NCBI GenBank assembly: GCA_030608005.1
Contig: JAUWIX010000001.1
Span: forward strand, 14,375 to 78,374
Reading direction: 5' to 3'
Source of the DNA: Dehalococcoidia bacterium
Lineage (GTDB): Bacteria; Chloroflexota; Dehalococcoidia; Dehalococcoidales; BS750m-G39
Length of the DNA stretch: 64,000 nucleotides
Shown: positions 1 to 64,000 of the stretch, piece after piece
Layout of the letters: every line of letters starts with the position of its first letter
How positions within the stretch are numbered: the stretch's first letter is position 1
Position numbers and translations under genes: made by a program
Notes under the pieces: model-generated
Databases searched by the model: none
Seen by the model: the letters and a program-made list of their open reading frames with translations, nothing else
Told to the model about the DNA's origin: nothing

Positions 1-576
1 TTTGAGGAAAAGGGGGCATATACCGGGGAGATTTCGCCACTGATGCTGGCTGACCTTTGTGAATTTGTTATTATTGGACACTCCGAGCGCAGGCAGTATT
101 TCAATGAGACCGGAGAGATGATAGATAAAAAGGTCAAAGCGGCGCTGAAGGTTGGCCTGAAGCCCATTTTATGTATCGGAGAAAGATTGGAGGAAAATGA
201 GGCAGGAAGGACGGAAGAGGTATTAACCAAGCAACTAAGCTCGTCTTCAGACCGAATATATTATTTCAGTGGTTTGATTTTAGCCTATGAGCCGATTTGG
301 GCTATCGGCACTGGCAGGGCAGCTACCGGCGAGCAGGCAAATGAGACCATTGGTTTTATCCGCCAGTATATCTCCAAGCGATATGGTAAGAGGGTTGCCC
401 AGGATGTGTGCATTCTCTATGGCGGCAGTGTAACTGCTGACAATATTTCTGAGTTTATAAACCAACCTGAGATAGATGGTGCCCTTGTCGGGGGAGCAAG
501 TCTGAAGGCAGACCAGTTTTTAAGGATTGTCAAGCAAACCTCAGAAATCAAAGGTCATTTATCAGAAGAAGGTTGA
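1..576 (+). CDS. tpiA: triosephosphate isomerase, C-terminal part (5' end outside the window)
   Basis: Frame 1 is open from base 1 (FEEKGAYTGEISPLML...). TIM motifs are present: IIGHSERR, AYEPIWAIGTG, ILYGGSV. Confidence 0.92.
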   Translation, partial: FEEKGAYTGEISPLMLADLCEFVIIGHSERRQYFNETGEMIDKKVKAALKVGLKPILCIGERLEENEAGRTEEVLTKQLSSSSDRIYYFSGLILAYEPIWAIGTGRAATGEQANETIGFIRQYISKRYGKRVAQDVCILYGGSVTADNISEFINQPEIDGALVGGASLKADQFLRIVKQTSEIKGHLSEEG

Positions 577-610
577 ATGAGCTTTGCCTTTATAAGGATT
601 AAATGTTAGA

Positions 611-698
611 GGAGAGTCAAAGAGAGGCGAAACCTCTCTTACATAATCAATTCCCCTTCCCCTTATCAAGGGGAAGGGGATAAAGGGGATGGGGTTAC
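611..698 (+). repeat. composite intergenic repeat (hairpin A + spacer + hairpin B + G-rich tail), forward orientation
   Basis: Hairpin A is agagagg-cgaaa-cctctct (621-639). Hairpin B is ccccttcccc-ttatcaa-ggggaagggg (653-679). The tail is ataaaggggatggggttac. The same architecture recurs at 10 or more other loci. Confidence 0.85.
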
Positions 699-723
699 TA
701 ACTAAAACCCTAAAGGAGACTAA

Positions 724-915
724 ATGCCCTGGGGTAGACCACCCAAAATATTAACAAACGATATCTATTGCCCTTATTGTGCTAAAGAGGGCAAGAAGCA
801 AAAATTAGCTTGTGAAATCCATAGCTGGGCCTATCGGAAGTGGTGTAAGGGAAAGCAAGATGTCTCTGGCAGGTATGCAGTAAGAAGCTTCTTCGCAAAG
901 CCTAAGGAGAAGTAG
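724..915 (+). CDS. small basic Cys-rich hypothetical protein (possible zinc ribbon)
   Basis: 63-aa ORF with an AAGGAG Shine-Dalgarno 6 nt upstream of the ATG. It has CPYC...C...H/C spacing. I recognise no family. Confidence 0.45.
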   Translation: MPWGRPPKILTNDIYCPYCAKEGKKQKLACEIHSWAYRKWCKGKQDVSGRYAVRSFFAKPKEK

Positions 916-924
916 GGTTAGGAA

Positions 925-1845
925 ATGAATCGTCTAATGGCTATAGTTGGTCCTACCGGCGTGGGCAAGAGTAAGCTAGCTCTTCGCCTGGCTCAGGATT
1001 TTGATGGGGAGATAGTGAGCGCTGACAGCCGACAGGTCTATCGTTATATGGATATTGGCACCGCTAAACCCAGCCAGGAGGAGCTAGCCCTCGTCCCTCA
1101 TCACCTGATTGATATAGTCGCTCCTGATAAAGATTTTAGCCTGGCTCAATATCAACGGCTAGCCTACAGGGCTATTGAGGACATTCAACAGCGCCATAAG
1201 CTAGCCTTATTGGTGGGTGGCAGTGGACTGTATGTATGGTCGGTGTTGGAGGGCTGGGGGATACCGCAGGTGGCACCCGACACGGAATTCAGGCATAGTC
1301 TGGAGGAGAAGGCAGCCGAGGTGGGAAAGGATGAGCTTTATCAGGAGCTTGCCAGGGTTGACCCGGTTGCAGCGCGGAGGATTGACCCCCGCAATATGCG
1401 CCGCACGATAAGGGCTCTTGAGGTGTATAGAGGCGCAGAGGTTCCCTTTTCCCAGCTTCAGCGTAAAGAGGAGCCACCTTTCAATACCATGATAATAGGT
1501 TTAACCGCAGATAGGGCAGAACTATATCGTAGGATTGACTTGAGGGTTGATGAAATGATAAAGCGGGGTTTAGTTGACGAAGTTAAGAAGCTGGTGAACA
1601 GGGGCTATGATTTTAATCTGCCAGCTATGTCTGGCATAGGCTACAAGCAAATTGGCATGTTTCTTAGAGGCGAGCTAACCCTGGCTGCTGCCATACAGCA
1701 AATCAAGTTTGAAACCCACCGATTTATCAGGCACCAATATAGCTGGTTTCGGTTGAAAGATGATAGAATAAAGTGGTTTGATATACAGAGCAGGGTGGAT
1801 TCACAAATCATGGCGCCACTGACTAAGTTCATAGGTGGTGAGTAA
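925..1845 (+). CDS. miaA: tRNA dimethylallyltransferase
   Basis: P-loop GPTGVGKS is followed by SADSRQVYRYMDIGTAKP, typical of MiaA. Length is 306 aa. Confidence 0.93.
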   Translation: MNRLMAIVGPTGVGKSKLALRLAQDFDGEIVSADSRQVYRYMDIGTAKPSQEELALVPHHLIDIVAPDKDFSLAQYQRLAYRAIEDIQQRHKLALLVGGSGLYVWSVLEGWGIPQVAPDTEFRHSLEEKAAEVGKDELYQELARVDPVAARRIDPRNMRRTIRALEVYRGAEVPFSQLQRKEEPPFNTMIIGLTADRAELYRRIDLRVDEMIKRGLVDEVKKLVNRGYDFNLPAMSGIGYKQIGMFLRGELTLAAAIQQIKFETHRFIRHQYSWFRLKDDRIKWFDIQSRVDSQIMAPLTKFIGGE

Positions 1846-2065
1846 GTTAATGCGGTTGTTTAAATATTTTAAGAAGAAAAAGATTAGAGCAGAAGATATA
1901 TTTGATCCTAAAGCAAAGGGGAAACATCCCAGTAAACCTATTTATAGAGAGGTAGTCCTTAAACCCAGTGATAAAGAATGCCCAAAATGTCATTCTCATT
2001 TGATTAGACCTGCAGGATATGGAGATAGATTGGAATGCCAAAATTGCGGTCATATATTTTCATGA
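1835..2065 (+). CDS. small zinc-ribbon protein (hypothetical)
   Basis: CPKC-x17-CQNC zinc-ribbon spacing with a lysine-rich N-terminus. The GTG at 1835 overlaps the miaA end. The ATG at 1850 (MRLFKYF) is an equally plausible start. Confidence 0.5.
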   Translation: MVSKLMRLFKYFKKKKIRAEDIFDPKAKGKHPSKPIYREVVLKPSDKECPKCHSHLIRPAGYGDRLECQNCGHIFS

Positions 2066-2108
2066 TAAGAAAGATATTTAATTAGGCGAGTATTCTTGCA
2101 AGGAAGTT

Positions 2109-2224
2109 TTAGAGGGGTACAGTCCCGCTAAAGAAATTATCTTCCCCTTAACAAGGGGAAGGGGATAAAGCAGGTTCCCAGGAAAATCAAAGATTTTTCT
2201 GGGTGCATAAAGGGGATAGGGTTC
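2109..2224 (+). repeat. composite intergenic repeat, forward, with an extra inserted hairpin
   Basis: Hairpin B is cttcccc-ttaacaa-ggggaag (2141-2162). An extra inverted repeat cccaggaaaatc/gatttttctggg lies at 2177-2203. The tail ataaaggggatagggttc ends 3 nt before the dapF ATG. Confidence 0.75.
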
Positions 2225-2227
2225 AAT

Positions 2228-3103
2228 ATGAATTTTACCAAGGTACAGGGTGCAGGAAACGATTTTATACTGGTAGAGGGCGGTGAAGCACAGCGTGATT
2301 GGTCGCAGGTGGCGATAGCTATGTGCGACCGCCACTTCGGCGTTGGCGCCGACGGTTTGCTACTGGTGCTGCCCTCAAATAATGCTGACTTCCAGATGCG
2401 GGTGTTCAACTCTGATGGCTCCGAGGCTGAGGCTTGTGGCAATGGTTTGAGGTGCTTGGTTAAATATGTTTTACATAAGGGATTGGCTGATAGTAAGGCT
2501 CAACAAATATCAGTTGAAATGATATCGGGGGTGAGGAGTGCCAAGCTTCATACAGTGGAAGGCAAGGTAGCTACGATTCAGATCGGTATGGGAGAACCAA
2601 AATTTGGAGCTGAGGATATTCCAGTAGCGGTAGAGCAGGGTGGAAGTCTAGTTGACATAAAGCCAATAATGGATTATCCAGTTATTGTAGATGGCAGAGA
2701 GCTACTGCTGAACATTGTCTCCATAGGGAATCCGCATGCAGTTTATTTCTGGCAGCACCCGGTATCTGATTTCCCATTGTCCCAATTGGGACCAAAAGTG
2801 GAGGGGCATAAGATATTTCCCAATAAGGTGAATTTTGAGGTAGCTAGGGTGGTGAGCCGAGAGCAAATAGAAGCGCGGGTGTGGGAGAAGGGGGTGGGGG
2901 AAACATTGGCTTGCGGCAGTGGTGCCTGCGCCATAGCTGTTTTAGCCCAGCTCCATGATTATATCCGCAGTAAAGTTGCCATAAAATTACCAGGAGGTAT
3001 ACTGGGTGTGGAGTGGGATGGGGCAGGGGAAGTATTCCTCAGCGGTCCAGCCGAAATAGTATTTAGTGGAGAATGGCCAGATGAAAATGTCAAGACGGGT
3101 TGA
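2228..3103 (+). CDS. dapF: diaminopimelate epimerase
   Basis: N-terminal FTKVQGAGNDFILV and the two catalytic Cys contexts (EACGNG, LACGSGA) are present. Length is 291 aa. Confidence 0.92.
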   Translation: MNFTKVQGAGNDFILVEGGEAQRDWSQVAIAMCDRHFGVGADGLLLVLPSNNADFQMRVFNSDGSEAEACGNGLRCLVKYVLHKGLADSKAQQISVEMISGVRSAKLHTVEGKVATIQIGMGEPKFGAEDIPVAVEQGGSLVDIKPIMDYPVIVDGRELLLNIVSIGNPHAVYFWQHPVSDFPLSQLGPKVEGHKIFPNKVNFEVARVVSREQIEARVWEKGVGETLACGSGACAIAVLAQLHDYIRSKVAIKLPGGILGVEWDGAGEVFLSGPAEIVFSGEWPDENVKTG

Positions 3104-4277
3104 ACATTTGCCCCCTTATCTTTTTGTGGAGATTAGTAAGAAGATTGCCGAGAAAAAGGCTAAGGGTGAGGATATAGTTAGCTTTGGTATAGGCGACCCT
3201 GATATTCCCACACCACCTCACATAATTGATAGGCTATGTCAGGCAGCAAAAGACCCGGCTAATCACCGTTATCCTGAGACTGAGGGTCTGCCTGAATTGC
3301 GCCGGGCTATAGCTGGGTGGTATGAAAGGCGCTTTGGTGTTTCCCTTGACGCTGACAAAGAGGTATTACCCCTCATTGGCTCAAAGGAAGGCATTGCCCA
3401 CATTGCCTTGTGCTTTATTGACTACAGGGATATTGCCCTGATACCTGACCCGGCATATCCCGTTTATTCAATAAGCACCATGTTAGCCGGTGGTAACCCT
3501 TACTATCTGCCACTTATTGAAGAGAACGATTTTCTGCCTGATTTAGATGCCATACCTGCTTATGTCCTAAAAAGTGCCAAGTTATTGTGGATAAGCTATC
3601 CTAATAACCCTACCGGCGCAGTGGCTGACCTCGATTTTTTCAACAGGGTAGTGGAATTCGCTCGGCATCACGACCTAGCTGTCTGTCATGATGGACCGTA
3701 TTCAGAGGTCGCCTTTGATGGCTATCAGCCAGTTAGCTTCATGCAGGCAGAAGGGGCTAAGGAAGTAGGGGTGGAGTTTCACTCCCTGTCTAAAACCTAT
3801 AATATGACCGGGTGGCGAATAGGAATGGTGGTGGGTAACGCTGCCATGGTAGATGCTCTAAAGAGGATTAAGTCAAACTTAGATTCAGGAATTCCGCAGG
3901 CTATTCAATGTGCTGCCATTGAGGCTTTGACTGGTTCCCAAGATTGCATCCAGGAGCACAACGCTATTTATCAAAGACGCCGTGATTTGGTCGTTGATGT
4001 GCTAAATAATATCGGTCTTAAAGCCCAGCCTCCGAAGGCAGGTCTATATATATGGGCTAAGATTCCTGAAGGCTATACCTCTGTGGACTTTGCTACCGAT
4101 TTGTTGGAAAGGGTTGGGGTGGTGGTTACTCCAGGGGTAGGCTATGGCAAGCACGGCGAGGGTTATATACGGTTGTCGCTAACTATCCCGGATGCAGGGC
4201 TGGTGAAAGGTTTATCGCGATTGTCAGCCTGGCGTGATACTAGAAGAAGACTAAAACCGGGAATTGACTTTACATAA
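3066..4277 (+). CDS. dapL: LL-diaminopimelate aminotransferase-like class I/II aminotransferase
   Basis: PPYLF...FGIGDPD N-terminus and SLSKTYNMTGWRIG PLP-lysine motif. It sits next to dapF. The true start is probably the ATG at 3081 or 3087 (MKMSRR). Confidence 0.7.
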   Translation: MENGQMKMSRRVEHLPPYLFVEISKKIAEKKAKGEDIVSFGIGDPDIPTPPHIIDRLCQAAKDPANHRYPETEGLPELRRAIAGWYERRFGVSLDADKEVLPLIGSKEGIAHIALCFIDYRDIALIPDPAYPVYSISTMLAGGNPYYLPLIEENDFLPDLDAIPAYVLKSAKLLWISYPNNPTGAVADLDFFNRVVEFARHHDLAVCHDGPYSEVAFDGYQPVSFMQAEGAKEVGVEFHSLSKTYNMTGWRIGMVVGNAAMVDALKRIKSNLDSGIPQAIQCAAIEALTGSQDCIQEHNAIYQRRRDLVVDVLNNIGLKAQPPKAGLYIWAKIPEGYTSVDFATDLLERVGVVVTPGVGYGKHGEGYIRLSLTIPDAGLVKGLSRLSAWRDTRRRLKPGIDFT

Positions 4278-4382
4278 CGATAAGGGGGCATTATTACTAG
4301 AGGAACAATCGTTACCCAGGTATCGCCAGAACGAGCATTCTTAGTAGCTGTAGCCACCAGAGGAGGTACCGATAGCTGGTCA

Positions 4383-5453
4383 GTGGAGGATTCGATAGAT
4401 GAGCTGGCTCAGTTAGCAGGCACGGCTGGGGCAGAGGTGGTTGGGAAACTCATACAGCGATTACCCAGAGCATCAAGAACACACTATTTGGGCAGAGGCA
4501 AACTGACAGAACTACTGTTGCTAAAGGATAGCACCAAGTATAATGTAGCGATTTTTGACGACGAGCTTTCGCCACTTCAGCAGCGAAATCTAGAGGAAGC
4601 CCTTCAGGTAAAGGTGATTGACCGGGTAGCCTTGATTTTGGATATTTTTACCAAGCGGGCTAGAACCCGTGAGGGTCAATTGCAGGTAGAGCTGGCTCAG
4701 CATCAATACCTTTTCCCTCGTCTTGCCGGACAGTGGAGTCATCTGGAAAGGCTTGGCGGTGGCATTGGCACCAGAGGTCCCGGTGAAACCCAGCTTGAGA
4801 CTGATAAGCGCCTTATTCGGCGCAGGATACATCGTCTGAAGGCACAGATTGACGACATAAGAAAGCATCGTCAGCTATATCGTCAACAGCGCAGGAAAAC
4901 CGGTATCCCTATAGTTGCCATTGTGGGTTATACTAATTCTGGCAAAAGCACCTTACTGAATGCTCTCAGTCATGCCGATGTCTTTGTCGAGGACAAGCTG
5001 TTTGCCACTTTGGACCCAATCACCAGGCGGTTAACCCTTCCTGATAGAAGTGCGGTCTTATTAACCGATACTGTTGGCTTTATCAGGAAGTTACCGCCCA
5101 CCATTGTAACTGCATTTAAAGCAACCCTTGAGGAGTTAGCCGAAGCCAGTGTGCTCCTCCATGTGGTTGACTTAACTTGTCATAACGCTGCAGAACAGTG
5201 CCAAATAGTAGAGGATATTCTTGCTGACCTCAACCTCATGGACAAGCCTCGGATTACGGCGCTAAATAAGATTGATTCGTTACTGGATGATAGCCAGAGT
5301 TGGAGTGAGGAGACAGCCCTAAATTATGTTTCTGACCAGAGTGAAGCAGTTGAAAAGAATACTGTACTAATTTCAGCCACCAAGAAGTGGGGACTAACTA
5401 AACTCCTGGAGCTAATCAGCCGGACGCTAAGCCCCACAATGCAGCCGGTCTAA
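4383..5453 (+). CDS. hflX: GTPase HflX (the real start is probably upstream of the first canonical start codon)
   Basis: HflX motifs are present: LILDIFTKRARTREGQLQVELAQ, GPGETQLE, and G1 GYTNSGKST followed by DTVGF. The conserved N-terminal domain continues in frame upstream to 4284. Confidence 0.9.
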   Translation: MEDSIDELAQLAGTAGAEVVGKLIQRLPRASRTHYLGRGKLTELLLLKDSTKYNVAIFDDELSPLQQRNLEEALQVKVIDRVALILDIFTKRARTREGQLQVELAQHQYLFPRLAGQWSHLERLGGGIGTRGPGETQLETDKRLIRRRIHRLKAQIDDIRKHRQLYRQQRRKTGIPIVAIVGYTNSGKSTLLNALSHADVFVEDKLFATLDPITRRLTLPDRSAVLLTDTVGFIRKLPPTIVTAFKATLEELAEASVLLHVVDLTCHNAAEQCQIVEDILADLNLMDKPRITALNKIDSLLDDSQSWSEETALNYVSDQSEAVEKNTVLISATKKWGLTKLLELISRTLSPTMQPV

Positions 5454-5573
5454 AGAGACGCTCTCAAATCAAAATCTAGGGGCATAAAAATTCTTCTGAA
5501 TGGTTCTATTACCTTTATAAGCGATAAGAGACAATTAGCCCCATATTTTTGCCCTTGGTTTTTTTATTTTTAA

Positions 5574-5662
5574 GGGAACCCACCCCCTTAATCCCCCTCC
5601 CTTGATAAGGGAGGGGGAGAGTTTTTTAAGAAGAGGGGGCTAGCGCCCCCTCTTAAACACCC
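5574..5662. repeat. intergenic repeat (reverse tail + hairpin B, followed by a palindromic hairpin A module)
   Basis: The reverse tail ggaacccacccccttaat is followed by ccccctccc-ttgataa-gggaggggg. After that comes aagaggggg-ctagc-gccccctctt plus aaacaccc. Confidence 0.8.
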
Positions 5663-5710
5663 GGTTGGCATAGGCAGGTTATAATTTAACATAACACTCT
5701 GTGATTTAAG

Positions 5711-6373
5711 TTGCTTCTTGTTTCTTGGAGCAAGCATAGATATAATGTTGCTATGATACTTGAATGGCTTACTAAGCATCGGCGCTGGGTTATAACAGGC
5801 TGCGTTATTATTCTTATTTTCACAATACTTGTCGAGGTCTTTAGGTCATATTTTTGGGCTAGCTCCATTCTTGACTACTTCCAGCATTGGTCGCTAGCTC
5901 TTAGTGCTGGGGCAACGCTTGCTCTCGCTTATATAGCCTATATTTCGATTTTAGAGAATCGTCGTATACGAGAAGAAGAGAGAGAAAGGGCTATCAAAAC
6001 AAGAGCATTAGCGATAGTCCGCAATTGGGTATTTGACTCGCTGGAATTAATCACACTAAATGCACAGTATACGGATGAGCATCGAAGAGAGGAATTTGAT
6101 TTCGGAAGGCATATTTTATATAAAATTCAGGACGCTAAAACGGAGCTATTAAGGAAAACGGAAGAGGTACTTCATTCAGCGACATTGTTTGGGCCCCAGT
6201 TCTTTTCTTTAGTTGATGAAGGCTTTAACACACTTAAAGGGTTCATCGAGCAAGGGATGGCTGAAAACCCCAATATAACTGAACAATACAAGAAGAGCTT
6301 TGGGTTGCTGTTCGCGAACATTCTTAAGGCGATCAGGGAAACTGAGGACAGCGAACTAAACCTTAGAACCTAA
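5711..6373 (+). CDS. hypothetical membrane-anchored protein in an AT-rich island
   Basis: 220-aa ORF with two hydrophobic N-terminal segments and then a charged helical region. I recognise no family. The start is uncertain (TTG 5711 or ATG 5753). Confidence 0.45.
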   Translation: MLLVSWSKHRYNVAMILEWLTKHRRWVITGCVIILIFTILVEVFRSYFWASSILDYFQHWSLALSAGATLALAYIAYISILENRRIREEERERAIKTRALAIVRNWVFDSLELITLNAQYTDEHRREEFDFGRHILYKIQDAKTELLRKTEEVLHSATLFGPQFFSLVDEGFNTLKGFIEQGMAENPNITEQYKKSFGLLFANILKAIRETEDSELNLRT

Positions 6374-6670
6374 TTTAGCGTGCTAGACTGTAAAGATTAT
6401 GTAAATTATTGCAATATTGTACAATTTGGGACGCACTATAGCTGTTATGTAAGATAAATAGCTTTTTATATCTATTTCTGCCATATCCATCTCTGCTTTG
6501 CTAAGAAGGCTCTGTCCTTTTGTTTATTGCAGGTTTACCGATTTCCGCACAATCATTCTCATTCCATACCTAATCATGAGAGTTCCTGAGCTTTGCCGCA
6601 AAGACTAACTTAACCATAATCAATCACATAAGTTGGGAAATTGTTTTATGTCAACTCCCCTACTATAAAG

Positions 6671-6696
6671 GGGGGCTGGTCTTTAGACCAGCCCCC
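6671..6696 (-). terminator. GC-rich hairpin, probable terminator downstream of tRNA-Met
   Basis: Perfect 11-bp stem gggggctggtc/gaccagccccc with a 4-nt loop. On the minus strand it is followed by CTTTAT. It lies 67 nt beyond the tRNA 3' end. Confidence 0.45.
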
Positions 6697-6762
6697 ATAC
6701 AGTCAAATTATATTTTCTCCGCTTTCAGTCTAAGCCTCTCACCTTTATGCTTACAAAGTAAG

Positions 6763-6834
<72 letters not shown>

Positions 6835-6921
6835 CTGAAGGAGAAACCAACCCGCCCTAATCAGCTTTTAGGAATCGCCTAGCCACAGCCCAGCAGATGC
6901 CTGCTTCCCCTCTGAGAATAA

Positions 6922-6950
6922 ATTATACTACTCCTGGTCTCGCTTAACAA
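6922..6950 (-). promoter_or_regulatory. sigma70-like promoter upstream of tRNA-Met
   Basis: The minus strand reads TTGTTA-N17-TATAAT (taacaa at 6945-6950, attata at 6922-6927). It lies about 90 nt upstream of the tRNA 5' end. Confidence 0.5.
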
Positions 6951-6961
6951 GAGCAGAGCAG

Positions 6962-7648
6962 TTAGCAGGAAAACCAACAGCCTTCCCTCAACAATCTGAC
7001 TAACTTCCAGGTGATGATTTCACAAAGCACAGTTATATCATAGGTGGAGAGGTAATCAGGGATGGTGGCATCAAATAGTATATCCCCTCCAGGGTCAAAC
7101 TCCTCATCGCCTCGCCACAGGACTAGAGTTATAGGTACCCGGCTGAAGGCGTTAATAATTACTGCTACATCACCATAATCAACTTTATGACCGCCTAATT
7201 TTCCAGCGGCATCTATCAGAAGATGAGGCTGTTTGCCAAAATGGTCTATAAGAGGCTCTATTGCCCTCTTGGAAAATGTCCGGGAATAGTTAGCCCCTCC
7301 TGGAAGTTCCTTGAAAGCGACAAGTTTATTGGTGATAGGGATACCCTTTGCCGAGATTAAATAGTGAAGAATCAGAATCTTATCCCTTATCGGGACCTCT
7401 TCCTCACTATCCATCAACGAAATCTCAATATCAGGGAGGACGATTTGATACCACTGGTTTAAGTATTCAATGATAATTACCTTCTGAGAATCTATTACCA
7501 GGTATCTAGCGCCGCTTTTGAGGCATTGTTGCTCTACATCATCGACCTTGGCCAACTGCTCGCCGGCAAGCTCATAGGCAAGCTTATAGCCATATTCATA
7601 ATTCTTTTGATTGAGCAATGGACTATTTTTCATCCTTAGACACAACAC
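6962..7648 (-). CDS. DUF3786-like protein, last gene of the Wood-Ljungdahl operon
   Basis: The pattern ILILHYL...FKELPGGANY...F..RAIEPL...GD.EF...ILFD resembles DUF3786 as I recall it. The start is GTG 7648 or ATG 7633. Confidence 0.5.
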   Translation of the reverse strand: MLCLRMKNSPLLNQKNYEYGYKLAYELAGEQLAKVDDVEQQCLKSGARYLVIDSQKVIIIEYLNQWYQIVLPDIEISLMDSEEEVPIRDKILILHYLISAKGIPITNKLVAFKELPGGANYSRTFSKRAIEPLIDHFGKQPHLLIDAAGKLGGHKVDYGDVAVIINAFSRVPITLVLWRGDEEFDPGGDILFDATIPDYLSTYDITVLCEIITWKLVRLLREGCWFSC

Positions 7649-7653
7649 TCGGG

Positions 7654-8544
7654 CTAACGCTTTATTTTATTTAAGATCTCCCGTGTCGGGTCAACCTTGT
7701 TCAATGTGTAGAAATGTAGTCCTGGTGCCCCCCCTTCAAGTAGCTCATTACACTGCTCAACGGCAAACTCGACACCAATCTTATAAGTAGCTTCATCATT
7801 ACCATCCAGCGGTTTAAATATATGGTGAACTCGCTGAGGGATAGTAGCTCCACAGGTATTACAAAACCTGAGTAATTGTTGGTAATTGGTTATCGGTAAA
7901 ATCCCAGGAAGGACTCGCACCGTAACACCTATCTTTCTTATCCTTTCTAAATATTCAAAATAGTCCTTGTTGTCAAAGAAAAGCTGTGTTACCACAAATT
8001 CGCCACCGACATCAATCTTAATCTTCAGGTATTTTGAGTCGGTTTCTTTGTCAGGGCAGTCAATATGTCCTTCCGGGAAGCCGGCGACGCCTATACTAAA
8101 GAAGTCACCATAGGAGCGGATAAGCTCAATAAGCTGGTAACAATAAGTAAATCCGCCGGGGGTAGGTTCCCAATGCTCCTTACCCTCAGGCGGGTCGCCG
8201 CGCAAGGCAAGAATATTACGGATATTCCTCTCCTTCATCTCCTCAAGTATGGCTTTTAGCTCAGCCTTACTATGTCCCACACAAGTAAGATGATGCATTG
8301 TTGGGATTTGAAAGCGCTGTTGCAGGTCATCAACAATATCCATGGTAAGCTCCCTAGTAGAGCCTCCCGCACCATAGGTTACGGTGAACCAATCCGGCTC
8401 CAGTTCCTTGAGGGTAGCTGCAGTTTCAGGAAGTTTCTGCTTCCCCTTTTCCGTTTTTGGTGGAAAGAACTCAAACGAGTAGGTTTGCTCCTTCTCCTTC
8501 AAAATATCTGATATCCTTCTTATCATTTTACCCCCGCTTTCCAT
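7654..8544 (-). CDS. metF: 5,10-methylenetetrahydrofolate reductase
   Basis: MetF-type motifs are present: YSFEFFPPKT, TVTYGAGGST, HLTCVG. The likely start is ATG 8526 (MIRR), preceded by GGGGGT. Confidence 0.88.
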   Translation of the reverse strand: MESGGKMIRRISDILKEKEQTYSFEFFPPKTEKGKQKLPETAATLKELEPDWFTVTYGAGGSTRELTMDIVDDLQQRFQIPTMHHLTCVGHSKAELKAILEEMKERNIRNILALRGDPPEGKEHWEPTPGGFTYCYQLIELIRSYGDFFSIGVAGFPEGHIDCPDKETDSKYLKIKIDVGGEFVVTQLFFDNKDYFEYLERIRKIGVTVRVLPGILPITNYQQLLRFCNTCGATIPQRVHHIFKPLDGNDEATYKIGVEFAVEQCNELLEGGAPGLHFYTLNKVDPTREILNKIKR

Positions 8545-8570
8545 TGTTATTTTAATGAAGTTAGCCAGAA

Positions 8571-9446
8571 CTATACCTCAAGCCAGGAATGAGAATAGAG
8601 GGTTTCACCGGTAATAACCCTGACCGTTTTCACATACTTTGTCTCCTCCTCACTTAAAGAGGAGGGGTCGGGTTTCTCGCCATCCATCACCCGTTCCACC
8701 AGGTCAACCAGTTCAGGCCTCTCGCCTCTGGCTATCCGAACCAACTCAGGGTCAAAGGCATCAACTATAGCTGAATATAGCCCATACTTCATAAGCATTA
8801 TCATATAAGTCCGATTAAGATAGGGTCTGAGGTGGGTAGGAGCACCATTAGAGACATTAGAAAGACCTACAGTAGATTTACATCCGGGGGCAATATCTTG
8901 GAGCATGCTCATAAACTCCAGACATGGTTTGGCCTGGTTTGACTCGATATTAACCACCGGGGTAACTATAGGGTCGAACCAGATATCCTCATTAGGGATG
9001 CCCAACTCGTTGGCTTTATACATGAGCTCAACGGCAATAACACCCCTTTCGGCTGCATCGCGAGGCATTCCCTCCCTCCCCCAGAGTAGTCCAACCATTT
9101 CAGCATTGTATTTTTTGGCTAGAGGTAGTTCCTCATCCATCCTGGCTAAGGAGATAGAGTTAATCAGCGCCCTGTCCTTATGCACCTTCAGCCCAGCCTC
9201 CATAGCCACCGGGTTGGTGGTATCCAGAGACAGCGATTTATCGGTAACCCCCTGCACTGTCTTCACCACCCACTCCATTAACTCATCTCCTGCCTTCCTG
9301 GCGGGACCAATGTTAAGGTCAAGATAATCAACACCAGCCTCAGCCTCGGCTTTAGCCAGTTCCTGGATGGGCTTGGGGTTCCTCTCCTTAAGAGCCGGAC
9401 CGATGGTTTTTGACATTATATTTAGATTTTCGCCAATGAGGACCAT
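8571..9446 (-). CDS. acsE: methyltetrahydrofolate:corrinoid/iron-sulfur protein methyltransferase
   Basis: Pterin-binding-domain start IGENLN...YLDLNIGP. It is adjacent to acsC. Length is 291 aa. Confidence 0.85.
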   Translation of the reverse strand: MVLIGENLNIMSKTIGPALKERNPKPIQELAKAEAEAGVDYLDLNIGPARKAGDELMEWVVKTVQGVTDKSLSLDTTNPVAMEAGLKVHKDRALINSISLARMDEELPLAKKYNAEMVGLLWGREGMPRDAAERGVIAVELMYKANELGIPNEDIWFDPIVTPVVNIESNQAKPCLEFMSMLQDIAPGCKSTVGLSNVSNGAPTHLRPYLNRTYMIMLMKYGLYSAIVDAFDPELVRIARGERPELVDLVERVMDGEKPDPSSLSEEETKYVKTVRVITGETLYSHSWLEV

Positions 9447-9455
9447 CTTTCCCCC

Positions 9456-10808
9456 CTATGGTTTCCACGACTTAAGGTAGGCTGGGATGTGGGCTCCATC
9501 CCTGGGACCAACCTGAATCTCCCAGCCAGCTAACTCCTCTTCCAAGCCGCCACTTTCGGCGGCAGCATATCCAGGAATTATCAATTTGCGATGCTTGACC
9601 ATATCAGCAATCCCACACTCCTTAACGAAGGGGGCAATAGTATCAGCGACAAATTTCCCAGCTGCCCAGGCAGTCATAACCGAAAGCCCCTCGGTGTCCT
9701 TGACCAGAAGATAGCTGGGTATCCTGCTGGCTTCTATTTCACCAGAAACAATGAAATAGGTGAGGGAAAAATTGCAGGTAATAAGCACCGGGGAATTTTC
9801 GTCAGGCTCGCCAATCTCGTAGACCCCCTCCGTGGTTGCCAGTGGTCGCTGGGGGTCAGTATAGATATTCAGCCTTTCCACCAGCAAGGGGAAAAGGCTT
9901 TCTCCCTGAAAATCGGAGAGAACGATAATACTGCCATATTTAGCCACAAAAATAGAGGCAATTAAAGCCTCCTTCATTGGGTCATCGGTCATCTCACAGG
10001 GGAAAACGATAGTGGGGAAGCCCAGGGGGCGAAACTTCTTAGTTAAGGCGACACTCCTGATGATTATCTGGTCCTCAAATGCCCGGCGTAGGGTTCTTGA
10101 GCCAGAATCAATGACAATATCCTTAACCCCGGCGTCGGTTAATTTAGCGGTTAATTGGGCAAGCTCCTCCAGGCTGGAAGCTTTTACCGCCAGGGGGCAG
10201 GAATTTCCCTCAGCCAAATCTGCCACGCGCTCCAGGTTCTCCTCAATAGCAGCATAGAGCAGCGGTTTTCGGTCAGCGCAGACCTTCAAGCCTGCAGCCA
10301 AGGTATCAGGGTTGCTGCTCATCAGGATAATGCCACACTCGCTATTCTGCTTTACTTCATTGACCACAGCCTCAAATCTGGCTGCATCGCCCGAGTCATC
10401 CCTTACCGCTACCAAATCAGGACGAAGGAGAAGACCTATCCTCTCATATTGAAGATTGTTAAACCTCTCCAGCCTACCATCAATCTCGGGCTCCTCCATA
10501 GTGTCGCTGATGAGGATGGCAAAGCCGGGAGGGTTCTCAAACCTTTTTTCATGGCGAAACATAACAGTCTCGCCACCCACCTTTAATGCCCTGTCGCCGA
10601 CGCCAATAGTAACCGGCAAAATGGGGGGTGCTGCCGCCTCCATCAGTTTGGCTTTTGTTTCTTCGGAGACATAGGGACAGGCATTTAGCTCCGCCTTACC
10701 GGCAGCTAATTTCATGGCAAAGGCGAGACAAGTAGGCTCTCCGCATTCCTTACAGTTAGTCTTGGGGAGCAACTTGAATATCTCTATCCCAGTAAGTGGC
10801 ACAAGCAA
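9456..10808 (-). CDS. acsC: corrinoid iron-sulfur protein large subunit
   Basis: N-terminal 4Fe-4S motif LPKTNCKECGEPTCLAFAMKLA...CPY, typical of AcsC/CdhE. Length is 450 aa. Confidence 0.9.
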   Translation of the reverse strand: MLVPLTGIEIFKLLPKTNCKECGEPTCLAFAMKLAAGKAELNACPYVSEETKAKLMEAAAPPILPVTIGVGDRALKVGGETVMFRHEKRFENPPGFAILISDTMEEPEIDGRLERFNNLQYERIGLLLRPDLVAVRDDSGDAARFEAVVNEVKQNSECGIILMSSNPDTLAAGLKVCADRKPLLYAAIEENLERVADLAEGNSCPLAVKASSLEELAQLTAKLTDAGVKDIVIDSGSRTLRRAFEDQIIIRSVALTKKFRPLGFPTIVFPCEMTDDPMKEALIASIFVAKYGSIIVLSDFQGESLFPLLVERLNIYTDPQRPLATTEGVYEIGEPDENSPVLITCNFSLTYFIVSGEIEASRIPSYLLVKDTEGLSVMTAWAAGKFVADTIAPFVKECGIADMVKHRKLIIPGYAAAESGGLEEELAGWEIQVGPRDGAHIPAYLKSWKP

Positions 10809-10818
10809 AATTCCTTTC

Positions 10819-13026
10819 CTATCCCAGTATTGGTTCCATAGAAAGGGCCGGGTGCCCCTTCTCTTGCAGGAAGGGGAGAATCTCCTCCTCGGTGATACCT
10901 ACCGTCTCATCGGCGATCATATCAAGCAAGTCAGGGACGCCCAGCTCCTCAGCTCTCGCCTTAAGCCGGTCAGCAATCTCCCCCTTTAGCATTTTGGGCA
11001 TCCAGACCATTCTTTTTATGCCACCGTCAGCCATAATGAATTTTCTCTGGCAGATATTATACTTGCCATGACCAACAAACCCCGGGGTGCTCACACCACC
11101 ACCAACAGTCCCTGCCAGAGTGGTGAATTTCATCCCGCAAGGAGTGCCTCCAGTATATTCCCGATTTACCGTCATTACCCCATTACAAAGGGGAAGGACA
11201 GCAGCAATGCACTCACAGCAGCCACAAGTAGTCCACGGGTCATATACTATGCTATACATGTTATAGTGGTCTAGGTTTCCCCGAGAGGCCTTGTAGATAA
11301 ACTCATTCACCCCTTTCCACTGCCCGAACTTGGCATCAATGGTCTCCCCCTTAGGCACCGGTTGATTAGGTCCGGTGGGGTTAATCTCGTAAGCCGCCTT
11401 ACAGTCCATCCAGTTATAGGAGCCACAAAGTCCAGTTTTCTCCGGGGTAATGATACAGACATGGTTGGGGGCAAAGGACTGGCACAGGGTGCATGAGTAG
11501 TATATATCAGTACTTTCATCGGTCATACCTTCAATTCTGGCATCTCGAGCCCCATATACTGCCTTTGCCTTTTCTGTTACCTCCTTTACCTTATCCTCCT
11601 CCGTATAAAGTTTTACCTGTATCTTATCAAATATCCGACTAAAATCCTGGTGCAATTTAGCATGAAGGAGAGCACCGATATGATACAGCCTGAAGCCTTT
11701 TTCCATAGCCGATTTAGTGATTCGTAACCAGGCGATATCTCTCTGACCTATATGCCATACCCCTTGAGTATAGTTTATCAGATGGTGAATTTGACGCTCC
11801 AAGATAGGCTCATAGTCCTCCTCCATCTCTCTTCCGGCAACCTCAACGATTATAGCCAGGGGTAACCTGGACTCAGGGGGAACATCGATTATCTCGGGAC
11901 CAATCACTTCAATCTTCCCATCCTCTACCTCATCCATCCGTTTGGAGGTACACCACTCAACCATAGGTGTTCTGCCCCCACCACACTCCAAATACCACTC
12001 CCCCTTGCGAACCCTCTCGCCCTCAAAGGCAGGACCAAAGGCTACCGGAACTGGCACCTCAGTCACGCTAACCTTCAGCCCTCTTACCTCTATCGCCTTG
12101 GCTACTATTTTATCGTGGGGAATATTGGAGACAACATGCTCGTAGGTGCAAACCCCGGTGGGCAAAATCTCCGGTATCGGGGTATCGGCAATAGTGGGGA
12201 AACCAAAGTTGATACAGCCCAGGGCCTGGGCATACCACTCATCAGTAATATAGCCCAGGGGCAGGGCAAAGGCAAAGCAGCGGTCTTTATTATAGATAAG
12301 GTGCCTTCTGTATTCCCCGGGTCCAATGCCACCGAAGGTAAAGCCTACCCTGATGGCGAAGCCAGCGGCAAATACAGTTGCCGTAACATCAGGACCAAAT
12401 GAGACCAAACGAGTCGGCCATCCAATCTGCACTCCTGCCTCTACAAGCTGCTCCGAGAACCTTTTCCCATTATGCTCAGCCGACATAAAGACATAGAGGT
12501 TCTTCTGCTGAAGTTCTTGGGCGATTTTAGCCGCTATCTCATTGGTAGGAGCAGCACCAAGGATGGCAGCAAAGCCGGGGGCAGTGCCATCAACAAATTC
12601 AATCCCCCTCTTTCTGAGGATTACATCATCTGCGGCGCCTAGCCAGATATTATTATCGGTAGGGTCTTCCTGTTTAGTATAAAAGTCGGGCTCCTCCAGA
12701 TACCTTATAGCTTCGATGAGCTCATCGGCGAAGAAGGTTGCCATCCCGGCATCAATGGCTGGAGCCAGGTAAGGTAAAGGGCAATTCTCCCTCACCGGGG
12801 GTGGGAGGAGGGATTTACACCTTTTCAGCACCTGTTCCATATCGCCCAGTTTCTCCACCGGGATTCCCAAAATCCCGTAGATTACCGGTAAATAATAGGC
12901 AGTGTTGGGGAAGCCCACCGGCTCATTTGCCCCCCACCTGTCCATTGCCTCCTGCCATTTTTTCTCAGCCCGACCTACAATCTTGTAAGCCCCTCTAATA
13001 GCTGCTGAGGCAATAACTTTAGACAT
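10819..13026 (-). CDS. acsB: acetyl-CoA synthase (CODH/ACS catalytic subunit)
   Basis: 735 aa. The N-terminus (IRGAYKIV...GFPNTAYYLPVIYG) and the A-cluster Cys-rich region (CTLCQSFAPNHVCIITPE...CG...CGCCEC) match AcsB. Confidence 0.93.
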   Translation of the reverse strand: MSKVIASAAIRGAYKIVGRAEKKWQEAMDRWGANEPVGFPNTAYYLPVIYGILGIPVEKLGDMEQVLKRCKSLLPPPVRENCPLPYLAPAIDAGMATFFADELIEAIRYLEEPDFYTKQEDPTDNNIWLGAADDVILRKRGIEFVDGTAPGFAAILGAAPTNEIAAKIAQELQQKNLYVFMSAEHNGKRFSEQLVEAGVQIGWPTRLVSFGPDVTATVFAAGFAIRVGFTFGGIGPGEYRRHLIYNKDRCFAFALPLGYITDEWYAQALGCINFGFPTIADTPIPEILPTGVCTYEHVVSNIPHDKIVAKAIEVRGLKVSVTEVPVPVAFGPAFEGERVRKGEWYLECGGGRTPMVEWCTSKRMDEVEDGKIEVIGPEIIDVPPESRLPLAIIVEVAGREMEEDYEPILERQIHHLINYTQGVWHIGQRDIAWLRITKSAMEKGFRLYHIGALLHAKLHQDFSRIFDKIQVKLYTEEDKVKEVTEKAKAVYGARDARIEGMTDESTDIYYSCTLCQSFAPNHVCIITPEKTGLCGSYNWMDCKAAYEINPTGPNQPVPKGETIDAKFGQWKGVNEFIYKASRGNLDHYNMYSIVYDPWTTCGCCECIAAVLPLCNGVMTVNREYTGGTPCGMKFTTLAGTVGGGVSTPGFVGHGKYNICQRKFIMADGGIKRMVWMPKMLKGEIADRLKARAEELGVPDLLDMIADETVGITEEEILPFLQEKGHPALSMEPILG

Positions 13027-13061
13027 ATTTTGAGCCTTTCTCTGTCTTTCAACTTTTGCGT

Positions 13062-15026
13062 CTAAGCTGCCTCCAGCTCCCTTCTCATCGCCATATCATA
13101 GAGTATTCTTTCTCTAGCCTTATCAATGCCTAAGGCTTTGCGCTTCTTGTCAATGTGGTCAATCATGAGGTGGGCTGCCTTAATTGGGTTCGGTTCAAAA
13201 GCCCACATTCCACCACATATATTTTCTAAATCCTTAAACAAAAATTCAGTGACCTCGGGGCTTCCCAAAGTGGGCCAGGTGGCGCCGAATACAGTAAATA
13301 CCCCTGAGCCAACAAAGTATTGACCGATGGAGATTGCCTTCTCACTCATCCACTCCGGGGCAGCCCCAGCCACAGGCAGCTCGCTGATGTCATCGCCCAA
13401 GCCACCGTCTTTCACCATAGCGGTAGCCGCCATCAGGATACGGCTATTATCAACACAGGAACCTAAGTGCAATACCGGGGGAATGCCTACTGCTTCGCAT
13501 ACTGAAGCCAGCCCCTCACCGGCATATTCTGCTGCCTCCGGGGTCATTAATCCGGCTTCAGCACAAGCTATGGCACTACAGCCAGTTTGAAGCACCAATA
13601 CATCGTTCTTTATAAGTTCCTTAACCATGGTAACATGATTCTCGTTGTGCTTAACCCTGGCATTATTGCAGCCAACAACACCGGCCACTCCCCTAATTCT
13701 GCCATTGATGATATTGTCATTCAGTGGTCGGTAGGAAGCGCGATAGATGCCTCCTAGTAAGTAGTTAATAGTCTCATGGCTGAATCCAGCGACTAGGTTA
13801 GTTTGCTCCTTAGGGATGTCAATATTGCTCCCCCTGTTGGGGAAATTCTCAATGGCGGTCCTGACTATAGCCCTAGCCGATTCCATGGCATTGTGCTCAT
13901 CAAACTCAATATGGATAGCACCGGGAATATGAGCCTTGGGGGAGGTGGTGATAATCTTGGTGTGGTAGCACTCAGCTACTGTGGTCAAAGACTGCATAAT
14001 ACATTGAATATCTACTACCATAACGTCCACTGCCCCGGTCACTATAGCCAGCTCCTGCTGCAGAAAGTTCCCGGCTAGAGGTACACCATGGCGCATCAAT
14101 ATCTCATTAGCAGTGCAACACATTCCAGCTATACTTATCCCATTAGCCCCCTTAGATTTAGCCAGCTCTATCATCTGTGGCTCTTGAGCAGCGACGACAA
14201 TCATCTCGGAAAGCAACGGCTCGTGACCATGAATAATAAGATTTACCTCATCCCGCTTGAGTACCCCCAGGTTTATCCTGCCCAGAACAGGTGCTGGGGT
14301 GCCGAATAAGATGTCCTGGAGTTCGGTAGCAATCATGCTACCGCCCCAGCCATCAGCTATAGATGCTCTGACCCCTTGGCGGAGCAGGCTTCGGTAGTCT
14401 TGGTCAACTCCGATATGGGTCCTATGCATTATCTCCACAATCTCCCTATCTATACCTCTGGGGGCAATCCCCTCCCGCCGCCACAATTCCTGACGCTTTA
14501 GCGGTGCCCTTCTTAGGAACAGGACCTCGCCTTCCTGTTTACCAAACTCAGCCAGAGCCTTTTCACCAATGTCAATGGCAATTTCATTATTGCTACGGTC
14601 TCCAATTGTGACCCCGAAATCCAGAGCCAGTTGCAGCAGCTTTTGCTCGTCTTTAATCTCATAGCCCGGAGCCTCACCTTTAGCCACCGCCAAGAAGAGC
14701 TTAGCCACCCCCCGACCGTGGTCGGAGTGGGCTGCCGCCCCACCAGCTATCATCCGAATAAAATTACGAGCGGCGATAGTCTCAGCGGTAGCCCCACAGA
14801 TGCCCCGTCTTTCCTTTTTCTCCTTTGGTGTTTCCTCTTTCCCTTTGGGCAGGGGCACCCGGCACGGTCCCATACCACAGTTCTTGCAGCAAGTACCTTC
14901 CGCCCCAATGGGACAGGGCTTCATCGTCTCAGCTCTATCAAAAGCGGTATTCGCCCCATCAGCAGCCGCTTTCTCAATCATCTTAATACTGGCGTTATCA
15001 ATGCTCTTGGTCTCTGCTTCTGCCAT
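13062..15026 (-). CDS. acsA: anaerobic Ni-dependent carbon monoxide dehydrogenase catalytic subunit
   Basis: 654 aa. The B/D-cluster motif is CPIGAEGTCCKNCGMGPCR. HGHEP and further Cys ligands follow. Confidence 0.92.
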   Translation of the reverse strand: MAEAETKSIDNASIKMIEKAAADGANTAFDRAETMKPCPIGAEGTCCKNCGMGPCRVPLPKGKEETPKEKKERRGICGATAETIAARNFIRMIAGGAAAHSDHGRGVAKLFLAVAKGEAPGYEIKDEQKLLQLALDFGVTIGDRSNNEIAIDIGEKALAEFGKQEGEVLFLRRAPLKRQELWRREGIAPRGIDREIVEIMHRTHIGVDQDYRSLLRQGVRASIADGWGGSMIATELQDILFGTPAPVLGRINLGVLKRDEVNLIIHGHEPLLSEMIVVAAQEPQMIELAKSKGANGISIAGMCCTANEILMRHGVPLAGNFLQQELAIVTGAVDVMVVDIQCIMQSLTTVAECYHTKIITTSPKAHIPGAIHIEFDEHNAMESARAIVRTAIENFPNRGSNIDIPKEQTNLVAGFSHETINYLLGGIYRASYRPLNDNIINGRIRGVAGVVGCNNARVKHNENHVTMVKELIKNDVLVLQTGCSAIACAEAGLMTPEAAEYAGEGLASVCEAVGIPPVLHLGSCVDNSRILMAATAMVKDGGLGDDISELPVAGAAPEWMSEKAISIGQYFVGSGVFTVFGATWPTLGSPEVTEFLFKDLENICGGMWAFEPNPIKAAHLMIDHIDKKRKALGIDKARERILYDMAMRRELEAA

Positions 15027-15057
15027 CTGCTATCACCCCTTCCAACCTCCAACTATT

Positions 15058-16005
15058 TTAGGAAGCTGTCAATTCAGCTATCACCTCTCGTACCAACTTT
15101 ATTGCCTCCGGGTGCCTCATAATCATCACATCCCCCCCAGCCAGAATCAGAACCATGGCTGACATTGCTTCCAGCAAGATTCCCCGCTTCTTGGCATCCC
15201 CAAGCTTGGGGTCTTCCTCCATTGGAATATGCACTTCCTTGGTCTTCCATGCCTCTTTAGATATATTGCAAATGAGAGGGAACTGCAGCTTTTCATCCTG
15301 TTGGGTTAGCCCTGCCATTCTCATTCTCTCCATTACCGAGTAGCAATACTCAATACCATAGCCTATGCAACTGGTGGTAGGGTCCGTTATAATCAGCTCG
15401 TCAGGGACACCGAGATTGCCCAGCAGAATATTAAGCTGCTTGGCAAGGTTTATGTCTATAGGCGTTGACGCAATCACTGTGTGGTGGTAACCAATAGCGG
15501 CAGCGCCAATTCTTTTATGGTCTCCCTCCTCAACCGGTCCGATAATCAGATTTTTCCCCCGGCAAACCTCACACACCTTCCTTAGAACCTCGGTATCTTT
15601 CTCATGATTAGCCGTTCCCCAGACGATTAAGGGAACATCAATAGCATCGGCTACCTTCTTGACCACCTCGGCGGCTTCATCCGCCCCCCGGTCAAGCCCG
15701 TTGGGGTCAGTGCTTACTAGTTGCAGGCAAATCATCTCAGCCCCATAATCCTCAACGCATTTCTTTGCCCAGGCAACAGGGTCATCGGTCACCCCGGCAA
15801 ATGGCTCCAGGGCAGCCTCAGCCCAATCCTGGGGTGGCATGTCCCAGACCTCCATGGCTATTTTAGGCAGGTTCGGCATCTCCCCTTCAAAAAGGTAAAG
15901 CGGGTAGCATGTCTCCCCACCAACCGTTACCGCTTTCTCACCGCTGCCCAGCTTTACCTCTCTAATCTTACCGCTATACGCTGTCTTAGGGATTTCAAAC
16001 ACCAT
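15058..16005 (-). CDS. acsD: corrinoid iron-sulfur protein small subunit
   Basis: 315 aa TIM-barrel-like protein between the acsA and folD blocks. The N-terminus (YSGKIREVKLG...VTVGGET) is typical of AcsD/CdhD. Confidence 0.85.
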   Translation of the reverse strand: MVFEIPKTAYSGKIREVKLGSGEKAVTVGGETCYPLYLFEGEMPNLPKIAMEVWDMPPQDWAEAALEPFAGVTDDPVAWAKKCVEDYGAEMICLQLVSTDPNGLDRGADEAAEVVKKVADAIDVPLIVWGTANHEKDTEVLRKVCEVCRGKNLIIGPVEEGDHKRIGAAAIGYHHTVIASTPIDINLAKQLNILLGNLGVPDELIITDPTTSCIGYGIEYCYSVMERMRMAGLTQQDEKLQFPLICNISKEAWKTKEVHIPMEEDPKLGDAKKRGILLEAMSAMVLILAGGDVMIMRHPEAIKLVREVIAELTAS

Positions 16006-16021
16006 TCTTATCTCCCCCTAC

Positions 16022-16240
16022 TCAAGCCGGATTCTTCCTCTTCTCACTGCCATACCAGTCTTTGCCATACCAATATCGCTCACCACTTTGCAGATATTTG
16101 AGCTTCTCCTCCCTACTCTCTAGTTTCTGTCTCCACTTCCCCAGCTCCTCACCCTCGGGTTTACCCTCCTCAAAGGTCGCCCCCAGCACCTCTACATCTT
16201 TTCTGCCCGGTGCCTTCTTTTTCTCAATCTTATATTCCAT
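16022..16240 (-). CDS. small charged hypothetical protein embedded in the WL operon
   Basis: 72-aa K/E-rich ORF that exactly fills the folD-acsD gap (14 nt and 16 nt spacers). I recognise no family. Confidence 0.4.
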   Translation of the reverse strand: MEYKIEKKKAPGRKDVEVLGATFEEGKPEGEELGKWRQKLESREEKLKYLQSGERYWYGKDWYGSEKRKNPA

Positions 16241-16254
16241 CCCTTTTCTACCTC

Positions 16255-17142
16255 TTAGGCTATGCCAGCGGCTAATTTTGCCGCTCTTACTGTATTTAAC
16301 ATAAGCATGATTATGGTCATAGGTCCTACCCCACCAGGAACCGGGGTAATGGCTTTAGCCTTTTCCTTAACCGCCTCAAAGTCAACATCTCCGCAGAGAA
16401 TCCTTTTACCTTCGGCGGTGGTGCCGATTTGGTTAACCCCAACATCAATTACCACCACTCCTTCCTTAACCATGTCAGCGGTGATAGCCTTGGCTTTTCC
16501 TGCAGCTACAATCAGTATGTCGGCTCTCCTGGTATGAAAAGCCATATCCTTTGTTCCGGTATGGCACACAGTTACGGTAGCATTAGCCCCCTCCTTCTTT
16601 TGCAGAAGGATGTTAGCTATAGGTTTGCCTACGATGTTGCTTCTACCAACAACCACCACCTCTGCCCCTTCAATCTTAATCCCAGACCTGATTAGAAGCT
16701 GCTGGATGCCGTATGGGGTGCAGGGTAAATAATCTGGCTCTCCAATCATCAACTTGCCCACATTCACCGGGTGAAAGCCATCCACATCCTTTTTGGGGTC
16801 AATGGCATAAAGAACTCTGGTCTCACCGATATGCTTGGGCAGGGGTAGTTGGACTAAAATCCCGTGAATCTTGGAGTCTTTGTTTAGCTTGTCAATTAGC
16901 TTGAGTAATTCTTCCTCACTGGTATCAGCCGGCAGGTCGTGCCTTTCCGAGTAGATGCCTAAGGCAATAGATGTCTTCTCCTTCGCCCCAACATAAACCT
17001 GGGATGCCGGGTCTTCACCCACCAGAACAGTGGCTACCCCCGGTATAAGATTATGCTTCTCCTTGAGCTCAGCGATTTCCTGTTTTAGCTCCTCTCGGAT
17101 CTGCTTAGCAATCTCAGTGCCACTAATAATCTGTGCCGGCAT
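16255..17142 (-). CDS. folD: bifunctional methylene-THF dehydrogenase / methenyl-THF cyclohydrolase
   Basis: FolD motifs are present: ATVLVGEDPASQVYV, GILVQLPLP, VVVGRSNIVGKP, PVPGGVGPMT. Confidence 0.93.
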   Translation of the reverse strand: MPAQIISGTEIAKQIREELKQEIAELKEKHNLIPGVATVLVGEDPASQVYVGAKEKTSIALGIYSERHDLPADTSEEELLKLIDKLNKDSKIHGILVQLPLPKHIGETRVLYAIDPKKDVDGFHPVNVGKLMIGEPDYLPCTPYGIQQLLIRSGIKIEGAEVVVVGRSNIVGKPIANILLQKKEGANATVTVCHTGTKDMAFHTRRADILIVAAGKAKAITADMVKEGVVVIDVGVNQIGTTAEGKRILCGDVDFEAVKEKAKAITPVPGGVGPMTIIMLMLNTVRAAKLAAGIA

Positions 17143-17203
17143 TTCCAGCTCCTTTCAATTTTAGGCGCAAATTTTATCCTCTATGTTGCTGAATTAGCCT
17201 ACA

Positions 17204-17503
17204 CTAAAAACGGGTGAAAAGCCCCTCAAGGGTAGGAAAAACCAAGAGAAGCAAAACGAGAACAACAACTATAATAGCCAGCCAATACCATTTCATTTGC
17301 CTCCCTTCTTTCTTTAGGGCTAAATACCCGCCGAATACTACCTGAGACACCCCTAGCACAAGAACTATTATCAGATTAATAGCAAAATGGATTCTAGAAA
17401 ACCAATAGAAAAGAAAGACGGGAGGATAAAACGGGGAAAAAGCTCCAAGAACACATATTATGCCATGAACCACCAAAAACCAGCCTAGTATCTTTTTCAT
17501 CAT
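17204..17503 (-). CDS. small integral membrane protein (hypothetical)
   Basis: About 99 aa with 3 hydrophobic helices. The ATG at 17503 (MMKKILG) is preceded by AAAGGAGGGGAGAGG. The longer ORF-track start at 17542 would overlap the cooC end. Confidence 0.5.
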   Translation of the reverse strand: MMKKILGWFLVVHGIICVLGAFSPFYPPVFLFYWFSRIHFAINLIIVLVLGVSQVVFGGYLALKKEGRQMKWYWLAIIVVVLVLLLLVFPTLEGLFTRF

Positions 17504-17516
17504 CCTCTCCCCTCCT

Positions 17517-18284
17517 TTATAAAAGCTTAGCCACCGAATCACTAACTGCCATTACTGCCTTGGAGGTATCAGGCAGGTCAAGAAGTGGCTTTAGCTTAAG
17601 GTCATACTCATATACTTCCTCATCTAAGGGAATGGTGGCTCTGGGGTTGATTTCCAATCTGTTCAGTTCCTCAACGACCAGAGGGTTAAGCCTGGCAGGG
17701 ACAAAATTGATTATCACAGATTGCCTCTTCACTGACAGTTTGAGTTCAGCGACCAAGTCCCTTATCCGCGCCACAGTTCGAACCCCCTTCACCGAATGGT
17801 CGGAGATTATAAGTAGCTCATCAACATCCTGCGTGGTTCTCCGTGACAGATGCTCCATCCCCGCCTCATTATCCATAACCATATAGGCATAGTTTTTAGC
17901 CAGGTTATCGGCAAATTTTTTCAGGATAAGATTGGGATAGCAGTAACACTCCGGTCCCTCACCCCTACCCATGGTCACCAGGTCAAGTCCCTCAGTTTCC
18001 ACTATGACTTCGTTTAGTTTATATTCCAGATAGTCCTGCTTGTTTATCCCAGGGGGAATTTTTATTTTATCCTTCTGAAAATCGTCAAGCACCAAGCCAA
18101 CTGTTCGTTTTATGTCAAGTCCTAAACTCTCCCCGAGATTGGCGTTAGGGTCAGCATCAATAGCCAGAATTGGTCCCACTCCGTTCTTCATCAGGTAGCG
18201 AATGATGAGACTTGCCACCGATGTCTTCCCACTACCGCCCTTTCCAGCTACAGCAATACTAAAACTCAAACGGTTATCCTCCAC
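17517..18284 (-). CDS. cooC: CODH/ACS nickel-insertion accessory ATPase (CooC/AcsF type)
   Basis: Deviant Walker A AVAGKGGSGKTS and the CYCYP metal-binding motif. Length is 255 aa. Confidence 0.85.
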   Translation of the reverse strand: MEDNRLSFSIAVAGKGGSGKTSVASLIIRYLMKNGVGPILAIDADPNANLGESLGLDIKRTVGLVLDDFQKDKIKIPPGINKQDYLEYKLNEVIVETEGLDLVTMGRGEGPECYCYPNLILKKFADNLAKNYAYMVMDNEAGMEHLSRRTTQDVDELLIISDHSVKGVRTVARIRDLVAELKLSVKRQSVIINFVPARLNPLVVEELNRLEINPRATIPLDEEVYEYDLKLKPLLDLPDTSKAVMAVSDSVAKLL

Positions 18285-18307
18285 TTCATTTTGCTTTTTA
18301 ACAACTT

Positions 18308-20041
18308 TTAGAACAGCCCTTTGGTCAATCCTGTCTCTAGGTCAACATCAACATCAACAAAGGCTGGTCTTGAGGGAAGCCCAGGCATAGTGGGGAAGGT
18401 GCCGCAGAGAGGATAGAAGAAACCAGCCCCTACCGAGGCACGAATATCACGGACAGGAAGCTTATAGTTCTTGGGTACACCTACCCAATTGGGGTCGTGG
18501 GAAAGGGAAAGGTGTGTCTTCGCCATGTTGACCGTCATCCAACTGAAGCCTAGGTCATTATAGAGCTTTATCCTTCGCTCAGCCTCAGCCGAATAATCCA
18601 CCCCATCAGCACCAAAGACCTTGGTGGCTATGGTCTCTATCTTGTCCTTAATGGGTACATCATCGGGAAAGAGGAACTTCATCTCATGGGGTTTTTCCAC
18701 CGCCTTAACCACCTCACTGGCTAGCTCCAGGGCGCCTTCGCCTCCTTTAGCCCAGCCCTCACAAATGGCAGCCCCATCGGCGCCAGCCTCTAGGGCTTTC
18801 CTTCGCACTAATTCCAGCTCCTTATCGGTGTCGGAGGTGAACCTATTAACCGCTACTACCACAGGCACACCATACATCTTGGCAATCTCAATATTGCGGG
18901 CTAGATTCTCACAGCCTTTCTCCACTGCTGGAAGGTTCTCAGTTTCGGCTGCCTCCTTAACCCTGGAATATGGCATCCCCGGGCGGAGATGGAAAGCACC
19001 GCCATGTTGCTTAAGTGCTCTGACCGTGGCAACAATGACAGCACAGTCAACCTTCAGCCCACTCTGACGGCATTTGACATCAATCATCTTGGAAAAGCCA
19101 CAGTCTACACCAAATCCATTCTCGGTAACCACATAATCAGCCAGCTTCAGAGCAATCATGTCCTCTATTACCGAGTTATTGCCATGAGCCACATTGGCAA
19201 AGGGGAAGCCGTGGCACATCATAGGATGACCCTCTGTAGATTGGACCAGATTAGGCTTTATGGCATCTTTAAGTAGCACAGTCATCGCCCCGGCAACCTT
19301 GAGGTCTTCACAGGTAACTGGCTTGTTGTCATAGGTATAGCCAATGACCGTCCTCCTAAATCTCTCCCTCAAATCCCTAAGTCCGGTGGTCAGGGCATGT
19401 ATGGCTGCGGTTTCAGTGGCTACAGTGATATCATAGCCAGTCACCCTGGGATAGCCATCAGCCCTTCCCCCTATCCCGATAGCAATAGTCCTTAACGAGC
19501 GGGCACTTACATCAACACAATAGCGCCAGGTGATGTTCAGGGGGTCAATATTAAGCTTATTGCCATGTAAGATGCTAGCATCTATAGCTGCGGCACAAAG
19601 ATTTTGAGCGGTATCTACGGCGTGTATATCACCAGTGAAGTGGAGGTTAATCTGCTCCATGGGAAGGGCTTGGGAATAACCGCCGCCGGTGGCACCTCCT
19701 TTTATGCCGAAGGTAGGTCCTTTAGAGGGTTCACGGAAGGTATTTATAACCTTCCTACCCTGGCGATTTAGCGCTTGACCCAAACCAAAAGCAGTTACCG
19801 TTTTACCCTCTCCCAGAGGGGTGGGGGTGATTGCAGTTACACAGACCATCTTGCCATTAGGTCTGTCCTTTAGCCTCTCCAAAACCTTAACATAGTCTAT
19901 CTTGGCTATATACTTTCCATAGGGCACAAGCTCCTCGTCCAAAATCCCGGCATCCTTAGCCACCTCAGTGATTGGTCTTAGCTCAGCCTCCTGAGCAATC
20001 TCAAGAGCTGGGGGAACTGGCCATCTTATCTTTACCGGCAT
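18308..20041 (-). CDS. fhs: formate-tetrahydrofolate ligase
   Basis: 577 aa. PTPLGEGKTVT P-loop and a typical FTHFS N-terminus (I..EA.L.PI.EVA...GI). Confidence 0.93.
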   Translation of the reverse strand: MPVKIRWPVPPALEIAQEAELRPITEVAKDAGILDEELVPYGKYIAKIDYVKVLERLKDRPNGKMVCVTAITPTPLGEGKTVTAFGLGQALNRQGRKVINTFREPSKGPTFGIKGGATGGGYSQALPMEQINLHFTGDIHAVDTAQNLCAAAIDASILHGNKLNIDPLNITWRYCVDVSARSLRTIAIGIGGRADGYPRVTGYDITVATETAAIHALTTGLRDLRERFRRTVIGYTYDNKPVTCEDLKVAGAMTVLLKDAIKPNLVQSTEGHPMMCHGFPFANVAHGNNSVIEDMIALKLADYVVTENGFGVDCGFSKMIDVKCRQSGLKVDCAVIVATVRALKQHGGAFHLRPGMPYSRVKEAAETENLPAVEKGCENLARNIEIAKMYGVPVVVAVNRFTSDTDKELELVRRKALEAGADGAAICEGWAKGGEGALELASEVVKAVEKPHEMKFLFPDDVPIKDKIETIATKVFGADGVDYSAEAERRIKLYNDLGFSWMTVNMAKTHLSLSHDPNWVGVPKNYKLPVRDIRASVGAGFFYPLCGTFPTMPGLPSRPAFVDVDVDLETGLTKGLF

Positions 20042-20060
20042 TTTTAGCCTCCTTCTCTAA

Positions 20061-20837
20061 TCAATTTACCTGAACAGTAGATAATAGAGCCTGATAGATA
20101 TTCCTAACTTCATTGATAATCTGCGGGCTAGAGCCAAAGAGAGGAAGATTGGCGAGGTCAGCTTCAACTATTGCCTGGTCATATGGGATAAAGCCGAGGA
20201 ATTCAAAACCTGGCAGGCTAGAAGTTAGAAATTCCCTCTCAGACTGACTCCGAATTTTGTTTCCTACCATTGCGATATTATGTAAACCAATCTCTTGTGC
20301 CAGTTTATCGATTCTATAGGCTGTTTCAACACTTCGTCTGCTCGGTTCCACTACTACAATCAATTTATCTACTGCCCTGGCTGTTGCTCGTCCCAGATGC
20401 TCTATCCCAGCCTCCATATCCAAAATAACTACTTCATCCCTTCCCAGGAGTAGATGGGTGATTAGGGCTCGTAACAAGGCGTTTTCCGGACAATAGCAAC
20501 CAGTGCCACCCTTTTTAATTCGCCCCATTACCATTAATTTGATTCTATTGCATTCCAGACAATACTTTTCTGGCAAATCATCAACCTTAGGATTTAGCTT
20601 AAAAAAGCTCCCCACCTGACCGGGTAGCGCCCCTGTCCGTTCCTCAATAAGAGCGCTCATCTCAGATATAGGGGTTATCTCATCAGAATGGGGGAAGCCA
20701 AGGGTGGCAGCCAGATTAGAATCAGGGTCAGCATCTATGGCTAAAACAGAGTAGCCAGCCTCAGCAAATGTCCTGGAAAGGAGAGAGGCTAATATGGTCT
20801 TCCCTACCCCACCTTTACCGCTAATAGCAATCTTCAT
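20061..20837 (-). CDS. cooC: second CooC/AcsF-type accessory ATPase, first gene of the operon
   Basis: ISGKGGVGKT Walker A and the GCYCPEN motif. It is a paralog of the gene at 17517-18284. Confidence 0.85.
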   Translation of the reverse strand: MKIAISGKGGVGKTILASLLSRTFAEAGYSVLAIDADPDSNLAATLGFPHSDEITPISEMSALIEERTGALPGQVGSFFKLNPKVDDLPEKYCLECNRIKLMVMGRIKKGGTGCYCPENALLRALITHLLLGRDEVVILDMEAGIEHLGRATARAVDKLIVVVEPSRRSVETAYRIDKLAQEIGLHNIAMVGNKIRSQSEREFLTSSLPGFEFLGFIPYDQAIVEADLANLPLFGSSPQIINEVRNIYQALLSTVQVN

Positions 20838-20880
20838 CTAAATCCTATTTTTGGGTATAATTAAAGCTAAGACTTCAGGG

Positions 20881-20907
20881 TAGTATATACTAATGTAGTA
20901 TATCCTA
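20881..20907. promoter_or_regulatory. pair of 12-bp palindromes (candidate operator) upstream of the WL operon
   Basis: TAGTATATACTA (20881-20892) is a perfect palindrome. TAGTATATCCTA (20896-20907) has one mismatch. Centre-to-centre spacing is 15 bp. The pair lies 44-70 bp upstream of the cooC start at 20837. Confidence 0.45.
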
Positions 20908-20990
20908 TAAGGAGTGAGAAGCCAAGCAATCGTGGAGTGGATATCAAGGCAGCTTTTAGAGCCTAAAGTAGCGTTAGATGTTGCCCTAGG

Positions 20991-21290
20991 TTACTTCTCT
21001 TCGGTAGCCATTACCTGGTAGATGCTGACTTTGGGCTTCTCCACCAAAAGCGGCTCAACTTGTTTATATAGCTTAATTCGCTGCTCTGATTTTTCCCACG
21101 CCTTCCAGTTCCCCAGACTTCGCCATGTGCTTAGCACCGAGATAATAGACGGGGCTTCAGTGCTAGCCAGAGTCTCGCCGGTTACATAGCCCGGCTGGTG
21201 CATAGCCACAGTTCTGAGTTCCCTGAGCAGCGGCATGAGGTCTCCCTTCATACCTTCCTTTAGGTGACGCTCTATTACAATTCTTACCAT
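20991..21290 (-). CDS. antibiotic-biosynthesis-monooxygenase (ABM) domain protein
   Basis: 99 aa with a ferredoxin-like ABM pattern (G.....L...........S.W.S...W..W..S..R). Confidence 0.6.
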   Translation of the reverse strand: MVRIVIERHLKEGMKGDLMPLLRELRTVAMHQPGYVTGETLASTEAPSIISVLSTWRSLGNWKAWEKSEQRIKLYKQVEPLLVEKPKVSIYQVMATEEK

Positions 21291-21348
21291 TGCTGCCTCC
21301 TTTCATATTCCTGCTCTATAAACTTGTCTTTTCATCATGTCAAGTTTT

Positions 21349-22593
21349 TTATCCCTGTCCAGCCTTCTGCTCCTGTATAAGCTTCTCCCCATACTCAAGC
21401 AGAATTTTGGCTCGCTCTGGAGATACCTTCTTTGATTCCAGGTAGGCTTTTAGGGCATCAAGGGGGGCTATCTCTTCAGCGGTCCATTGCCCCAGCCTGA
21501 GGCGTGCCTCTCGCTTTATATCCTTGGCGATAGTGAAGTAATGAGCCTCTTTCACGGTATTCCTGATATCATTATCTCTGAGCTGACCTTCAATCTCAGC
21601 CGGCAGGCTAATGTTTAGTCGCACTATGGCATCCCTGACTTTGTCTTCCTGTTCAGCAATAGCCCTGAGCACTGTTGATGTTGGTTCAGCATCCTGTGGC
21701 TCAATATTGATATTAACGGTGAGAAAGCGGCGCCCGGTTACCTGGTGGAAGTCAAAGGAGACCCGCCTTTTGCCTGTTTCCTTATCGGACTCAATTTCTA
21801 CCAGATAAAAACCCTTGTCATCTTTCTCCTCGCTGAAATCCAGCCGCTCCAGGCTGCCGGGATAAACAACTGGGGGATTGTTGCTCAAAACCTGGTGTTT
21901 ATGAATATGACCTAGGGCAATGTAATCAAAGGCGGGGTGGGCAACATTGCTCAGCAACAACGCATGCTCCTGTCCTATGGTCATTGACCTCTCTGAGCCT
22001 ACCTTGGCGCCGGAGACCCAGACATGGGCAGCTAGTATGGCTGGCAGTCCAAGGTCAAGTTGTTGAGCTTTGGCAGCGATGATATCAGTTAATGCCTGCT
22101 GCAATCTCTGATTTATCTGGTCAAAGGTAAGGTTTTTAGTCTCTTCTCTGGTTAGCAGAGCACTGCGCCTGAGCCAGGGTAAGGAGACTATTTGAATAGT
22201 CCCGCTACTAGTCGAAATGCGGTGGACTTGGGGACGATTGGAGACATAGATATTTTTAACCGCTAGGGTATCAAAGATTTCAGTAGAAGTAGCCCTGCCG
22301 ATAGCATTAGGCAGGTCATGGTTGCCGATAAGAAGGAAGGTAGGGATGCTACTGATGGAAAGGCGATTAATCCTTTTGGCAAATTCCCGTTGTTGAGTCT
22401 GGCTTGGCTCGCGGCTCTTATAGGCATCACCGCAGAAGAGGACGAGATCTACCCTGTTCTCCACGGCATAATCTACCACCTGGTCAAGGGCTTTTAGAAA
22501 ATCAAGTAGCCGTGATGATAAGCCGGTAGCTGGGTCAAAGCGACCGTAGCTTTCAACGCCAAGGTGAAGGTCAGCAAAGTGGAGAATTTTCAT
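21349..22593 (-). CDS. sbcD: Mre11/SbcD-family nuclease
   Basis: Calcineurin-like phosphoesterase motifs: HFADLHLG, GDAY, GNHD, and GH.H (ALGHIHKH). Confidence 0.88.
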   Translation of the reverse strand: MKILHFADLHLGVESYGRFDPATGLSSRLLDFLKALDQVVDYAVENRVDLVLFCGDAYKSREPSQTQQREFAKRINRLSISSIPTFLLIGNHDLPNAIGRATSTEIFDTLAVKNIYVSNRPQVHRISTSSGTIQIVSLPWLRRSALLTREETKNLTFDQINQRLQQALTDIIAAKAQQLDLGLPAILAAHVWVSGAKVGSERSMTIGQEHALLLSNVAHPAFDYIALGHIHKHQVLSNNPPVVYPGSLERLDFSEEKDDKGFYLVEIESDKETGKRRVSFDFHQVTGRRFLTVNINIEPQDAEPTSTVLRAIAEQEDKVRDAIVRLNISLPAEIEGQLRDNDIRNTVKEAHYFTIAKDIKREARLRLGQWTAEEIAPLDALKAYLESKKVSPERAKILLEYGEKLIQEQKAGQG

Positions 22594-22595
22594 TA

Positions 22596-22686
22596 GGTAA
22601 CCCCATCCCCCTTTATCCCCCTTCCCCTTGATAAGGGGAAGGGGGATGGATATTAAAAAGAGGGGCTACACCCCCCTTAAACTCCC
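22596..22686 (-). repeat. composite intergenic repeat, reverse orientation; its tail abuts the sbcD start
   Basis: ggtaaccccatccccctttat is followed by cccccttcccc-ttgataa-ggggaaggggg. Next comes hairpin A (agagggg-ctaca-cccccct) and then taaactccc. Confidence 0.85.
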
Positions 22687-22694
22687 ACTGTCAG

Positions 22695-22994
22695 CTAGTA
22701 GATTATGGAAATAACGTCTTCAAGTCGTGAGGGGGGCGAAAAAACAGAGACAGGGTCGCTACAATTGTAGAACTCAACTAAATCATAATAATTCCATATA
22801 TGCTTCTTTTCAGATTCTGCTACCCAAGTCAAAGCTCCTTCGATGATTATCTTGTTATCATTCACTGAATACTTACGGCACCAGCAAGCAAACTTCACTG
22901 GCTCGCCTATAGTTAGATAACAGGTCAAACCATCTACAATTTCCTTTGGAATTCTTGGCTTCTCATTTGACTTGACCTCCCAATATCTTTCCAT
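22695..22994 (-). CDS. hypothetical protein (AT-rich, no recognisable family)
   Basis: 99-aa ORF downstream of the 79-aa ORF on the same strand. Its composition is clearly lower in GC than sbcD or glyQS. Confidence 0.45.
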   Translation of the reverse strand: MERYWEVKSNEKPRIPKEIVDGLTCYLTIGEPVKFACWCRKYSVNDNKIIIEGALTWVAESEKKHIWNYYDLVEFYNCSDPVSVFSPPSRLEDVISIIY

Positions 22995-23060
22995 GGTACC
23001 TCCTTCCTTGCTTTTTAAGTAGACTTTTTGGCTAGACGAGACTTCGCCCCCTAGAACTTC

Positions 23061-23300
23061 CTATATTCGCCGGAACCTTACCCTCCCCTTTTCCATATCT
23101 ACCATAACTACTCGAAAGCCAGCATTAAGTATAGCGTTAATTGCGACAACGCCTGGCCTATTTTCCCAATATATGAAGTGTTTATGTGCACTAGGAGGCA
23201 GATTATCACGAATGATCTCCTCAATCCGAGCAAAGGTAAGCTCTACACTGTCCTCAGGTCGTCCCCTTAACCAATCTTCCAAAGGTGTATATTTACCCAC
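23061..23300 (-). CDS. small hypothetical protein (Y.PL..WL.....V.LTF..IE.I....LP.SA.....W.N pattern)
   Basis: 79 aa. The pattern recalls a widespread small domain often seen next to accessory or defence genes. The start overlaps the glyQS stop by 8 nt. Confidence 0.5.
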   Translation of the reverse strand: MGKYTPLEDWLRGRPEDSVELTFARIEEIIRDNLPPSAHKHFIYWENRPGVVAINAILNAGFRVVMVDMEKGRVRFRRI

Positions 23301-24666
23301 TTTTCTCCTCCTTCCATATCTGGCCGCCGGGGGGCAAAACGAACAGGGGCTCTCCCTTTAGCTTGGCTTGCAATGTTTTCTTCAGCTCACTGATGGGGAC
23401 TCTTATCTGGTTCATTGAATCGCGCTCTCGGATGGTGGCTTGCTCATCTTCCAGCGATTGGAAGTCAACGGTAACACAGAAAGGAGTGCCAATCTCATCC
23501 TGGCGCCGGTAACGCCGCCCTATACTTTGGGCATCGTCATAGTTTACCATCCAGTGCTGGCGCAGGTCAGCGTATATCTCTTTAGCTGCAGAAACCAGCT
23601 TTTCTCGCTTACTCAGGGGCAATACCGCTACCTTGATGGGAGCCAAGTCAGGGTGGAAGTGGAGCAGCACCCTGGTTTCTTTACCAGCTTGTTCCTCATC
23701 ATAGGCATCGCAGAGAAGAGCCAGGGCAGTGCGGTCTACCCCAGCCGATGGCTCAATTATATAGGGGATAATATGCTGTTTAGTCTCTTCATCATAATAG
23801 GTCAGGCTCTTGCCACTAAAAGTTGCATGTTGAACCAGGTCAAAGTTACCCCGATTGGCAATACCCTCTAATTCAGCCCAGCCCATAGGGAATAGATAGT
23901 TGATGTCATAGCAGTCTCGGGCGTAGTGTGCCAGTTCATCCTTAGTGTGCTGGCGAAATTTGAGGTTTTCTCTTTTAATGCCCAGTTTCACATACCAGTT
24001 GATGCGCTCCTCAGTCCAGTAGTCAAACCACTCCTTATCAGTCTCTGGCTTAACGAAGAACTCGATTTCCATTTGCTCGAATTCCCGACATCGGAAGATG
24101 AAGTTGCCGGTGGTAACCTCATTGCGGAAGGCTTTGCCTATCTGAGCAATGCCAAAGGGCAGCCTCTTTCTGGTAGTATTAACCACATTTTCAAAGTTGA
24201 CAAACATCCCCTGGGCAGTCTCAGGGCGCAAATAAACCACACTAGCTTGTTCTTCAATAGGACCGATAAAGGTCTTAAACATCAAGTTAAACAGGTGAGG
24301 CTCAGTCAGTTCTCCACCGCAAGAAGGACAGCTATCGCCCTGTAAGTCCTCGCTGCGCCACCTCAAGTGGCAGCTCTTACACTCCACCAGGGGGTCAGTA
24401 AATCCCTTAAGATGCCCACTGGCTTCCCACGTCTGGGGATGCATTAGGATGCTGGCATCCAGACCTACCATGTCATCGCGCTCCTGAACTACAGCTCGCC
24501 ACCAAGCTTGTTTTATATTCCGCTTCAGCTCCACACCTAGAGGTCCGTAATCCCAGCAACTGGATAGCCCCCCATAGATTTCACTGCTGGGAAAAATAAA
24601 ACCCCGCCGACGGCAGAGGGAGACAATCTTTTCCATATTAACCTTTCTTGGTGCCGGTTCAGCCAC
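23293..24666 (-). CDS. glyQS: glycine-tRNA ligase (dimeric class II type)
   Basis: 457 aa. GlyRS motifs are present: RRGFIFPSSEIYGG, FRNE..., and GIGVDR-like SAGVDR. Confidence 0.92.
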   Translation of the reverse strand: MAEPAPRKVNMEKIVSLCRRRGFIFPSSEIYGGLSSCWDYGPLGVELKRNIKQAWWRAVVQERDDMVGLDASILMHPQTWEASGHLKGFTDPLVECKSCHLRWRSEDLQGDSCPSCGGELTEPHLFNLMFKTFIGPIEEQASVVYLRPETAQGMFVNFENVVNTTRKRLPFGIAQIGKAFRNEVTTGNFIFRCREFEQMEIEFFVKPETDKEWFDYWTEERINWYVKLGIKRENLKFRQHTKDELAHYARDCYDINYLFPMGWAELEGIANRGNFDLVQHATFSGKSLTYYDEETKQHIIPYIIEPSAGVDRTALALLCDAYDEEQAGKETRVLLHFHPDLAPIKVAVLPLSKREKLVSAAKEIYADLRQHWMVNYDDAQSIGRRYRRQDEIGTPFCVTVDFQSLEDEQATIRERDSMNQIRVPISELKKTLQAKLKGEPLFVLPPGGQIWKEEKSG

Positions 24667-25279
24667 GCTGTCCTCCTTTTATCTTCGAGAAAATAAAAAC
24701 CCAAAATACCCCTAGAGCAATGGTAACTAGCCCTAGGATAGCTAGCAGAAATATCCACACAGGCATAATGTGTGTTTGGTATGAATTGTAGCTGAAAATA
24801 TCAAGCATTGCAAAGCAGACTATGAGCTGCGGCAGAGCAACCAGATTGCCCATAAATGATACTATTCTTTCCGGTCTTACCCAGGTGCTCCCTGTTTGCC
24901 TGAATAGGATGCCAAGCTTGGTTATTCCCCAAGCAATAGCCCCTGCCAAAAGGACAAAGAAGAGTTGCGGCATGAGCACCCAGACCATGGTCATCTCCCG
25001 ACTGAGCCACCTATCAGGTGTGCCATCAAGCTCGAAGTGGGCAGCTACTTCGGTGGGAAGCAGGTGATAAAAGTAGGCTGACAGGATTATAGACAGGAGA
25101 AGAATGGCTAGCGGCACTATGATATAGCTCCAGCGGAAGGGCAATCCCTCTGCCCTTTTGGTGGTTGTTTTCTTACCCTGAGTTAGCCGCCTTCTATAAG
25201 CGATAAACCAGATGGTGCCAGCAAGACCCCCAGCGATAATAATTATGGCTAAGATAAGGATGGCTATTATAATTTTCAA
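24659..25279 (-). CDS. DUF1648-like integral membrane protein
   Basis: 206 aa with 5-6 TM segments. The motif HFELDGTPDRW after TM2 resembles DUF1648/SdpI-type proteins. Confidence 0.45.
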   Translation of the reverse strand: MKIIIAILILAIIIIAGGLAGTIWFIAYRRRLTQGKKTTTKRAEGLPFRWSYIIVPLAILLLSIILSAYFYHLLPTEVAAHFELDGTPDRWLSREMTMVWVLMPQLFFVLLAGAIAWGITKLGILFRQTGSTWVRPERIVSFMGNLVALPQLIVCFAMLDIFSYNSYQTHIMPVWIFLLAILGLVTIALGVFWVFIFSKIKGGQRG

Positions 25280-25299
25280 AAGGCAAGCTCAACTGTTAC

Positions 25300-25938
25300 C
25301 TATTTCTCTGTTGAGAAATCTGCCAGCTTATCTACCAACCCCTTTTGCCCTATAGCTAGGGTCAGGTCGCTCCGTGTCCTTTCCAGCACCCCACGAACCA
25401 TATCAGTAGTACGGCGCAGACCACCGGTTATCGCATCGGGGAAGTCCATGGTAACCAGAGTATTGTAGATGTCATCCATGGCTGATAATAGTTCCTCCCC
25501 TTGAGACAAGTTACCCTTCCTCATCCTATCCAATAGGTAGCGCCGAAGCTCACCTACCGCTTCACCTAGCCCGTTCAAGTAGGCAGCGGCATCAATACCC
25601 AATTCATCAGGGTCAGGGAGCTGATTTCCTGTTACCAAGGCGAGGGTGATACTGCCTTCAGCAAATTCCTTTTGTGCATCTCTGACAAAGCCGGCGTGGC
25701 CGAGCTCGCCATAGGCAGAGATACCCTGCTCAGCCTCGGTTAACAAGTTACGGGCTGATTTGAGCAATTCTGTAGCCCGGTCAAACTCCTGGCGATGGAC
25801 AGCACGGATAGCTTTTCCACAGTGACGAATCGCTTCACGACATAGGGGCAACACCCTCTCTCTAGCTGCATCTTTAGTTGAGAAGCTTTCACGAATGTGG
25901 TCAGCAATTGATTCCAAATTATCGGTCAATCCACTCAC
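25300..25938 (-). CDS. translin-family protein
   Basis: All-helical 212-aa protein. AAYLNGLGEAVGELRRYLLD and the C-terminal GLRRTTDMVRGVLERTRSDL align by eye with translin DYLSGVL..ELSRL and LRKRYDGLKYDVKKVEEV. Confidence 0.5.
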   Translation of the reverse strand: MSGLTDNLESIADHIRESFSTKDAARERVLPLCREAIRHCGKAIRAVHRQEFDRATELLKSARNLLTEAEQGISAYGELGHAGFVRDAQKEFAEGSITLALVTGNQLPDPDELGIDAAAYLNGLGEAVGELRRYLLDRMRKGNLSQGEELLSAMDDIYNTLVTMDFPDAITGGLRRTTDMVRGVLERTRSDLTLAIGQKGLVDKLADFSTEK

Positions 25939-27011
25939 TTGCCCACCTCAAATCTAGCTATTATCTGTCGGGCTGCTTCTTCTATATCATCTGCCTGGAG
26001 TATAGCACCAATCACGGCTACCGATTCAGCGCCAGCAGCCACAACCTCAGCCACATTGTCCTTATTAATGCCTCCAATAGCAACCAGGGGTAAGCTTACC
26101 ACCTGCCTGATTTGGCGTAGCCTCTCCAGACCGACCACCTTTGCCATTTCCTTGGATGATGTGGGATAGATTGAGCCGACGGCAATGTAATCAGCCCCAC
26201 CCGACTCGGCAGCGATAGCCTGGTCTACAGTGGTTACCGAGCAGCCCAGGATTTTGTCAATAGGTAGCAGTTTGCGGGCTACTTTAATGGGCAAATCTTT
26301 CTGACCCAGATGCAGCCCGTCAGCACCAGCAGCTAGGGCTAAATCAAGATAGTCATTCATTATGAAAAGCACAGCCTGCTCGGAGCATAGATTCTTTAGC
26401 TGCTGAGCTACCGGCAGCAGCTCCCCTTTGCTTCGGAGTTTATCACGTAATTGAATCGTCTTAGCACCTCCTCGGATTAGCTGGTTGGCTACCTCAAGGT
26501 GGCTGCGCCCGTTCAGGGCTTGGCTATCTATGATGGCATACAGCCCAGTTAAATGCTTTGTTTTATCCTGGCGCGCCAGTTTGGACAGCAGCTTTTGCTC
26601 TATGGTGTAGAGGGCAAACCGAGCTTGTTTGAATTTCTCCGGCTCTAATTTGGGGATAGTGCCTGGAATCTTGGACAGCTCCTCCAGAATTCTCAGCGAT
26701 TCCTGAACCCTTCTGGCATTAGCCACTACCATTATGGGCAGCTCCCTCTGTTTCTCCTCCCCAGGGGCTTCAATATCAATTCCTACATCGCCTTCCGAGT
26801 CTCGTGACTGAAGGAGCTGCTGGTTAAATGACCAGTCACCCCTTACTATCTCATGACGTATAGTTTTTAGCTGCTGACTTAGACCGGCATCGTTAAGCAT
26901 CAGCCGGGCTAGGTCTTCCAGAAGGTGAAGCCCCTCGCCAGCGCGGTTTAGATTGGCATCAATAATGCGCAGCCTCTGTCTTGACATTGCTTCCAGTGAA
27001 GCCATATCCAT
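25935..27011 (-). CDS. thiE: thiamine-phosphate synthase with an N-terminal extension of about 150 aa
   Basis: The C-terminal half has ThiE motifs: LYAIID, IQLRDK, GADGLHLGQKD, GADYIAVG.IYPT.SK, VAIGGI. Confidence 0.85.
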   Translation of the reverse strand: MDMASLEAMSRQRLRIIDANLNRAGEGLHLLEDLARLMLNDAGLSQQLKTIRHEIVRGDWSFNQQLLQSRDSEGDVGIDIEAPGEEKQRELPIMVVANARRVQESLRILEELSKIPGTIPKLEPEKFKQARFALYTIEQKLLSKLARQDKTKHLTGLYAIIDSQALNGRSHLEVANQLIRGGAKTIQLRDKLRSKGELLPVAQQLKNLCSEQAVLFIMNDYLDLALAAGADGLHLGQKDLPIKVARKLLPIDKILGCSVTTVDQAIAAESGGADYIAVGSIYPTSSKEMAKVVGLERLRQIRQVVSLPLVAIGGINKDNVAEVVAAGAESVAVIGAILQADDIEEAARQIIARFEVGK

Positions 27012-27130
27012 AGCTCCTAGGCAGCTAATTCTAGCACAGCCAGATTGGCAGAGTAAAGCTATTGTGCTTATTCAATACCTTAGTGACGCCTCAACTCTCT
27101 GCACTTCACCCCCCTTTAAGTTTTTGATTT

Positions 27131-27333
27131 AGGTAACCCTCCCCCTTTATCCCCCTCCATTAGATAAGGGAGGGGGAATTGGTTATGTTAGAGGGACTTC
27201 GTCCCCCTAAGACTCCCTATAATATATTTAGAGGCTTCGTCTCTCTTGGGCTCTCTATTCTCTGGGGTGTTTAAGAGGGGCGCTAGCCCCTCTTAAACAA
27301 AATCTTCCCCCTTCCCCTCCAGGGGAAGGGGGT
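27131..27333. repeat. cluster of repeat modules (2 hairpin-B and 3 hairpin-A modules)
   Basis: Reverse tail plus B occupies 27131-27176. The A modules are tagaggga-cttc-gtcccccta, a gaggcttcgtctctc module, and gtttaagagggg-cgctag-cccctcttaaac. A forward B (ccccttcccc-tcca-ggggaagggg) and a short tail follow. Confidence 0.85.
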
Positions 27334-27401
27334 CAATGCCAGAGAGAAACGAAATGATAATCTGTGTCACTAATCTATCTGAACTAGCTCACATGAAAGC
27401 C

Positions 27402-27767
27402 TCAGGCTTCACCTACCGCATTTTCAATCAGTTCAATTCGTGACGGCTTCCCTTTTTGGTTCAGCTCCACGGCTACCACATCAATGCGCCATAACGGGGG
27501 CAAATTATCGTGGGTTTGCTGATAGTGGAAGGCAACAGCCCTTAATCTTTCCCTTTTAGCTGGTGTGATTGACTCTTCCGGGCTGCCGAACTCACGGCTC
27601 CTTTTAGTCCTCACCTCAACAAAGACCAGGTAATCCTTATGCTTGGCTATTATGTCAATCTCCCCTTCAGGGCAGCGGTAGTTAGTTTCCCAGATACGGT
27701 AGCCCCGTTTCTTGAGGAAATCCCTAGCCAGCTTTTCACCCAGAATACCGGTTTCTCTGCGCTTCAT
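27402..27767 (-). CDS. yraN: YraN-family (UPF0102) PD-(D/E)xK nuclease-fold protein
   Basis: 121 aa with GE.LA..FL...GY.I...N......GEIDIIA......VFVEVR.R, the hallmark of UPF0102. Confidence 0.88.
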   Translation of the reverse strand: MKRRETGILGEKLARDFLKKRGYRIWETNYRCPEGEIDIIAKHKDYLVFVEVRTKRSREFGSPEESITPAKRERLRAVAFHYQQTHDNLPPLWRIDVVAVELNQKGKPSRIELIENAVGEA

Positions 27768-27787
27768 TTGTCTCTTATTAATAACCT

Positions 27788-27930
27788 AGTAACCCCATCC
27801 CCTTTATCCCCTTCCCCTTGATAAGGGGAAGGGGAAATGATTCTATGAAGAGAGGCGAAGCCCCCTCTCTTCTATACTCCCCCTTCCCTTAACAAATTAC
27901 GAAGGGAAGGGGGTCAGGGGGATAGGTTCC
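27788..27930. repeat. two repeat elements head to head (reverse tail+B, then forward A-B-tail)
   Basis: agtaaccccatcccctttat is followed by ccccttcccc-ttgataa-ggggaagggg. Next comes aagagagg-cgaag-ccccctctctt. The last modules are cccccttccc...gggaaggggg and tcagggggataggttcc. Confidence 0.85.
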
Positions 27931-27964
27931 TTCCCTCCATTATCTCCCTTCCTAGCCTAACTGC

Positions 27965-28381
27965 CTATAATTGGATATAAGTCTTTGGGGCAAGATTGGT
28001 AGCAAAAGTCCAGACCGTGGCAATACCCTTTTTCACCCGGTAAACAGCTACTACTTCATACCCGTCTTTTTCTACCAGCGGCTTCAAGAATTGACGTTTA
28101 GCTATTATCTCCTTTTTCAGTTCCATATCTTCTACAAGTTCAGCAGTGCCGCTGACCCTTATCTGGATATTGTCCTTGTAATTGTTAAAACATAATTCCA
28201 CGTTTGGATTCTCAGATAATTGTTTGTATAAGTCCTTTATATTTTCTGTCTGGAGTATAATCCCATCTTCATCGGCTCTAAAAATACCCATACCGCGTAC
28301 ATGGGGTTTATTTCCTTCTACCGTGGCGAGATGGCAAGAGGGATTGGCATTCAAAAAGGCAAGTATTTCAGCTTTGTTCAT
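27965..28381 (-). CDS. pyridoxamine 5'-phosphate oxidase-family (FMN-binding split barrel) protein
   Basis: 138 aa. The N-terminus EILAFLNANPSCHLATVEGNKPHVRGM is typical of the PNPOx-like family. Confidence 0.7.
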   Translation of the reverse strand: MNKAEILAFLNANPSCHLATVEGNKPHVRGMGIFRADEDGIILQTENIKDLYKQLSENPNVELCFNNYKDNIQIRVSGTAELVEDMELKKEIIAKRQFLKPLVEKDGYEVVAVYRVKKGIATVWTFATNLAPKTYIQL

Positions 28382-28402
28382 AATAAACCTCCAATTTTGT
28401 TT

Positions 28403-29038
28403 TTATTCCTGAGATAAACGCCCTTGTAACATAATGTCCTTAACTGGTTTAAATGACTGGCGATGGATGGGGCACGGACCAAGCCTGGATAGGTAGGCAA
28501 GGTGCTCCCTTGTCCCATAGCCCTTATGTTGAGCCAAGTTATAGCCGGGATAGATTCTATCAAAGGCTACCATTAGCTGGTCCCGGGCTACTTTGGCAAT
28601 GATAGAGGCACAGGCTATGGAAAAGCATAAATTATCACCATCGGTTATTCCCTTTTGGGGTAGCTTGACCTCGGGAAGGCACATATAGTCTATGAGCAGG
28701 GATTGCGGCGGTGGTGAAAGCTGGTCTATGGCCCGTTTCATAGCCAGGCAGGTGGCTTTGATTATACCCTGGGCATCTATCAGGTAATGGGGAGCCATGC
28801 CGATGCCTATGGAAATGGCTATCTCATGGATACGGTGAAACAAAAGCTCTCGTCTGGCTGGACTTAACTGCTTACTATCTTTCACCTGGGTAAGCCAGGG
28901 GGCGTCTATATGATTGGGCAAAATGACGGCTGCGGCTACCACCGGACCAGCCAAGGCACCACGCCCAGCCTCATCAATGCCAGCAATGAGCTGGTAACCC
29001 TGCGCCTCAAGCAGTTCCTCTTCAGCAAAAGACGGCAT
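28403..29038 (-). CDS. rnhB: ribonuclease HII
   Basis: GIDEAGRGALAGPVVAAAV catalytic motif and DSKQLS. Length is 211 aa. Confidence 0.92.
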   Translation of the reverse strand: MPSFAEEELLEAQGYQLIAGIDEAGRGALAGPVVAAAVILPNHIDAPWLTQVKDSKQLSPARRELLFHRIHEIAISIGIGMAPHYLIDAQGIIKATCLAMKRAIDQLSPPPQSLLIDYMCLPEVKLPQKGITDGDNLCFSIACASIIAKVARDQLMVAFDRIYPGYNLAQHKGYGTREHLAYLSRLGPCPIHRQSFKPVKDIMLQGRLSQE

Positions 29039-30065
29039 CTATTATCCCCCCACCCAAGACAGCATCGCCCTGATAGAACACTATCGATTGCCCGGGAGCA
29101 ATTGCCCTCTGCGGCTCAAGAAAACAAACCTCAGCCACACTATCTTTGGGATGAAGTTCAGCGGATACCTCAGGTGCCTTATAGCGCACCTTAGCCGTTA
29201 TACTAATAGGCTCTGTGGGGGCTTCCCCCGATACCCAACTTAGCCTGCTGGCAATAAGCGCATTATGTAAAAGCCGGTCTTTGGTGCCCACCACTAATCT
29301 GTTACTGGCGGCATCCAGTTTTAGCACATATAGCTGCTCATCTGAGGCAAGCCCTAGCCCTTGCTTTTGTCCCACAGTGTATTGAGCCAAACCGCCATGT
29401 TTCCCCAAGACCTTGCCTGTTATGTCAACAATGTCCCCTGATTTGAGAGAGATATGCTCGGCTATAAATGACCGATAGTCATTATCGGGGATAAAGCAAA
29501 CATCCTGGCTGTCATGCCTGCTACTGGCGGGCAAGCCCAGCTCAGCAGCTAATTCCCTGACCTTCTCCTTGCTCAGCTCGTCCAAAGGCAATAGCAGGTG
29601 TTGAAGCTGCCTTTGCCCCAGAGTATAAAGGAAATAGGACTGGTCTTTAGTTATGTCAACTGCTTTCAGCAAGCAATAGCCATTCGGTGAGCGTTCTACT
29701 CTAGCATAATGACCGGTAGCTAAGTATTCTGCCCCCATTTCCAGCGCCCTCTCAAGGAGAAGACCAAATTTGATGTGCTGGTTGCAGACAATACACGGGT
29801 TTGGCGTCCGTCCCTGGCTATACTCCCGGCAAAAGTAGTCAATGACCAGGCTCTGAAATTCTCTCTCAAAGTCAAGCTTGTAGAGAGGTATATCCAGCAC
29901 CTGACAGGTGTGCTCTAAATCCGATATGGTGCCTGCTAGGTTATGGTCTGACCACAGCTGCATATAAACGCCAAACACCTCATAGCCATCCAGTTTCAGC
30001 AGGGCAGCCGCCACTGAGGAATCTACCCCGCCACTCATGGCTACCGCCACTCGCTTCTGGGACAT
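29022..30065 (-). CDS. mnmA: tRNA 2-thiouridine(34) synthase
   Basis: PP-loop VAMSGGVDSSVAA, the CN..IKF motif and TGHYAR. Length is 347 aa. Confidence 0.92.
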   Translation of the reverse strand: MSQKRVAVAMSGGVDSSVAAALLKLDGYEVFGVYMQLWSDHNLAGTISDLEHTCQVLDIPLYKLDFEREFQSLVIDYFCREYSQGRTPNPCIVCNQHIKFGLLLERALEMGAEYLATGHYARVERSPNGYCLLKAVDITKDQSYFLYTLGQRQLQHLLLPLDELSKEKVRELAAELGLPASSRHDSQDVCFIPDNDYRSFIAEHISLKSGDIVDITGKVLGKHGGLAQYTVGQKQGLGLASDEQLYVLKLDAASNRLVVGTKDRLLHNALIASRLSWVSGEAPTEPISITAKVRYKAPEVSAELHPKDSVAEVCFLEPQRAIAPGQSIVFYQGDAVLGGGIIDAVFC

Positions 30066-30074
30066 ATTTTTAAC

Positions 30075-30701
30075 TCACTCTCCTTGGTTTGAAAGCAGTT
30101 GCCTTACCCGCTTCCAGATAATCTGGGCTATTTTCTCTTTGCTCTGCGTGGCATCTACCACCAGCCATCGCTGTGGCTCATCGGTAACTAGCTTGAGATA
30201 GCCCTCCCGTACCCTCTGGTGAAAGGCTATATTCTCCTGCTCAAAGCGGTCTTGACTTTTCGCCCCCTTACGGGCAAACCCCTTCTCTGCTGATATATCC
30301 AGCAGAATGGTCAGGGCAGGTTTCAGTCCCTGAGTGGCAGCATTATTAGTAGCCTTGACCATTGCTAAATCCAGTCCCCGCCCGTAGCCCTGATAGGCAG
30401 TAGTGGAGTCGGCATAGCGGTCGCTGATAACCACCTTCCCGCTTTCCAGACTGGGTTGGATTACCTCGGTTACTAAATGGGCACGGGAGGCATTAAACAG
30501 CATTAGCTCGGTCAGTGGTGATATATCTGTACCTTGAGCCCACTTTAGCCAGTGACTAAGCTTCCTACCAAGGGGAGTACCACCAGGTTCATGGGTCAGG
30601 AGGACAGGAATAGCTAACTGCGATAGTCTTCGGTATAGCTCTTTGGCTTGGACACTCTTACCACTCCCCTCCCCTCCCTCAAAGGTGATGAATAGAGGCA
30701 T
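30075..30701 (-). CDS. tmk: thymidylate kinase
   Basis: FITFEGGEGSGKS P-loop and DRY..S..AYQG. Length is 208 aa. Confidence 0.92.
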   Translation of the reverse strand: MPLFITFEGGEGSGKSVQAKELYRRLSQLAIPVLLTHEPGGTPLGRKLSHWLKWAQGTDISPLTELMLFNASRAHLVTEVIQPSLESGKVVISDRYADSTTAYQGYGRGLDLAMVKATNNAATQGLKPALTILLDISAEKGFARKGAKSQDRFEQENIAFHQRVREGYLKLVTDEPQRWLVVDATQSKEKIAQIIWKRVRQLLSNQGE

Positions 30702-30704
30702 AAT

Positions 30705-32234
30705 TTATACCTTTGTCTCTTGCTTAAAAATCCTCACCCTTCTATGGGGGTCTTTGCCTAGGCTTTTTGAGGACAGGTCGTTTCGCTCGGCTATCAAGTG
30801 CTGTAAGCGCCGAATATAGGCGCTCTGGGAGCTGAGTTCCACCGTTTCCCGTCCCCTCTTTACCTGATTAACCGCTTCTTCCGCCTCACCGAGGGCGAGT
30901 TTAAACAGGCCTGCCTTGTCTGTGCTATCCGTAGGGTAGATAGCATCTAATAGCTGCCTGATTTGAGCCGGTGTGTTGCTCTTGAGCACATAGATGGGTA
31001 GGTTTAACGCTTCGGCATCCTTGACCCTCTGAGGCTTCCGCCGATAGTAACTCTTAGAGGTTATAAACAAGTTGGCATAATTTAAGCTATTGACTATATT
31101 CGGGCTCAATCGCATCTCTCCTGCCATTTGCTCCATCCGTCCTCGATTTACGCCGAAGAGATAAAGCCTAGGTAGATTGTTCCCTCTGACCTGCGGCTTA
31201 ATCTTGGCAGTTTTTTGCGCTGTGGTCGCTGGCGTTTCCTTTCTGCTTCTGACCTCCCCCTTCTCATCAAGCCAGCGAGTCTCGGTGGCTATAGGTTGAC
31301 CACGCAGGAGAGCATCAACTGCTTCGCCGACATCAGGATGAATGGCTACCTTGTCCCAGTCTTGGATTTCGACCACAATATCAAAGGTAGGCGGTGACAT
31401 ACGCTCCAGTATGGACTTCTGGGTGCCCCTTCGCTTTGCCTCTTCATCGCCCAGGGTTACCGTCTGAATACCGCCAATAAGGTCGGCTAAGGTAGGGTTC
31501 ATCACCAGGTTTTCCAGAGTGTTACCGTGGGCTGTGCCGACAAGTTGAACCCCACGCTCAGCGATAGTTCGAGCTGCCTGAGCTTCAAGCTCAGTGCCAA
31601 TCTCATCAATGATGATTACCTCAGGCATATGATTTTCCACCGCTTCAATCATTACCGCATGTTGCATGGTGGGAGTGGTTACCTGCATTCGCCGGGCGTG
31701 CCCAATGGCTGGGTGAGGAATATCACCATCGCCGGCAATCTCATTTGAGGTATCTACGATGATGACCCGCTTATCCAGGTCGTCGGCTAGCACTCGGGCT
31801 ACCTCGCGCAGCATGGTTGTTTTGCCCACCCCTGGGCGACCTAAAAGCAGGACACTTTTGCCTGATTGGATGAGGTCTTCAATAACCTTTATGGTGCCAA
31901 AGATGGCTCTGCCCACACGGCAGGTAAGCCCAATAATACGCCCCTTGCGGTTACGAATGGCTGAGATTCGGTGTAAGGTGCGCTCAATTCCAGCACGGTT
32001 GTCATCCCCAAAGCTACTGACGCGGGAGGCAACATAATCAATGTCCTGTTCATTAACTTCCTTGGGGATGAGAACCACTTCCCGCTGGGGGAAGCGAGCT
32101 TCTGGGGAGCGACCTAGGTCAAGGACTACTTCTAACAGTTCGCTGATATCTTTTTGTTGGTATAGCGGCTGGCGAATATGTGGTGGCAAAATGTCAGTCA
32201 GAGCATCTAGGTCGTCGGTGATTACCTTCTGCAA
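30705..32234 (-). CDS. R3H-domain AAA ATPase (Ycf45 / SpoIIIAA-like)
   Basis: Walker A GRPGVGKTT and Walker B IIIDEIG. DTSNEIAGDGDIPHP..G.ARRMQV is typical of the ycf45-like family. The C-terminus has an R3H-like region. Confidence 0.75.
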   Translation of the reverse strand: MQKVITDDLDALTDILPPHIRQPLYQQKDISELLEVVLDLGRSPEARFPQREVVLIPKEVNEQDIDYVASRVSSFGDDNRAGIERTLHRISAIRNRKGRIIGLTCRVGRAIFGTIKVIEDLIQSGKSVLLLGRPGVGKTTMLREVARVLADDLDKRVIIVDTSNEIAGDGDIPHPAIGHARRMQVTTPTMQHAVMIEAVENHMPEVIIIDEIGTELEAQAARTIAERGVQLVGTAHGNTLENLVMNPTLADLIGGIQTVTLGDEEAKRRGTQKSILERMSPPTFDIVVEIQDWDKVAIHPDVGEAVDALLRGQPIATETRWLDEKGEVRSRKETPATTAQKTAKIKPQVRGNNLPRLYLFGVNRGRMEQMAGEMRLSPNIVNSLNYANLFITSKSYYRRKPQRVKDAEALNLPIYVLKSNTPAQIRQLLDAIYPTDSTDKAGLFKLALGEAEEAVNQVKRGRETVELSSQSAYIRRLQHLIAERNDLSSKSLGKDPHRRVRIFKQETKV

Positions 32235-32255
32235 AAATTGCCTCCTAACTTAAGC

Positions 32256-32834
32256 TCATTGGTGCCCGGCTACAATATCCAGGAAATATCGGTGAAATCT
32301 CAGGTCACCAGTTAGTTCTGGGTGAAAAGCAGAAGCCAGCGTATTCCCTTGTCTAGCAGCGACGCTGGTGCTATCATCTAACCTGGCTAATATCTCTACT
32401 TCGCTACTTGCCTGCTCAATTATCGGGGCTCGGATAAAGATGCCGGGAAAGGGCTTTTCTCCCAGCACTACTATTGGTAGCTCAGTCTCAAAGCTTTCCT
32501 TTTGCCTGCCAAAGGCATTACGTCTAACCGTTATGGCCATAACCCCTAAAGGCTTTATGTCCGAATCTGAAGTCTTGCTGGCTAGAAGTATCATGCCAGC
32601 GCAAGTTCCAAATACTGGCAAACCGTTTTTAGCCAGATTTACTATTTCGCTCAGCAGGTTGTAGCTTAGCATCAACTTGCTGATAGAGGTGCTTTCTCCG
32701 CCAGGAATAACTAACCCGTCCAAGCCGTTAAGTTCTTTGGGTAAGCGGACGGGCAAAGCCTCTACCTTAAGGCGGTGCAATACAGCTATATGCTCAGCAA
32801 AGGCTCCTTGCAAAGCAAGGACGCCAATTCTCAT
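32256..32834 (-). CDS. pdxT: pyridoxal 5'-phosphate synthase glutaminase subunit
   Basis: MRIGVLALQGAF start, catalytic GTCAGMI, and FHPE near the C-terminus. The ATG at 32834 lies 1 nt after the pdxS stop. Confidence 0.92.
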   Translation of the reverse strand: MRIGVLALQGAFAEHIAVLHRLKVEALPVRLPKELNGLDGLVIPGGESTSISKLMLSYNLLSEIVNLAKNGLPVFGTCAGMILLASKTSDSDIKPLGVMAITVRRNAFGRQKESFETELPIVVLGEKPFPGIFIRAPIIEQASSEVEILARLDDSTSVAARQGNTLASAFHPELTGDLRFHRYFLDIVAGHQ

Positions 32835-32835
32835 A

Positions 32836-33717
32836 CTACCATCCCCTAGATGCCAACAGTTCTTCAACAGGGATTTGCTTTATATCCAATCCGGGCATGG
32901 CCTCTCCCAGATTCTTGGAGACCTCAGCAATGATTTTAGGGTCTTGAAAGTGGGTAGTAGCCTCAACTATAGCCTTGGCTCTAACCTCTGGGTTACTGGA
33001 TTTGAATATACCAGAGCCAACGAAGACGCCATCGGCACCTAGCTGCATCATCAGGGCAGCATCAGCCGGGGTAGCTACTCCGCCAGCGGCAAAGTTGACC
33101 ACAGGTAGCTTCCCTGTTTTATGTATCTCAGCGACTAGTTCAAAGGGGGCTCCCATTTCCTTAGCCTGTGTCATTAGCTCGTCCTGAGGCGCATCTGCCA
33201 GTTTGCGGATGCCGTCCATCACTGCCCGCATATGTCTGACCGCCTCTACAATATTACCGGTGCCGGCTTCGCCTTTGGTTCTAATCATAGCTGCCCCCTC
33301 TCCGATGCGCCGAAGTGCCTCACCCAAATCTCGGCAACCACAAACGAAGGGAACCTTGAAGTCGTGCTTCCAGATATGATGGCTTTCATCAGCAGGGGTA
33401 AGCACTTCAGACTCATCTATGAAATCTACGCCAAGAGCCTCAAGGGCTTGAGCCTCCACGAAGTGACCTATGCGGCACTTAGCCATTACCGGGATAGAAA
33501 CCGTCTCCATAATGGCTTCAATAATCGTTGGGTCAGCCATACGGGCTACACCGCCAGCAGCTCTAATATCGGCTGGCACCCTCTCCAGCGCCATCACGGC
33601 GCAGGCGCCTGCCTCCTGAGCAATCTTGGCTTGCTCTGCGTTGACCACATCCATAATCACCCCGCCCTTTAGCATTTGGGCTAGCCCAGCTTTGACCTTC
33701 CACGTGCCAGTTTCCAT
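32836..33717 (-). CDS. pdxS: pyridoxal 5'-phosphate synthase lyase subunit
   Basis: [24 protein letters not shown] and [11 protein letters not shown] are present. The ATG at 33717 is preceded by AAGGAG. Confidence 0.93.
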
Positions 33718-33932
33718 ATCTTTCTCCTTACCCCACGGCAAAACTCGTGACTTTTTATAGATATATTCTACTATTGTTTAAGTAGTTTATCAACCTTCAG
33801 CCATTTAACGCCCTCTCATCTGATAGCCAAAGTTAATATAATCTACCCTGGTTAAAATCTGCCACATAGTATTGTCTCTCTATTTAGCCCAAAGAAGTGC
33901 AGTCCCCAATATCAACGAAAGGGCGGTTTCAG

Positions 33933-34061
33933 ATGAGTAAATCTGGCGAAGAACAGGTGATAAGGAGTAATCATCGGGGCTGCCATGGTGGTTGTGGCGT
34001 GCTGGTACATGCTAAAGATGGTACTATTGTCATGTTATTGAAGGCCTGCAACAGACACTGA
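33933..34061 (+). pseudogene. N-terminal remnant of a molybdopterin oxidoreductase (4Fe-4S Mo/W-bisPGD domain)
   Basis: The 42-codon ORF MSKSGEEQVIRSNHRGCHGGCGVLVHAKDGTIV... has the C-x3-CG-[VI]-x-[VA]-x-V-x-[DQ]-G pattern seen at the N-terminus of the 61121 protein. It then diverges and stops 10 nt from tRNA-Thr. Confidence 0.5.
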
Positions 34062-34070
34062 ATCTGATAT

Positions 34071-34142
34071 AGCCAGCGGTCAGATTCGAACTGACGACCG
34101 GCGGTTTACGAAACCGCTGCTCTACCCCTGAGCTACACTGGC
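34071..34142 (-). tRNA. tRNA-Thr (anticodon CGT)
   Basis: Manual cloverleaf: acceptor GCCAGTG/CGCTGGC, D arm GCTC-AGGGGTA-GAGC, anticodon loop TTCGTAA, T arm GTCAG-TTCGAAT-CTGAC. No CCA is encoded. Confidence 0.9.
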
Positions 34143-34240
34143 TTTATCTAAGTATAGCACAAAATCGCTTGGCTAATAAAAACCTCATGTTTTATAATAG
34201 ATGACACTGATTAATTAATCCAGGACTATGGAGGTGAAAA

Positions 34241-34516
34241 ATGACTATCGGAGCATGTGGCATTGCCTGCGAAGTCTGCACTCTCTATGACCAGAAAAAG
34301 TGCCCTGGCTGTGTTCCCGGGACTGATGAGGAAGCCCCTGCCAGACTGAAAGCACTAACGGAAATGGGGTTTCCCTGCCCCGTTCTGAAGTGTGCTATCA
34401 ACAGCCAGGTAGCCTATTGCCTGAGCTGCGATAAATTCCCCTGTGACGTTCACTATCGGTGGAGCCCATATAATAAGGAACTGCTTGACATCTTTAAGAA
34501 GATGTTAAACAGGTGA
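34241..34516 (+). CDS. DUF3795-like Cys-rich protein
   Basis: 91 aa with ACGIACEVC....KCPGC... and later C..C..FPC, as in DUF3795. Confidence 0.6.
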   Translation: MTIGACGIACEVCTLYDQKKCPGCVPGTDEEAPARLKALTEMGFPCPVLKCAINSQVAYCLSCDKFPCDVHYRWSPYNKELLDIFKKMLNR

Positions 34517-34522
34517 ATTTGG

Positions 34523-34801
34523 TTATATCTTCCCCAGCAATATTTTAATGAAGGGGAATAGACCGAGAAAGAGAATAAAAAGGGCACAGCCAACCGCAAC
34601 CGCCACCAGGTTTATCCCAGCAACCTCAGGTCCAAACTGCCATAAAACACTATCTAACAGGCTGCCCAAAAAGCCACCCGCCCAGCCCAAGCCTATAGTC
34701 CTAAGCCGCCCGGTAGGCATAACTACAGGTACCAGCTTATTGCCAACAAGCCTGAGTATAATGGCAATTGCCAGCAAAATAAAAAATCCAGCTACACTCA
34801 C
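34523..34801 (-). CDS. GlsB/YeaQ/YmgE-family small membrane protein
   Basis: 92 aa with 3 TM segments and a G-rich helix (GWAGGFLGSLL). Confidence 0.6.
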   Translation of the reverse strand: MSVAGFFILLAIAIILRLVGNKLVPVVMPTGRLRTIGLGWAGGFLGSLLDSVLWQFGPEVAGINLVAVAVGCALFILFLGLFPFIKILLGKI

Positions 34802-34884
34802 TCTAGCCCCAAGCTAGTTTAACAACTCAGCACTCTATGTCAAATTGTTGACGCTCAGATAGGGTTATGGTAGTATAAGAAGCT

Positions 34885-35817
34885 ATGCAGATAGAGGAAG
34901 AGCTGGTCAAGCTTTCAGCCGAAAAAGATATGCTACTAACCATTGGTGTTTTTGACGGCGTTCACCTCGGTCATAGATACCTGATTTCCCAATTAAAGGA
35001 GCTTGCCAAGCAGCAGAATTTGGTTAGTGGAGTGGTAACCTTTCGCCAGCATCCCAAAGAGGTGTTGTCACCTCAAACTAAGTTGCCATTCTTGACTAAC
35101 CTTGCCCAAAGAACAGACCTTCTCAAGAGTGAAGGCGTTGATGCTGTTGTTGTCCTGTCCTTCACTCCTGAGTTAGCCCAGCTCAGCGCTCGGCAATTCC
35201 TTGGTCTACTAAAGAAATACCTCAGAATGCGCGGAGCAGTAATTGGGTCTGACTTCGCCTTAGGTCGAAACAGAGAAGGCGATACCAATACCCTGCGCCA
35301 ACTGGGGCAGGAAATGGACTTCAGTGTAACCATAGTGCCCCCGATAGTAATAGATGGTGAGGTGGTAAGTAGCACAGCTATCAGGAATGCTCTAGCTGAA
35401 GGAGATATGAAACGGGTGCAGAAACTGGTTGGGCGTTCCTTCAGCCTTTATGGACATGTAATCCCCGGGGCAGGGCGAGGCATGGAGTTAGGCTTCCCCA
35501 CCGCCAATCTGGACATAGACCCACAGCAAGCTCTCCCCGCCGAGGGCGTTTATGTCGGCTGGGTTCATATTGATGACCAAACCCATCCCTCAATGACTAA
35601 CATTGGCAAGCGCCCTACCTTCGGTGGCAGAGAGCGTGTAGTAGAGGTTTATCTCCCTGACTACCATGGCGATCTATATGGGCAGGAGCTAACAATTGAT
35701 ATTGTTGAGCGACTTCGTGGCGAGAAAAAATTTGACACCCCAGAAGAATTGAAGAAACAGATAACAGAGGACATAAAACAAGGAAGAGCCATATTAAAAA
35801 CCAAAGGTGGAAACTAG
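34885..35817 (+). CDS. ribF: bifunctional riboflavin kinase / FAD synthetase
   Basis: IGVFDGVHLGH, and the C-terminal GFPTANL...GVY... kinase motifs. Confidence 0.92.
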   Translation: MQIEEELVKLSAEKDMLLTIGVFDGVHLGHRYLISQLKELAKQQNLVSGVVTFRQHPKEVLSPQTKLPFLTNLAQRTDLLKSEGVDAVVVLSFTPELAQLSARQFLGLLKKYLRMRGAVIGSDFALGRNREGDTNTLRQLGQEMDFSVTIVPPIVIDGEVVSSTAIRNALAEGDMKRVQKLVGRSFSLYGHVIPGAGRGMELGFPTANLDIDPQQALPAEGVYVGWVHIDDQTHPSMTNIGKRPTFGGRERVVEVYLPDYHGDLYGQELTIDIVERLRGEKKFDTPEELKKQITEDIKQGRAILKTKGGN

Positions 35818-35820
35818 GCT

Positions 35821-37053
35821 ATGTTCAGCCAAGATATCGGTTATGTGCTAAAGCGAGGGGTAGCTGAAATCATAGTAGAAGAAGAGATGGTTGAGCTACT
35901 GCGCTTAGGCAAAAAACTGCGGCTAAAGGAGGGTTTTGACCCCAGCTTCCCTGACATCCACCTTGGTCACATGGTTTCACTAAGAAAGCTACGCCAATTC
36001 CAGGAGCTGGGACATCAAATTGTTCTCATTGTTGGTGACTGGACGGCTCAGATTGGTGACCCCAGTGGTATGTCAGCCACACGACCTACACTATCCCCAG
36101 AGCAGGTTAAGGCTAACGCCGAAACCTATATGAAACAGTTCTTCAAGATAGTCGATAGGAAGAAGACAGAGGTGAGGTGGCAAAGTGAGTGGTTTGGCAA
36201 ATTTAGCCTCACTGATGTCATCCAGCTTACCAGCAAGTTCACCATTGCCCAATTGATGGCTCGAGAGGACTTCAGCACCAGATATAATGCAGGACGACCT
36301 ATCACTATGACTGAATTGCTCTACCCATTGCTCCAAGCCTATGATTCAGTAGCTATTCAGGCTGATGCCGAATTTGGCGGCACTGACCAGAAGTTTAATC
36401 TACTAGTAGGTAGGGAGCTTCAGTCCATGGTAGGGCAGCGTCCCCAACAGGTCTTTTTAGTCCCCATCCTCACCGGAACCGATGGCAGTCAAAAGATGAG
36501 CAAAAGCTTGAATAACTATATCGGTGTCGCTGAGCCACCTGACGAGGTATACGGCAAGGTGATGTCTATCCCTGATAGCCTTATCCTAGACTACTTCGAA
36601 CTGGTGACCGATGTCCCCGATGAGGAGCTAGCCGAATTCAGGCAAGAGCTTAAGAACGAAACCATTAACCCCATGACACTCAAGAAGCGTCTGGCTAGGG
36701 AAATTATCACCCAGCTCTACGAGCAACAGGCAGCTGCTGAAGCCGAGGAGCATTTTGTTAAGGTGTTCCAAAAGAGGGAAGCACCGGAAGAGATACCTGA
36801 ATATCGCCTGTCTTTTAGTGAACTAGTCCCTCAAAAAGGCAAATATAACGGCATTGATGTTAGCCGACTACTTACGGTAACTGACCTGGCTAAAAGCCGC
36901 AGCGAAGCTAATCGATTAATTATGCAAGGCGCTGTAGAAATAGATGGCGAAAGACTATATGATTATATTGCCCAGTTTGTCCAGAGTGGCAGCATTATCA
37001 AAGTAGGTAAGCGGCGCTTTGCTAAAGTGATTAATACTGATACACTAACATAG
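35821..37053 (+). CDS. tyrS: tyrosine-tRNA ligase
   Basis: Class I HIGH (HLGH) and KMSKS motifs, plus a C-terminal S4-like domain (SRSEANRLIMQGAV). Confidence 0.92.
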   Translation: MFSQDIGYVLKRGVAEIIVEEEMVELLRLGKKLRLKEGFDPSFPDIHLGHMVSLRKLRQFQELGHQIVLIVGDWTAQIGDPSGMSATRPTLSPEQVKANAETYMKQFFKIVDRKKTEVRWQSEWFGKFSLTDVIQLTSKFTIAQLMAREDFSTRYNAGRPITMTELLYPLLQAYDSVAIQADAEFGGTDQKFNLLVGRELQSMVGQRPQQVFLVPILTGTDGSQKMSKSLNNYIGVAEPPDEVYGKVMSIPDSLILDYFELVTDVPDEELAEFRQELKNETINPMTLKKRLAREIITQLYEQQAAAEAEEHFVKVFQKREAPEEIPEYRLSFSELVPQKGKYNGIDVSRLLTVTDLAKSRSEANRLIMQGAVEIDGERLYDYIAQFVQSGSIIKVGKRRFAKVINTDTLT

Positions 37054-37065
37054 TAAAGGAGATAA

Positions 37066-38160
37066 ATGGAGCACCTACGCATTCCAGGACCCACCCCACT
37101 GCCCGACGAAATCCTCCAGGCAATGACCAAGCAGATGATAAATCATCGTGGTCCAGAGTTTGGGCAGATACTAAGCGAGATAACAGCTAAACTGAAACAA
37201 TTATTCCAGACCAAGGATGATGTTTTTCTGCTCACCAGCTCGGGGACAGGCGGCTTAGAGGCAGCAATCGTTAATACTCTATCCCCAGGAGACAAGGTAC
37301 TATCGGTGTCTGTTGGCGTCTTTGGCGAACGCTTTGCTACTATCGCCGAGCAATTTGGGGCTGAGGTAATCCCGCTCCGCTTTGAATGGGGCAGGGCGGC
37401 TGATGTAGATGCTGTTCGCCAGGCTCTTAAGGCTGAACCAAAAATAAAAGCGGTGCTGGTTACCCACAATGAAACCTCTACCGGCGTCACCAATGACCTG
37501 GCTCCAATAAGCTCAGCGGTGAAGGAATTTGATAAACTGCTGCTGGTTGATGCCATCAGTAGCCTGGGCTCAATCAACCTGCCTGTAGATGACTGGCACT
37601 GCGATATTACAGTTACTGGTTCCCAGAAGGGGTGGATGGTTCCTCCCGGTTTGGCTATGGTTAGCGTGAGCCAGGAGGCGTGGCAGGCATATTCAAAAGC
37701 CAAGACGCCCCGCTTTTACTGGGATTTTGCCAAGGCTAAAAGTTATCTGGAAAAGGGACAAACGCCATGGACGCCAGGTATCTCCACGGTATTCGCTCTA
37801 TCGGTATCGCTGGAAATGATGCTGAAAGAAGGGTTACCTAATATCATCGCCCGACATGCCAGGGTTGGCAAAGCAGCCCGAGATGGAGTAAAATCGCTAG
37901 GCTTATCCCTCTTTGCTGAGGAGAGCCATGCCTCCAATACGGTTACCGCTGTAGCTGCCTCAGACGGACTTGATACCAATAAAATGCGCCAAATTCTGAG
38001 GGAGGAGCACCAGATTGTGCTCGCTGGTGGACAACAGAGATTAGATGGCAAGATATTCCGCATCGGTCATTTGGGCTGGGTGACTGAGGACGACATTGAA
38101 ACAGTAATTTCAGCGCTAAGGGTAGTATTACCACAGGCTGGGTTCAGGAGCGTTAGTTAA
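37066..38160 (+). CDS. class V aminotransferase (serine-glyoxylate / phosphoserine aminotransferase type)
   Basis: IPGPTP start, TGSQKG PLP-lysine context, and HNETSTGV. It lies directly upstream of serA. Confidence 0.75.
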   Translation: MEHLRIPGPTPLPDEILQAMTKQMINHRGPEFGQILSEITAKLKQLFQTKDDVFLLTSSGTGGLEAAIVNTLSPGDKVLSVSVGVFGERFATIAEQFGAEVIPLRFEWGRAADVDAVRQALKAEPKIKAVLVTHNETSTGVTNDLAPISSAVKEFDKLLLVDAISSLGSINLPVDDWHCDITVTGSQKGWMVPPGLAMVSVSQEAWQAYSKAKTPRFYWDFAKAKSYLEKGQTPWTPGISTVFALSVSLEMMLKEGLPNIIARHARVGKAARDGVKSLGLSLFAEESHASNTVTAVAASDGLDTNKMRQILREEHQIVLAGGQQRLDGKIFRIGHLGWVTEDDIETVISALRVVLPQAGFRSVS

Positions 38161-38162
38161 TA

Positions 38163-39737
38163 GTGAAAGTCTTAATTGCTGACCGTATTTCTGAAAAGGG
38201 GATAGATATTCTTCGTAACTATGCTCAGGTGGATATTAAGCTGGGACTCAAGCCAGAGGAGCTCATATCCACCATTGGCGACTATGAGGCTCTGGTGGTG
38301 CGCAGCCAGACCAAGGTCTCAGCTGAGGTTATTGAAGCCGGGAAAAGGCTACAGGTCATCGCCCGGGCTGGTGTTGGGATAGACAATATTGATGTGGAAG
38401 CAGCAACCCGGCGAGGCATTGTGGTAGTTAATGCCCCCACTGGCAACACTATCTCTGCTGCCGAGCATACCATTGCCCTTATGCTTTCCTTGGCTCGCCA
38501 TATCCCTCAAGCCAACGCTGTGCTCAAATCGGGAGTATGGCGGCGAAGTGATTTCATGGGCACTGAGGTAAGAGATAAAACCTTGGGTATCCTAGGCTTG
38601 GGCAATGTAGGGTCGGAGGTAGCCAGACGAGCCAGAGGTCTGCAAATGAAACTCATCGCTTATGACCCCTTCATCTCCATCGACCATGCCCGCAAACTTC
38701 AGGTGGAGCTTGTTCCCTTAAAGCAGCTACTCAAGGAATCGGACTTCATAACCCTTCACCTCCCATTAACTGATTCAACCAAGGGATTAATTGGAGCCAA
38801 GGAGCTAGCTTTGGTCAAACCAACAGCTCGTATCATTAACTGTGCCCGAGGCGGGCTAATTGATGAGGAAGCCCTAGCTAAGGCGGTGAAAGAGAAAAGG
38901 GTGGCTGGGGCTGCCGTTGATGTCTTCTCCACCGAACCAGCCACTGAGAGCGTCCTCTTTGAGGATGATAACATCATTGTTACCCCCCATCTGGGCGCTT
39001 CCACCACTGAGGCTCAAGCTACCGCAGCCAGGGATGTTGCTGAGCAGGTTATCGATGTATTTAATGGTCGTCCAGCCAGGTACTCGGTTAATGCTCCCTT
39101 TATTTCTGTTGAAACCCTGTCAGTGCTAGCACCCTTCATAAAGGTAGCGGGCAATGTGGGCAAACTGGTCAGCCAGCTAATTGAGGGACAGATGAACGCC
39201 ATTCAGATTAAATATAATGGCGAGATTTCTAACTATGATACCGATACCCTTAAGGCAGCCGTGCTGGGTGGACTACTTGAAGAGATAAGTGAGGAACGAG
39301 TTAATCTGGTCAATGCCAACATAGTGGCTGCCCAGCGCGGTCTGAACGTAGTGGAACAGAAGGAGTCCACCTGTGAAAATTATGCTAGCCTTATCACTGC
39401 AGAGGTTACCACCAGCGCCGGGGTTACTACCGCCGCCGGGACGGTAATGCGTGGGGAATCACATATTGTTCGAGTCAACAACTATTGGTTTGATATTATG
39501 CCCACCGGAGGCTATTTCCTACTTAGCGACCACCTAGACCGCCCCGGGGTCCTCGGAGCGGTGGGCAAGATAACCGGTGATGCCGATATAAATATTAGTG
39601 CCATGCATGTATCTCGCCTTAAACCAAGGGGACAAGCCTTAATGATACTAGCCTTAGACGAACCCCTACTTGAAGAACAACGCCAGCAAATACTGTCTAT
39701 CCCCGATATCTATACCGCTAAACTGGTAAAGCTGTAA
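38163..39737 (+). CDS. serA: D-3-phosphoglycerate dehydrogenase (long form with ASB and ACT domains)
   Basis: 524 aa. GLGNVGSEVARR NAD motif, CARGG..DE, TPHLGAST, and a C-terminal ACT-like region. The start codon is GTG. Confidence 0.92.
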   Translation: MKVLIADRISEKGIDILRNYAQVDIKLGLKPEELISTIGDYEALVVRSQTKVSAEVIEAGKRLQVIARAGVGIDNIDVEAATRRGIVVVNAPTGNTISAAEHTIALMLSLARHIPQANAVLKSGVWRRSDFMGTEVRDKTLGILGLGNVGSEVARRARGLQMKLIAYDPFISIDHARKLQVELVPLKQLLKESDFITLHLPLTDSTKGLIGAKELALVKPTARIINCARGGLIDEEALAKAVKEKRVAGAAVDVFSTEPATESVLFEDDNIIVTPHLGASTTEAQATAARDVAEQVIDVFNGRPARYSVNAPFISVETLSVLAPFIKVAGNVGKLVSQLIEGQMNAIQIKYNGEISNYDTDTLKAAVLGGLLEEISEERVNLVNANIVAAQRGLNVVEQKESTCENYASLITAEVTTSAGVTTAAGTVMRGESHIVRVNNYWFDIMPTGGYFLLSDHLDRPGVLGAVGKITGDADINISAMHVSRLKPRGQALMILALDEPLLEEQRQQILSIPDIYTAKLVKL

Positions 39738-39754
39738 TCTGCCACTCAAGTTAC

Positions 39755-41071
39755 CTACCCCAGCCGATGGAAAACTAATCCTGCTGGTAGCTTAGGATAG
39801 AAGTAGGTTGATTTTCTGGGCATTCGGTCACTGGCATCGGCAATGGCTTTAATCACCTCCACCCTAACCGGGCTTAATAGAAAGGCTAACTGGTATTCCC
39901 CATCTAATACCTTGTTTACCGCATCCAGTCTACCATAGCTATAGGCAAGAATTGCTTCCTCTTTACCACTGCTCAGTCCCAGTAGCTTCTCCAATATGAT
40001 GTGGTCAAGCACACTAACATCCAACCCTTTGTATAGCTCGGAATGAAAGTAGGGCATCATCTGGCTGGCAGCAGCCAGGTTGCGTAACTTGAGCACAAGG
40101 AGACGCCCTTGGGCCAAACCAAAAAGAACCAATCTGACCTCGTTTGTCTCCCCGGCAATCAATAAATCGTCAACTTGCTGCCAGATGTCAGGCATATTAA
40201 GCGGCAGCTCCTCTATTTCAAAGAATGACTTTAACTTGGCCAGCAGCTCATTCAGGGTTGTTCTTGATATCCCCCGGACCAGCCTATGAGGAGGTAGGAT
40301 AATAAGCCCGGGGTCAGAGAAATCTACCAGCGTCATCATTACAAAATCGAACGCCTCGTCTCCTGACACTGGTGAAGAACAGGCACGCCTCTCTCGCTGG
40401 TAAGTAAGAGCGCTCTCATAGCGATGGTGCCCATCAGCAATATAAAGCGGTTGACGAGCTAAGCTACCGCATATCTGACCGATAACCTCAGGCTCGGTGA
40501 TAGCCCAAACATCATGCCTTTCTCCGTTAGCACCACTCAAGCTAATTATAGGCTGGCTTTGCTCTTGTGCCGCTAGCAACGAGGAGACCCGCTGTCCCCG
40601 GTCTTCAAATAAAGCCAAAATTGGGCTGGCATTGGCTTGACATGCCCATAACAAGCTTAATCGGTCATTCATGGGCTCAACCAGTGTGCCCTCGTGGGGG
40701 CGGACTACCATCTTATCCCACTCCTCCAACCTGACACAGGCGATTATACCGCGGCGCCTGAATTCTTTCCCCTTATGGTTGAAATAGTGGTCGTGGAGGT
40801 AGATAGCCGGCGCTTGGTCAACCATAAAAACAGCTTGCTCCAACCACCGCTCTAAGGTAGCTGCTGAGCGAGTATATCTATTGTCCGTAGCTGTATCCTG
40901 AGGTAACTCTCGACCATATTCTACTCGGACAAAGTTATACTCGCTCCTGCGATGGAGCTCTTGCCGTAACTGTGGGGTAATAATGTCATACGGGGGACAA
41001 ATAACTGCTGATAGGTCTTTAACCAACGATTGATTATAACGCACACCCCGGAAGGGATGAATTTCAGCCAT
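39755..41071 (-). CDS. DUF1015-family protein
   Basis: 438 aa. The N-terminus I.PFRGVRYN and ADGHHRYE resemble DUF1015 members. Confidence 0.7.
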   Translation of the reverse strand: MAEIHPFRGVRYNQSLVKDLSAVICPPYDIITPQLRQELHRRSEYNFVRVEYGRELPQDTATDNRYTRSAATLERWLEQAVFMVDQAPAIYLHDHYFNHKGKEFRRRGIIACVRLEEWDKMVVRPHEGTLVEPMNDRLSLLWACQANASPILALFEDRGQRVSSLLAAQEQSQPIISLSGANGERHDVWAITEPEVIGQICGSLARQPLYIADGHHRYESALTYQRERRACSSPVSGDEAFDFVMMTLVDFSDPGLIILPPHRLVRGISRTTLNELLAKLKSFFEIEELPLNMPDIWQQVDDLLIAGETNEVRLVLFGLAQGRLLVLKLRNLAAASQMMPYFHSELYKGLDVSVLDHIILEKLLGLSSGKEEAILAYSYGRLDAVNKVLDGEYQLAFLLSPVRVEVIKAIADASDRMPRKSTYFYPKLPAGLVFHRLG

Positions 41072-41155
41072 GCTTATCTAATCCTTTTGCTGCGAATATA
41101 CAGAAGTTTGCTAACCATTTAGTTTACCCTATAACACTGAAAGGGGGCAAGTCTT

Positions 41156-41797
41156 TTACCAAATAACCAAGATGTCCATTATGGTATCGTCATATGAAGG
41201 TTTCTCATAGTAATAACCCGGTTTAGGCTCTAAACACTTGTACCAGCGTTTACCTATGACAGGTGTGGCTCTCATATCTGTTTGCGACTCAAAGAATAAT
41301 AACCCTTCATCAATGGTATCGAAGGCTATTATTGAATGCCCACCTTCCCCAAAGCGCAGCTCAACAAAAGCGCATCGTAAGCCTTCTTCTTCAGCATTAT
41401 TACACGCATCCCTAGCGAAGTGGCTACATACATAAGTATCCTCAACATATTTATTCCTGTCTGTCCTATCCTTTCTCAAGAAGGTAACTGCCTCTTTATA
41501 AGTCGGGTCTCTTAATGTATAACCATGTCCTAAGCCAACCTCCACACCTTCCGCATATCCGTCCTCATAGCCATCGGCTTCGCCCAGGTCATAACCTTCT
41601 CCTTTGCCTGTAGCGTAGCCTTCATCATAGCCATCCTGTTGCCCCAAGCTATAGCCTATCTTTTGGCCTGCAGAATAGCCTTTATCATATCCTTCTGCTT
41701 CGCCTATACCATAGGCAATATTATAAACAATAAACCCACTAAGGCATACTACACCCAATATACCTATAGCTATAAAAATTTGTTTTGTCCATTTCAT
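41156..41797 (-). CDS. membrane-anchored protein with GY-x2-GY repeat region and a Cys/His C-terminal domain
   Basis: One N-terminal TM is followed by about 12 tandem G-Y-[DE]-x-G-[YL] units (EGYDKGYSAGQKIGYSLGQQDGYDEGYATGKGEGYDLGEADGYEDGYAEG). A globular C-terminal part with YVCSHFA...GGHSIIAF follows. Confidence 0.55.
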   Translation of the reverse strand: MKWTKQIFIAIGILGVVCLSGFIVYNIAYGIGEAEGYDKGYSAGQKIGYSLGQQDGYDEGYATGKGEGYDLGEADGYEDGYAEGVEVGLGHGYTLRDPTYKEAVTFLRKDRTDRNKYVEDTYVCSHFARDACNNAEEEGLRCAFVELRFGEGGHSIIAFDTIDEGLLFFESQTDMRATPVIGKRWYKCLEPKPGYYYEKPSYDDTIMDILVIW

Positions 41798-41893
41798 GCT
41801 ACTAACCCCCGTTGTTATTAATGCATATTATACCCGTTTATCTTTTGCCTAGCTATAGATTATGTTATAATTTTCATAAGCACAGCATCATGA

Positions 41894-43921
<2,028 letters not shown>

Positions 43922-43922
43922 A

Positions 43923-44504
43923 ATGAAATTAATCGTAGGCTTAGGTAATCCAGGGCGCAAGTACGCCAACAACCGCCATAATATTGGGTTTATTTGCCTG
44001 AGTCATTTTGCCCGGACTCAGGGCATAAGATTTGACAAAAAACGGGGTCGAGCCCGAATTGGCATGGGTGAGGTGGCTGGAAATAAGGTGGTGGTAGCCA
44101 AGCCCCAGACCTACATGAACTTGAGTGGTCAGTCGGTAAGCCGGCTAGTAAGGAAGTTCAATATCAATCTAAATGACCTCCTGGTTATCCATGACGACCT
44201 TGACTTACCTTTAGGTAAAATCCGCATCCGCCAGAGCGGTGGCTCCAGTGGGCACAAGGGTATTGACTCTATCATCAGTTGCCTAGAAAGCCAGGATTTT
44301 ATTCGTATTCGGGTAGGCATTGGACGACCTACCAAAAATGAAGGCTCTACTGAAATCAGCGATGATGAAATTATTGCCTATGTACTCAGCGACTTCACCG
44401 CTGAACAAAAACAAACCATCGACCAAGTTATACCTAGGGTAAGTGAAGCCATCCTTTGCCTTCTCACCGAGGGTCTAACCGCAGCTATGAATGGATATAA
44501 CTAG
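43923..44504 (+). CDS. pth: peptidyl-tRNA hydrolase
   Basis: LIVGLGNPG..Y...RHN.GF start. Length is 193 aa. Confidence 0.92.
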   Translation: MKLIVGLGNPGRKYANNRHNIGFICLSHFARTQGIRFDKKRGRARIGMGEVAGNKVVVAKPQTYMNLSGQSVSRLVRKFNINLNDLLVIHDDLDLPLGKIRIRQSGGSSGHKGIDSIISCLESQDFIRIRVGIGRPTKNEGSTEISDDEIIAYVLSDFTAEQKQTIDQVIPRVSEAILCLLTEGLTAAMNGYN

Positions 44505-44541
44505 ATGTTATTAATTTACCTCACCTGCTTTAGGTTTTATC

Positions 44542-44790
44542 AGGTAACCCCATCCCCCTTTATCCCCCTTCCCCTTGATAAGGGGAAGGGGGAAATTCTT
44601 GTAAGAGGGACTTCGTCCCTCTAGAACTCCCCATAATATTTGAGGCTTCGCCTCTCTTGGACTCTTTTTTTCTTCTCCTTAAAAGGAGAGGGGGGAAGAG
44701 ATTTTAGAGAGGGACAAAGCCCCTCTCTTACCTGCACTCCCCCTTCCCTTTAAGAAATAATAAGGGAAGGGGGCCAGGGGGATAGGTTTC
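44542..44790. repeat. cluster of repeat modules; its first ~124 nt are a copy of the 27131-27256 composite
   Basis: Reverse tail plus B (ccccttcccc-ttgataa-ggggaagggg) comes first. A modules follow (agaggga-cttc-gtccctct; gaggcttcgcctctc; agagaggg-acaaa-gcccctctct). A forward B (ccccttccc...gggaagggg) and the tail ccagggggataggtttc end the cluster. Confidence 0.85.
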
Positions 44791-44862
44791 TAAACAATCT
44801 CTAACTAGCTCATGAGCTATTGCTAGAGTTAAGGCTCAGGTGATATAATTCGGTATACTTAT

Positions 44863-46661
<1,799 letters not shown>

Positions 46662-46664
46662 GAA

Positions 46665-47518
46665 ATGAACGAACTAAACATATCAGAGAAAATTCCAAAA
46701 CAGATTAGAAAGTGGACCTGCCACAAGCTTGAGTGCTTTGCTGACTATATTGAAGCCTATACCAGAACGCTGGACAATAATAAGTGTTGCTACCTGGAGC
46801 TATATGCCGGATGTGGCAACTGTATCTGTAAAGGCACCGACTGTGTTATTGAAGACTCAGCACTTCGGGCATTAAGAACCAAAACTAAATTTGATAAGTA
46901 TATGTTTGTGGTAACAGACCACCAAAACGCTAGAAGCCTGAAGCGACTATCAACCCCACACGATACTGCCAATACTGTAGAAATAATAACTGGTAACTGC
47001 ATTAATGAGAAGGTTATCCAGCAGGTATTTGACCTTATTCCCCGCTCAGCATCTAGCCTTGCCCTCATTGACCCCCCGGGATATAGGAAGCTACGCTGGT
47101 CAACAATCAAAAAGCTAGCTGCCCACGGGAAGGACTGGAAAGGCCATAAAATGGAGCTACTCATAATCTTCCCTCTAGAAATGGCTCTCCTGCGGAATTT
47201 AACCCGCCCAGAGTGCGAAGCCTCAATAACCAGGCTCTATGGAAACCGCAAATGGCAGGAGATTAAACAAAACAAATTGGTGGGCAAAATAGGGCTAGGC
47301 AAAGCTAGACAGCGGCTGGCGGAGTTATATAAAGCTGGTCTTAAAGGTTTGGGCTATAGACACATCACCGATTTTAAACCCAGCCGCTTCTCCAAACCTC
47401 CCGTTTACCACATAATTTTAGCCAGTGATAGCGATAGCAGAGCCAAAATCCTGGAGGAGGCTTGGGGCAAGGAGAGATACCTACCCTGCGAGCTACTCTA
47501 CAGCAGGAAAGATAGACC

Positions 47519-47522
<4 letters not shown>
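46665..47522 (+). CDS. TcmP-like protein (three-Cys-motif partner protein family, tentative)
   Basis: 285 aa. WT.HKLE.F..YIEAY...L......YLELYAGCG, later IDPPGY....W.TI..LA, and ELLIIFP match the TcmP family as I remember it. The gene is more AT-rich than eno. Confidence 0.45.
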
Positions 47523-49554
<2,032 letters not shown>

Positions 49555-49571
49555 CAGTACTATAGTAGGAA

Positions 49572-49601
49572 TTGACATTCTGGCATAACCGTGCTTAAAA
49601 T
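49572..49601 (+). promoter_or_regulatory. sigma70-type promoter of the first tubulin-like gene
   Basis: TTGACA (49572-49577), a 17/18-nt spacer, then TGcTTAAAAT (extended -10). The sequence is almost identical to the one in front of the second gene. Confidence 0.6.
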
Positions 49602-49631
49602 AAGACAATATTTTTAACAGCGAGGTGGATG

Positions 49632-50807
49632 ATGAAGCTAGTAGTAATAGGTTTTGGTCAGTGTGGGTGCAACATTGCTGATGAATTTTATGCCATTAAC
49701 AACCATGCTAAATCAATTTTTAATCGTAAGATTGAGATCTTAACCGATGCTTTTGCCATTAACACCGATGAGGCGGACTTAGGTGGTTTTAGGCATATTC
49801 CTAAGGATAGACACCATAGGATTGTGATTGGCGGTGTGAGAACCTTCGGGCATGGAGTTGGCAAAATGAATGTCGATGGTGCCAAGATTATTAAAGAAAG
49901 TTACACGGTTATCACTGATAATATTTTGGAGTCAAGAAAATTTCATGAGACCGATGGAGTTCTAGCCATAGCCAGTGGAAGCGGGGGCACCGGGTCTGGA
50001 GCAATTGGTTGGGCAATAAAGAAACTTAAGGAGAGGATAGAGAAACCAGTTTACGCCGCAGTAGTTCTCCCCTTTGGATATGAAGAAAACGGGGTTACTT
50101 CCTATGCAATAACCAACACTGCCACCTGTCTCAAGACAGTAAACCAATATGCTGATGCTGTGTTCTTGCTTGATAATGAACGGTTTGCCAGAAGGGGCTA
50201 CAGCTTCGCCCGAAATCTGCACCAAATAAATCTCGAATTCGTCAACAATTTCTATGACCTTTTCTGCGCCGGGGAGGAGAGAAGACCGCAATACCTAGGA
50301 AGCAAAGTGATAGATGCAGGAGATATTAAACAGACACTTGAAGGCATTTCCTCCATTGGCAGGGGGCAGATTGACCTTGCCACCTTTTATCGCTGGAGTA
50401 AGGAGCATTTTCGGGAAGAAGCAAGGGAAAGTAGCGCAGTAGCTGGAGCCTTAGATAAAGCCATGAATAACCTGTCTGTGTCAATTGACTTAAAGGATGC
50501 CAGGAAGATTCTGGTTCTACTCACTGCTCAGAAAGGGGTTATTACCCTGAATGCCTTGGAAGAGGTCGCTACTCTGTTACAAGAGAGGGCTCCTAGAGCT
50601 GTAATAAGAATGGGTGATTATCCTAGAAGGGGAAAGGAGATCTCTCTAACTTTAGTTGCTTCCAGCTTAGCCAAAGTGGTCAGGGTAGAGAATCTATATC
50701 TTCAAGCTAAAGATTTATTTAAACAGCAGGCGAAGCTAAATAGAGAAACCCAAGAGCAAATTCAACAGTTGCATCAGACTGGCAAGGAGCTTCCCAGCTT
50801 GGATTAA
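49632..50807 (+). CDS. tubulin/FtsZ-superfamily GTPase, CetZ/tubulin-like, paralog 1
   Basis: T1 GFGQCG, GHGVG, T4 SGGTGSG, LPFGYEE, LLDNERF, T7-like VIDAGDIKQTL, and RMGDYPRRG. The helical tail ends in KELPSLD. I chose the ATG at 49632 by alignment with paralog 2 (GAGGTG-N4-ATGAAG). The ORF track starts at 49629. Confidence 0.85.
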   Translation: MKLVVIGFGQCGCNIADEFYAINNHAKSIFNRKIEILTDAFAINTDEADLGGFRHIPKDRHHRIVIGGVRTFGHGVGKMNVDGAKIIKESYTVITDNILESRKFHETDGVLAIASGSGGTGSGAIGWAIKKLKERIEKPVYAAVVLPFGYEENGVTSYAITNTATCLKTVNQYADAVFLLDNERFARRGYSFARNLHQINLEFVNNFYDLFCAGEERRPQYLGSKVIDAGDIKQTLEGISSIGRGQIDLATFYRWSKEHFREEARESSAVAGALDKAMNNLSVSIDLKDARKILVLLTAQKGVITLNALEEVATLLQERAPRAVIRMGDYPRRGKEISLTLVASSLAKVVRVENLYLQAKDLFKQQAKLNRETQEQIQQLHQTGKELPSLD

Positions 50808-50812
50808 ATATG

Positions 50813-50842
50813 TTGACATTGCTAAAGAACTATGCTTAAAAT
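50813..50842 (+). promoter_or_regulatory. sigma70-type promoter of the second tubulin-like gene
   Basis: TTGACA (50813-50818), a spacer, then TGcTTAAAAT. It is followed by the conserved ATTTTTAA and the GAGGTG Shine-Dalgarno. Confidence 0.6.
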
Positions 50843-50873
50843 AACAACAACATTTTTAATATTGAGGTGAAAA

Positions 50874-52049
50874 ATGAAGTTAGTGGTTGTGGGTCTTGGA
50901 CAATGCGGCGACAGGATTGCTGATGAGTTTGCCCGACTAAATAGAAGGGCACGTAGTCAGCGCGGGGTTGAGATAATTACCGGTGCCTTCGCTGTAAACA
51001 CTGATGCCGCTGACTTAAGTGGGCTACAAACTATAAAAGCTGATTACCAGCATAGAATCCTCATCGGAACTCGAAGGACCGGGGGCCATGGTGTAGGTAA
51101 AATAAATGAGCTGGGGGCTGAAATAGCCAAAGAGGACAGCGATAAGATTATAGATGCCATAAGAACAGCCCAGCGCTTCTTTGAGACCGATGCCTTCTTA
51201 TTGGTCGCCGGTGCTGCCGGCGGCACTGGCTCAGGGGGAATACCGATAGTTGCCCAGATGATAAGGGAGCGCTATGTGTCTAAGCCAATCTATGCCCTGA
51301 CTATTCTCCCCTTCGCTCATGAAGAGGAAACTGAGGAAAGAACTGTTTATAATTCAGCCACTTGCCTTAAGTCCCTCTATCCAGAGGTCGATGCCGTCTT
51401 TCTGGCTGACAATCAAAGGTATATCGGCAAGGACTTCTCGCTTACAAATAACCTATCTAAGATCAATACCTTAATAGTTGACTCATTCTACAACTTGCTC
51501 TGCGCTGGTGAAGAGACAAAACGCAAGCATATTGGGGCAAGGACGGTTGATGCCGGAGACATAATACAGACTTTGGTAGGCTGGACAGTAATAGGCTATG
51601 GCAAATCACCATTGCCTATCTTCAGGTGGTTTCCCTTCTTCGGAAGAAACTTCATAAAGAAGAGTATTGAAACTCACCGAGGAATCCGGGCCATGGATGA
51701 AGCCATAAGTGAGCTGTCAGCTAAATGCATTCCTTCGGATTCAGGTAGAGCCCTATACCTCGTCTCGGCACCACCTAGAGACATGAATATGGACCTGGTT
51801 AAGGACCTGGGAAATTATCTGAAAGATATAGCTCCAGAGGCAGTGATAAGGAACGGCGATTATCCCAGGCAAAAGAGCTTGATTGATGTAACCCTAATTC
51901 TGTCTGAGCTTAATATTGTGGATAAGGTAAAGGGGTACTATAACAAGGCAAGCGGCGTTGTTCACGAGCTTAAAGGAAGGCGAGACGAGTTCGAGCGCAA
52001 ACTTAGAGAAATAGAGGAGGCATCAAAGGACCTACCCTCATTAATATAA
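50874..52049 (+). CDS. tubulin/FtsZ-superfamily GTPase, CetZ/tubulin-like, paralog 2
   Basis: T1 GLGQCG, GHGVG, T4 AGGTGSG, LPFAHEE, LADNQRY, T7-like TVDAGDIIQTL, and RNGDYPRQK. The helical tail ends in KDLPSLI. Confidence 0.85.
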   Translation: MKLVVVGLGQCGDRIADEFARLNRRARSQRGVEIITGAFAVNTDAADLSGLQTIKADYQHRILIGTRRTGGHGVGKINELGAEIAKEDSDKIIDAIRTAQRFFETDAFLLVAGAAGGTGSGGIPIVAQMIRERYVSKPIYALTILPFAHEEETEERTVYNSATCLKSLYPEVDAVFLADNQRYIGKDFSLTNNLSKINTLIVDSFYNLLCAGEETKRKHIGARTVDAGDIIQTLVGWTVIGYGKSPLPIFRWFPFFGRNFIKKSIETHRGIRAMDEAISELSAKCIPSDSGRALYLVSAPPRDMNMDLVKDLGNYLKDIAPEAVIRNGDYPRQKSLIDVTLILSELNIVDKVKGYYNKASGVVHELKGRRDEFERKLREIEEASKDLPSLI

Positions 52050-52072
52050 ACAGGCTATCCAAGCCCATTTTG

Positions 52073-52133
52073 CCAGCTTTACTAGTTAAGGCAGAGCCAA
52101 AGAGTGATTCAGACTAGTAAAGCTGGTTTTTTT
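52073..52133 (+). terminator. rho-independent terminator after the tubulin-like pair
   Basis: Perfect 14-bp stem CCAGCTTTACTAGT (52073-52086) / ACTAGTAAAGCTGG (52113-52126), followed by T7 (52127-52133). Confidence 0.8.
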
Positions 52134-52220
52134 ATTTAATAACCAGGAAATTCAGTCTTATATGCTCAGAAACCCCCTTTGGAAACCAGATAATATGGGG
52201 TATAATAAAAGCAAACGAAA

Positions 52221-53792
52221 ATGGCATCCCAAGTTTTTTATCGTAAGTGGCGTCCCCAAACCTTAGCTGAGATAGTTGGTCAGGAACAGGTAACACAAAC
52301 TCTGAGTAATGCCCTCAGTAGTGGTCGCGTGTCTCATGCCTATCTTTTCTATGGTCCACGAGGAACAGGCAAGACCAGCACTGGGCGTATTCTGGCTAAG
52401 GCGGTGAACTGCCTTACCAATGGCAGAGGCGAACCCTGTAATGCTTGTGAGATATGCCGGGCAATAACCGAGGGCAGGGCTTTGGATGTGATAGAGATTG
52501 ATGCTGCCAGTAACCGTGGCATTGATGAAATCAGAGACCTTCGCCAGAGGGTTAACTATGCCCCCAACCAAGCCCGCTACAAGGTCTATATTATAGACGA
52601 GGTTCATATGCTCACCAAGGAAGCCTCCAATGCCCTGCTCAAGACCCTTGAGGAACCGCCACCCTATGTTATCTTCATTCTAGCTACCACTGAAGTCCAT
52701 AAAGTCCAGCCCACAATTCTATCCCGATGCCAGCGCTTCGACTTCAGGCGTATTTCTCGGGCAGATGTAGTCTCAAAACTAACCCGTATTTGCGAGGTGG
52801 AAGGTATTCACATAGAGCCAGAAGGACTACGGCTTATTGCCAAAAGCGCTACCGGTAGCTTGCGAGATGCCGAAAACCTGCTGGAACAATTAACCACCTA
52901 CTATGGCACAGAAATTGGGCTCCGCCAGGTTCAGGCCATCCTGGGTATCACCGGAGACCAGAGAGCTAGGGAGCTGGTTCGGCACATTGTAAATAATGAT
53001 ATTTCTGCCGGGGTATCAACTATAAACAGTGCCAATAGCGATGGTCTGGATTTGCACCAATTTAATCGAGAAGTGGTGGAATACCTCAGAGAATTACTGC
53101 TGATAAAGACCGGCTCCGAGGAAGCCGTAGACCTCACCACCGAGGACATAGCTGAACTGAAGGGTCTAGCGGCTAGAGCTTCCCTGGCCCACATATTGAG
53201 GGCAGTAAAGCTCTTTGGTCAGCTCGAGCTTGGTTTTGATAACTACTCCACCTTACCCCTGGAGCTAGCCCTGGTTGACTGTGCCCAACCATCGGTTGAG
53301 GAAAGAGAAAGCCCCCCCACTCAACCCGAATATCAACCTCCCCAGCCGGTAAAAGAGGTCTCCCCACCCACACAGCAACTGGTCAAACCCGAGCCAGCCA
53401 CTGTGCCCAAGGTAGTGCCACCAAAGGCAGAGGGTATTCCTACCACCCCACCAGAACTCAGTAATGAGATTGAGCGATTGAGACTAAATTGGAGACAGGT
53501 TATTGAGCAAGCGCCGGAGAATGCTAAAAGAACCCCCGCTATTGCTATTCTTAGAAGCGCTGGGGTTAAACCGATGGCAATCGAAGGTGATACTGTGGTC
53601 TTAGCCTTTAGATATCCCATTCACAAGGAGAAGATGGAGCAAGTTGAAAACCAACAGGTTGCCGAGAAAATCATAAGCAACTTCCTGGGGCATCCCTGCC
53701 ATGTGCGCTGCATCTATGAGCCAGAAAACAATCACCTAGTGGAAGCAGCAAAAAAGATGGGCGCCCAGATTGTTAGCGTGGAGGAGAAATGA
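52221..53792 (+). CDS. dnaX: DNA polymerase III subunit gamma/tau
   Basis: YRKWRPQ, GPRGTGKTS, the Zn module C...C..C..C, the SRCQRF sensor motif, and a Pro-rich linker. Length is 523 aa. Confidence 0.94.
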   Translation: MASQVFYRKWRPQTLAEIVGQEQVTQTLSNALSSGRVSHAYLFYGPRGTGKTSTGRILAKAVNCLTNGRGEPCNACEICRAITEGRALDVIEIDAASNRGIDEIRDLRQRVNYAPNQARYKVYIIDEVHMLTKEASNALLKTLEEPPPYVIFILATTEVHKVQPTILSRCQRFDFRRISRADVVSKLTRICEVEGIHIEPEGLRLIAKSATGSLRDAENLLEQLTTYYGTEIGLRQVQAILGITGDQRARELVRHIVNNDISAGVSTINSANSDGLDLHQFNREVVEYLRELLLIKTGSEEAVDLTTEDIAELKGLAARASLAHILRAVKLFGQLELGFDNYSTLPLELALVDCAQPSVEERESPPTQPEYQPPQPVKEVSPPTQQLVKPEPATVPKVVPPKAEGIPTTPPELSNEIERLRLNWRQVIEQAPENAKRTPAIAILRSAGVKPMAIEGDTVVLAFRYPIHKEKMEQVENQQVAEKIISNFLGHPCHVRCIYEPENNHLVEAAKKMGAQIVSVEEK

Positions 53793-54094
53793 ATAGGTTT
53801 ATGATGCGCCAAGCCCAAGAGCTTCAGGCAAAGCTAGCCAAAGCTCAACAAGAGTTAGCCGACACTACGGTGGAAGCATCTTCAGGAGGAGGCGCAGTTA
53901 AGGTTACTATCAATGGTCAACTGAAAATACAGTCGGTAAAAATATCGCCTGAGGCGATAAGTGCTGATGATGTGGAACTGCTGGAGGATTTGGTATTAAC
54001 TGCGGTAAGCGGAGCCATCACCAAATCCAAGGAGCTTGCCGCCGAGCGTCTTGGTAAATTAACTGGTGGTCTCAACATCCCAGGGCTAACCTGA
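53789..54094 (+). CDS. ybaB: YbaB/EbfC-family nucleoid-associated protein
   Basis: 101 aa. [10 protein letters not shown]...AQ.EL......A.SGGG.VKV..NG. It sits in the canonical dnaX-ybaB-recR position. Confidence 0.9.
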
Positions 54095-54116
54095 TATACC
54101 GAGACTGCTTATTTCA

Positions 54117-54203
54117 GGTAGCTTGAAGGGGCAAAGCCCCTTCGAAACCTATTCCTTCTTCCTCTCCTTTGAAGAGAGGAGGATAAAGGGGGTGAGGTTG
54201 AAC
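54117..54203 (+). repeat. composite intergenic repeat, forward, GGTAG-TTGAAGGGG subfamily
   Basis: Hairpin A is gaagggg-caaa-gccccttc. Hairpin B is cctctcc-tttgaag-agaggagg. The tail is ataaagggggtgaggttgaac. The ORF-track recR start at 54123 lies inside this repeat. Confidence 0.85.
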
Positions 54204-54212
54204 CAGAGTCTC

Positions 54213-54809
54213 ATGCCTACCGCCGAAGCGGTATATAAGCTTATCCAGGAACTAAACAAACTGCCTGGCATCGGACCAAAAAGCGCCCAGCGGCTTGCCT
54301 ACCATCTGCTCCGAACTCCAGAAGAGCAAACCAAGCTCCTAGCTGACGCCATACTATTGGTAAAGCAAAAGACCAAGCTGTGCTCCGTTTGTTTTAATAT
54401 TACAGACTCCGACCCCTGCCTCATCTGCTGCAGCGACCAACGAGACCATAGCAAGATTTGCATTGTGGAACAACCCCAGGACATCGTGGCTCTGGAGCAT
54501 ACCAAAACCTATAACGGGCGTTATCATGTGCTCCACGGCGCCATCTCGCCCACCGAAGGAGTAGGAGCTGACGATATAAGAATCAAAGAGCTTATGAAGC
54601 GGTTACAGGGTGGCTCAATAAGTGAAGTCATCCTGGCTACCAACCCCAATCTTGAGGGGGAACAAACCGCTATGTATCTAAATAAGCTGATTTCACCCCT
54701 GGGCATCAGGGTTACCCGCCTTGCCCGGGGACTCCCCTTCGGCACCGAACTGGAATATGCCGACGATGTTACCCTCACCAGAGCCATTGAGGGAAGACAA
54801 GAGTTTTAG
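54213..54809 (+). CDS. recR: recombination protein RecR
   Basis: [21 protein letters not shown] helix-hairpin-helix motif, a C4 Zn finger C..C....D...C..C, and a Toprim domain. The ATG at 54213 (MPTAEAVY) is the start I accept. Confidence 0.92.
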
Positions 54810-54850
54810 CTTCGTTCACCAGGCTTAAAAAATTCTAGGAGGTAATTGAT

Positions 54851-55162
54851 ATGCCCGAAGAGAAAGAAATTCCTGAATTTTATTCAGATGAATTTCAAGT
54901 TATCAGTGGACCTTATGGTGTGGTAATTAACTTTAGAAAGAGCCCTCGTGAACCAGGTCCGGGCAAAGTGCCTGAAACAGTGGTAACCATTCGGATGAGC
55001 CATGAGCACACTAAAACCATGACTTTCATTCTTTCCCGGCACATCAAGAGGATAGAGCGAGATAGTGGCGTTTCCTATCCCGTGCCAGGAAAGGTGCTTT
55101 CAAACCTAGGCATAGCACCAGAAGATTGGGAAAGCTTTTGGAAGACAGTCTCTGAGATATGA
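54851..55162 (+). CDS. DUF3467-like small protein
   Basis: 103 aa. FYSDEFQVISGPYGVVINF ... V..IRMSHEHTKTM...L..HI...E resembles DUF3467. A strong AGGAGG Shine-Dalgarno precedes it. Confidence 0.55.
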   Translation: MPEEKEIPEFYSDEFQVISGPYGVVINFRKSPREPGPGKVPETVVTIRMSHEHTKTMTFILSRHIKRIERDSGVSYPVPGKVLSNLGIAPEDWESFWKTVSEI

Positions 55163-55165
55163 ATA

Positions 55166-55221
55166 AAAGTAGTTGAAATGTCCAAGCCCTGAAACTACCA
55201 GACTTAGACCGTAATAAAAAG
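55166..55221 (+). pseudogene. orphan, decayed copy (A) of the recO 5' end
   Basis: aaAGTAGttgaaATGTCCAAGCCCTGAAACTACCAGACTTAGACC aligns with aaAGTAGcaaaaATGTCTAAGCCCCGGAATTATCAGACTGAAGCA at 56689. It contains two in-frame stops. Confidence 0.8.
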
Positions 55222-55308
55222 GGTAGATTGAAGGGGCTTCGCCCCTTCAAAACCCATACTCCCCCCTCTCCTTTCAAGGAGGGGAGGATAAAGGGGGAGA
55301 GGTTCAAC
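55222..55308 (+). repeat. composite intergenic repeat, forward, GGTAGATTGAAGGGG subfamily
   Basis: Hairpin A is gaagggg-cttc-gccccttc. Hairpin B is cccctctcc-tttcaa-ggaggggagg. The tail is ataaagggggagaggttcaac. It is about 90% identical to the copy at 55948-56034. Confidence 0.88.
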
Positions 55309-55326
55309 TTTAAGCGGAGAATAATA

Positions 55327-55881
55327 GTGATATTAGAGTATAAGGAAGATATAAGCTCAGATTTTGAAGGAACGATTATTGATATCGAGACTGTTGGGGA
55401 ATTTAACGGGCAGTACCGAGGCACCCATGATTCGAGGGAATATCAGTATATGCAGCAGGTCATCTTTGGATTTATTAATCGGCAAGGTCTTCACATATCA
55501 TGTGCAAAGGGTATGGAAGCGATTGCTGAACTAAACGAAAAAGCAGAAAAGCTCATAGATCTATTACAAAGACCTTTCTATGCGTTCCAAAGTGAGTTTG
55601 AAAGAGGTGTTTTGTTTCACCAGCTTGGTAAAAGGATTGATTTCGATGGCGAACTACAATGTTATAGAGGAGAATCAAAAGGAAAGGCGAGAACTGAATT
55701 AGATATCCCTAATTATGGTGATCCTTTTAATGATGTGGGTAAACTATGCATGCAAGCTTGGTTAAGGGGAGAATTTGATAAAGCAATAGCACATAACAGA
55801 GCTTGCCTCTTAAAAGAAAGGGATATTTTGATAAAAAGAGGATTTAGAAAACCAAAGGACTTAAAATTTGTTCCAGAATAG
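55327..55881 (+). CDS. RNase H-like / DEDD-type exonuclease-fold protein (cassette 1 cargo)
   Basis: About 184 aa from GTG 55327 (GGAGA Shine-Dalgarno 6 nt upstream). GTIIDIETVG, FYAFQSEFERGVL and AIAHNRACLLKE resemble the three exo motifs of YprB/RNase_H_2-type proteins. The ORF-track start at 55228 lies in the repeat. Confidence 0.5.
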   Translation: MILEYKEDISSDFEGTIIDIETVGEFNGQYRGTHDSREYQYMQQVIFGFINRQGLHISCAKGMEAIAELNEKAEKLIDLLQRPFYAFQSEFERGVLFHQLGKRIDFDGELQCYRGESKGKARTELDIPNYGDPFNDVGKLCMQAWLRGEFDKAIAHNRACLLKERDILIKRGFRKPKDLKFVPE

Positions 55882-55947
55882 TAGTAAAAATGTCCAAACC
55901 AAGAAATTACCAAACAGAAGCTATCATTAAAAGGTTGTTTATCAAAA
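55878..55947 (+). pseudogene. orphan copy (B) of the recO 5' end; encodes the identical first 13 residues
   Basis: ATGTCCAAACCAAGAAATTACCAAACAGAAGCTATCATT encodes MSKPRNYQTEAII, the same peptide as recO codons 1-13. Nine codons differ, all synonymously. The reading frame then runs into the repeat and stops at 55950-55952. Confidence 0.85.
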
Positions 55948-56034
55948 GGTAGATTGAAGGGGCTTCGCCCCTTCAAAACCTATACTTTCCCCTCTCCTTT
56001 CAAGGAGAGGGGAATAAAGGGGGAGAGGTTCAAT
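55948..56034 (+). repeat. composite intergenic repeat, forward, GGTAGATTGAAGGGG subfamily
   Basis: Hairpin A is gaagggg-cttc-gccccttc. Hairpin B is cccctctcc-tttcaa-ggagagggg. The tail is aataaagggggagaggttcaat. Confidence 0.88.
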
Positions 56035-56119
56035 TCAAGCAAGGTAAACTCGGATTAGGCGAATAGTGAGTTCGTCTATGTGGCTGTTAGGCGAAATCCC
56101 ATAATAGGAGGAAACTACC

Positions 56120-56651
56120 GTGGATAAACCAACGTCCAATTTTCATTTCAAGTTCATGTCTTTTGGTTACAAATTTCGCGATTTTTTCTTGCCCCGCAAG
56201 AATATCTTGAAAGAGGTGGGGGTAAAACCAGGGTTTCATGTACTTGATTATGGCTGTGGTCCCGGGGGTTATATAATCGCTGCTGCCGAATTTGTGGGCA
56301 AATCAGGGAAGATTTACGCTCTGGATATCCATCCACTGGCAATTCAGATGGTTCAGAGTATCGCTTCAAAAAAAGCAACTGACGAATGTGGAAACCATTT
56401 GTTCCGATTGCAAAACTGGATTACCAGATAATAGCATAGATGTAGTTCTCTTATACGATACTCTTCACACGTTGAGTGACCCAAATGGAGTATTAGAAAA
56501 GTTACACCGAGTATTAAAACCAAATGGAATTCTATCCTTCAGTGACCATCATATGAAAGAAAATGAAATATTGTCTAAGGTAACAAACAGAGGATTGTTT
56601 AGGCTATCGAGAAAAGGCAAGATAACATACAGTTTCTTGAAAGAGGAGTAG
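56120..56651 (+). pseudogene. class I SAM-dependent methyltransferase, frameshifted in an A7 tract (cassette 2 cargo)
   Basis: Motif I VLDYGCGPGGY lies in the first frame (56120-56431). The post-I motifs (SIDVVLLYDTLH, LKPNGIL) lie in the +1 frame (to 56651). Removing one A from the A7 run at 56368-56374 gives a continuous ~176-aa protein (...IASKKQLTNVE...). Confidence 0.75.
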
Positions 56652-56700
56652 TAATGGACGACTTCGCAAAGCCCAGCAATATTAAACGAAAGTAGCAAAA

Positions 56701-57495
56701 ATGTCTAAGCCCCGGAATTATCAGACTGAAGCAATTATTATTAAGAAGATTAAGCTGGGGGAGGCGGATAGAATCCTTACCCTCTACACTCCACACCTGG
56801 GCAAGATTCAGGCAGTAGCCAAAGGGGTCAGGCGCCCCAGAAGTAAGCTCGCTGGACACCTTGAGCTGCTCACCCATAGCCTGGTGTCACTAGCTCGTGG
56901 TCGAAATATTGATACCATAATCGGGAGCCAAACCATCAATAGCTTTCTGCCGCTGAAGAGCGACCTGCAGCTTTCTTCCTATGCCCTTTATGCCACCGAG
57001 CTAGTTAATCAATTTACCGCCGAGAATATTGAAAACTATCCCCTGTTTGAGTTACTGCTTGAGACCATGCATCGCTTATGCCAGGGTGACGATAATGAGC
57101 TGGTCCTGCGCTATTTTGAACTGCACCTGCTAGATAAGGTTGGCTACCGCCCCCAGCTTCAGCAGTGTGTCTCCTGTCGCTTACCGCTAAAAGCCACCAC
57201 CAACTCATTCTGCCCCAGCGCTGGTGGCATGCTGTGCCCCATTTGCAGTCAAAGCCAACCTTTGACCTATCCCCTTTCGGTAAATGCACAAAAAGTGCTA
57301 CAACTATTACAGAACAGCGACTATAACACTGTCAGCAGACTAAAAATAAACCCGGAACTATCTCATCAGCTAGAGATGGTGATGAGGAATTACCTTAGAT
57401 ACCTCTTGGAAAGAGAGATAAAATCAACAGCTTGGCTGGATACCCTAAGAGAACAAACAAGGCGAGCGGCATTTAGCCAAATCGCTCTACTATAG
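56701..57495 (+). CDS. recO: DNA repair protein RecO
   Basis: 264 aa. The N-terminal OB fold (EAIIIKKIKLGEADRILTLYT...GKI.AVAKGVRR..SK) and the Zn motif C..C......F....GG..C..C are present. Confidence 0.9.
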   Translation: MSKPRNYQTEAIIIKKIKLGEADRILTLYTPHLGKIQAVAKGVRRPRSKLAGHLELLTHSLVSLARGRNIDTIIGSQTINSFLPLKSDLQLSSYALYATELVNQFTAENIENYPLFELLLETMHRLCQGDDNELVLRYFELHLLDKVGYRPQLQQCVSCRLPLKATTNSFCPSAGGMLCPICSQSQPLTYPLSVNAQKVLQLLQNSDYNTVSRLKINPELSHQLEMVMRNYLRYLLEREIKSTAWLDTLREQTRRAAFSQIALL

Positions 57496-57574
57496 AATAA
57501 AGATGAAATACAGATGATATGCGGCTGGGGGTTTGGAACTCTCAGCCTTTTTGCTATATACTAAGTAAAATAAG

Positions 57575-59083
57575 ATGACATCCAGATTAGACCGTATAGC
57601 TCAACAGCGCCGGCAAAAGCTTGACCGAATTCGCGGTCGTGGCATTGACCCCTACCCCTATGGCTATCACCGTAGCCACACCACTCAACAAGCAGTCGAA
57701 AAACTTAAAAAGTGGGAATCAAAAGATGCTACTGAAAAAGCTGCTGACCGTCTTGCCGGTAAACTCCAGGTTAATGTTGCCGGACGGATTATGGCGATAA
57801 GGCGAATGGGCAAGAGCGCATTCTTTGACCTGCGTGACGGCTCAGGGAGGATTCAGCTATTATTCCAGGACATAAACCAGTTTGATGAAAAAGACCTTGA
57901 GCTGTTTAAGGATTTAGATATTGGTGACATTATCGGGGTCAGTGGCCCTCTACTTTGGACAAAAAGTGGTGAACCTACCGTTTGGGTAGCAGAATTTACC
58001 TTGTTGGCTAAGTCGCTCCAGCCATTACCTGAAAAGTGGCACGGGCTTAGCGATGTGGACAAGCGATATCGCCAACGCTACCTAGACCTCATTGCCAATG
58101 CTGAAGCCAAGGAAATTTTCCGGGTGCGCAGCCAAGTTATTGCTGCCATCCGTGAGTTCCTCAACCAGCGAGGATTCTTAGAAGTAGAAACGCCGGTGCT
58201 ACAGCCCTTAGCCGGGGGTGCCTTAGCCCGCCCCTTTACCACCCACCACCATGCCCTTGACCAGGACTTCTATCTGCGCATTGCCCTTGAGCTTCATCTC
58301 AAGCGACTGATTATAGGCGGCTTTGACAAGGTATACGAGCTGGGTCGCATTTTCCGCAACGAGGGTATCTCCACCAAGCACAACCCCGAGTTCACCATGC
58401 TGGAAAGTTATGAAGCCTATGTCGACTATCAAGATGTGATGAAAATGCTTGAGAGAATGGTATCCCTTATTGCTCGCAAAATCATGGGTAGATATGAGAT
58501 TGAATTCGGTGATAACAACCTTAACTTCAAACCACCATGGCAGCGCTTAGAATTGCGCCAGGCAATCATCAAATACAGTGGCATTGATTTTGAGCAGTAT
58601 CCTGATGCCGATTCGCTCAGGGCGGAAATGCTAAAGCTAAAAATGGAGGTTGACCCTCAAAAGGACAGGGGCAGACTTATAGATGAGCTTATCTCAACCT
58701 TTGTCGAGCCAAATATGATACAACCCACCTTCCTTCTAGACTACCCGGTGGAGATGTCACCCCTAGCCAAGACCAAACCTGGTAACCAGCGCATGGTAGA
58801 GCGCTTTGAAGCCTTTGCCGGGGGAATGGAGATTGCCAACGCCTTCACTGAACTCAACGACCCTATAGAGCAGAGAGAGCGCTTTCTGCAACAACAAAAG
58901 GAGCGTAAGCCAGAAGATGAGACAACGGAGACCATTGACCAAGATTTTCTGCTGGCGCTGGAGTATGGTATGCCCCCTACCGGAGGGCTGGGCGTTGGCA
59001 TCGACCGCCTGGTGATGCTGCTCACCGGTCAGCAATCAATCCGTCAGGTTATTTTGTTTCCCCAGCTCAGGGAAAAGCCATAG
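57575..59083 (+). CDS. lysS: lysine-tRNA ligase (class II)
   Basis: 502 aa. An OB anticodon-binding domain is present, with class II motifs YLRIA.EL.LKR, FRNEG and GGLGVGIDRLVM. Confidence 0.94.
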   Translation: MTSRLDRIAQQRRQKLDRIRGRGIDPYPYGYHRSHTTQQAVEKLKKWESKDATEKAADRLAGKLQVNVAGRIMAIRRMGKSAFFDLRDGSGRIQLLFQDINQFDEKDLELFKDLDIGDIIGVSGPLLWTKSGEPTVWVAEFTLLAKSLQPLPEKWHGLSDVDKRYRQRYLDLIANAEAKEIFRVRSQVIAAIREFLNQRGFLEVETPVLQPLAGGALARPFTTHHHALDQDFYLRIALELHLKRLIIGGFDKVYELGRIFRNEGISTKHNPEFTMLESYEAYVDYQDVMKMLERMVSLIARKIMGRYEIEFGDNNLNFKPPWQRLELRQAIIKYSGIDFEQYPDADSLRAEMLKLKMEVDPQKDRGRLIDELISTFVEPNMIQPTFLLDYPVEMSPLAKTKPGNQRMVERFEAFAGGMEIANAFTELNDPIEQRERFLQQQKERKPEDETTETIDQDFLLALEYGMPPTGGLGVGIDRLVMLLTGQQSIRQVILFPQLREKP

Positions 59084-59092
59084 AGAGGGAAA

Positions 59093-59677
59093 ATGTCGCT
59101 GGTACCAGCCTTTGAAATAGGTGTGTGGAACGCTTGGATTTTCACGAGCAGCTTTCTGCTGCAAATGCTGACGGTTCTACTCCTGGGCAAGAGGGTGTGG
59201 GCCAGAAGCTCACTTCCCTCTGATATCAAGCGAAGCAAGCTGGAAAAGAGTGCGCCCCTGATAGGCAACTCAGTCTGGCTTCTGGCTATAATCTACTCTA
59301 TTTTTCTGCCTCTTCAACTGGGGACACTCTGGTTCTATCCTGGACTGGTCATCTTTCTCATAGGGTTAGGTGTCTTAATCACGGCCACAATTAACTTCAC
59401 CGCCGCACCATTTGATAAGCCGATTACCCATGGGATATATCATTACTCCAGACATCCCATGTATCTCGCTACTTTTTTAATATTCCTGGGTACCAGTATC
59501 GCTACTGCTTCCTGGGTGTTTTTCCTCCTGGGTATAGCCAATATTTTCTGGATGCGAACGGAGTTGCTCGTTGAGGAAAGATATTGCCTTAAGAGATATA
59601 GTGATACCTACAGCGAATATATGAATGGAACTCCAAGATGGATAGGAATACCGAAATCGGTGGAAAGTGATAAATAA
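59093..59677 (+). CDS. isoprenylcysteine carboxyl / phospholipid methyltransferase-family membrane protein
   Basis: 194 aa polytopic protein. HGIYHYSRHPMYLA and EE..L...Y...Y..Y motifs are typical of the ICMT/PEMT family. Confidence 0.7.
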   Translation: MSLVPAFEIGVWNAWIFTSSFLLQMLTVLLLGKRVWARSSLPSDIKRSKLEKSAPLIGNSVWLLAIIYSIFLPLQLGTLWFYPGLVIFLIGLGVLITATINFTAAPFDKPITHGIYHYSRHPMYLATFLIFLGTSIATASWVFFLLGIANIFWMRTELLVEERYCLKRYSDTYSEYMNGTPRWIGIPKSVESDK

Positions 59678-59693
59678 GATAAAGAAAAACTAT

Positions 59694-59780
59694 AAGGAGA
59701 GTCAAAGAGAAGCGAAGCCTCTCTTATAAAACCCATTCCCCTCCCTTATAAGGGAGGGGAATAAAGGGGGAGGGTTGGTA
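59694..59780 (+). repeat. composite intergenic repeat, forward; its tail ends 7 nt before the serS ATG
   Basis: aggagagtcaaagagaagcgaagcctctctt is followed by ataaaacccatt. Hairpin B is cccctccc-ttataa-gggagggg. The tail is aataaagggggagggttggtaa. The 5' part is nearly identical to 611-640. Confidence 0.88.
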
Positions 59781-59787
59781 AACTATT

Positions 59788-61035
59788 ATGCTTGACCTGA
59801 AATTTATCCGAGAAAATATAGACCTAGTGCAAGAGGCGGTAGCCAAGCGCCAGGATACTGCCCCACTAGATGAGATTCTAGAGCTTGACCTGGAGCGTCG
59901 CCAGAAGGTGCTTGAGCTAGAAAGCCTCAGGCACATCCGAAAAGAGGCTGCCAGAGAAAGGAAAATAGCCAAGGAAACTACAGATGAGGGGCGTGAGCTG
60001 CGTTCCAAGATAAGAGTTCTGGAGGAAGAAGTCCGGAGCCTGGATAATCAAATTGAGGGACTCCTGCTTCAGGTGCCCAATATCCCCCAGCCAACGGTGC
60101 CTTTGGGTAAGGATGAAAGGGATAACCCAATAGTTCGCTCCTGGGGGGAGCCAAAAAGCTTTGATTTCCCGCCAGCCCCACACTGGAAACTGGGTGAATC
60201 TCTGGGCATCATCGACTTTGAACGGGGGGTAAAGCTTTCCGGCACCCGCTTCTATGTGCTCAAGGGGTTAGGCGCCCGACTGCAAAGAGCCATCATCTCC
60301 TTCATGCTCGACCTCCATACCACCGAGCATGGCTATCAGGAGGTATATCCACCGTTTATGGTCAAGAGGGAATGCATGGTGGGCTCTGGCAACCTGCCTA
60401 AATTTGCCGATACCCTGTACCATGATGAAGAGGATGACTTCTGGTTCGTGCCTACGGCTGAGGTGCCAATCACCAACCTCCACCGCGATGAAATTATACC
60501 GCCGGGAGTCCTGCCTATCTATTATGTCGCCTACACCGCCTGTTTTCGCCGGGAGAAAATGTCGGCGGGAAAGGATACCCGAGGTATAAAACGAGGTCAT
60601 CAGTTTGATAAGGTGGAGCTATATAAATTCACCGAGCCATTTACCTCTGACCAGGAGCTGGAGAAACTGGTGAACGACGCCGAACAGGTCTGCCAAAAAC
60701 TGGGGCTTCCCTATCGGGTGAAACAGCTTTGCACCGCCGATTTAGGCTTCGCTTCCAGCAAATCCTATGATATTGAAATGTGGGCTCCAGGCTGTAGTGA
60801 GTGGTTAGAGGTAAGCTCCTGCTCCGACTGCGGAGATTTTCAAGCCCGGCGAGCCGACATCCGCTACCGCCCAGCGTCTGACGCCAAACCCCAATTTGTC
60901 CATACCTTAAATGGCTCAGGGTTAGCCCTGCCCCGGGTTCTCATTGCCCTACTGGAGAACTACCAGCAGGCTGACGGCTCTATCTTAATTCCTGAAGTCC
61001 TCCAGCCTTATGTGGGGCAGAAGGTAATTAAATGA
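59788..61035 (+). CDS. serS: serine-tRNA ligase
   Basis: 415 aa. An N-terminal coiled-coil arm (MLDLKFIREN) is present, with class II motifs FRRE, GH.FDKVE and NGSGLA.PR. Confidence 0.94.
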   Translation: MLDLKFIRENIDLVQEAVAKRQDTAPLDEILELDLERRQKVLELESLRHIRKEAARERKIAKETTDEGRELRSKIRVLEEEVRSLDNQIEGLLLQVPNIPQPTVPLGKDERDNPIVRSWGEPKSFDFPPAPHWKLGESLGIIDFERGVKLSGTRFYVLKGLGARLQRAIISFMLDLHTTEHGYQEVYPPFMVKRECMVGSGNLPKFADTLYHDEEDDFWFVPTAEVPITNLHRDEIIPPGVLPIYYVAYTACFRREKMSAGKDTRGIKRGHQFDKVELYKFTEPFTSDQELEKLVNDAEQVCQKLGLPYRVKQLCTADLGFASSKSYDIEMWAPGCSEWLEVSSCSDCGDFQARRADIRYRPASDAKPQFVHTLNGSGLALPRVLIALLENYQQADGSILIPEVLQPYVGQKVIK

Positions 61036-61120
61036 AAGGCTGGGGCAATTATCAACCAGCATAGCTATTCTATCCCCTAACAACAATGCCCAGTAATACA
61101 TTTGCCAGGAGGTACAAGCC

Positions 61121-63169
61121 TTGAAGCTTATTAAAACCGACTGCATATTGTGTGTCTGGGGGTGTGGCATAAATGCCTATGTTGAACAGGGCAAACTGGT
61201 CAAGGTGGAAGGCATGGCTGAGCACCCGTTAAACCAAGGTATGCTGTGCCCCAGAGGCAAAGCGCTAGTAGATTATGTCTATTCGCCAGACCGCCTGAAA
61301 TACCCGATGAAAAAGGAAAACGGGGGCTGGAAACGCATCTCCTGGGACGAGGCGCTGGATATAATTGCCACCGAACTGCAACAGGTTAAGGATAAATACG
61401 ATGCTAAGGCACTGGCTATCTTCTGCGGCTCAATAGGGGTGGAAAATTATGAGCTGGCTGCCTTCGCCAGCCGGTTTGGCGGTGTTTACGGCACACCAAA
61501 CTTCCTCTCGGTGGAGAGTAACTGCTACCGCTCCCGCATCCTAGCTCGCCAGCTTACCTTCGGCACCTACTTGATAGAGGAGCCAGAAAGGGCGAAATGT
61601 GTCATCCTGTGGGGACACGACCCGGTTCACTCAAAACTCCCACTAGCTAGGCAAATCTACAAAGCCCTGGATAACGGGCTAAAGCTAATCGTTATCGACC
61701 CAAAGCGCACCCCTCTGGCAAAAAGAGGCACGCATATTCCGATAAGACCCGGAACTGACTGTGCCCTAGCTCTGGGTATGCTAAATGTCATCATATCAGA
61801 AGACCTCTATGATAAAGAATTTGTCGATAAATATACTATTGGCTTTGATAAACTGAAGGAGCATGTCGAGCAATATCCGCCGGAGAAGGTAGAAAGGATA
61901 ACCTGGGTGCCAGCGGCTGATATAAGGAGGATTGCTCGAATATTTGCCACCGCTAAATCAGCGTCCATCGTTCAGGGTGTCTGTGCTCTGGACCAGCAAA
62001 TAAACGGCTTACAGAATAACCGAGTGCTATCTATCCTACAAACGGTAACGGGAAACATCGATAAGCCCGGTGGCTGGGTTGCTGTCCCCTTCCCCCGACT
62101 GGGCAGCCTTCACATCAAGGTTGAAGAAGAACCCATTGGGGCTGCTGAGCATCCCCTGTTCTACCGTCTCTGGGGCAGGACTTCTCCCTATGGTCAGGCA
62201 ATGTATCTTGCTAATACGGTGCTAACCGAAAAGCCATATCCTATCAAAGCCCTGATTGTTACCGGCGGTAATCCAGCCCTTACCCTGCCCGATTCCAGCA
62301 AAATTAAACGAGCATTAGAGAAACTGGATTTTCTGGTGGTTATAGACCTATTCATGACCGAAACCGCCAAGATGGCTGATATTGTGCTCCCTGCCTGCTC
62401 CTTCATGGAACGGAGCGGGGTAGGCTATGTTTATGGGGTAACCAGTGGCATGCCCTATATTTTATTGCGCAAGAAGGTGATAGAGCCGCTGTGGGAATGC
62501 TGGCCCGACTGGAGGTTTTGGTGCGAACTGGGGAGAAGAATGGGCTATGGGGCATACTTCCCGTGGCAAACCGATGAGGAGGTGGTGGAGCACTGGCTAA
62601 AACCCACCGGATTAACCATCGAGCAGCTAAGCGAGCAAAACCCAGAGGGCGTTTTCTTCGCTACTAAAAAATATGATATGGCGCAAAAGGGTGAATTCAG
62701 GACGCCTTCAAAGAAGATTGAGATTTATTCACTGACACTGGCTGAGCATGGCTATGACCCATTGCCAGCTCATATTGAGCCCAGCCAAAGCCCTGTTAGT
62801 CGTCCAGACTTAGTCAAAGAATACCCCCTGATTCTAACCACTGGCTCCCGAACCCTGGAATATACCCACACCCAGATGAGAAATGTGCCCCGGTTGCGGA
62901 AGTCTGCCCCTGAACCAATGGCTGAGATTCACCTTGATACCGCCATAAAATATGGCATTACTGATGGCAATACCATAGCTGTGGAAACAAGAAAGGGAAA
63001 CATAAAAATCAAGGTCAGAACCACTGAAGACCTGACACCGGGGATAGTCAGTATTCCCCATGGCTGGGCTCAGGCTAACGCCAATCTGCTGACTGAGCTA
63101 GAGCCCCGCGACCCAGTTACCGGTTATACTGAACTCAAAGCCCTGCTGTGCAGAATAAGGAAGGTTTGA
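61121..63169 (+). CDS. cytoplasmic molybdopterin (bis-PGD) oxidoreductase, DMSO-reductase superfamily, unknown substrate
   Basis: 682 aa. The N-terminal 4Fe-4S motif is C..C..GC....V..GK...V.G...P.N.G.LC..G. There is no twin-arginine signal and no in-frame TGA. The start is TTG, preceded by AGGAGG 8 nt upstream. Confidence 0.8.
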   Translation: MKLIKTDCILCVWGCGINAYVEQGKLVKVEGMAEHPLNQGMLCPRGKALVDYVYSPDRLKYPMKKENGGWKRISWDEALDIIATELQQVKDKYDAKALAIFCGSIGVENYELAAFASRFGGVYGTPNFLSVESNCYRSRILARQLTFGTYLIEEPERAKCVILWGHDPVHSKLPLARQIYKALDNGLKLIVIDPKRTPLAKRGTHIPIRPGTDCALALGMLNVIISEDLYDKEFVDKYTIGFDKLKEHVEQYPPEKVERITWVPAADIRRIARIFATAKSASIVQGVCALDQQINGLQNNRVLSILQTVTGNIDKPGGWVAVPFPRLGSLHIKVEEEPIGAAEHPLFYRLWGRTSPYGQAMYLANTVLTEKPYPIKALIVTGGNPALTLPDSSKIKRALEKLDFLVVIDLFMTETAKMADIVLPACSFMERSGVGYVYGVTSGMPYILLRKKVIEPLWECWPDWRFWCELGRRMGYGAYFPWQTDEEVVEHWLKPTGLTIEQLSEQNPEGVFFATKKYDMAQKGEFRTPSKKIEIYSLTLAEHGYDPLPAHIEPSQSPVSRPDLVKEYPLILTTGSRTLEYTHTQMRNVPRLRKSAPEPMAEIHLDTAIKYGITDGNTIAVETRKGNIKIKVRTTEDLTPGIVSIPHGWAQANANLLTELEPRDPVTGYTELKALLCRIRKV

Positions 63170-63204
63170 CGCCTGAAGCCCTAATCTTTATACTAAATTA
63201 AGAG

Positions 63205-63296
63205 GGAGGGGTGTCCGAGTGGTTTAAGGAGACGGTCCTGAAAACCGTTGCTCCGATATACCGGAGCCGTGGGTTCGAATCCCACCCCCTCCGCCA
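63205..63296 (+). tRNA. tRNA-Ser (anticodon TGA), type II with long variable arm, CCA encoded
   Basis: Acceptor GGAGGGG/CCCCTCC, anticodon arm ACGGT-CCTGAAA-ACCGT, variable stem GCTCCG/CGGAGC, T arm GTGGG-TTCGAAT-CCCAC, then G-CCA. Position 33 reads C rather than the usual T. Confidence 0.85.
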
Positions 63297-64000
63297 CTAT
63301 TCTTGAGTATCTGTCCGTATTTAATCAAACCGGCTAAACCAGTTATTGCCCTCTCGGGAAGGGGAAAGGTGGGAATACGGCTCCCCTCAAGTGCATTTAT
63401 CTCGGCATAAGCTAAGCCTTTAGGCGAGTCCAAACACACCGCTATTGGCTTTCCGAGGTCTCTAGCCGTGTCAGCAACATCAACCACAGCCCTCATCACC
63501 TCCATATTTGACCCATAGAAGACAGCGGCTACAGCTACTGCATCAACGCCACCATCGTCTAAAACAACCTTCAGCATCTCCTGGCAAGCATCAAACTCAT
63601 TTGATTTCCAGGCTAGGTCAACGGGGTTATCCACAGCATTAAGTGGCGATGACAATTGCCTGAGCCTGCGCTTTGTAACTGGTGAAAGTTGAGTCAGCCT
63701 CAAGCCTAATTGCCGACATTTGTCAGCCATAATTATTCCCGGGCCAGCCTGAACCGAGAAAATAGCCACCCTATTACCCATCGCCACTGGCTGGAAGGCT
63801 AGTGCCTTAGCTACATCAACCAATTCTGTCAGACCATCAACCACAATCATTCCCGCCTGCTTGAAAGCGGCTTTATAGAACTCGTATTTGCCAGCCAAGG
63901 CACCAGTGTGGGATAAGGTAGCCCTGTCCATCTCCTCACCCCTACCCGCCTTATACACCACGATTGGCTTTCGCTTTGTCACCTGCCTGGCAACATTGGT
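63224..64000 (-). CDS. ADP-forming acetyl/acyl-CoA synthetase-family protein, C-terminal part (5' end outside the window)
   Basis: PIVVYKAGRGE....A.SHTGALAG and later domain motifs match NDP-forming acyl-CoA synthetases. The frame is open to the window end. Its last ~24 codons run antisense through tRNA-Ser. Confidence 0.75.
   Translation of the reverse strand, partial: TNVARQVTKRKPIVVYKAGRGEEMDRATLSHTGALAGKYEFYKAAFKQAGMIVVDGLTELVDVAKALAFQPVAMGNRVAIFSVQAGPGIIMADKCRQLGLRLTQLSPVTKRRLRQLSSPLNAVDNPVDLAWKSNEFDACQEMLKVVLDDGGVDAVAVAAVFYGSNMEVMRAVVDVADTARDLGKPIAVCLDSPKGLAYAEINALEGSRIPTFPLPERAITGLAGLIKYGQILKNSGGGGGIRTHGSGISEQRFSGPSP

Follow-up and report, generated by a model that had tools for sequence, protein, structure and literature searches.

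The window, that is, the whole stretch of 64,000 nt of Dehalococcoidia DNA that was analysed, carries genes such as tpiA, miaA, dapF, hflX, pth, ybaB, recR, recO and serS, and a family of short repeats lies between them. The initial annotation had placed this family at 11 intergenic loci, and the repeat was found at all 11 of them. A covariance model trained on 11 window units and run over the whole window with filters off detected 14 full units (E 1e-8 to 2e-26) and one partial unit, all within these loci, and no further unit outside them. The tail motif occurs 12 times in the window against 1.7 expected, and a longer tail pattern 8 times against 0 in 100 shuffles. The repeat family is thereby confirmed as real and far above chance. 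Each unit sits between Pfam-supported ORFs, in line with the claim that the loci are strictly intergenic. A unit is about 100-105 nt long, with a conserved AAGGGGAGT head and an A-rich end following GGTT, and contains the modules originally described: hairpin A, an A-rich spacer, hairpin B with a TTATCAA/TTGATAA loop, and a tail of the ATAAAGGGG... type. The reading as a modular, interspersed intergenic repeat family is supported.

The canonical copy (608..703, + strand, 96.9 bits, E 2e-26) lies in sense orientation between tpiA and a 63-aa ORF/miaA, with a predicted fold of -38.1 kcal/mol (z -3.3). In the MFE fold, hairpin A occupies 620..640 (+; AAGAGAGG CGAAA CCTCTCTT) and hairpin B 652..680 (+), with a pyrimidine arm at 652-664, a loop at 665-667 and a purine arm at 668-680. 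The linker TAAA and the purine tail GGGGATGGGGTT, recognised by mirror-register covariation, follow at 681..696 (+); this tail mirrors the purine arm and is thus a putative third (reverse-Hoogsteen) strand, and it also resembles a Shine-Dalgarno (SD) sequence.

Several other units adjoin gene starts. At 2109-2224 the repeat itself was verified, and its structure had to be corrected: there is a single unit (2098..2224, +; 34.5 bits for 2098-2184 and 14.9 bits for 2187-2230), immediately 5′ of the dapF start (ATG 2228), whose linker is split by a foreign 36-nt hairpin (2171-2206) bordered by duplicated ATAAAG. The identical insert was found at the identical place in another locus, L018. The unit at 22592..22690 (−, sense, 87.1 bits) ends with its tail 5 nt ahead of a metallophosphoesterase ATG (22593), and a unit is also present next to this gene in L016. 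The unit at 59693..59784 (+, 76.8 bits) lies between a PEMT-family gene and serS (ATG 59788), and its tail is the sole SD-like sequence ahead of the serS start. The unit at 5569..5666 (−, 74.3 bits) runs antisense to its + strand neighbours, hflX and a 206-aa ORF.

Both orientations and head-to-head dimers sharing hairpin A, as had been proposed, were observed at 27784-27936 and 44539-44796. The former comprises a full unit (27784..27880, −, 83.5 bits), 5′ of a UPF0102 gene (ATG 27767) and with a 98% inverted match to 645-700, and a second half (27836..27936, +, 46 bits) which has hairpin A in common with it and a tail variant without ATAAA. The composite locus 44542-44790 holds an outer full unit antisense to pth and a SLOG gene (44539..44635, −, 83.9 bits), a partial unit covering model positions 13-76 (44665..44727, −, 32 bits), and a full sense unit directed toward the SLOG-family gene with ATG 44863 (44695..44796, +, 72.7 bits). 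In the composite locus 27131-27333, a full sense unit 5′ of a ThiD2/TMP-synthase (thiamine biosynthesis) gene (27127..27221, −, 89.7 bits) is accompanied by a degenerate unit in the opposite orientation (27261..27356, +, 52.1 bits).

Three units have a GGTAG head: 54112..54206 (+, 72.9 bits) between ybaB and recR, 55217..55311 (+, 87.2 bits) and 55943..56037 (+, 92.7 bits). Alignment revealed that a copy of the recO 5′ end (55165-55222) precedes the second of them, and another such copy (55877-55934) precedes the third. The suspicion that the repeat misleads ORF calling proved justified, as the spurious TTG starts 54123 and 55228 fall within units; recR homology agrees with the ATG at 54213, Pfam RecR beginning at residue 9 of that frame, and the short antisense ORFs 562-669, 2137-2442 and 5588-5779 are a read-through of units.

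Coordinated substitutions in the hairpins and the purine tail

The covariance model yielded 213 matches with E < 1e-4 in 668 kb of other genomes, nearly all of them Dehalococcoidales/Dehalococcoidia MAGs. The compensatory stem changes noticed in the window recur in 150 additional copies, taken from dozens of Dehalococcoidales MAGs. Hairpin A has 9 pairs, each with compensatory changes, and most often a GCGAAGC loop; hairpin B has 10 pairs and is 97.7% paired. Changes on both sides were seen in 18 of the 19 pairs, pairing cells made up 97.0% vs. 87.7% in shuffles and 53-78% when the strands were slid, and 323 cells were changed on both sides vs. 71 in shuffles. G-U pairs exceeded A-C combinations in the stems (67 vs. 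37).

The purine tail had been listed as a separate module, which turned out to be incorrect: its sequence is the mirror of the 3′ arm of hairpin B, and the two covary. In the mirror register, tail and purine arm share as much mutual information as Watson-Crick pairs do (0.68 for alignment columns 145-164, 0.62 for 141-169 and 0.43 for 139-171). At least six asymmetric haplotypes follow the mirror rule, e.g. GGAGAGGGGG|GGGGGTGAGG vs. GGGGAGAGGG|GGGTGAGGGG. A permutation test with 65 unique haplotypes gave a mirror score of 8.52/10 vs. 7.83 +/- 0.09 (z 7.4), and the direct register scored only 7.06. The triads C:G*G and T:A*A or T:A*T account for 87.9%, against 31-63% with the third strand slid off register; this covariation draws on about ten haplotype blocks and, because the three strands lie within 45 nt, part of the signal reflects shared descent. 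In the commonest haplotype a single triad, at alignment column 168, is systematically non-canonical (C:G*A). The mirror rule is kept with other sequences in a distant Dehalococcoidia family and in scattered copies in other phyla. These data show that both hairpins and the third strand are kept by coordinated substitutions. Since the tail mirrors and covaries with the hairpin B arm, hairpin B and the tail together are predicted to represent a class II potential intrastrand triplex of the BoxC/PIT/TMECO kind.

Orientation, gain and loss, and phage copies

Units are confined to intergenic positions, mostly 5′ of the genes and in the same direction as these. Among singletons between co-directional ORFs, 43 were sense and 11 antisense (80% sense, p 1.4e-5), a count that relies on crude ORF calls in 8-kb fragments, where the directions of transcription and replication are not separable. 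Divergent contexts outnumbered convergent ones (39 vs. 14), and on viral contigs 17 were sense and 0 antisense. The starts 2228, 22593 and 59788 directly follow a unit tail, and for some genes the tail or terminal module is the only SD sequence before the start. A start within 35 nt of the tail was found for only about a third of units, and many units are antisense, occupy convergent regions or precede TTGACA-type promoters. Neither the strong bias in orientation nor the connection with ribosome-binding sites had been noted in the initial annotation.

Comparison of orthologous sites showed gain and loss of units. Upstream of serS, a unit is found in the window, L124 and L120, a truncated one in L121, and none in L119, L122, L133 and L139 (SerRS identity 76-83%), the orthologous junction in L139 being empty; the subtype varies between species. 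Copies also occur between genes of a phage structural module: L213 carries portal and major head genes with 5-6 units, and two of its genes begin 5-6 nt past a terminal motif of the GGTGAGGT type, which reads GGTGAGGT before one gene and GTGTGCT before the second. The repeat is thus common in Dehalococcoidales bacteria and in one of their phages.

No mobilising enzyme was found by the searches made in the window and in unit-bearing loci. Pfam revealed no transposase, as had been stated, in about 50 scanned window ORFs of at least 100 aa (seven of them without any Pfam match). E. coli RayT as a query had no match in the window and, by tblastn, none in about 0.8-0.85 Mb of unit-bearing DNA; its sole match was on an unrelated contig without units. 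An Rfam check of the repeat gave no match.

Possible nature of the repeat

Taken together, the results make it rather probable that we deal with a lineage-specific, non-autonomous interspersed DNA repeat of Dehalococcoidales, which combines hairpin A with a class II potential triplex module and is spread by a trans-acting enzyme or by the replication/repair machinery. Its first module would be the REP-like G+C-rich hairpin A, and the second, hairpin B plus the purine tail, would supply a pyrimidine arm, a purine arm and a mirror purine strand for a potential intrastrand triple helix. The purine-tail strand would be the coding strand and, where a gene runs in the direction of replication, also the lagging-strand template; in the single-stranded state, this DNA may fold into hairpin A and a C:G*G / T:A*A(T) triplex, which the enzyme or machinery would recognise to spread or maintain the element. 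Copies would survive best where they are harmless, i.e. in intergenic regions and in sense orientation, and in sense copies the G-rich tail AAAGGGGGUGA, which is complementary to the 3′ end of 16S rRNA, may replace or add a ribosome-binding site.

Alternatively, the repeat may act in cis as RNA, in 5′UTRs and between cistrons, its hairpins protecting or punctuating the mRNA; it would then be kept as an expression cassette whose free purine tail and terminal module provide a strong, portable ribosome-binding site. The sense bias, the proximity of start codons and the G-U excess fit a role at the RNA level as well as or better than a DNA triplex; furthermore, the tail can pair 11 bases with the universal 16S 3′ end, the three window starts and the two phage genes lie at SD spacing with no other SD sequence, and several units occupy a compact phage late-gene module. 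We nevertheless regard this explanation as unlikely, given the many units that are remote from starts, antisense, convergent or 5′ of promoters, and the lack of an Rfam match. No RNA-level explanation is known for the mirror covariation of the tail, purine-motif triplexes reportedly do not form in RNA (PMC4666352, citing Semerad & Maher 1994), and the invariant G where the canonical SD has A is not predicted by SD selection.

A REP/REPIN family whose mobilising RAYT (an IS200/IS605-type Y1 transposase) is located elsewhere in the respective genome would account for the G+C-rich hairpins with compensatory changes, head-to-head dimers, patchy occupancy of orthologous sites, persistence over many species, and the GGTAG head immediately 5′ of hairpin A in units 54112, 55217 and 55943. 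It appears improbable, and the REP-like reading of the initial annotation does not hold for a classical REP: a GTAG-type head is found in only about 12% of copies, the majority having GGG(A/T)GT, the RayT searches of the window and unit-bearing loci were empty, the unit is 2-3 times the REP length and contains the triplex module, and the units are preferentially 5′ of genes, whereas most REPs are located downstream (PMC3733652). Less probable still is a G-quadruplex from four G-tracts of the purine arm and tail, competing with hairpin B as a hairpin/quadruplex switch in DNA or RNA. Haplotypes like GGGGAAGGGG ATAAA GGGGATGGGG do provide four runs of at least 4 G with short loops; however, the outer tracts of the abundant GGAGAGGGGG|GGGGGTGAGG type have only two G, and TMECO is a triplex and not a quadruplex by NMR (PMC4666352). 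Moreover, a quadruplex needs neither run-length mirror symmetry nor the A-to-A/T correspondence.

Comparison with known systems

PIT (potential intrastrand triplex) elements of E. coli and other Proteobacteria were reportedly described by Hoyne and Maher in 2000 and 2002. TMECO, CCCTCGCCCC TTT GGGGAGAGGG TTA GGGTGAGGGG (Holder et al. 2015, PMC4666352), was present in 5426/5426 E. coli genomes; its DNA triplex was demonstrated in vitro by CD and NMR, whereas in vivo footprinting in E. coli failed to detect a triplex and functional tests of PIT were negative (PMC4666352). With BoxC/PIT/TMECO the Dehalococcoidales repeat shares the domain order (C-rich arm, short loop, G-rich arm, short loop, mirror G-rich strand), triads of class II (C:G*G together with T:A*A/T:A*T), and the size of stems (9-12) and loops (3-6). 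Like TMECO, which is intergenic, forms inverted dimers, lies more often upstream of ORFs and varies in copy number (PMC4666352), it is strictly intergenic, forms inverted dimers and is more often 5′ of ORFs; in both, copy number and presence differ among relatives and no transposase is associated. The stems of the haplotype GGGGAGAGGG|GGGTGAGGGG are even identical to those of TMECO. With the tail as the putative third strand of a class II triplex motif, the element belongs in its architecture to BoxC/PIT/TMECO, so that it in part matches an already described kind, one without known function.

Differences are also evident. The published TMECO pattern is not found in the window and just once in the loci; ATAAA takes the place of TTA or CCG as the second loop; and joined to the module are hairpin A, a conserved head and an A-rich end, all of them lacking in the E. 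coli flgF-flgG copy. The haplotypes are many and diversified rather than near-identical copies; there is a strong sense bias, with none in E. coli; the density is far higher, about 15 per 64 kb vs. about 19 per genome; and the repeat also occurs in a phage.

REP/BIME/REPIN elements resemble the repeat as short G+C-rich palindromes with compensatory changes, found as singletons, head-to-head dimers and clusters, in their long persistence in a clade, and in the GTAG-like tag of one subfamily. They differ in that here no RAYT was found in the DNA searched, the tag of most copies is not GTAG, the position is mostly gene-upstream, and the longer, asymmetric unit includes a purine tail that is not palindromic. 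MITEs with expression signals (Correia/NEMIS of Neisseria, ERIC, BOX, RUP) are likewise non-autonomous interspersed repeats of about 100 nt, listed as co-transcribed with adjoining genes, able to supply promoter, processing or ribosome-binding signals, and polymorphic in insertion among relatives. The MITE-like reading of the initial annotation does not hold for a classical MITE: terminal inverted repeats and target-site duplications are both missing from single units, inverted ends occurring only in head-to-head dimers, and it has no known parent insertion sequence. The centre of hairpin A on the tail-bearing strand is GCGNAGC or GCGNNAGC in 67/150 copies (the complementary form in 22), reminiscent in sequence of an extraordinarily stable DNA mini-hairpin (PMC13037366); unlike the latter, it forms the tip of a longer 8-10 bp stem, and its relevance in DNA or RNA is putative.

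The repeat is therefore a real but only partly new kind of element, since hairpin B and the tail obey the triplex rules already described for E. coli BoxC/TMECO. The hairpin-plus-third-strand DNA triplex architecture is known from BoxC/PIT/TMECO; new are the fusion of the triplex module to a REP-like hairpin A, the many diversified haplotypes all obeying the triad code, the sense-orientation bias of 80%, the gain and loss at orthologous sites, the copies within a phage structural module, and the SD-like tail as the only ribosome-binding site of some genes.

A two-hairpin intergenic repeat with a purine tail

The 11 intergenic loci listed in the initial annotation could be read by eye as a single repeat present in two orientations. 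Each copy, hereafter a unit, begins with the head AAGGGGAGT and continues through hairpin A (for example, AAGAGGGGC GAA GCCCCTCTT), an A-rich spacer (TTATAAAACCATT), hairpin B (for example, CCCCTTCCCCTT ATC AAGGGGAAGGGG), the linker ATAAA and the tail GGGGRTRGGGTT to an A-rich end, the tail thus lying at the 3′ end. The tail motif was found 12 times in the window vs. 1.7 expected, and a longer tail pattern 8 times vs. none in shuffled sequences. The covariance model R1, created from 11 window units, was used to scan the whole window with filters off and returned 14 full units and one partial unit. All of them fell within the listed loci and none elsewhere, in full agreement with the initial list. 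According to the flank profiles, a unit extends from about 11 nt ahead of stem A to 9–13 nt beyond GGTT, a length of about 105 nt, and the family as a whole occupies about 2% of the window. RNA folding of single copies produced two hairpins (−36 to −50 kcal/mol, z −3.1 to −4.6); a pairing between head and spacer, predicted by folding in some copies, lacked covariation support and was discarded.

The window is an ordinary chromosomal region bearing tpiA, miaA, dapF, hflX, CODH/ACS and folate genes, a class II aminoacyl-tRNA synthetase gene, a ThiD2/TMP-synthase (thiamine) gene, rnhB, mnmA, tmk, pdxS/T, ribF, tyrS, serA, ligA, pth, eno, gap, dnaX, ybaB, recR, recO, lysS and serS. All the window units are intergenic, just as had been proposed, and the TTG "starts" at 54123 and 55228, together with several short antisense ORFs, are indeed artefacts read from the repeat. 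In two more assemblies of the same population (99.98–99.99% identity to the window over the shared 5–12 kb) the units were identical, so that no polymorphism was seen among these assemblies.

Several further features accompany the units in the window and in the loci from other genomes or viral contigs compared with it (L-numbers). There are three copies of the recO 5′ end, which starts 13 nt upstream and reaches about codon 15 (55165–55222, 55877–55934 and 56688–56745). The first two copies are truncated, each being followed directly by a GGTAG-headed unit and then by an unrelated ORF (55228–55881, without a Pfam match, and a methyltransferase fragment at 56120–56431), a cassette-like arrangement suggesting that insertion or duplication has recurred at the start of recO. 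At 2171–2206 the linker that joins the purine arm to the tail is interrupted by a 36-nt hairpin (CAGGTTCCCAGGAAAATCAAAGATTTTTCTGGGTGC) flanked by duplicated ATAAAG, and a near-identical insert occupies the matching position in another genome (L018, minus strand, near 5400–5450); the inserted hairpin appears to be a second small element targeting the triplex linker. Other copies (L058, L069, L120, L024, L028) carry inserts in the hairpin B loop. An extra conserved module, ACCTAATAAAAAYCTAAAGGGGGTGAGGTWGATAAACAATCTC, often follows the unit (697–723, 27090–27126 and 44505–44538, the latter two on the minus strand, and many other loci) and looks like a solo copy of a GTGAGG-type tail and end; at 697–723 its AAAGGAGA is the Shine–Dalgarno sequence of a 63-aa ORF at 724–915.

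Apart from the repeat, the window bears a tandem pair of paralogous genes of the tubulin family, both with a CetZ C-terminal domain (Pfam Tubulin and CetZ_C; 49629–50807 and 50874–52049), whose promoter-like upstream regions are also duplicated (TTGACATT...TAAAAT at 49572 and 50813). CetZ proteins are mainly archaeal, which makes their presence in a Dehalococcoidia genome unusual. At about 34000–34900 minus-strand genes give way to plus-strand ones, and just past this switch the cumulative GC skew nears its minimum (lowest near 41–42 kb), adjoining tRNA-Thr; this could mark a replication origin or only a transcription-driven change of skew.

Covariation of the hairpins and the tail

Covariation was analyzed in the 150 best copies. 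The results showed that the two hairpins are maintained: 97.0% of the cells were paired, vs. 87.7% in shuffled and 53–78% in slid controls, and changes on both sides were found in 18 of the 19 pairs (323 such cells vs. 71 in shuffles). In helix 2 (hairpin B), 97.7% of the cells were paired, with both-sided changes in 9 of the 10 pairs. The substitutions are all transitions, so that each arm remains all-purine or all-pyrimidine. Hence the compensatory stem changes described initially are real, and the hairpin structure is under selection. The prevalence of G-U (67) over A-C (37) suggests, though weakly, that folding takes place on the tail-bearing strand. In 67 of the 150 copies the tip of hairpin A is GCGNAGC or GCGNNAGC, the motif of a very stable DNA mini-hairpin (PMC13037366).

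The tail takes part in this covariation. A mutual-information scan placed tail–arm column pairs of the alignment among the top pairs, in mirror register (145–164, 141–169, 139–171, 150–157), where G corresponds to G, and A to A or T. The consensus of the 150 copies is CCCCYTCCCCTT / AAGGGGRGGGGG / ATAAA / GGGGRTRGGG, and the haplotypes of hairpin B and tail include GGGGAAGGGG/GGGGATGGGG, GGAGAGGGGG/GGGGGTGAGG and GGGGAGAGGG/GGGTGAGGGG. At least six haplotypes are asymmetric and all obey the mirror rule, the last two being opposite to each other; the few exceptions, each a single copy, look like recombinants. For 65 unique haplotypes the mirror score was 8.52 out of 10, vs. 7.83 ± 0.09 with permuted tails and 7.06 in the direct register, and 43 of the 65 scored at least 9. 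Canonical triads (C:G*G, T:A*A or T:A*T) accounted for 87.9% over 11 positions vs. 31–63% off register, shared descent being left in these statistics. The rule is kept with other sequences in a distant Dehalococcoidia family and in scattered copies from Scytonema, Calditrichia, Anaerolineae and a proteobacterial MAG.

Other explanations for the tail were weighed against this pattern. An alternative hairpin between the pyrimidine arm and the tail, or a tail derived from a direct repeat, was rejected, since the direct register scores below the mirror one, and a G-quadruplex was rejected because the outer tracts of the main haplotype are too short. The mirror-register covariation identifies the tail as the putative third strand of a triplex motif. 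This module agrees with the ITxF definition of class II potential intrastrand triplexes (PIT/TM) in the order of its domains (5′ pyrimidine-rich, purine-rich, 3′ reverse-Hoogsteen purine/T strand), in the Watson–Crick complementarity of domains 1 and 2 (the 97.7% pairing of helix 2), in a third domain that mirrors the purine domain with no more than about one mismatch (the 87.9% of canonical triads), and in size, as stems of 6–15 nt and loops of 1–6 nt are allowed and the stems here are 10–13. The first loop is 3–5 after terminal T:A pairs; the second, T(N)AA, is counted as 3–5 nt because columns 150 and 157 covary.

Distribution, gene context and translation starts

A tail-pattern scan with one genome per species matched at least 115 loci, nearly all in Dehalococcoidales/Dehalococcoidia MAGs. 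R1, applied to the first 100 loci (668 kb), gave 213 matches (E < 1e-4), and more in the remaining ones; the compared loci were chosen because they carry the tail pattern, and gene calls in them are crude ORF calls. Strong units are also present in CAVTZP01, titled "uncultured delta proteobacterium" (L006, L014, L029). Its genes are syntenic with those of a Dehalococcoidales MAG at 72–74% identity, so that the title is probably wrong and these units do not speak for transfer between phyla. Larger Dehalococcoidia genomes bear a related family (L019 6266–6379 and 7201–7312; L024 3449–5359; L028 4808–4950), in which a hairpin A of 17–19 bp, different in sequence in every copy yet perfectly palindromic, is followed by a U-rich, terminator-like run (GTTYTT) and then by the triplex module GGGAGAGGGGG/GGGGGTGAGGG. 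A second interspersed palindromic repeat, of the GAGATTGCTTCG...CGCAATGAC type, was seen in the same genomes (L027, L047, L055, L101) and is absent from the window; in L101 it stands in place of a unit's hairpin B.

According to the crude ORF calls, singletons between co-directional ORFs were sense in 43 cases and antisense in 11 (p 1.4e-5), with 27 vs. 6 in tight gaps. Divergent contexts outnumbered convergent ones (39 vs. 14), and the tail points towards the start of a gene in about 73% of units. A constant spacing from the stop codon upstream, or from that of a converging gene, was rejected, as the distributions are broad. Pairing of the tail AAAGGGGGUGA with the 16S 3′ end is possible, and the starts of dapF (2228), a metallophosphoesterase gene (22593) and serS (59788) follow a tail and have no other Shine–Dalgarno sequence; GGGTTG contains a TTG start in other species. 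Only about one third of the units are this close to a start, and many are upstream of promoter-like TTGACA boxes.

The tail pattern also matches IMG/VR contigs, of which at least 12 bear strong R1 units. L213 (UViG 3300033149_005654) encodes portal and major head proteins and has 5–6 units, all sense, between small genes; two of its genes start 5–6 nt past a terminal GGTGAGGT-type motif (GGTGAGGT in one, GTGTGCT in the other). On viral contigs, several of which belong to one phage family, 17 units were sense and none antisense. In the phage-like family that comprises L213 (1–2400), L211, L212, L214 and L202, several units occur between small genes downstream from the head module, every one of them sense.

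Gain and loss were followed at serS, for which 80 metagenomic loci were searched with R1 and then read. In the window, L124 and L120 the unit occupies precisely the gap that separates serS from the upstream gene, and in L121 it is truncated, while L119, L122, L133 and L139 (76–83% SerRS identity) have a short junction with a plain Shine–Dalgarno sequence and no unit; none of the 80 loci at or below 71% identity bears a unit. The subtype of the unit at serS differs between species, which suggests repeated insertion or replacement. From the serS cases only comes the idea that the head AAGGRGA may be the target's pre-existing Shine–Dalgarno sequence. Further pairs of empty and filled sites were sought among syntenic ORFs, most of which were too diverged for an insertion point to be placed.

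Relation to known repeats and intrastrand triplexes

The initial assignment to REP/BIME- or MITE-like elements is not supported in its specific terms. The REP/REPIN tag GTAG (GT[AG]G) at the end of a 20–40 bp palindrome is replaced by the head consensus GGGG(A/T)GT, with a TAG-type head in about 18 of the 150 copies, and the excess of divergent contexts disagrees with the REP-like placement mainly downstream of coding regions. A search for RayT homologues over the window and about 0.8 Mb of unit-bearing loci gave no match, and Pfam showed no transposase among the window ORFs scanned, as noted originally. Single units have no MITE-type terminal inverted repeats or target-site duplications, their ends (AAGGGGAGT ... 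GGTTnnnAAA) not being complementary; inverted ends occur only in the head-to-head dimers, which are present as described, and head plus tail as a target-site duplication was rejected because head–tail covariation is absent. Rfam, recommended in the initial annotation, gave no family match: at the gathering threshold only three tRNAs were found, and in the E-value search the best match was a miRNA hairpin at 25 bits vs. a cut-off of 86. A promoter within the unit was rejected, as the units have no sigma-70 consensus and the region has 11 promoter-like sites vs. 8.8 expected; no −10 element consistently accompanies the TTGATA of the terminal module. An intrinsic terminator was rejected too, since A-rich rather than U-rich sequence comes after the hairpins when the unit is read in the sense direction. 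Only a few antisense copies are terminator-like, and in the distant L019/L024 family a U-run does follow hairpin A.

Taken together, the results support well a REP-like hairpin joined to a class II triplex module in an interspersed, non-autonomous and polymorphic element. That a triplex forms, and on which molecule, is inferred. The triad code, along with the published statement that purine-motif triplexes do not form in RNA (PMC4666352), points to single-stranded DNA as the site; the folding strand would be the coding strand and, for co-oriented genes, also the lagging-strand template. A role at the RNA level is suggested by the sense bias and by the tail serving as a ribosome-binding site, and the two readings are compatible, not mutually exclusive. 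It is conceivable, albeit less likely than not, that the coordinated three-strand substitutions reflect selection of the intrastrand DNA triple helix itself in living cells, in which case the element would be a mobile triplex cassette that inserts beside ribosome-binding sites and also provides such sites, in host and phage genomes alike. If true, a natural DNA triplex would for the first time be backed by evolutionary (covariation) evidence. The diversified haplotypes amount to a natural mutagenesis series, and since all three strands co-vary, whether the third strand is selected can be tested directly. On the practical side, the repeats are a source of wrong start-codon and ORF calls in Dehalococcoidia MAGs; they also indicate where gain, loss and rearrangement have taken place, and essential genes, serS among them, may obtain ribosome-binding sites from them.

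Intrastrand triplex repeats (BoxC/PIT/TMECO) became known 25 years ago. To our knowledge, evidence that their triplex plays a part in vivo is still lacking, the reason being that the copies in E. coli hardly differ from one another. The reconstructed TMECO sequence is present in all 5426 E. coli genomes, at a median of 19 places. The TMECO/BoxC pattern (CCCTCNCCC N3-6 GGGNGAGGG N3 GGGNGAGGG) had no match in the window and one in 1.2 Mb of loci (L041), and with relaxed loops five in the loci and none in the window; the window family is therefore of the same kind but a different sequence family. The E. coli element, the known counterpart of the hairpin B and tail module, forms a stable DNA triplex in vitro according to CD and NMR (Holder et al. 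2015, PMC4666352), and only for TMECO DNA has the triple helix been physically shown (PMC4666352). It is always intergenic, forms inverted dimers, is found more often upstream of ORFs, varies from strain to strain and has been linked to local genome variability, and earlier tests found no promoter, terminator or other activity (PMC4666352). In the Dehalococcoidales family the triplex module is fused to hairpin A, which the E. coli copy between flgF and flgG lacks; the units are sense-biased, whereas the E. coli element has no strand bias (PMC4666352); and in contrast to the near-identity of the E. coli copies, the Dehalococcoidales family is diversified into many haplotypes.

Follow-up and report, generated by a model that had tools for sequence, protein, structure and literature searches.

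An interspersed repeat of Dehalococcoidales with a purine tail that may provide ribosome-binding sites to downstream genes

Positions 22594-22645 of the window, as we call the whole 64-kb stretch of DNA analyzed, make up the 3' half of a copy of a ~90-nt repeat, abundant among uncultured Dehalococcoidales. Comparison of its copies indicates that the conserved feature of the repeat is the purine tail at its 3' end, not the four-tract G motif that the tail forms together with one arm of the adjacent hairpin. Donation of ribosome-binding sites by the tail is supported by the sequences. We consider it rather probable that the tail acts as a Shine-Dalgarno sequence, with hairpin B of the element folding first and the four-tract motif arising as a by-product.

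The repeat family and its copies in the window

The repeat is modular and interspersed. From 5' to 3' it consists of a GGGRGT motif, a GC-rich hairpin A, an AT-rich spacer, hairpin B, which is a perfect stem of a pyrimidine arm and a purine arm, and a single-stranded purine tail with the consensus ATAAAGGGGG(T/A)(G/T)RGGT. About 15 copies were found in the window with an nhmmer family model and an inventory (Table 1). In 1.18 Mb of Dehalococcoidales contigs there were 355 non-overlapping matches, distributed over more than 190 contigs whose labels are nearly all Dehalococcoidales or Dehalococcoidia. The host of the window was assigned through neighbors of 75-90% identity that carry the label Dehalococcoidales. 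The sequence GGGGAAGGGG occurs 12 times in the window, compared to 0.37 occurrences expected, and a 27-mer of the focal copy occurs twice, compared to 0 expected; we are therefore dealing with a repeat and not with chance. Flanks of copies contain further repeat copies. Both hairpins were recovered by RNAalifold with compensatory changes in 13 of the 15 predicted pairs, and the stems are 96-97% Watson-Crick paired (233 unique copies).

Table 1. Features of the focal repeat copy and other copies of the repeat in the window
Feature	Position	Strand	Evidence or remark
Complete focal repeat copy	22597..22689	-	E 3e-24 with the nhmmer family model; predicted RNA fold of -49.9 kcal/mol (z -2.97)
5' motif AGTGGGAGTTT, Shine-Dalgarno-like (family consensus GGGRGT)	22679..22689	-	conserved alignment columns, flank listing
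Hairpin A, AAGGGGGG-TGT-AGCCCCTCTT then TTTAATAT	22658..22678	-	terminator-like match; RNAalifold stem with compensatory changes
Hairpin B, left arm TCCCCCTTCCCCTT (pyrimidine), loop ATC, right arm AAGGGGAAGGGGGA (purine)	22616..22646	-	~-27.8 kcal/mol
Tail TAAAGGGGGATGGGGTTAC, single-stranded Shine-Dalgarno-like purine tract	22597..22615	-	anti-Shine-Dalgarno duplex -12.1 kcal/mol; kept upstream of sbcD in orthologues
Four-tract G-quadruplex motif GGGGAAGGGGGATAAAGGGGGATGGGG, hairpin B right arm plus tail	22601..22627	-	regular-expression scan, G4Hunter 2.56; segment alone -27.6 kcal/mol, 4-layer
sbcD-type metallophosphoesterase gene (tail as putative ribosome-binding region)	21349..22593	-	Pfam Metallophos 1e-13
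Full copy, GGGG subfamily	606..705	+	quadruplex motif 670-694
Copy upstream of dapF, nested ~36-nt hairpin inserted at ATAAA linker	2096..2225	+	last tail G-run 6 nt before ATG 2228
Full copy, antisense to flanking genes	5566..5666	-	GGG-type motif 5579-5601
Two copies head to head, tails outward	27126-27224 (full); 27259-27336 (without tail)	-; +	
Head-to-head doublet, hairpin A in common	27785-27875; 27847-27930	-; +	quadruplex motif 27793-27817 in the first
Three-copy cluster	44537-44638; 44642-44697 (partial); 44700-44797	-; +; +	quadruplex motif 44548-44574 in the first
Copy with tail AAAGGGGGTGAGG abutting recR TTG start	54113..54203	+	L014 orthologous site element-free
Full copy, GGAGGGGAGG subfamily, without canonical quadruplex motif	55214..55309	+	
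Full copy, GGAGAGGGG subfamily, without canonical quadruplex motif	55945..56034	+	
Copy upstream of serS, GGG-type motif 59752-59774	59691..59786	+	G-run ends 13 nt before ATG 59788

The focal copy is located between the stop codon of a 99-aa ORF (22695) and the sbcD start codon (ATG 22593). The arms of its hairpin B (22615-22629 and 22633-22647) form 15 bp with 100% complementarity. The identities of sbcD, dapF and serS were confirmed by Pfam and their N-termini agree with those of orthologues; the SbcD N-terminus, MKILHFADLHLG, is common to ~75 orthologues. Gene calls were made with a crude longest-ORF heuristic. TTG-initiated ORFs wrongly extended into elements were observed, for example at 54123 and 55228.

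In the focal copy, hairpin A looks by sequence like an intrinsic terminator. A general terminator role was rejected: the T-tract after hairpin A is absent from many other copies. A putative promoter suggested by visual inspection of the focal copy's antisense strand (TTGATA-17-TATTAA) was also discarded, being absent from the promoter scan and not conserved in other copies.

At the gathering threshold, an Rfam search of the window returned three tRNAs only and no family for the repeat, and a search of 19 related loci (130 kb with dozens of copies) returned one tRNA only. Matches at a permissive threshold were chance matches to microRNA hairpins and a sub-threshold alignment with GA-cis, a family to which the repeat was not assigned. 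The repeat family was not found described in the literature on Dehalococcoidia repeats, MITEs and GA-cis.

The tail and translation starts

Complementarity of the tails to 16S rRNA was calculated with a 3' end assumed to be canonical (GAUCACCUCCUUUCU), the host's own 16S lying outside the window. The commonest tail, AAAGGGGGTGA, forms 11 contiguous pairs with this sequence at -17.0 kcal/mol, and the sbcD tail is also complementary to it (Table 1). For reference, the duplex of a perfect 13-mer has -20.7 kcal/mol and those of ordinary window genes have -10 to -17 kcal/mol. Shine-Dalgarno sequences made of G-runs are also present at window genes without the element.

The tails are positioned as expected for Shine-Dalgarno sequences (~4-10 nt upstream of the start codon) at sbcD (7 nt from the end of the last G-run to the ATG), dapF (6 nt) and recR (5 nt); the serS spacing of 13 nt is long for a Shine-Dalgarno sequence and marginal. 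A preliminary description of this DNA had pointed out that no other purine-rich candidate lies between the element and the start codons of sbcD, dapF and serS, and this holds for all three genes. Across the family, tail-to-start distances peak at 3-9 nt, with sbcD, dnaJ, der, dapF, serS, apgM, proC and recR among the genes concerned. Of 140 tail ends, 16 are at most 10 nt from a start, compared to 3 of 107 ends on the left side (Fisher p = 0.014). The distance to a start exceeds 25 nt in about 60% of sense copies and, therefore, most copies are not donors of ribosome-binding sites.

The orientation test suggested in the preliminary description showed that the placement of the element with respect to genes is strongly non-random. 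After removal of duplicate insertion sites by flanking gene family, 91 sense and 32 antisense copies were counted in gaps between co-directional genes (p ~1e-7), and the median distance to the downstream start is 32 nt for sense and 162 nt for antisense copies. The window inventory, with 10 of 13 tails pointing at the start of the adjacent gene, agrees with the earlier estimate of about 10 of 14. As a rule the element is sense-oriented and occupies short co-directional gaps, so that transcription would make it part of an intercistronic region or a 5' leader.

Leaders of 71 sbcD orthologues were compared. In most of them a G-run is found 5-8 nt before the start codon, including leaders that lack both hairpins; the last G-run is 7-8 nt before ATG starts in 24 leaders and 5-6 nt before TTG starts in 12. 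An A[1-3]G[4+] sequence at most 45 nt from the start is present in 51 of the 71, hairpin-free leaders included. The G-rich tail is retained also in leaders that have lost hairpin B and the remaining tracts, and it is kept where another repeat, or a leader carrying TGGTATAAT, replaces the hairpins. At the recR site of one related locus (L014) there is no element, and a canonical AGGAGAG followed, after 6 nt, by TTG is found at the position where the window has the tail. At the same site in locus L046 the element is expanded.

We propose that the tail serves as the Shine-Dalgarno sequence of the downstream gene, as complementarity to 16S rRNA, spacing to the start codon and conservation suggest. 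Hairpin B would be the first to fold during transcription, locking away its left arm, a pyrimidine, anti-Shine-Dalgarno-like sequence that would otherwise be free to pair with the tail. Hairpins A and B would then be stable structures just upstream of the ribosome-binding site, where they could shield it from the sequence on that side, impede ribonucleases or form a physical barrier.

The four-tract G motif

Four window copies contain the sequence GGGG-AA-GGGG(G)-ATAAA-GGGG(G)-AT-GGGG, two tracts of which are the right arm of the perfect 15-bp hairpin. A regular-expression scan (loops of at most 7 nt) located these motifs at the positions given in Table 1. The preliminary description had the motifs at 670-694 and 22601-22627 exactly right; those it had placed at 27791-27815 and 44548-44575 were 1-2 nt off. 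The scan also found the GGG-type variant that had been reported upstream of serS (+ strand), as well as a further one, that of the antisense copy at 5566..5666, which had gone unmentioned. Thus, the canonical motif (four runs of at least 3 G with loops of 1-7 nt) is present in four GGGG and two GGG window copies. One other four-tract motif was found in the 64 kb, at 2877-2900 inside the dapF coding sequence. The G4Hunter check that had been suggested gave a score of 2.56 for the four GGGG copies. Tracts 1 and 2 are the 3' arm of the 15-bp hairpin, and hairpin B and the quadruplex are indeed mutually exclusive, as had been stated.

The mRNA of the GGGG subfamily might accordingly toggle between hairpin B, which leaves the tail free, and a four-layer RNA G-quadruplex of the right arm and the tail. 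In the latter fold the ribosome-binding site would be hidden, or the quadruplex would be an obstacle, making translation dependent on K+ or temperature. With ViennaRNA, the energies of the 4-layer quadruplex (-27.6 to -30.6 kcal/mol) and of hairpin B (-25 to -27.8 kcal/mol) are about equal, and the quadruplex is part of the lowest-energy fold in 3 of the 4 window copies and in 76% of GGGG-subfamily copies. G-run lengths of arm and tail covary (5/5, 4/4, 3/3), as matched tracts require, and in 88-98% of all copies the G4Hunter score is 1.5 or higher. Bacterial translation responds, both in vitro and in E. coli, to quadruplexes and hairpins placed in 5' leaders (PMC11087576).

However, the motif is not conserved across the family or at orthologous sites. 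Among unselected copies, i.e. those not picked by the search pattern, four GGGG tracts are present in only 6-9% and four GGG tracts in 30-35%; in the sbcD leaders, four GGGG runs are found in just 5 of 71 and four GGG runs in 24 of 71. The motif is canonical in the CCCCTTCCCC subfamily only, and the dominant subfamily (arm GGAGAGGGGG, tail GGGGGTGAGG) allows only a bulged or two-layer quadruplex. A three-layer quadruplex has -9.6 kcal/mol compared to -22 to -24 kcal/mol for the hairpin, which is thus favored by more than 12 kcal/mol, and a quadruplex appears in the predicted lowest-energy fold of 6-7% of unselected copies. Moreover, the C-rich arm is transcribed first and is only 3 nt away, so that the hairpin should form first and trap the sequence. 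Both arms precede the tail in transcription, and kinetics should therefore be on the side of the hairpin. Finally, copies in which a hairpin is inserted between arm and tail persist before dapF and sbcD. The dapF copy of the window has no four-tract motif because the nested hairpin, flanked by ATAAAG on both sides, separates arm from tail.

On these grounds a quadruplex toggle in the GGGG subfamily appears very unlikely, and a general mechanism of this kind is unlikely. The part of the preliminary description that stands is a Shine-Dalgarno-like sequence placed by the element at the position of the ribosome-binding site; a general quadruplex mechanism is not supported. The four-tract motif results from the G-rich, Shine-Dalgarno-like character of both tail and right arm and is probably a by-product, not a selected feature.

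Covariation of the tail with hairpin B

The tail and the right arm of hairpin B have a mirror identity of 0.85 compared to 0.77 for permuted partners, and none of 1000 permutations reached the observed value. A simple model of a hairpin plus a ribosome-binding site does not predict this covariation. Given this covariation, and the ability of the tail to pair with the left arm of hairpin B (-15.5 kcal/mol), tail and hairpin are not independent.

One way to account for the covariation is a switch of helices, in which the left arm pairs either with the right arm, leaving the tail free and translation on, or with the tail, sequestering the ribosome-binding site and turning translation off. The right arm would neutralize the left arm, and the balance would be shifted by some factor, for instance temperature, a protein, a small RNA or a ribosome upstream. 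A perfect 11-nt inverted repeat is formed in the focal copy by CCATCCCCCTT and AAGGGGGATGG of the tail. With the right arm blocked, the mean pairing energy of left arm and tail in 220 copies is the -15.5 kcal/mol given above, compared to -14.9 +/- 0.10 with tails of other copies and -11.3 with shuffled ones. The margin over permuted tails is, however, small (0.6 kcal/mol), and hairpin B is ~5 kcal/mol more stable (-20.8 vs -15.5), has a 3-nt loop and forms first. In both the lowest-energy and the centroid folds the right arm is paired in hairpin B and the first G-run of the tail is unpaired; the sequestered ground state of an RNA thermometer or riboregulator is thus not predicted. No ligand or factor is known for such a switch, and the similarity of arm and tail may simply reflect tandem duplication of AAGGGGGAT. 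We regard this exchange of helices as decidedly unlikely.

The purine right arm and the tail can also be viewed as a mirror repeat. In DNA that is single-stranded or supercoiled, the tail might fold onto the hairpin B stem to give an intramolecular triple helix of the purine motif (H-DNA), with effects on replication, transcription or mobility of the element. The arm-tail identity rises to 0.94 when T opposite A is accepted (G.G-C, A.A-T and T.A-T triads; 0.83 for permuted partners), and the linker is constant at 3-5 nt. These values come from only about six independent subfamilies, and the near-symmetric G/A sequence blurs the distinction between mirror and direct repeats. Purine-motif triplexes largely exclude RNA and, therefore, a triplex would leave the link to translation starts unexplained. 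A triplex is highly improbable.

The covariation may, alternatively, reflect a selected three-way competition, in which right arm and tail compete for pairing with the left arm and, in some subfamilies, can together form a quadruplex. The repeats would then be mobile cassettes carrying a structure-gated ribosome-binding site, which we hold to be unlikely.

Mobility of the element

The tail as a Shine-Dalgarno sequence has also to be weighed against a selfish DNA-level repeat of the REP, BIME or MITE kind, without a selected function in RNA. Sense bias and proximity to starts would then result from an insertion preference, for G-rich Shine-Dalgarno-like targets or for one replication strand, or from the survival of only those insertions that restore a ribosome-binding site. 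The size and copy number (see above) and the absence of the element from the L014 recR site are those of a MITE. Presence and absence differ at orthologous sites, arrays reach ~400 nt, insertions are nested at the ATAAA linker, and head-to-head doublets have hairpin A in common. The left end of the element is Shine-Dalgarno-like too, as expected if it landed after such sequences or inside other tails. In the stems, the excess of G-U over A-C mismatches is not significant (37 vs 23 and 40 vs 29), and the hairpin A loop is found in both orientations, GAA and TTC; for these two reasons the hairpins do not demonstrate a selected RNA structure.

On the other hand, the element has no terminal inverted repeats: one end (GGGAGT...) is not the inverted form of the other (...GGGGTTAC), and the only inverted repeats found are the internal hairpins and the pairing of the left arm with the tail. 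A target-site duplication is not clear; in a single comparison of a filled and an empty site, at recR, Shine-Dalgarno-like sequence was found on both sides and no clean duplication. In the 1.18 Mb of loci we found no long element bracketed by a left and a right half that could be an autonomous parent, and no transposase was seen. Finally, the tail outlasts the rest of the element in sbcD leaders, which argues for selection on the tail. A purely selfish repeat is, in our view, rather unlikely.

Significance

Interspersed bacterial repeats donate promoters, terminators and ribonuclease sites. If the Shine-Dalgarno role of the tail is true, a repeat that ends in a ribosome-binding site and is found at core genes (sbcD, dnaJ, der, dapF, recR, serS) would be a new class of donated signal, spread over an entire uncultured order. 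If the structure-gated reading were true, tunable translation-initiation regions would have been installed before housekeeping genes throughout a bacterial order. Annotation of Dehalococcoidales would be affected: start-codon calls are distorted by TTG ORFs that reach into elements, and predictions of operon boundaries and intergenic RNAs would need to account for the elements. Four-tract G motifs beside their own complementary strand are unusually numerous in these genomes, which would offer a natural setting to examine whether RNA quadruplexes with a built-in competing hairpin are tolerated by bacteria.

Comparison with known systems

Hallmarks of REP/BIME elements are the REP-associated tyrosine transposase (RAYT) and a palindrome that begins, at its 5' end, with a conserved GTAG. 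In our element GTAG is found 5' of hairpin A in some copies only (GGTAGCTTGAAGGGGC), and a RAYT-type transposase is not in evidence. The mosaic structure of REP/BIME is present: the element has its two hairpins, copies are arranged in tandem or head to head, and the tail also occurs in a second repeat type. Like the enterobacterial REP/BIME, the element is short, GC-rich, palindromic and extragenic, occurs as high-copy mosaics of modules and often lies between co-transcribed genes; REP/BIME reportedly act on mRNA as stabilizers or attenuators (PMC3049150). Unlike them, it combines two unrelated hairpins with an asymmetric purine tail, is strongly sense-biased with a 3' end that doubles as a putative ribosome-binding site, and belongs to a clade of Chloroflexota.

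BOX elements of Streptococcus pneumoniae are likewise modular (boxA, boxB, boxC), vary in length by gain of modules, are transcribed as operon extensions and have orientation-dependent effects downstream; they have terminal inverted repeats and target-site duplications, and ORFs formed by them lack good Shine-Dalgarno candidates (PMC3049150). In contrast, our element is without terminal inverted repeats, and the Shine-Dalgarno match of its tail is strong. Further transcribed intergenic repeats with an orientation-dependent effect are the ERIC and Correia elements, of which the latter donate promoters to neighboring genes (PMC3049150). They differ in being palindromes of 100-155 bp with terminal inverted repeats, and in donating promoters or ribonuclease cleavage sites rather than a ribosome-binding site.

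The sub-threshold alignment with Rfam GA-cis (RF02987) extends over the whole element and includes an AGGAGG-like 5' end and a hairpin of the aaaaGGGGCGAAGCCCCuuuu form, but the second hairpin is unlike that of the element. Membership was rejected with 21.1 bits against a gathering score of 34.7 and no match in the 130 kb of related loci. Shine-Dalgarno-sequestering RNA thermometers and riboregulators (ROSE, fourU) resemble the element in that anti-Shine-Dalgarno-like pyrimidines pair with Shine-Dalgarno-like purines and alternative pairing with the real ribosome-binding site is possible. Here, however, the predicted ground state leaves the start-proximal tail unpaired, and the sequestered purines are a decoy ~20 nt further upstream.

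A further comparison is with bacterial 5' leaders in which quadruplexes and hairpins enhance translation (Lee et al. 2024, PMC11087576). There too a bulky structure lies directly upstream of the ribosome-binding site, and the order of hairpin, G-tracts, putative ribosome-binding site and start codon in our element resembles that of the best-performing constructs. Those leaders are engineered, with a quadruplex separate from the ribosome-binding site and no complementary C-rich strand nearby, whereas in the Dehalococcoidales repeat a perfect hairpin locks away one pair of tracts and the other pair is itself the putative ribosome-binding site.

Extent and anatomy of the repeat family

Repeat finding combined with an iterated nhmmer profile identified an element of ~90 nt that is present about 15 times in the 64-kb window. 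When one genome per species was scanned for an exact pattern, more than 114 matches came up, nearly all from metagenome-assembled genomes labelled Dehalococcoidales or Dehalococcoidia, and a profile search of 1.18 Mb, including 80 sbcD-orthologous metagenome loci, recovered 355 non-overlapping copies. Window coding regions share 75–81% DNA identity with the related loci (L numbers below), and SbcD is 75–90% identical to its orthologues there at the protein level, which places the window in an uncultured relative. Pfam supported the identities of the sbcD-type metallophosphoesterase, DapF, SerRS and RecR genes.

Hairpins A and B were both recovered by RNAalifold from 86 diverse copies, with compensatory changes at 13 of the 15 predicted pairs; in 233 unique copies the stems are 96–97% Watson-Crick. 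Subfamilies are distinguished by hairpin B and the tail, and more exist than the three tabulated.

The element is modular. It occurs in tandem arrays, up to ~400 nt long at the recR site of L046, and in head-to-head doublets, where two opposite copies have one common hairpin A and tails pointing outward on both sides. The ATAAA linker that joins the hairpin B right arm to the tail is the exact site at which some copies carry small, unrelated hairpins as insertions; the insert of the window dapF copy, CAGGTTCCCAGGAAAATCAAAGATTTTTCTGGGTGC, has ATAAAG on either side. This precision and these flanks suggest that the linker is a preferred insertion point. A second repeat type, GAGATTGCTTCGCT..GCTCGCAATGACA, bears the same tail: in sbcD leaders this repeat (GAGATTGCTTCGCTnnGCTCGCAATGACA) runs straight into the G-rich tail (GGGCAGGCAGGGGGATAAAGGGGGTAAGGTAGATAAA), and some leaders carry it as 66-nt tandem arrays directly upstream of sbcD. 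Different repeats thus have the tail as a common module. The element has no terminal inverted repeats, and the 1.18 Mb searched contained no autonomous parent element.

The window also contains a tandem pair of tubulin/FtsZ-family paralogues whose C-terminal domain is of the CetZ type (49629-50807 and 50874-52049, plus strand; Pfam Tubulin 2.9e-25 and 3.5e-34, CetZ_C 2.1e-16 and 3.6e-13), each with a repeated segment of ~84 nt upstream (repeat families D5 and D7). Because CetZ counts as an archaeal protein, finding two such genes side by side in a Dehalococcoidales-like bacterium was unexpected.

Components, subfamilies and sites of the repeat element (window coordinates unless a related locus is named)
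Feature	Sequence or context	Position	Strand
Focal copy, 5' segment	AGTGGGAGTTT; 5' of hairpin A		-
Focal copy, hairpin A	AAGGGGGG-TGT-AGCCCCTCTT	22678-22658	-
Focal copy, spacer	TTTAATATCCA; between hairpins A and B		-
Focal copy, hairpin B	TCCCCCTTCCCCTT-ATC-AAGGGGAAGGGGGA	22646-22616	-
Focal copy, tail	TAAAGGGGGATGGGGTTAC; then CTA, then sbcD ATG (22593)	22615-22597	-
Subfamily	left arm CCCCTTCCCC; right arm GGGGAAGGGG; tail GGGGATGGGG		
Commonest subfamily	left arm CCCCCTCTCC; right arm GGAGAGGGGG; tail GGGGGTGAGG		
Subfamily	left arm CCCCCTCCC; right arm GGGAGGGGG; tail GGGGGAGGG		
GGGG-type motif	motif scan	670-694	+
GGGG-type motif	motif scan	22601-22627	-
GGGG-type motif	motif scan	27793-27817	-
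GGGG-type motif	motif scan	44548-44574	-
GGG-type motif	motif scan	59752-59774	+
GGG-type motif	motif scan	5579-5601	-
Head-to-head doublets		27785-27930; L017 2290-2446; L054 7141-7288	
ATAAA-linker insertions	window dapF copy; sbcD leaders of L123, L147, L186	2165-2205 (dapF copy)	
Second-repeat sites	sbcD leaders	L119 2325-2520; L120 778-900; L117, L145, L148, L180	

The tail as a probable ribosome-binding site

Comparative evidence supports a ribosome-binding role for the tail. With one G-U pair included, the commonest tail, AAAGGGGGTGA, is complementary to the canonical 16S 3' end over 11 contiguous pairs (−17.0 kcal/mol), and the sbcD tail pairs with the same end at −12.1 kcal/mol; ordinary window genes have GGAGG or a G-run as Shine-Dalgarno. 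For copies with a same-strand downstream gene (sbcD, dnaJ, der, dapF, serS, apgM, proC and recR among them), tail-to-start distances peak at 3–9 nt. Of 140 tail ends, 16 come to within 10 nt of a start, compared to 3 of 107 left ends. Among 71 sbcD leaders sampled irrespective of repeat presence, a G-run ends 7–8 nt before an ATG start in 24 and 5–6 nt before a TTG start in 12. The tail is kept in leaders where the other repeat replaces the hairpins, and also behind a divergent-gene leader carrying TGGTATAAT, which reads as a putative extended −10 promoter box.

The recR junction points the same way: L014 has no element and reads AGGAGAG, 6 nt, TTG; in the window the element is present, with AAAGGGGGTGAGG immediately adjoining that TTG. 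In L134 and L142 the gene upstream of sbcD (C-terminus ...PPGGKIWK...) runs into right-arm and tail sequence; the junction is ...GAA GGG GGA TAA AGGGGGATAGGGTTACCCAATG, the TAA of GATAAAG serves as stop codon, and the G-run after it is the predicted sbcD Shine-Dalgarno.

Orientation relative to gene starts, a test proposed in the preliminary description, is non-random and favours ribosome-binding-site donation: when distinct flanking gene-family pairs were counted, co-directional gaps contained 91 sense and 32 antisense copies (p about 1e-7). The median distance to the downstream start is 32 nt for sense copies and 162 nt for antisense copies, which are nearer the upstream stop. Mechanical ORF calls at 54123-54809 and 55228-55881 begin at a TTG that belongs to hairpin A (TTGAAGGGGC...), so that the called genes reach into the repeat. 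From the comparison with L014 we judge the tail-abutting TTG at about 54198 to be the true recR start. Starts at these elements are likely to be miscalled when such genomes are annotated automatically.

Quadruplex and hairpin B

Scanning for four G-runs separated by no more than 7 nt confirmed the positions first proposed to within 2 nt, and the proposal that two tracts form one arm of hairpin B was borne out by the focal copy, where this hairpin is a perfect 15-bp one. The sequence GGGGAAGGGG occurs 12 times in the window versus 0.37 expected. The sole non-repeat four-G-tract motif in the window, GGGTGTGGGAGAAGGGGGTGGGGG (2877-2900, plus strand), lies within the dapF coding sequence.

In the ViennaRNA quadruplex model, the energies of the four-layer quadruplex (−27.6 to −30.6 kcal/mol) and hairpin B (−25 to −27.8 kcal/mol) are comparable, so their competition is real in the energy model for the GGGG subfamily alone; the lowest-energy fold includes the quadruplex in three of four window copies. 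Three-layer versions lose (−9.6 versus −22 to −24 kcal/mol). In copies that were not pattern-selected, four GGGG tracts are found in 6% of bystander copies and 9% at sbcD loci, four GGG tracts in 30–35%, and a quadruplex in the lowest-energy fold in 6–7%. The corresponding tract counts for sbcD leaders are 5/71 and 24/71. General G-richness is universal (G4Hunter ≥1.5 in 88–98% of copies). Since the C-rich arm is transcribed earlier, with 3 nt between it and its partner, hairpin B probably forms first, kinetically trapping the right arm. The quadruplex would belong to a single subfamily, with a predicted energy close to that of a kinetically favoured hairpin, and is not a conserved feature. 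Of the roles advanced in the preliminary description, donation of a ribosome-binding site is supported by the comparative evidence; a quadruplex switch is unlikely to be general.

Coupling of the tail to hairpin B

The tail is not independent of hairpin B: in the various subfamilies, tail and right arm mirror each other across the linker (GGGGAAGGGGG-ATAAA-GGGGGATGGGG; GGAGAGGGGG-ATAAA-GGGGGTGAGG; GGGGAGAGGG-ATAAA-GGGTGAGGGG). Mirror identity is 0.85 within copies versus 0.77 ± 0.006 for permuted partners, with 0 of 1000 permutations reaching the observed value, a test that overstates the evidence because only about six subfamilies are independent. The pattern could result from matched quadruplex tracts, from a triplex of the purine motif, or from a tandem duplication (AAGGGGGAT twice) evolving in concert. 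An alternative left arm–tail helix could also be its source: the arms are nearly symmetric, so the tail is a good conventional partner of the left arm as well, with a perfect 11-bp match in the focal copy. Blocking the right arm gives a family-wide left arm–tail fold of −15.5 kcal/mol, compared to −14.9 ± 0.10 with tails of other copies and −11.3 kcal/mol with shuffled tails.

Evidence for RNA-level selection on the element is equivocal. G-U exceeds A-C modestly and not significantly in hairpin A (37 vs 23) and hairpin B (40 vs 29). The hairpin A loop (GAA/TTC; columns 22-38 of A2, the alignment of element copies) appears as GCGAAGC and GCTTCGC, mutual reverse complements, in otherwise similar copies, as if the palindrome were flipping, which points to DNA-level behaviour or an orientation-independent function.

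Comparison with known repeats

No Rfam family reached threshold for the element; the nearest, GA-cis (21.1 bits versus a gathering score of 34.7), has in common a hairpin resembling hairpin A. A literature search found no published description of the repeat family. With its functional roles all read from sequence, the element is best seen as a new version of interspersed repeats of the REP, BIME or BOX type, set apart from them by the asymmetric Shine-Dalgarno-like tail, the strong sense bias and the coupling between tail and hairpin B.

Follow-up and report, generated by a model that had tools for sequence, protein, structure and literature searches.

Why should two adjacent tubulin-like genes with highly diverged coding sequences each stand behind so similar a promoter, leader and Shine-Dalgarno sequence? 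The genes, here g1 and g2, lie in a window of 64 kb (the whole stretch of DNA that was analysed) of a Dehalococcoidales genome, the host of both. The features on which the argument depends are as follows.

48541..49554, forward strand: gap (glyceraldehyde-3-phosphate dehydrogenase), the upstream neighbour, with Pfam domains Gp_dh_N and Gp_dh_C
49572..49579, forward strand: -35 element of promoter 1 (P1), TTGACATT, that is TTGACA and a conserved TT
49592..49603, forward strand: P1 block TGCTTAAAATAA, with the -10 hexamer TAAAAT at 49596-49601 and an 18-nt spacer
49608..49631, forward strand: predicted 5' leader of g1, ~24 nt, its start placed ~7 nt past the -10 hexamer
49610-49617, forward strand: ATTTTTAA in the g1 leader
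49622-49627, forward strand: Shine-Dalgarno sequence GAGGTG of g1, ending 4 nt before the ATG
49632..50807, forward strand: g1, a CetZ-like tubulin-superfamily GTPase of 391 aa (Pfam Tubulin and CetZ_C)
50813..50820, forward strand: -35 element of promoter 2 (P2), TTGACATT, 5 nt past the g1 stop codon
50833..50844, forward strand: P2 block TGCTTAAAATAA, with the -10 hexamer TAAAAT at 50837-50842 and an 18-nt spacer
50849..50873, forward strand: predicted 5' leader of g2, ~25 nt, with a predicted start at ~50849
50852-50859, forward strand: ATTTTTAA in the g2 leader
50864-50869, forward strand: Shine-Dalgarno sequence GAGGTG of g2
50874..52049, forward strand: g2, the CetZ-like paralogue of 391 aa, 41% identical to g1
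52072..52133, forward strand: predicted intrinsic terminator after g2, a 16-pair stem with perfect arms (52073-52086/52113-52126) followed by 7 T
52221..53792, forward strand: dnaX, the downstream neighbour, with its own, different and conserved promoter TTGGAA-N16-TATAAT at 52179-52206

The -35 element of P1 lies 17 nt past the stop codon of gap, the g1 start at 49632 is the same as in public gene calls, and both g1 and g2 open with ATGAAG. The gene order gap-[CetZ-like]-dnaX is common to many related loci. Besides g1 and g2, no further tubulin or FtsZ homologue was found in the 64-kb window.

As judged by domain content and alignment, g1 and g2 are CetZ-like tubulin homologues and not FtsZ. 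The two proteins score 90 and 119 bits with the Tubulin domain (PF00091) and 60 and 50 bits with the CetZ_C domain (PF21011), all above cut-off. FtsZ identity was ruled out by the equivalog model TIGR00065, which scores 42.3 bits for g1 and 67.7 bits for g2 against a cut-off of 295.2. The top solved relatives are 4B46, 4B45 and 3ZID, with FtsZ and tubulin entries far lower. PDB entries 4B46 and 4B45, which we take to be CetZ1 and CetZ2 of Haloferax volcanii (Duggin et al. 2015), align with g1 and g2 over the full length (E values of 1e-35 and 9e-44). Dehalococcoidia sequences have been described as "CetZ-like", forming sparse paraphyletic groups and not belonging to canonical CetZ (PMC9871819).

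The order and spacing of the upstream elements are identical at both genes: TTGACATT-N12-TGCTTAAAATAA, then the ATTTTTAA box, then GAGGTG. An N14 spacing between the first two, as given in the earlier note, has no match in the window. Each site agrees with the sigma-70/SigA consensus at 11 of 12 positions (TTGACA 6/6, TAAAAT 5/6), and P1 and P2 are the only two 11/12 matches in the 64-kb window. Just these two sites in the 64 kb are likewise found by a promoter pattern of 20 specified bases at up to 3 mismatches, 0.02 being expected. The 18-nt spacer is within the sigma-70 range (16-19 nt, optimum 17), and the spacer preferred in E. coli is 17 nt (PMC12641261). A consensus -35 with an extended -10 had been proposed. 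The TTGACA stands, while the canonical extended -10 does not, since the TG is 2 nt upstream of the hexamer (TGCT-TAAAAT) where the canonical offset is 1 nt. A 17-nt spacer and a canonical TGn would result if TTAAAA were taken as the -10, but this reading was rejected, as neither the A at position 2 nor the T at position 6 is present in that hexamer; the reading is also disfavoured by the first base of the hexamer, which is T, C or A among orthologues. By E. coli rules, P1 and P2 are neither optimal nor canonical extended -10 promoters, and their activity, start sites and strength are predictions from consensus matches; the literature searched yielded no usable map of Dehalococcoides promoters or start sites.

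The predicted leaders (~24-25 nt) are shorter than the ~30 nt estimated previously. GAGGTG ranks 17 and 19 in Shine-Dalgarno strength among 52 genes, which is ordinary for the genome, and an exceptional Shine-Dalgarno sequence at g1 and g2 was rejected on this ground; its distance of 4 nt to the start is shared by 130 of 164 family members. Both leaders are unstructured when their folds are compared with shuffled sequences (z -0.10 for g1, -0.75 for g2). Rfam gave no match in or around the leaders, neither in a scan of the whole window at gathering thresholds nor at E <= 1 in 49400-52300. Since the leaders and both intergenic regions are devoid of structure beyond that of shuffles, an attenuator, a riboswitch and an internal terminator were rejected. 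The ATTTTTAA box had been regarded as the possible site of a common regulator. It is retained in close relatives only, and across 164 family leaders its positions carry <=0.45 bit, amounting to a loose A/T-rich "ttaata"; with a family-wide leader logo that is nearly flat, the box was rejected as a conserved operator.

Neither the gap-g1 nor the g1-g2 intergenic region contains a terminator-like site, and their folds do not surpass those of shuffled sequences (z +0.81 and +0.59). The hairpin after g2, by comparison, has a fold of -29.8 kcal/mol (z -3.73), as good as which none of 200 shuffles was found. The absence of a terminator between the genes, noticed earlier, thus holds, and with no terminator intervening, g2 may also be read from P1, as had been suggested.

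How well the upstream regions agree depends on what they are compared with. The upstream sequences quoted in the earlier note (49570-49637 and 50811-50879) are correct, but "almost base for base" overstates their likeness: 44/63 to 46/63 positions are identical (~70-73%), concentrated in four blocks. Global alignment of the 62/63-nt upstream regions yields a score of 25, whereas the maximum in 5000 shuffles is 11.5 (0/5000 reach the observed score); the longest exact run is 12, the shuffle maximum being 11. In the coding sequences, g1 and g2 share 41% protein and 48.6% nucleotide identity, and identity at four-fold synonymous sites is 31%, with 25% expected at random. Average coding DNA is far less conserved than the upstream region, which about equals the best coding stretch, comprising the leader and the first 57 nt of the CDS (74% identical over 84 nt); the claim of a control region conserved far better than the proteins is valid for the former comparison and fails for the latter. 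Both promoters have remained similar where synonymous sites have reached saturation, and orthologues retain them too, which argues, in agreement with the earlier proposal, that both are held by selection.

Comparison of orthologous loci, which had been recommended, covered this window and 80 GTDB loci, with 94 genes of the g1 and g2 types in all. A sigma-70-like promoter precedes 67 of these genes (about two thirds), with an 18-nt spacer in 54 of 66-67 promoters and the end of the -10 hexamer ~27-33 nt before the ATG; the family logo reads TTGACATT-N7-AA(G/C)T(A/G)TGC(T/C)TAAAATA(A/G). The promoter is present before both paralogue types and, in many genomes, before stand-alone g2-type genes (gap-g2-dnaX). 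Orthologous promoters are 68-82% identical, compared with 41-56% at four-fold sites of the same genes (loci L003-L007). At three loci (L009, L016 and L063), g2 begins with GTG ~30 nt behind g1 and its promoter has left no trace, which suggests that an unselected copy does not persist. Stoichiometric co-expression, offered previously as the reason for the shared promoter, is at odds both with these losses and with the stand-alone g2-type genes that carry it. Across the same genomes, dnaX promoters share 70-79% identity, which makes promoter conservation as such not peculiar to CetZ-like genes.

The sequence is almost confined to one gene family. In 676 kb, 68 of 79 perfect TTGACA-N16-19-TAnAAT sites lie before CetZ-like family genes. 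A scan of public metagenomes for exact TTGACATT-N12-TGCYTAAAATA matched at least 120 contigs: in 103 of the 120 listed, the first residue of a protein of g1 or g2 type is encoded 25-85 nt downstream, in 3 more the contig ends too early but the same leader is present, and the remaining 14, on contigs of varied G+C, precede unrelated genes. A regulon extending beyond the CetZ-like family finds no support in these 14 matches. The earlier note had considered that the sequence might precede many unrelated genes; instead, 103-106 of the 120 matches listed precede the CetZ-like family, which argues for a family-specific, ancestral promoter that, judged by these matches, is neither generic nor a dispersed repeat.

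We propose, as the probable explanation, that an ancestral expression cassette was duplicated together with a CetZ-like gene and that each copy has been kept by purifying selection. Accepting this, g1 and g2 would be tandem paralogues of long standing that encode a CetZ-like cytoskeletal GTPase, each with its own copy of the cassette. The promoter part would be of the housekeeping sigma-70/SigA type, with TTGACAtt, an 18-nt spacer, a TRTG-like ..TrTGCy and TAAAAT, and the leader part would be A/U-rich, unstructured and ~24 nt long, with GAGGTG ending 4 nt before ATGAA(A/G). Gene duplication would have copied the cassette along with the CDS, here and at further duplications in the CetZ-like family, and purifying selection would have acted ever since, most plausibly because each copy needs strong, independent transcription. 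Transcripts would start at P1 and P2, those from P1 would continue into g2, and all would end at the hairpin after g2; with read-through from P1 added to starts at P2, the g2 mRNA is expected to be at least as abundant as the g1 mRNA. A promoter copied with its gene and kept by selection is a well-supported and fairly ordinary case, and no new type of regulatory mechanism emerges from P1 and P2.

An unlikely alternative, the best placed of the others, is that a dedicated transcription factor uses the block AAsTrTGCyTAAAATAr, perhaps with the leader box, as its operator and regulates all CetZ-like paralogues together, for instance in step with growth or the cell cycle. The TG is displaced by 2 nt in 42 of 66 family promoters (offset 1 nt in 4/66) but in only 6 of 108 other promoter-like sites, among which the canonical 1-nt offset is enriched. 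Conservation extends to the AAsT upstream of the TG and the A(A/G) that follows the hexamer; these positions are not known as RNA polymerase contacts and could point to an additional DNA-binding factor. Confinement of the pattern almost entirely to the CetZ-like family, among the metagenome matches listed, would fit such a factor, as would the proteomes of Dehalococcoides mccartyi, in which an "FtsZ/Tubulin GTPase" was detected at a condition-dependent abundance that differs between pure culture and co-culture (PMC8163811). However, neither a dyad nor a direct repeat is clearly recognisable in the block (at best 4/5 pairs, judged by eye), the ATTTTTAA box lacks conservation beyond close relatives, the genes next to the locus are gap and dnaX and include no candidate regulator, and common descent with selection for a strong promoter accounts for the same data. 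In a broader form, in which the displaced TRTG-nn-TAAAAT and its AAsT flank would either be recognised by a dedicated regulator or reflect a way of sigma recognition specific to the lineage, in both cases with control over all Dehalococcoidia CetZ-like paralogues, the idea is just as doubtful; if true, it would establish a regulon for the cytoskeleton or cell shape in wall-less bacteria, whose members the 31-nt signature would find.

Concerted evolution, with gene conversion between the tandem copies at their 5' ends maintaining the similarity in place of selection on each promoter, is more improbable still. It would accommodate a repeat that continues past the leader to cover the opening 57 nt of the CDS, and the upstream regions of the two paralogues at L006, which are 83% identical with non-consensus leader bases included. 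Within the window, paralogue identity (0.73) is slightly above the general run of cross-genome paralogue values (0.57-0.75). Against it, identity is confined to the functional blocks, while the 12-nt spacers between TTGACATT and TGCTTAAAATAA match at 4/12 positions and each resembles its orthologues (g1 type ..ataaccg, g2 type ..aaagaacta); spacers that track orthology favour purifying selection over recent conversion. The identity is also far below the near 100% expected from a recent event, genomes with a single copy, and hence no conversion partner close by, keep these elements as well, and the N-terminal coding similarity is due to the conserved GTP-binding motif MKLVVxGxGQCG. Occasional conversion is possible, with L006 as a candidate. 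A generic strong promoter, a dispersed repeat or a chance likeness of two consensus promoters has hardly any probability left, for although TTGACA, TAAAAT and GAGGTG are each generic consensus elements, the last of ordinary strength for the genome, the 64 kb contain just two copies, shuffling does not reproduce the alignment score, the metagenome matches listed cluster before one gene family, and the neighbouring dnaX promoter is conserved yet different in sequence.

With duplication of the cassette and purifying selection on each copy as the preferred reading, g1 and g2 seem to be transcribed as separate units, with co-transcription possible as well, a point relevant to annotation and to studies of cytoskeletal gene expression in Dehalococcoidia. 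The promoters suggest that these poorly studied bacterial CetZ-like proteins may be strongly expressed. The pattern TTGACATT-N12-TGCYTAAAATA, ~30 nt before an ATG, is a compact and highly specific flag for the CetZ-like family in metagenomes, and the locus provides an example of a promoter that has outlasted gene duplication and divergence down to 41% protein identity.

Like archaeal CetZ, the products of g1 and g2 combine Tubulin and CetZ_C domains and align over their full length with 4B46 and 4B45; unlike it, they belong to a bacterial host (Dehalococcoidia), the likeness being one of sequence. In Prosthecobacter, btubA and btubB are bacterial tandem tubulin paralogues that form a single operon and encode an obligate heterodimer. 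The two systems are alike in having two diverged tubulin-superfamily paralogues adjacent on one strand. In contrast to btubAB, g1 and g2 each have their own promoter and g2-type genes are often found alone; as both paralogues also retain the GGTGSG and DAGD motifs, nothing points to an alpha/beta-like division of labour. P1 and P2 themselves come closest to sigma-70/SigA promoters of the extended -10 type or the Gram-positive "-16" TRTG type, with which they share a perfect -35, a TRTG-like motif near the -10, a spacer within 16-19 nt and a position directly before a short leader and a Shine-Dalgarno sequence. They differ from these in the 18-nt length of the spacer and in the 2-nt offset of the TG (TGnnTAAAAT), which is seen in 64% of the family promoters.

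The genes g1 and g2 are tandem CetZ-like paralogues of the tubulin superfamily in the order pth, SLOG protein, eno, 285-aa protein, HGD-D-like, gap, g1, g2, dnaX, ybaB, recR, a neighbourhood of housekeeping genes. The 285-aa ORF (46665-47522), between the enolase and the HGD-D-like gene, has neither a Pfam match nor a domain in the public gene calls. Two in-frame ATGs (49629 and 49632) are available to g1; its start was set at 49632 because this leaves 4 nt between GAGGTG and the ATG, the spacing seen in 130 of the 164 family members, because the conserved N-terminus MKLVV results, and because public gene calls give the identical protein the same start. The two proteins share 41% identity, and in both the Pfam domains Tubulin and CetZ_C score above the cut-offs. 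Their closest solved structures, 4B46, 4B45 and 3ZID (archaeal CetZ proteins), align over the full length, and the FtsZ equivalog scores of 42 (g1) and 68 (g2) bits are far under the cut-off of 295. In the homologue search, their relatives carry names as Dehalococcoidales or Chloroflexota MAG proteins. CetZ-like proteins have been mentioned in Chloroflexota-Dehalococcoidia (PMC9871819), and D. mccartyi has FtsZ plus an "FtsZ/Tubulin GTPase", both detected in proteomes and at lower abundance in co-culture than in pure culture (PMC8163811); we infer that the latter protein is the g2-type homologue found in L078 (L numbers denote homologous loci from related genomes or metagenomes). A K(E/D)LPSL motif is conserved at the C-termini of g1, g2 and their homologues (50787-50804 and 52029-52046), P388 and L390 being invariant in the 12 sequences compared; like the C-terminal peptide of FtsZ, it may serve to bind partners.

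Features of the g1-g2 region (window coordinates)
49572-49579 (g1 side) and 50813-50820 (g2 side), plus strand: TTGACATT, block with the -35, exact match
49592-49603 (g1 side) and 50833-50844 (g2 side), plus strand: TGCTTAAAATAA, block with the -10, exact match
49610-49617 (g1 side) and 50852-50859 (g2 side), plus strand: ATTTTTAA, leader box, exact match
49622-49627 (g1 side) and 50864-50869 (g2 side), plus strand: GAGGTG, exact match
49632-50807, plus strand: g1, 391 aa, in tandem with g2
50874-52049, plus strand: g2, 391 aa, in tandem with g1
52072-52133, plus strand: intrinsic terminator after g2, 16-pair stem, 7 T, -29.8 kcal/mol, z -3.73
52179-52220: dnaX promoter, cccTTTGGAAAcc-..-gGgGTATAAT, conserved in L003-L006, L029, L032, L033, L036, L038, L042, L052 and L064

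The upstream strings quoted in the earlier note are present where it had placed them. Their alignment, described there as almost base for base, amounts to 44-46 identical positions between regions of 62/63 nt (~70-73%). The similarity is real and statistically well founded, beyond chance: the alignment scores 25, where the best of 5000 shuffles reached 11.5, and the longest exact run is 12, where the shuffles gave at most 11. The search pattern proposed earlier, with N14, has no match in the window, the true spacer between TTGACATT and TGCTTAAAATAA being 12 nt; the N12 pattern finds exactly two sites at ≤3 mismatches, the predicted promoters P1 (of g1) and P2 (of g2), where 0.02 are expected. 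Within the 12-nt spacers, 4/12 positions match. The codon-aligned coding DNA of g1 and g2 is 48.6% identical (third positions 33%), and identity at the four-fold degenerate sites (n=70) is 31% where composition predicts 25%, so neutral positions are essentially randomised. The control region is thus far better conserved than the gene average, as had been claimed, but only about as well as the GTP-binding N-terminus, since the leader plus the first 57 coding nt show 74% identity over 84 nt and the promoter 75% over 32 nt.

P1 and P2 each match 11/12 sigma-70 consensus positions (TTGACA, 18-nt spacer, TAAAAT); nothing else in the 64-kb window does so, and 21 further sites reach 10/12. The label "extended -10" given to them is only approximately right, since the TG lies 2 nt 5' of the hexamer (TGCT-TAAAAT) and the canonical distance is 1 nt. 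Transcription would start ~7 nt past the -10 hexamer, giving predicted leaders of ~24-25 nt that begin around the ATTTTTAA box. The g1 and g2 leaders show no structure beyond shuffles (z -0.10 and -0.75, respectively) and match no Rfam family. In the g2 leader (50850-50876) CAUUUUU can pair with AAAAAUG at the start codon, enclosing the Shine-Dalgarno; this pairing is probably incidental, because g1 has no counterpart and the g2 fold does not stand out from shuffled sequence. GAGGTG(A/G) is complementary to the 3' end that 16S rRNA usually has in bacteria (there is no rRNA gene in the window); as Shine-Dalgarno sequences the two GAGGTG copies are ordinary for the genome, at ranks 17 and 19 among 52 genes. 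In agreement with the earlier note, g1 and g2 are not separated by any terminator-like site or stable hairpin, and the gap-g1 interval is likewise free of them; the strong terminator after g2 was missed by the consensus scan, probably owing to its large loop.

A scan of related genomes (one per GTDB species) returned 80 loci. Identity to g1 among the g1-type genes is 53-81%, and to g2 among the g2-type genes 54-82%; the two types, with ~41% identity between them, are old paralogue families. The tandem is present in L001, L003-L007, L009-L011, L016 and L063, and many other genomes have a single g2-type gene between gap and dnaX. A sigma-70-like promoter precedes 67 of 94 homologues; 54 of these have the 18-nt spacer, the -10 hexamer then ending ~27-33 nt 5' of the ATG. 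A logo built from 51 of these 18-nt-spacer promoters reads TTGACATT-N7-AA(G/C)T(A/G)TGC(T/C)TAAAATA(A/G). Most of the more distant g1-type genes (L013-L026, at 53-61% identity) have no such promoter, and in D. mccartyi-type genes it takes a variant form in which the spacer is 16 nt and TGnn is retained. Two family promoters stand in tandem before one g2-type gene in L131 (reverse strand, from 534), L109 and L032 (3898-4000); in L131 the first has a g1-type spacer (..ctaaccg) and the second a g2-type one (..aaagaacta), and it looks like the g1 coding sequence was lost and its promoter kept. L008, L010, L016 and L063 have, a few kb downstream, a third CetZ-like paralogue under a TTGACA-N18-TA(A/C)AAT promoter of its own. 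L002, L004, L005, L030 and L032 come from MAGs named "Deltaproteobacteria bacterium" or "delta proteobacterium", yet have the Dehalococcoidales gap-g1-g2 or gap-g2-dnaX order (some also dnaX); these labels probably reflect mis-binning or mislabelling.

We consider it probable that an ancestral, family-specific sigma-70-type expression cassette was duplicated with its gene and kept by purifying selection. The rival of most weight, though improbable, is that the block around the -10 hexamer, whose conservation is unusual, serves as the target of a dedicated regulator. The regulator proposed earlier, acting at the ATTTTTAA box, is unsupported: the box is kept in close relatives (the L003 g1 leader, L106, L181), has eroded to ATTCTTAA, ATCCCTAA and ATTCTGAA in those one step further away, and in a logo of 164 distinct leaders anchored on the Shine-Dalgarno no leader position exceeds ~0.45 bit, the consensus being a loose A/T-rich "ttaata". 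More simply, the ATTTTTAA region may be an A/U-rich, unstructured stretch favouring translation initiation. As to the stoichiometric co-expression also proposed, nothing points to an obligate heterodimer needing matched promoters: g2-type genes are commonly found without g1, the GGTGSG and DAGD motifs are kept in both paralogues, and some genomes have a plain g1-g2 operon. Read-through from P1 would add to P2, which should leave more g2 mRNA than g1 mRNA.

That gene conversion mainly accounts for the upstream similarity is less probable still. Paralogue identity within the window's genome (0.73) is graded slightly above that across genomes (0.57-0.75), and in L006 the paralogous promoter-leader regions upstream of 4001 and 5251 agree at 83% of positions, the non-consensus leader bases GAAACyCTATA among them, a possible case of occasional conversion of the 5' end. 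However, the spacers and the bases just 5' of the start codon track orthology rather than the genome they come from: ..ataaccg and GAGGTGGA(T/C)G are common to g1-type promoters, ..aaagaac.. and GAGGTGAA to g2-type ones. Promoters of orthologues share 68-82% identity with the window's own, while four-fold sites of the g1 and g2 orthologues in L003-L007 are only 41-56% identical. In L009, L016 and L063 g2 lies ~30 nt after g1, with a GTG start and no recognisable promoter; an unneeded copy therefore does not persist. Spacers that follow orthology, promoters that outlast four-fold sites and the loss of the unneeded copy support what would be purifying selection on two functional promoters. Conservation between orthologues is not special in itself, because across the same genomes dnaX keeps its promoter (TTGGAA-N16-gGgGTATAAT) at 70-79% identity (shuffle baseline 0.585); the notable point is conservation across paralogues. 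dnaX has no recognisable Shine-Dalgarno, and aaaagcaaacgaaa stands directly 5' of its ATG.

A generic promoter or chance resemblance is very improbable. A public metagenome collection was scanned for exact TTGACATT-N12-TGCYTAAAATA, which at least 120 contigs contain; among the 120 listed, 103 have the first residue of a g1- or g2-type protein 25-85 nt downstream, 3 more are cut by the contig end with the same leader visible, and the other 14 precede unrelated genes, on contigs of varied G+C. Perfect TTGACA-N16-19-TAnAAT sites number 79 in 676 kb (loci plus window), 68 preceding CetZ-like genes and only 11 other genes. The earlier note had named occurrence before many unrelated genes as a result that would speak against its reading; the site counts and listed matches thus show no such spread. 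The TG lies 2 nt from the hexamer in 42/66 family promoters versus 6/108 other promoter-like sites, among which the canonical 1-nt offset is enriched instead (15/108). The promoter is a signature of the CetZ-like gene family.

We propose that the cassette was copied along with the coding sequence at gene duplication, and that both copies would then have been retained under purifying selection. It is useful as a gene-family marker and for annotation, its general interest being modest: a promoter that was probably duplicated and kept with its gene is one more instance of a familiar phenomenon.

Follow-up and report, generated by a model that had tools for sequence, protein, structure and literature searches.

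The closest described relatives of the two proteins considered here are the CetZ proteins of archaea, represented by CetZ1 (PDB 4b46) and CetZ2 (PDB 4b45) of H. volcanii and by CetZ of M. thermophila (PDB 3zid). Archaeal CetZs are encoded as several specialised paralogues per genome in cells that possess an S-layer and are devoid of peptidoglycan, their genes are linked to pili, F420 and epimerase genes (PMC9856176), and the function of H. volcanii CetZ1 requires both its LESLF tail and the hydrophobic tip of its M-loop (bioRxiv 10.1101/2024.04.08.588506). The family has been called archaea-specific (PMC9856176, PMC11621097); a single sentence in Santana-Molina et al. 2023 (PMC9871819) refers to CetZ-like ‘sparse paraphyletic groups’ in Chloroflexota-Dehalococcoidia, the Dehalococcoidia proteins being matched by a CetZ C-terminal HMM at about 1e-10.

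Two genes of this type, designated A and B, are located on the 64 kb stretch of DNA that was analysed in its entirety (the window). An earlier note made from the sequence had proposed a tandem of same-strand paralogues of approximately 391 aa, and the corresponding ORFs sit exactly at the positions it gave (Table 1). The gene order is ligA, pth, eno, an HGD-D-like gene, gap, A, B, dnaX, ybaB, recR, recO, lysS and serS, and no further ORF of the window was found to carry a tubulin signature. The flanking genes and the source names of homologues point to a Dehalococcoidales bacterium, in line with the bacterial setting put forward previously. A and B exhibit 41% identity over 394 columns (BLASTP, E = 6e-95). 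ORF A could also open at 49629 (392 aa), but a start at ATG 49632 is more likely, since its 4-nt spacer behind GAGGTG matches that of B and since homologues start with MK[LI].

Table 1. Coordinates of the A-B locus and its predicted expression signals in the window
Feature	Position	Strand	Details
Gene A, A-type CetZ-like GTPase	49632..50807	+	391 aa; tail ...GKELPSLD
Gene B, B-type CetZ-like GTPase, order-wide syntenic paralogue	50874..52049	+	391 aa; tail ...SKDLPSLI
Promoter-like site, gene A	49572..49601	+	TTGACA, 18 nt, TAAAAT; TG two bases upstream of the -10 hexamer
Promoter-like site, gene B	50813..50842	+	TTGACA, 18 nt, TAAAAT
Shine-Dalgarno GAGGTG, gene A	49622..49627	+	Read from the sequence; 4 nt ahead of ATG 49632
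Shine-Dalgarno GAGGTG, gene B	50864..50869	+	Read from the sequence; motif and spacing identical to A
Intrinsic-terminator-like hairpin	52072..52135	+	16-bp stem, then U-run; downstream of B
Promoter-like site of dnaX	52179-52206		dnaX's own

The promoter-like sites of A and B each match the consensus at 11 of 12 positions, and the upstream regions of the two genes can be aligned with one another. The architecture of the A site recurs upstream of 85 of 107 CetZ-like genes from related loci, that of B is kept upstream of its orthologues, and each gene appears to possess a strong promoter of its own. RNA folding of the hairpin downstream of B returned -29.8 kcal/mol (z = -4.7 relative to shuffles).

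Both proteins exceed the Pfam gathering cut-offs for Tubulin (PF00091; A 2.9e-25, 90.1 bits; B 3.5e-34, 119.2 bits; cut-off 33) and for CetZ_C (PF21011; A 2.1e-16, 60.4 bits; B 3.6e-13, 49.8 bits; cut-off 21.6), the latter alignment spanning nearly the whole profile, and this is the same domain pair as found in archaeal CetZ. The best PDB matches of both are 4b46, 4b45 and 3zid (1e-24 to 1e-44), headed by CetZ1 (A 1.4e-35, B 9.4e-44), while FtsZ entries are weaker (approximately 1e-10 with B, 5e-3 with A), as are tubulins (about 1e-6 with B to 1e-3 with A), tubulin and Btub chains lying at 1e-4 to 1e-6 in the comparison with BtubAB. AlphaFold2 models were obtained for A (pLDDT 80.3, pTM 0.83; C-terminal helix at residues 350-385) and B (pLDDT 86.4, pTM 0.86), and a Foldseek search with the B model returned 4b46, 4b45 and 3zid among places 1-4 (E 3e-34 to 8e-24, TM 0.79-0.93), with all FtsZ structures ranking below CetZ at approximately 1e-22. 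The FtsZ equivalog TIGR00065 is matched by the N-terminal half alone and far below its cut-off (A 42.5, B 67.7 bits; cut-off 295.2), and FtsZ_C (PF12327) scores 12.4 bits in A against a cut-off of 27 with no match in B. An FtsZ identity was rejected on these grounds, and also because the genes of the window sit between gap and dnaX rather than in an mraZ-mraW-ftsA-ftsZ cluster. A tubulin or BtubAB identity was likewise discarded in view of the missing Pfam Tubulin_C domain (PF03953), the weak PDB E-values and the non-conserved pairing of A with B, as was an FtsZ-like/Tubulin_2 identity, with both proteins covering only part of PF13809 at 16.2 and 24.2 bits, below its gathering score of 27. A and B are thus CetZ-type and not FtsZ-type GTPases of the tubulin/FtsZ superfamily, as had been surmised from their motifs.

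All of the quoted GTPase motifs are present in the translations (A/B), i.e., GQCG in T1, SGGTGSG/AGGTGSG in T4, LPFGYEE/LPFAHEE in T5, LLDNERF/LADNQRY in T6 and VIDAGDIKQTL/TVDAGDIIQTL in T7, in addition to NTD..ADL, GHGVGK, R-x-GDYPR and a charged helical C-terminus. Shared with archaeal CetZ are GHGVG, the DN-type T6, the D-x-x-[DE] T7, R-x-GD[YF]P and a long helix at the C-terminus that leads into a short, conserved tail of hydrophobic character. Bacterial FtsZ possesses the same superfamily fold and GTPase loops and a similar T5 (PFxFEG compared to PF..EE), whereas its T1 reads GGGGxN rather than GQCG. The T1 cysteine belongs to the bacterial clade, where it is invariant, and to beta/gamma-tubulin; CetZ1 and CetZ2 instead have GQAG, and GQCG is thus no trait of archaeal CetZ. 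Across 59 A-type and B-type sequences, G7, G9, Q10, C11, G12, N42, T43, G71-K76, G116-G121, P146, F147, E150, E151, D179, N180, D226 and D229 are invariant. The T7 acids (D228 and D231 in A) align with D215/E218 of CetZ1 and D209/D212 of E. coli FtsZ and are both retained in both proteins, which therefore lack a catalytic asymmetry of the alpha/beta type. The first T4 position is occupied by Ala in B and by Ser in A, S117 of A being unique among 37 A-types. The PROSITE tubulin signature permits Ser, Ala or Gly at this position, and a Gly-to-Ser change here impairs E. coli FtsZ84. The equivalent substitution in CetZ1 (G108S) is also impairing (bioRxiv 10.1101/2024.04.08.588506), and by analogy with these two mutants GTP turnover in A and B may be slow.

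Relatives are encoded in at least 525 reference species genomes, with matches in more than 6000 protein clusters; the best 80 of these genomes are essentially all Dehalococcoidales or Dehalococcoidia, with B-type identities of 63-82%, and such wide and strong conservation implies a function. The gap-B-dnaX placement is kept in about 80 genomes, and a gene order identical to that around A and B recurs in independent assemblies and MAGs (L001, L002, L003, L004, L015 and L089-L121). In relatives the locus may be enlarged to an island, gap-A-B'-[two coiled-coil genes]-B-dnaX, the two coiled-coil genes between the paralogues being present in about 30 loci; none was found at the locus in the window. 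The linkage to coiled-coil genes sets these relatives apart from archaeal cetZ, as does the bacterial host. In the neighbour-joining (NJ) tree, A-type and B-type proteins form separate clades (A clade 100/100), and A-types as low as 60% identical to A still adjoin gap in the same locus; the A/B split appears to be old, consistent with the old duplication previously postulated. The Dehalococcoidia-type clade that holds both is monophyletic (85/100) and has as its sister a group containing CetZ1 and CetZ2 (50/100), both values deriving from this distance method only. A and B do not fall inside the canonical (euryarchaeal) CetZ clade of this tree; they represent a branch of CetZ specific to Dehalococcoidia, with at most 33% identity to CetZ1 and CetZ2.

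This branch very probably corresponds to the CetZ-like sequences of PMC9871819, and the novelty initially ascribed to the pair was in that respect overstated. Whereas that study describes sparse paraphyletic groups, the branch is here abundant and, by NJ, monophyletic, and that study covers neither synteny across the order nor the island of paralogues, the motif of the tail, the promoters or the relation to FtsZ/FtsA; new details here are the larger coiled-coil island, the separate promoters, the B tail peptide and the aromatic M-loop of B. In contrast to the ‘archaea-specific’ literature, the bacterial branch is large and strongly conserved, with several paralogues per genome. It resides in an order of environmental and biotechnological importance, that of the organohalide respirers and of abundant subsurface Dehalococcoidia. 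Furthermore, since its hosts resemble the archaeal ones in having S-layers and no peptidoglycan, the role of CetZ filaments and the shape of wall-less cells become testable in a second domain. Many proteins of the branch wrongly bear the name ‘cell division protein FtsZ’, by which surveys of division genes with relaxed HMM thresholds can be misled.

The earlier note had likened A and B to an obligate heteropolymer such as alpha/beta-tubulin or BtubA/BtubB, with which they share an adjacent, same-strand paralogue arrangement, the GQCG of T1 and the [SAG]GGTGSG signature. Their old split would fit such an arrangement, more than 30 independent contigs share gap-A-B-dnaX and carry an A with 76-96% identity to that of the window, and the systematic differences in M-loop and tail could mean complementary roles. 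An obligate partnership is nevertheless quite unlikely, as A adjoins B in only 4 of 80 surveyed loci, the majority carrying B by itself or together with a B-like copy. A is missing from two loci (L012, L013) despite flanks 85-93% identical to those of the window, and A-types occur alone, with a different C-type paralogue or by mraZ; moreover, each gene has a promoter-like site, the nucleotide loops and T7 acids are complete in both proteins, and the Tubulin_C domain of true tubulins is absent. The frequent database label ‘cell division protein FtsZ’ and the FtsZ-like C-terminal peptide would rather suggest that A and/or B are true division-ring proteins which replace FtsZ and use FtsA as membrane anchor. 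An A-type gene does lie divergent from mraZ in L085 and L147, beside mraZ-mraW-ftsA with no ftsZ behind ftsA, and cells without peptidoglycan (PMC10608941) would not need the wall-synthesis role guided by FtsZ. Replacement is very unlikely all the same, because canonical FtsZ (Tubulin + FtsZ_C) abounds in Dehalococcoidia with 81-93% conservation, shares only 20-23% identity with A and B, and is encoded beside mraZ-mraW-ftsA in L021 and L086-L088, including genomes that also carry B (CAYHAL01 contains both this cluster, L086, and gap-B-dnaX, L018). In addition, ftsZ and ftsA have been reported in Dehalococcoidales and SAR202 (PMC10608941, PMC11994032), and D. mccartyi expresses an FtsZ plus a separate tubulin-like GTPase (PMC8163811). 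As canonical FtsZ and FtsA are retained at the level of the order, A and B are cytoskeletal proteins additional to FtsZ and not substitutes, constituting a natural case, unlike archaeal CetZ, of coexistence with a bacterial FtsZ/FtsA-type system. The reported lack of dcw-type neighbours holds for the window but not for relatives, given L085 and L147 and the paralogue directly behind mraZ-mraW-ftsA-ftsZ in L021.

A recent horizontal gain from archaea, or an assembly chimera, would leave the pair without an integrated host role, and could account for the archaeal origin of the closest characterised relatives, for some intermediate representatives from Nitrososphaerales and for the mild AT-richness of A (GC 0.438, z = -1.7, 7th percentile of equal-sized windows). 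The AT-richness previously noted for both genes does not extend to B, whose GC is unremarkable (0.469, z = -0.5), and the horizontal origin deduced from it is not sustained by so weak a deviation in a locus with order-wide synteny. This scenario is largely refuted and highly improbable: the same gene order on independent contigs speaks against the chimera that had been considered, the monophyletic Dehalococcoidia-type clade lies apart from the archaeal-type group, the promoters and Shine-Dalgarno sites are of host type, and no high-identity nesting in an archaeal genus was seen. Because synteny spans the order, inheritance within Dehalococcoidales is probably vertical, and any inter-domain transfer would be ancient. 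Least probable of all, and contradicted by context, is a role as TubZ/PhuZ-like DNA-segregation filaments of an integrated mobile element; the proteins belong to the tubulin superfamily and A has a weak TubZ match in the PDB (E = 0.005), yet the CetZ matches surpass it by more than 30 orders of magnitude, the housekeeping neighbourhood is chromosomal and conserved throughout the order, and no tubR-like gene, centromere-like repeats, phage genes or plasmid genes occur nearby.

The reading that we favour, with a probability of roughly 60%, is that A and B form CetZ-type filaments which work alongside FtsZ-FtsA, and that they are specialised paralogues, the latter because they differ systematically in tail and M-loop. 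Each gene would be driven by its own strong sigma-70-type promoter, and each protein would bind GTP through loops T1-T6 and assemble into head-to-tail polymers, in which, as is the case for CetZ1, FtsZ and tubulin, each subunit would contribute its T7 acids to the active site of its neighbour. The filaments may represent a membrane-proximal cytoskeleton beside the canonical FtsZ-FtsA division machinery, with a role in shaping or organising the envelope of their host cells, which have an S-layer and no peptidoglycan. The filaments would be attached by the flexible extreme C-terminal peptide, located at the end of a helix of roughly 35 residues, to which the aromatic/basic M-loop may add in B-type proteins; one candidate receptor for this peptide is FtsA, which in this lineage naturally binds a very similar peptide of FtsZ (D-V-P-S-F-L), and others are the coiled-coil proteins encoded in the locus of relatives. 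A and B would then be comparable to CetZ1 and CetZ2, with A as an accessory protein that B does not strictly need. Disc-shaped cells of D. mccartyi BTF08 contain much of a separate ‘FtsZ/Tubulin GTPase’ (btf_0551) and of a neighbouring hypothetical protein, and barrel-shaped co-culture cells contain less of both (PMC8163811); these proteomic data on a candidate relative of A/B circumstantially tie a tubulin-like GTPase to disc versus barrel shape. A considerably bolder and on balance unlikely proposal is that Dehalococcoidales, with their archaeal-style S-layer and lost peptidoglycan, run a second, archaeal CetZ-type cytoskeleton of one to four specialised paralogues plus dedicated coiled-coil proteins in the gap-dnaX island, which docks on FtsA by mimicry of the FtsZ peptide, sets the disc shape and goes back to an acquisition from archaea, or a sharing with them, that roughly coincided with the loss of the wall. 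If true, no CetZ-type shape system would have been known from Bacteria before, and cytoskeletal modules of archaeal and of bacterial type would be naturally combined in it.

The tail on which docking would depend is highly conserved, K-D-[IL]-P-[ST]-L-L being present at the C-terminus in 120 of 120 B-type hits. By sequence likeness, its D-[IL]-P-[ST]-L-L resembles the FtsZ peptide of this lineage, which is L-D-V-P-S-F-L in about 100% of sequences; the FtsZ C-terminal peptide binds FtsA, ZipA and SepF. Archaeal CetZ tails are also similar (D-I-[DE]-x-L-[LF], LESLF), owing to which the B tail may be an inherited motif for self-association or for another partner instead of an FtsA ligand. LESLF lacks the proline of the FtsZ-peptide-like DIPSLL of the bacterial branch. 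A-type tails have an acidic last residue and fit the FtsZ consensus poorly, while the M-loop is aromatic in B and aromatic/basic in B-type proteins. The B tail ends two residues past Pro-x, whereas FtsZ peptides run on as a helix.

The two genes lying between gap and dnaX, designated A and B, are adjacent same-strand ORFs, as the earlier note had described, and contain every motif string that it quoted; their coordinates are listed in the table together with those of other features. The encoded proteins share 41% identity over their full length (E 6e-95), and a search across the 64-kb window returned no tubulin-signature ORF besides these two. The neighbouring genes are indeed of bacterial housekeeping type, i.e., ligA, pth, eno, an HGD-D-like gene (hgd) and gap on one side and dnaX, ybaB, recR, recO, lysS and serS on the other. 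No ftsA, mraZ, mraW, canonical ftsZ or coiled-coil gene was found in the window, and Rfam and tRNA scans returned just three tRNAs, all away from A and B.

Coordinates of the genes and sites discussed, in the window or, where prefixed by an L number, in homologous loci fetched from other genomes or contigs
Feature	Position	Strand	Description
Gene A	49629/49632-50807	+	ORF, 391 aa from likelier start (49632)
Gene B	50874-52049	+	ORF, 391 aa
Upstream region of A	49555-49631		
Upstream region of B	50808-50873		
Codon for Ser117 of A	49980-49982		
Intervening gene pair	L030:2992-3516, 3576-5759	-	Ala/Glu-rich repeats, coiled-coil-like
Intervening gene pair	L057:3744-4295, 4409-5803	-	Ala/Glu-rich repeats, coiled-coil-like
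C-type paralogue	L083:9252-10367		371 aa, Tubulin and CetZ_C
Canonical ftsZ locus	L021:1811-7176		mraZ-mraW-ftsA-ftsZ-cetZ-like-nrdR
Cys-rich ORF	46665-47522	+	285 aa, no Pfam family
Gly/Tyr repeat ORF	41156-41797	-	213 aa, GC 0.42 (low)
tRNA-Ser(TGA)	63205-63296	+	
ORF overlapping tRNA-Ser	63224-63982	-	Succ_CoA_lig and Ligase_CoA_2 domains

Both proteins belong to the CetZ rather than the FtsZ family, which bears out the assignment previously made from their motifs. The Pfam Tubulin domain (A, E 2.9e-25; B, E 3.5e-34) and the CetZ-specific C-terminal domain PF21011 (CetZ_C; A, E 2.1e-16; B, E 3.6e-13) were both recognized above their gathering cut-offs, while the FtsZ equivalog model TIGR00065 failed, with 42.5 (A) and 67.7 (B) bits against a cut-off of 295; FtsZ_C was absent or sub-threshold and Tubulin_2 sub-threshold. 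The best sequence matches in the whole PDB were CetZ1 of Haloferax volcanii (4b46; 9e-44 for B and 1e-35 for A), CetZ2 of the same species (4b45) and the CetZ of Methanosaeta thermophila (3zid), with FtsZ entries appearing from ~1e-10 for B and merely ~5e-3 for A, and tubulins and BtubA/B at ~1e-4 to 1e-6. Identity of A and B to CetZ1 and CetZ2 is 27-33%, and to the FtsZ of their own lineage 20-23%. Confident AlphaFold2 models were obtained (B, pLDDT 86.4, pTM 0.86; A, pLDDT 80.3, pTM 0.83), each with a 35-residue C-terminal helix (~350-385) and, after it, a short free tail. In a Foldseek search with the B model, the three CetZ entries took the top ranks (E 3e-34 to 8e-24 and target TM 0.79-0.93 over four chains), above all FtsZ entries (~1e-22).

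More than 6000 protein clusters match B, the best 120 being 73-100% identical; A represents a separate family whose listed matches are 58-100% identical. At least 525 genomes in a species-level genome collection contain a relative, and the best 80 are essentially all Dehalococcoidales/Dehalococcoidia. Those of the best matches to B that bear a name appear as 'tubulin/FtsZ family protein [Dehalococcoidia/Dehalococcoidales]', as 'Tubulin-like protein CetZ [subsurface metagenome]' or, in error, as 'cell division protein FtsZ'. The cluster names, when checked for cultured strains, carried MAG labels alone ('tubulin/FtsZ family protein', 'cell division protein FtsZ', 'cell division GTPase FtsZ'). 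One or other of the latter two annotations is borne by many members of the CetZ-like family, and FtsZ surveys that employ TIGR00065 or COG0206 without trusted cut-offs will include them. A neighbour-joining tree (Kimura-type distances, 100 bootstraps) separated CetZ-like proteins from FtsZ (100/100) and recovered an A clade (100/100), a B core (73/100) and a Dehalococcoidia-type clade (85/100) comprising A, B, the B-like copy B' found in relatives and 22 representatives, apart from the group containing CetZ1, CetZ2 and 'tubulin/FtsZ family protein [Nitrososphaerales archaeon]'. A third, C-type paralogue, which lacks the LP-x-L tail described below and adjoins A-type genes (L083, L129, L131, L157, L158 and L163), groups in this tree with the Nitrososphaerales proteins, which may point to a separate exchange with archaea.

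In the loci of the best 80 genomes, B occupies a conserved gap-B-dnaX position. The arrangement hgd-gap-A-B-dnaX accompanies every A-type gene whose product is at least 76% identical to A, i.e., on more than 30 metagenome contigs as well as in L001-L004 and L015, which shows that the pair is genuine, is no chimera and is stably kept within that clade. Where identity to A is 60-65%, A-types often occur in a larger island, gap-A-B'-[two opposite-strand genes]-B-dnaX (L128, L133, L136, L141, L145 and L156), and many genomes lack A but possess gap-B'-[this opposite-strand pair]-B-dnaX. Other layouts include gap-B-dnaX alone, gap-A-A'-dnaX, A beside a C-type gene, A alone, and A divergent from mraZ-mraW-ftsA. 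In L012 and L013, flanking genes are 85-93% identical to those of the window, yet A is missing, and A is thus dispensable in close relatives. The two opposite-strand genes, present between CetZ-like paralogues in ~30 Dehalococcoidales survey loci, encode Ala/Glu-rich repeat proteins of ~175-185 and 460-730 aa that look like coiled coils and for which a Pfam scan of both returned sub-threshold noise alone and no family; they are possible cytoskeleton partners. Two MAGs titled 'Deltaproteobacteria bacterium' (L004 and L005; JAUVYB01 and JAUWGI01) have, at 75-83% identity, the hgd-gap-A-B-dnaX or B-dnaX arrangement typical of Dehalococcoidales and are probably mislabelled or contaminated bins.

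The nucleotide-binding elements G-x-G-Q-C-G, N-T-D, G-H-G-x-G-K, G-G-T-G-S-G, P-F-x-x-E-E and D-N are invariant in 59 A-type and B-type sequences, as are the acidic residues of loop T7 (D228/D231 in A, D226/D229 in B), which align with D215/E218 of CetZ1 and D209/D212 of E. coli FtsZ. Given these intact loops and T7 acids, both proteins appear competent to bind GTP and to trigger its hydrolysis in an adjacent subunit. A caveat attaches to the residue that opens the T4 signature, the site of E. coli FtsZ84 (G105S), which may be Ser, Ala or Gly under the PROSITE tubulin signature. It is Ala in all 22 B-types sampled and Gly in 33 of the 37 A-types, among which the A protein of the window alone has Ser (S117), and its sequence is identical in two independent assemblies (L001 and L002). 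A CetZ1 variant altered at the same position, G108S, is non-functional (bioRxiv 10.1101/2024.04.08.588506).

A near-consensus promoter-like element (TTGACA-18-TAAAAT) precedes A and another precedes B, both genes have a Shine-Dalgarno sequence (GAGGTG) 4 nt ahead of the ATG, and among 107 CetZ-like genes of the fetched loci, 85 have the same promoter architecture upstream. Downstream of B lies a 16-bp hairpin followed by a U-run (dG -29.8 kcal/mol, z -4.7), and dnaX has a promoter-like site of its own. These signals suggest that A and B are expressed independently, and probably strongly. Furthermore, the upstream regions of A and B align, sharing the -35 element, TG-n-TAAAAT, an A/T-rich leader and GAGGTG, and are paralogous. 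Because A is bracketed by these repeats, it could be lost cleanly through recombination between the two, which would fit the close relatives that have gap-B-dnaX and no remnant of A.

The CetZ-like genes coexist with canonical ftsZ in the order. In L021, a CetZ-like gene follows ftsA and an ftsZ whose product is canonical (GGGTGTG, FtsZ_C domain, 44% identical to the E. coli protein). Homologues of this FtsZ, at 81-93% identity, are abundant and, where named, are assigned to Dehalococcoidia, Dehalococcoidales or Chloroflexota, and mraZ-mraW-ftsA-ftsZ also occurs in L086-L088. One genome, the source of both L086 and L018, possesses FtsZ/FtsA together with gap-B-dnaX. Canonical FtsZ is thus retained in the order, as seen in the genomes of relatives, in agreement with reports of FtsZ/FtsA in Dehalococcoidales and SAR202 (PMC10608941, PMC11994032). 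Two loci, L085 and L147, place an A-type gene divergently from mraZ-mraW-ftsA and have no ftsZ after ftsA; the L085 arrangement prompted the idea that Dehalococcoidales lack canonical FtsZ and that their published 'ftsZ' is the CetZ-like gene, which was ruled out by L021 and the abundance of canonical FtsZ.

The same retention of FtsZ contradicts a reading of A and B as its replacement, and the genomic context contradicts a TubZ/PhuZ-like role. The suggestion of the earlier note that two diverged paralogues kept side by side might form an obligate heteropolymer finds no support: relatives differ in whether they have A (L012 and L013 lack it), catalytic residues are kept in both proteins, and a separate promoter-like site precedes each gene. 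AT-richness had likewise been taken as compatible with horizontal origin; however, compositional deviation is weak (A, GC 0.438, z -1.7; B, GC 0.469, z -0.5), and synteny across relatives and monophyly contradict recent transfer. An assembly chimera, also considered previously, is contradicted by the recurrence of the same gene order on the other contigs.

A and B would be viewed not as substitutes for FtsZ/FtsA but as additional, GTP-dependent filament-forming proteins of the CetZ family, probably located at the membrane of peptidoglycan-less, S-layered cells and probably engaged in shape or envelope organization. Family, fold, motifs, synteny and, for the order, coexistence with FtsZ are established here, whereas filament formation, docking and the part played in shape are inferred. 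Docking would proceed via the C-terminal peptide, whose receptor might be FtsA or the coiled-coil proteins encoded at the locus in relatives. The B-type tail K-D-[I/L]-P-[S/T]-L-L-COOH is present in 120 of 120 sequences and the A-type tail [K/D/R]-[N/E]-L-P-[T/S]-L-[D/E] in 114 of 119, while the FtsZ of the lineage ends in L-D-V-P-S-F-L-R-R-P (~100% of 120 sequences). The hydrophobic spacing I/V-P-x-F/L-L is that by which FtsZ engages FtsA, ZipA and SepF, as in the T. maritima FtsA-FtsZ and E. coli ZipA-FtsZ complexes. Some archaeal CetZ proteins have similar tails (D-I-[DE]-x-L-[LF]; CetZ1 ends in LESLF), and so the motif may date back to the ancestor of the superfamily rather than being a bacterial adaptation. 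In B, docking might also involve the M-loop, which is aromatic and basic in B-types (LP.F[KR].F.F.RNF.KK) and shorter and charged in A-types; for CetZ1, rod development depends on hydrophobic residues at the M-loop tip as well as on those in the tail (bioRxiv 10.1101/2024.04.08.588506). Circumstantial backing comes from D. mccartyi BTF08 (PMC8163811): its normal, disc-shaped cells are rich in FtsZ (btf_0595), in a distinct 'FtsZ/Tubulin GTPase' that may be orthologous to A or B (btf_0551) and in a hypothetical protein encoded nearby (btf_0548), all of which are less abundant in the barrel-shaped cells of co-cultures.

CetZ has been called archaea-specific in reviews and papers (PMC9856176, PMC11621097), against which a bacterial CetZ-like pair is surprising and raises a testable question, although it is not a new type of system. 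CetZ-like sequences of Chloroflexota-Dehalococcoidia were noted by Santana-Molina et al. (PMC9871819), and the domain is also recognized by Pfam and NCBI annotation; the existence of the group was thus already known, and the pair described here is a new member of it. In the literature searched, no account was found of how widely the group occurs, of the paralogue island between gap and dnaX and the coiled-coil genes in it, of the resemblance of the tail to that of FtsZ, of the promoter architecture or, explicitly, of the coexistence of the CetZ-like group with FtsZ and FtsA.

Elsewhere in the window, the Cys-rich ORF, situated between eno and the HGD-D-like gene, overlaps the start of the next gene by 4 nt at its 3' end. 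In the product of the Gly/Tyr repeat ORF, a hydrophobic N-terminal segment precedes G-Y-x-x-G-Y/[DE]-x-G repeats, and the sole match is a weak, below-cut-off hit to Yae1_N. Genes between ~7 and 34 kb are on the - strand and those from ~34.9 kb onward on the + strand, and the sign of the GC skew flips in the same region (~34.2 kb), a switch that looks like those of replication origins. Finally, tRNA-Ser(TGA) overlaps the 3' end of an opposite-strand ORF by ~70 nt, and the true stop or start of that ORF may differ from the mechanical call.
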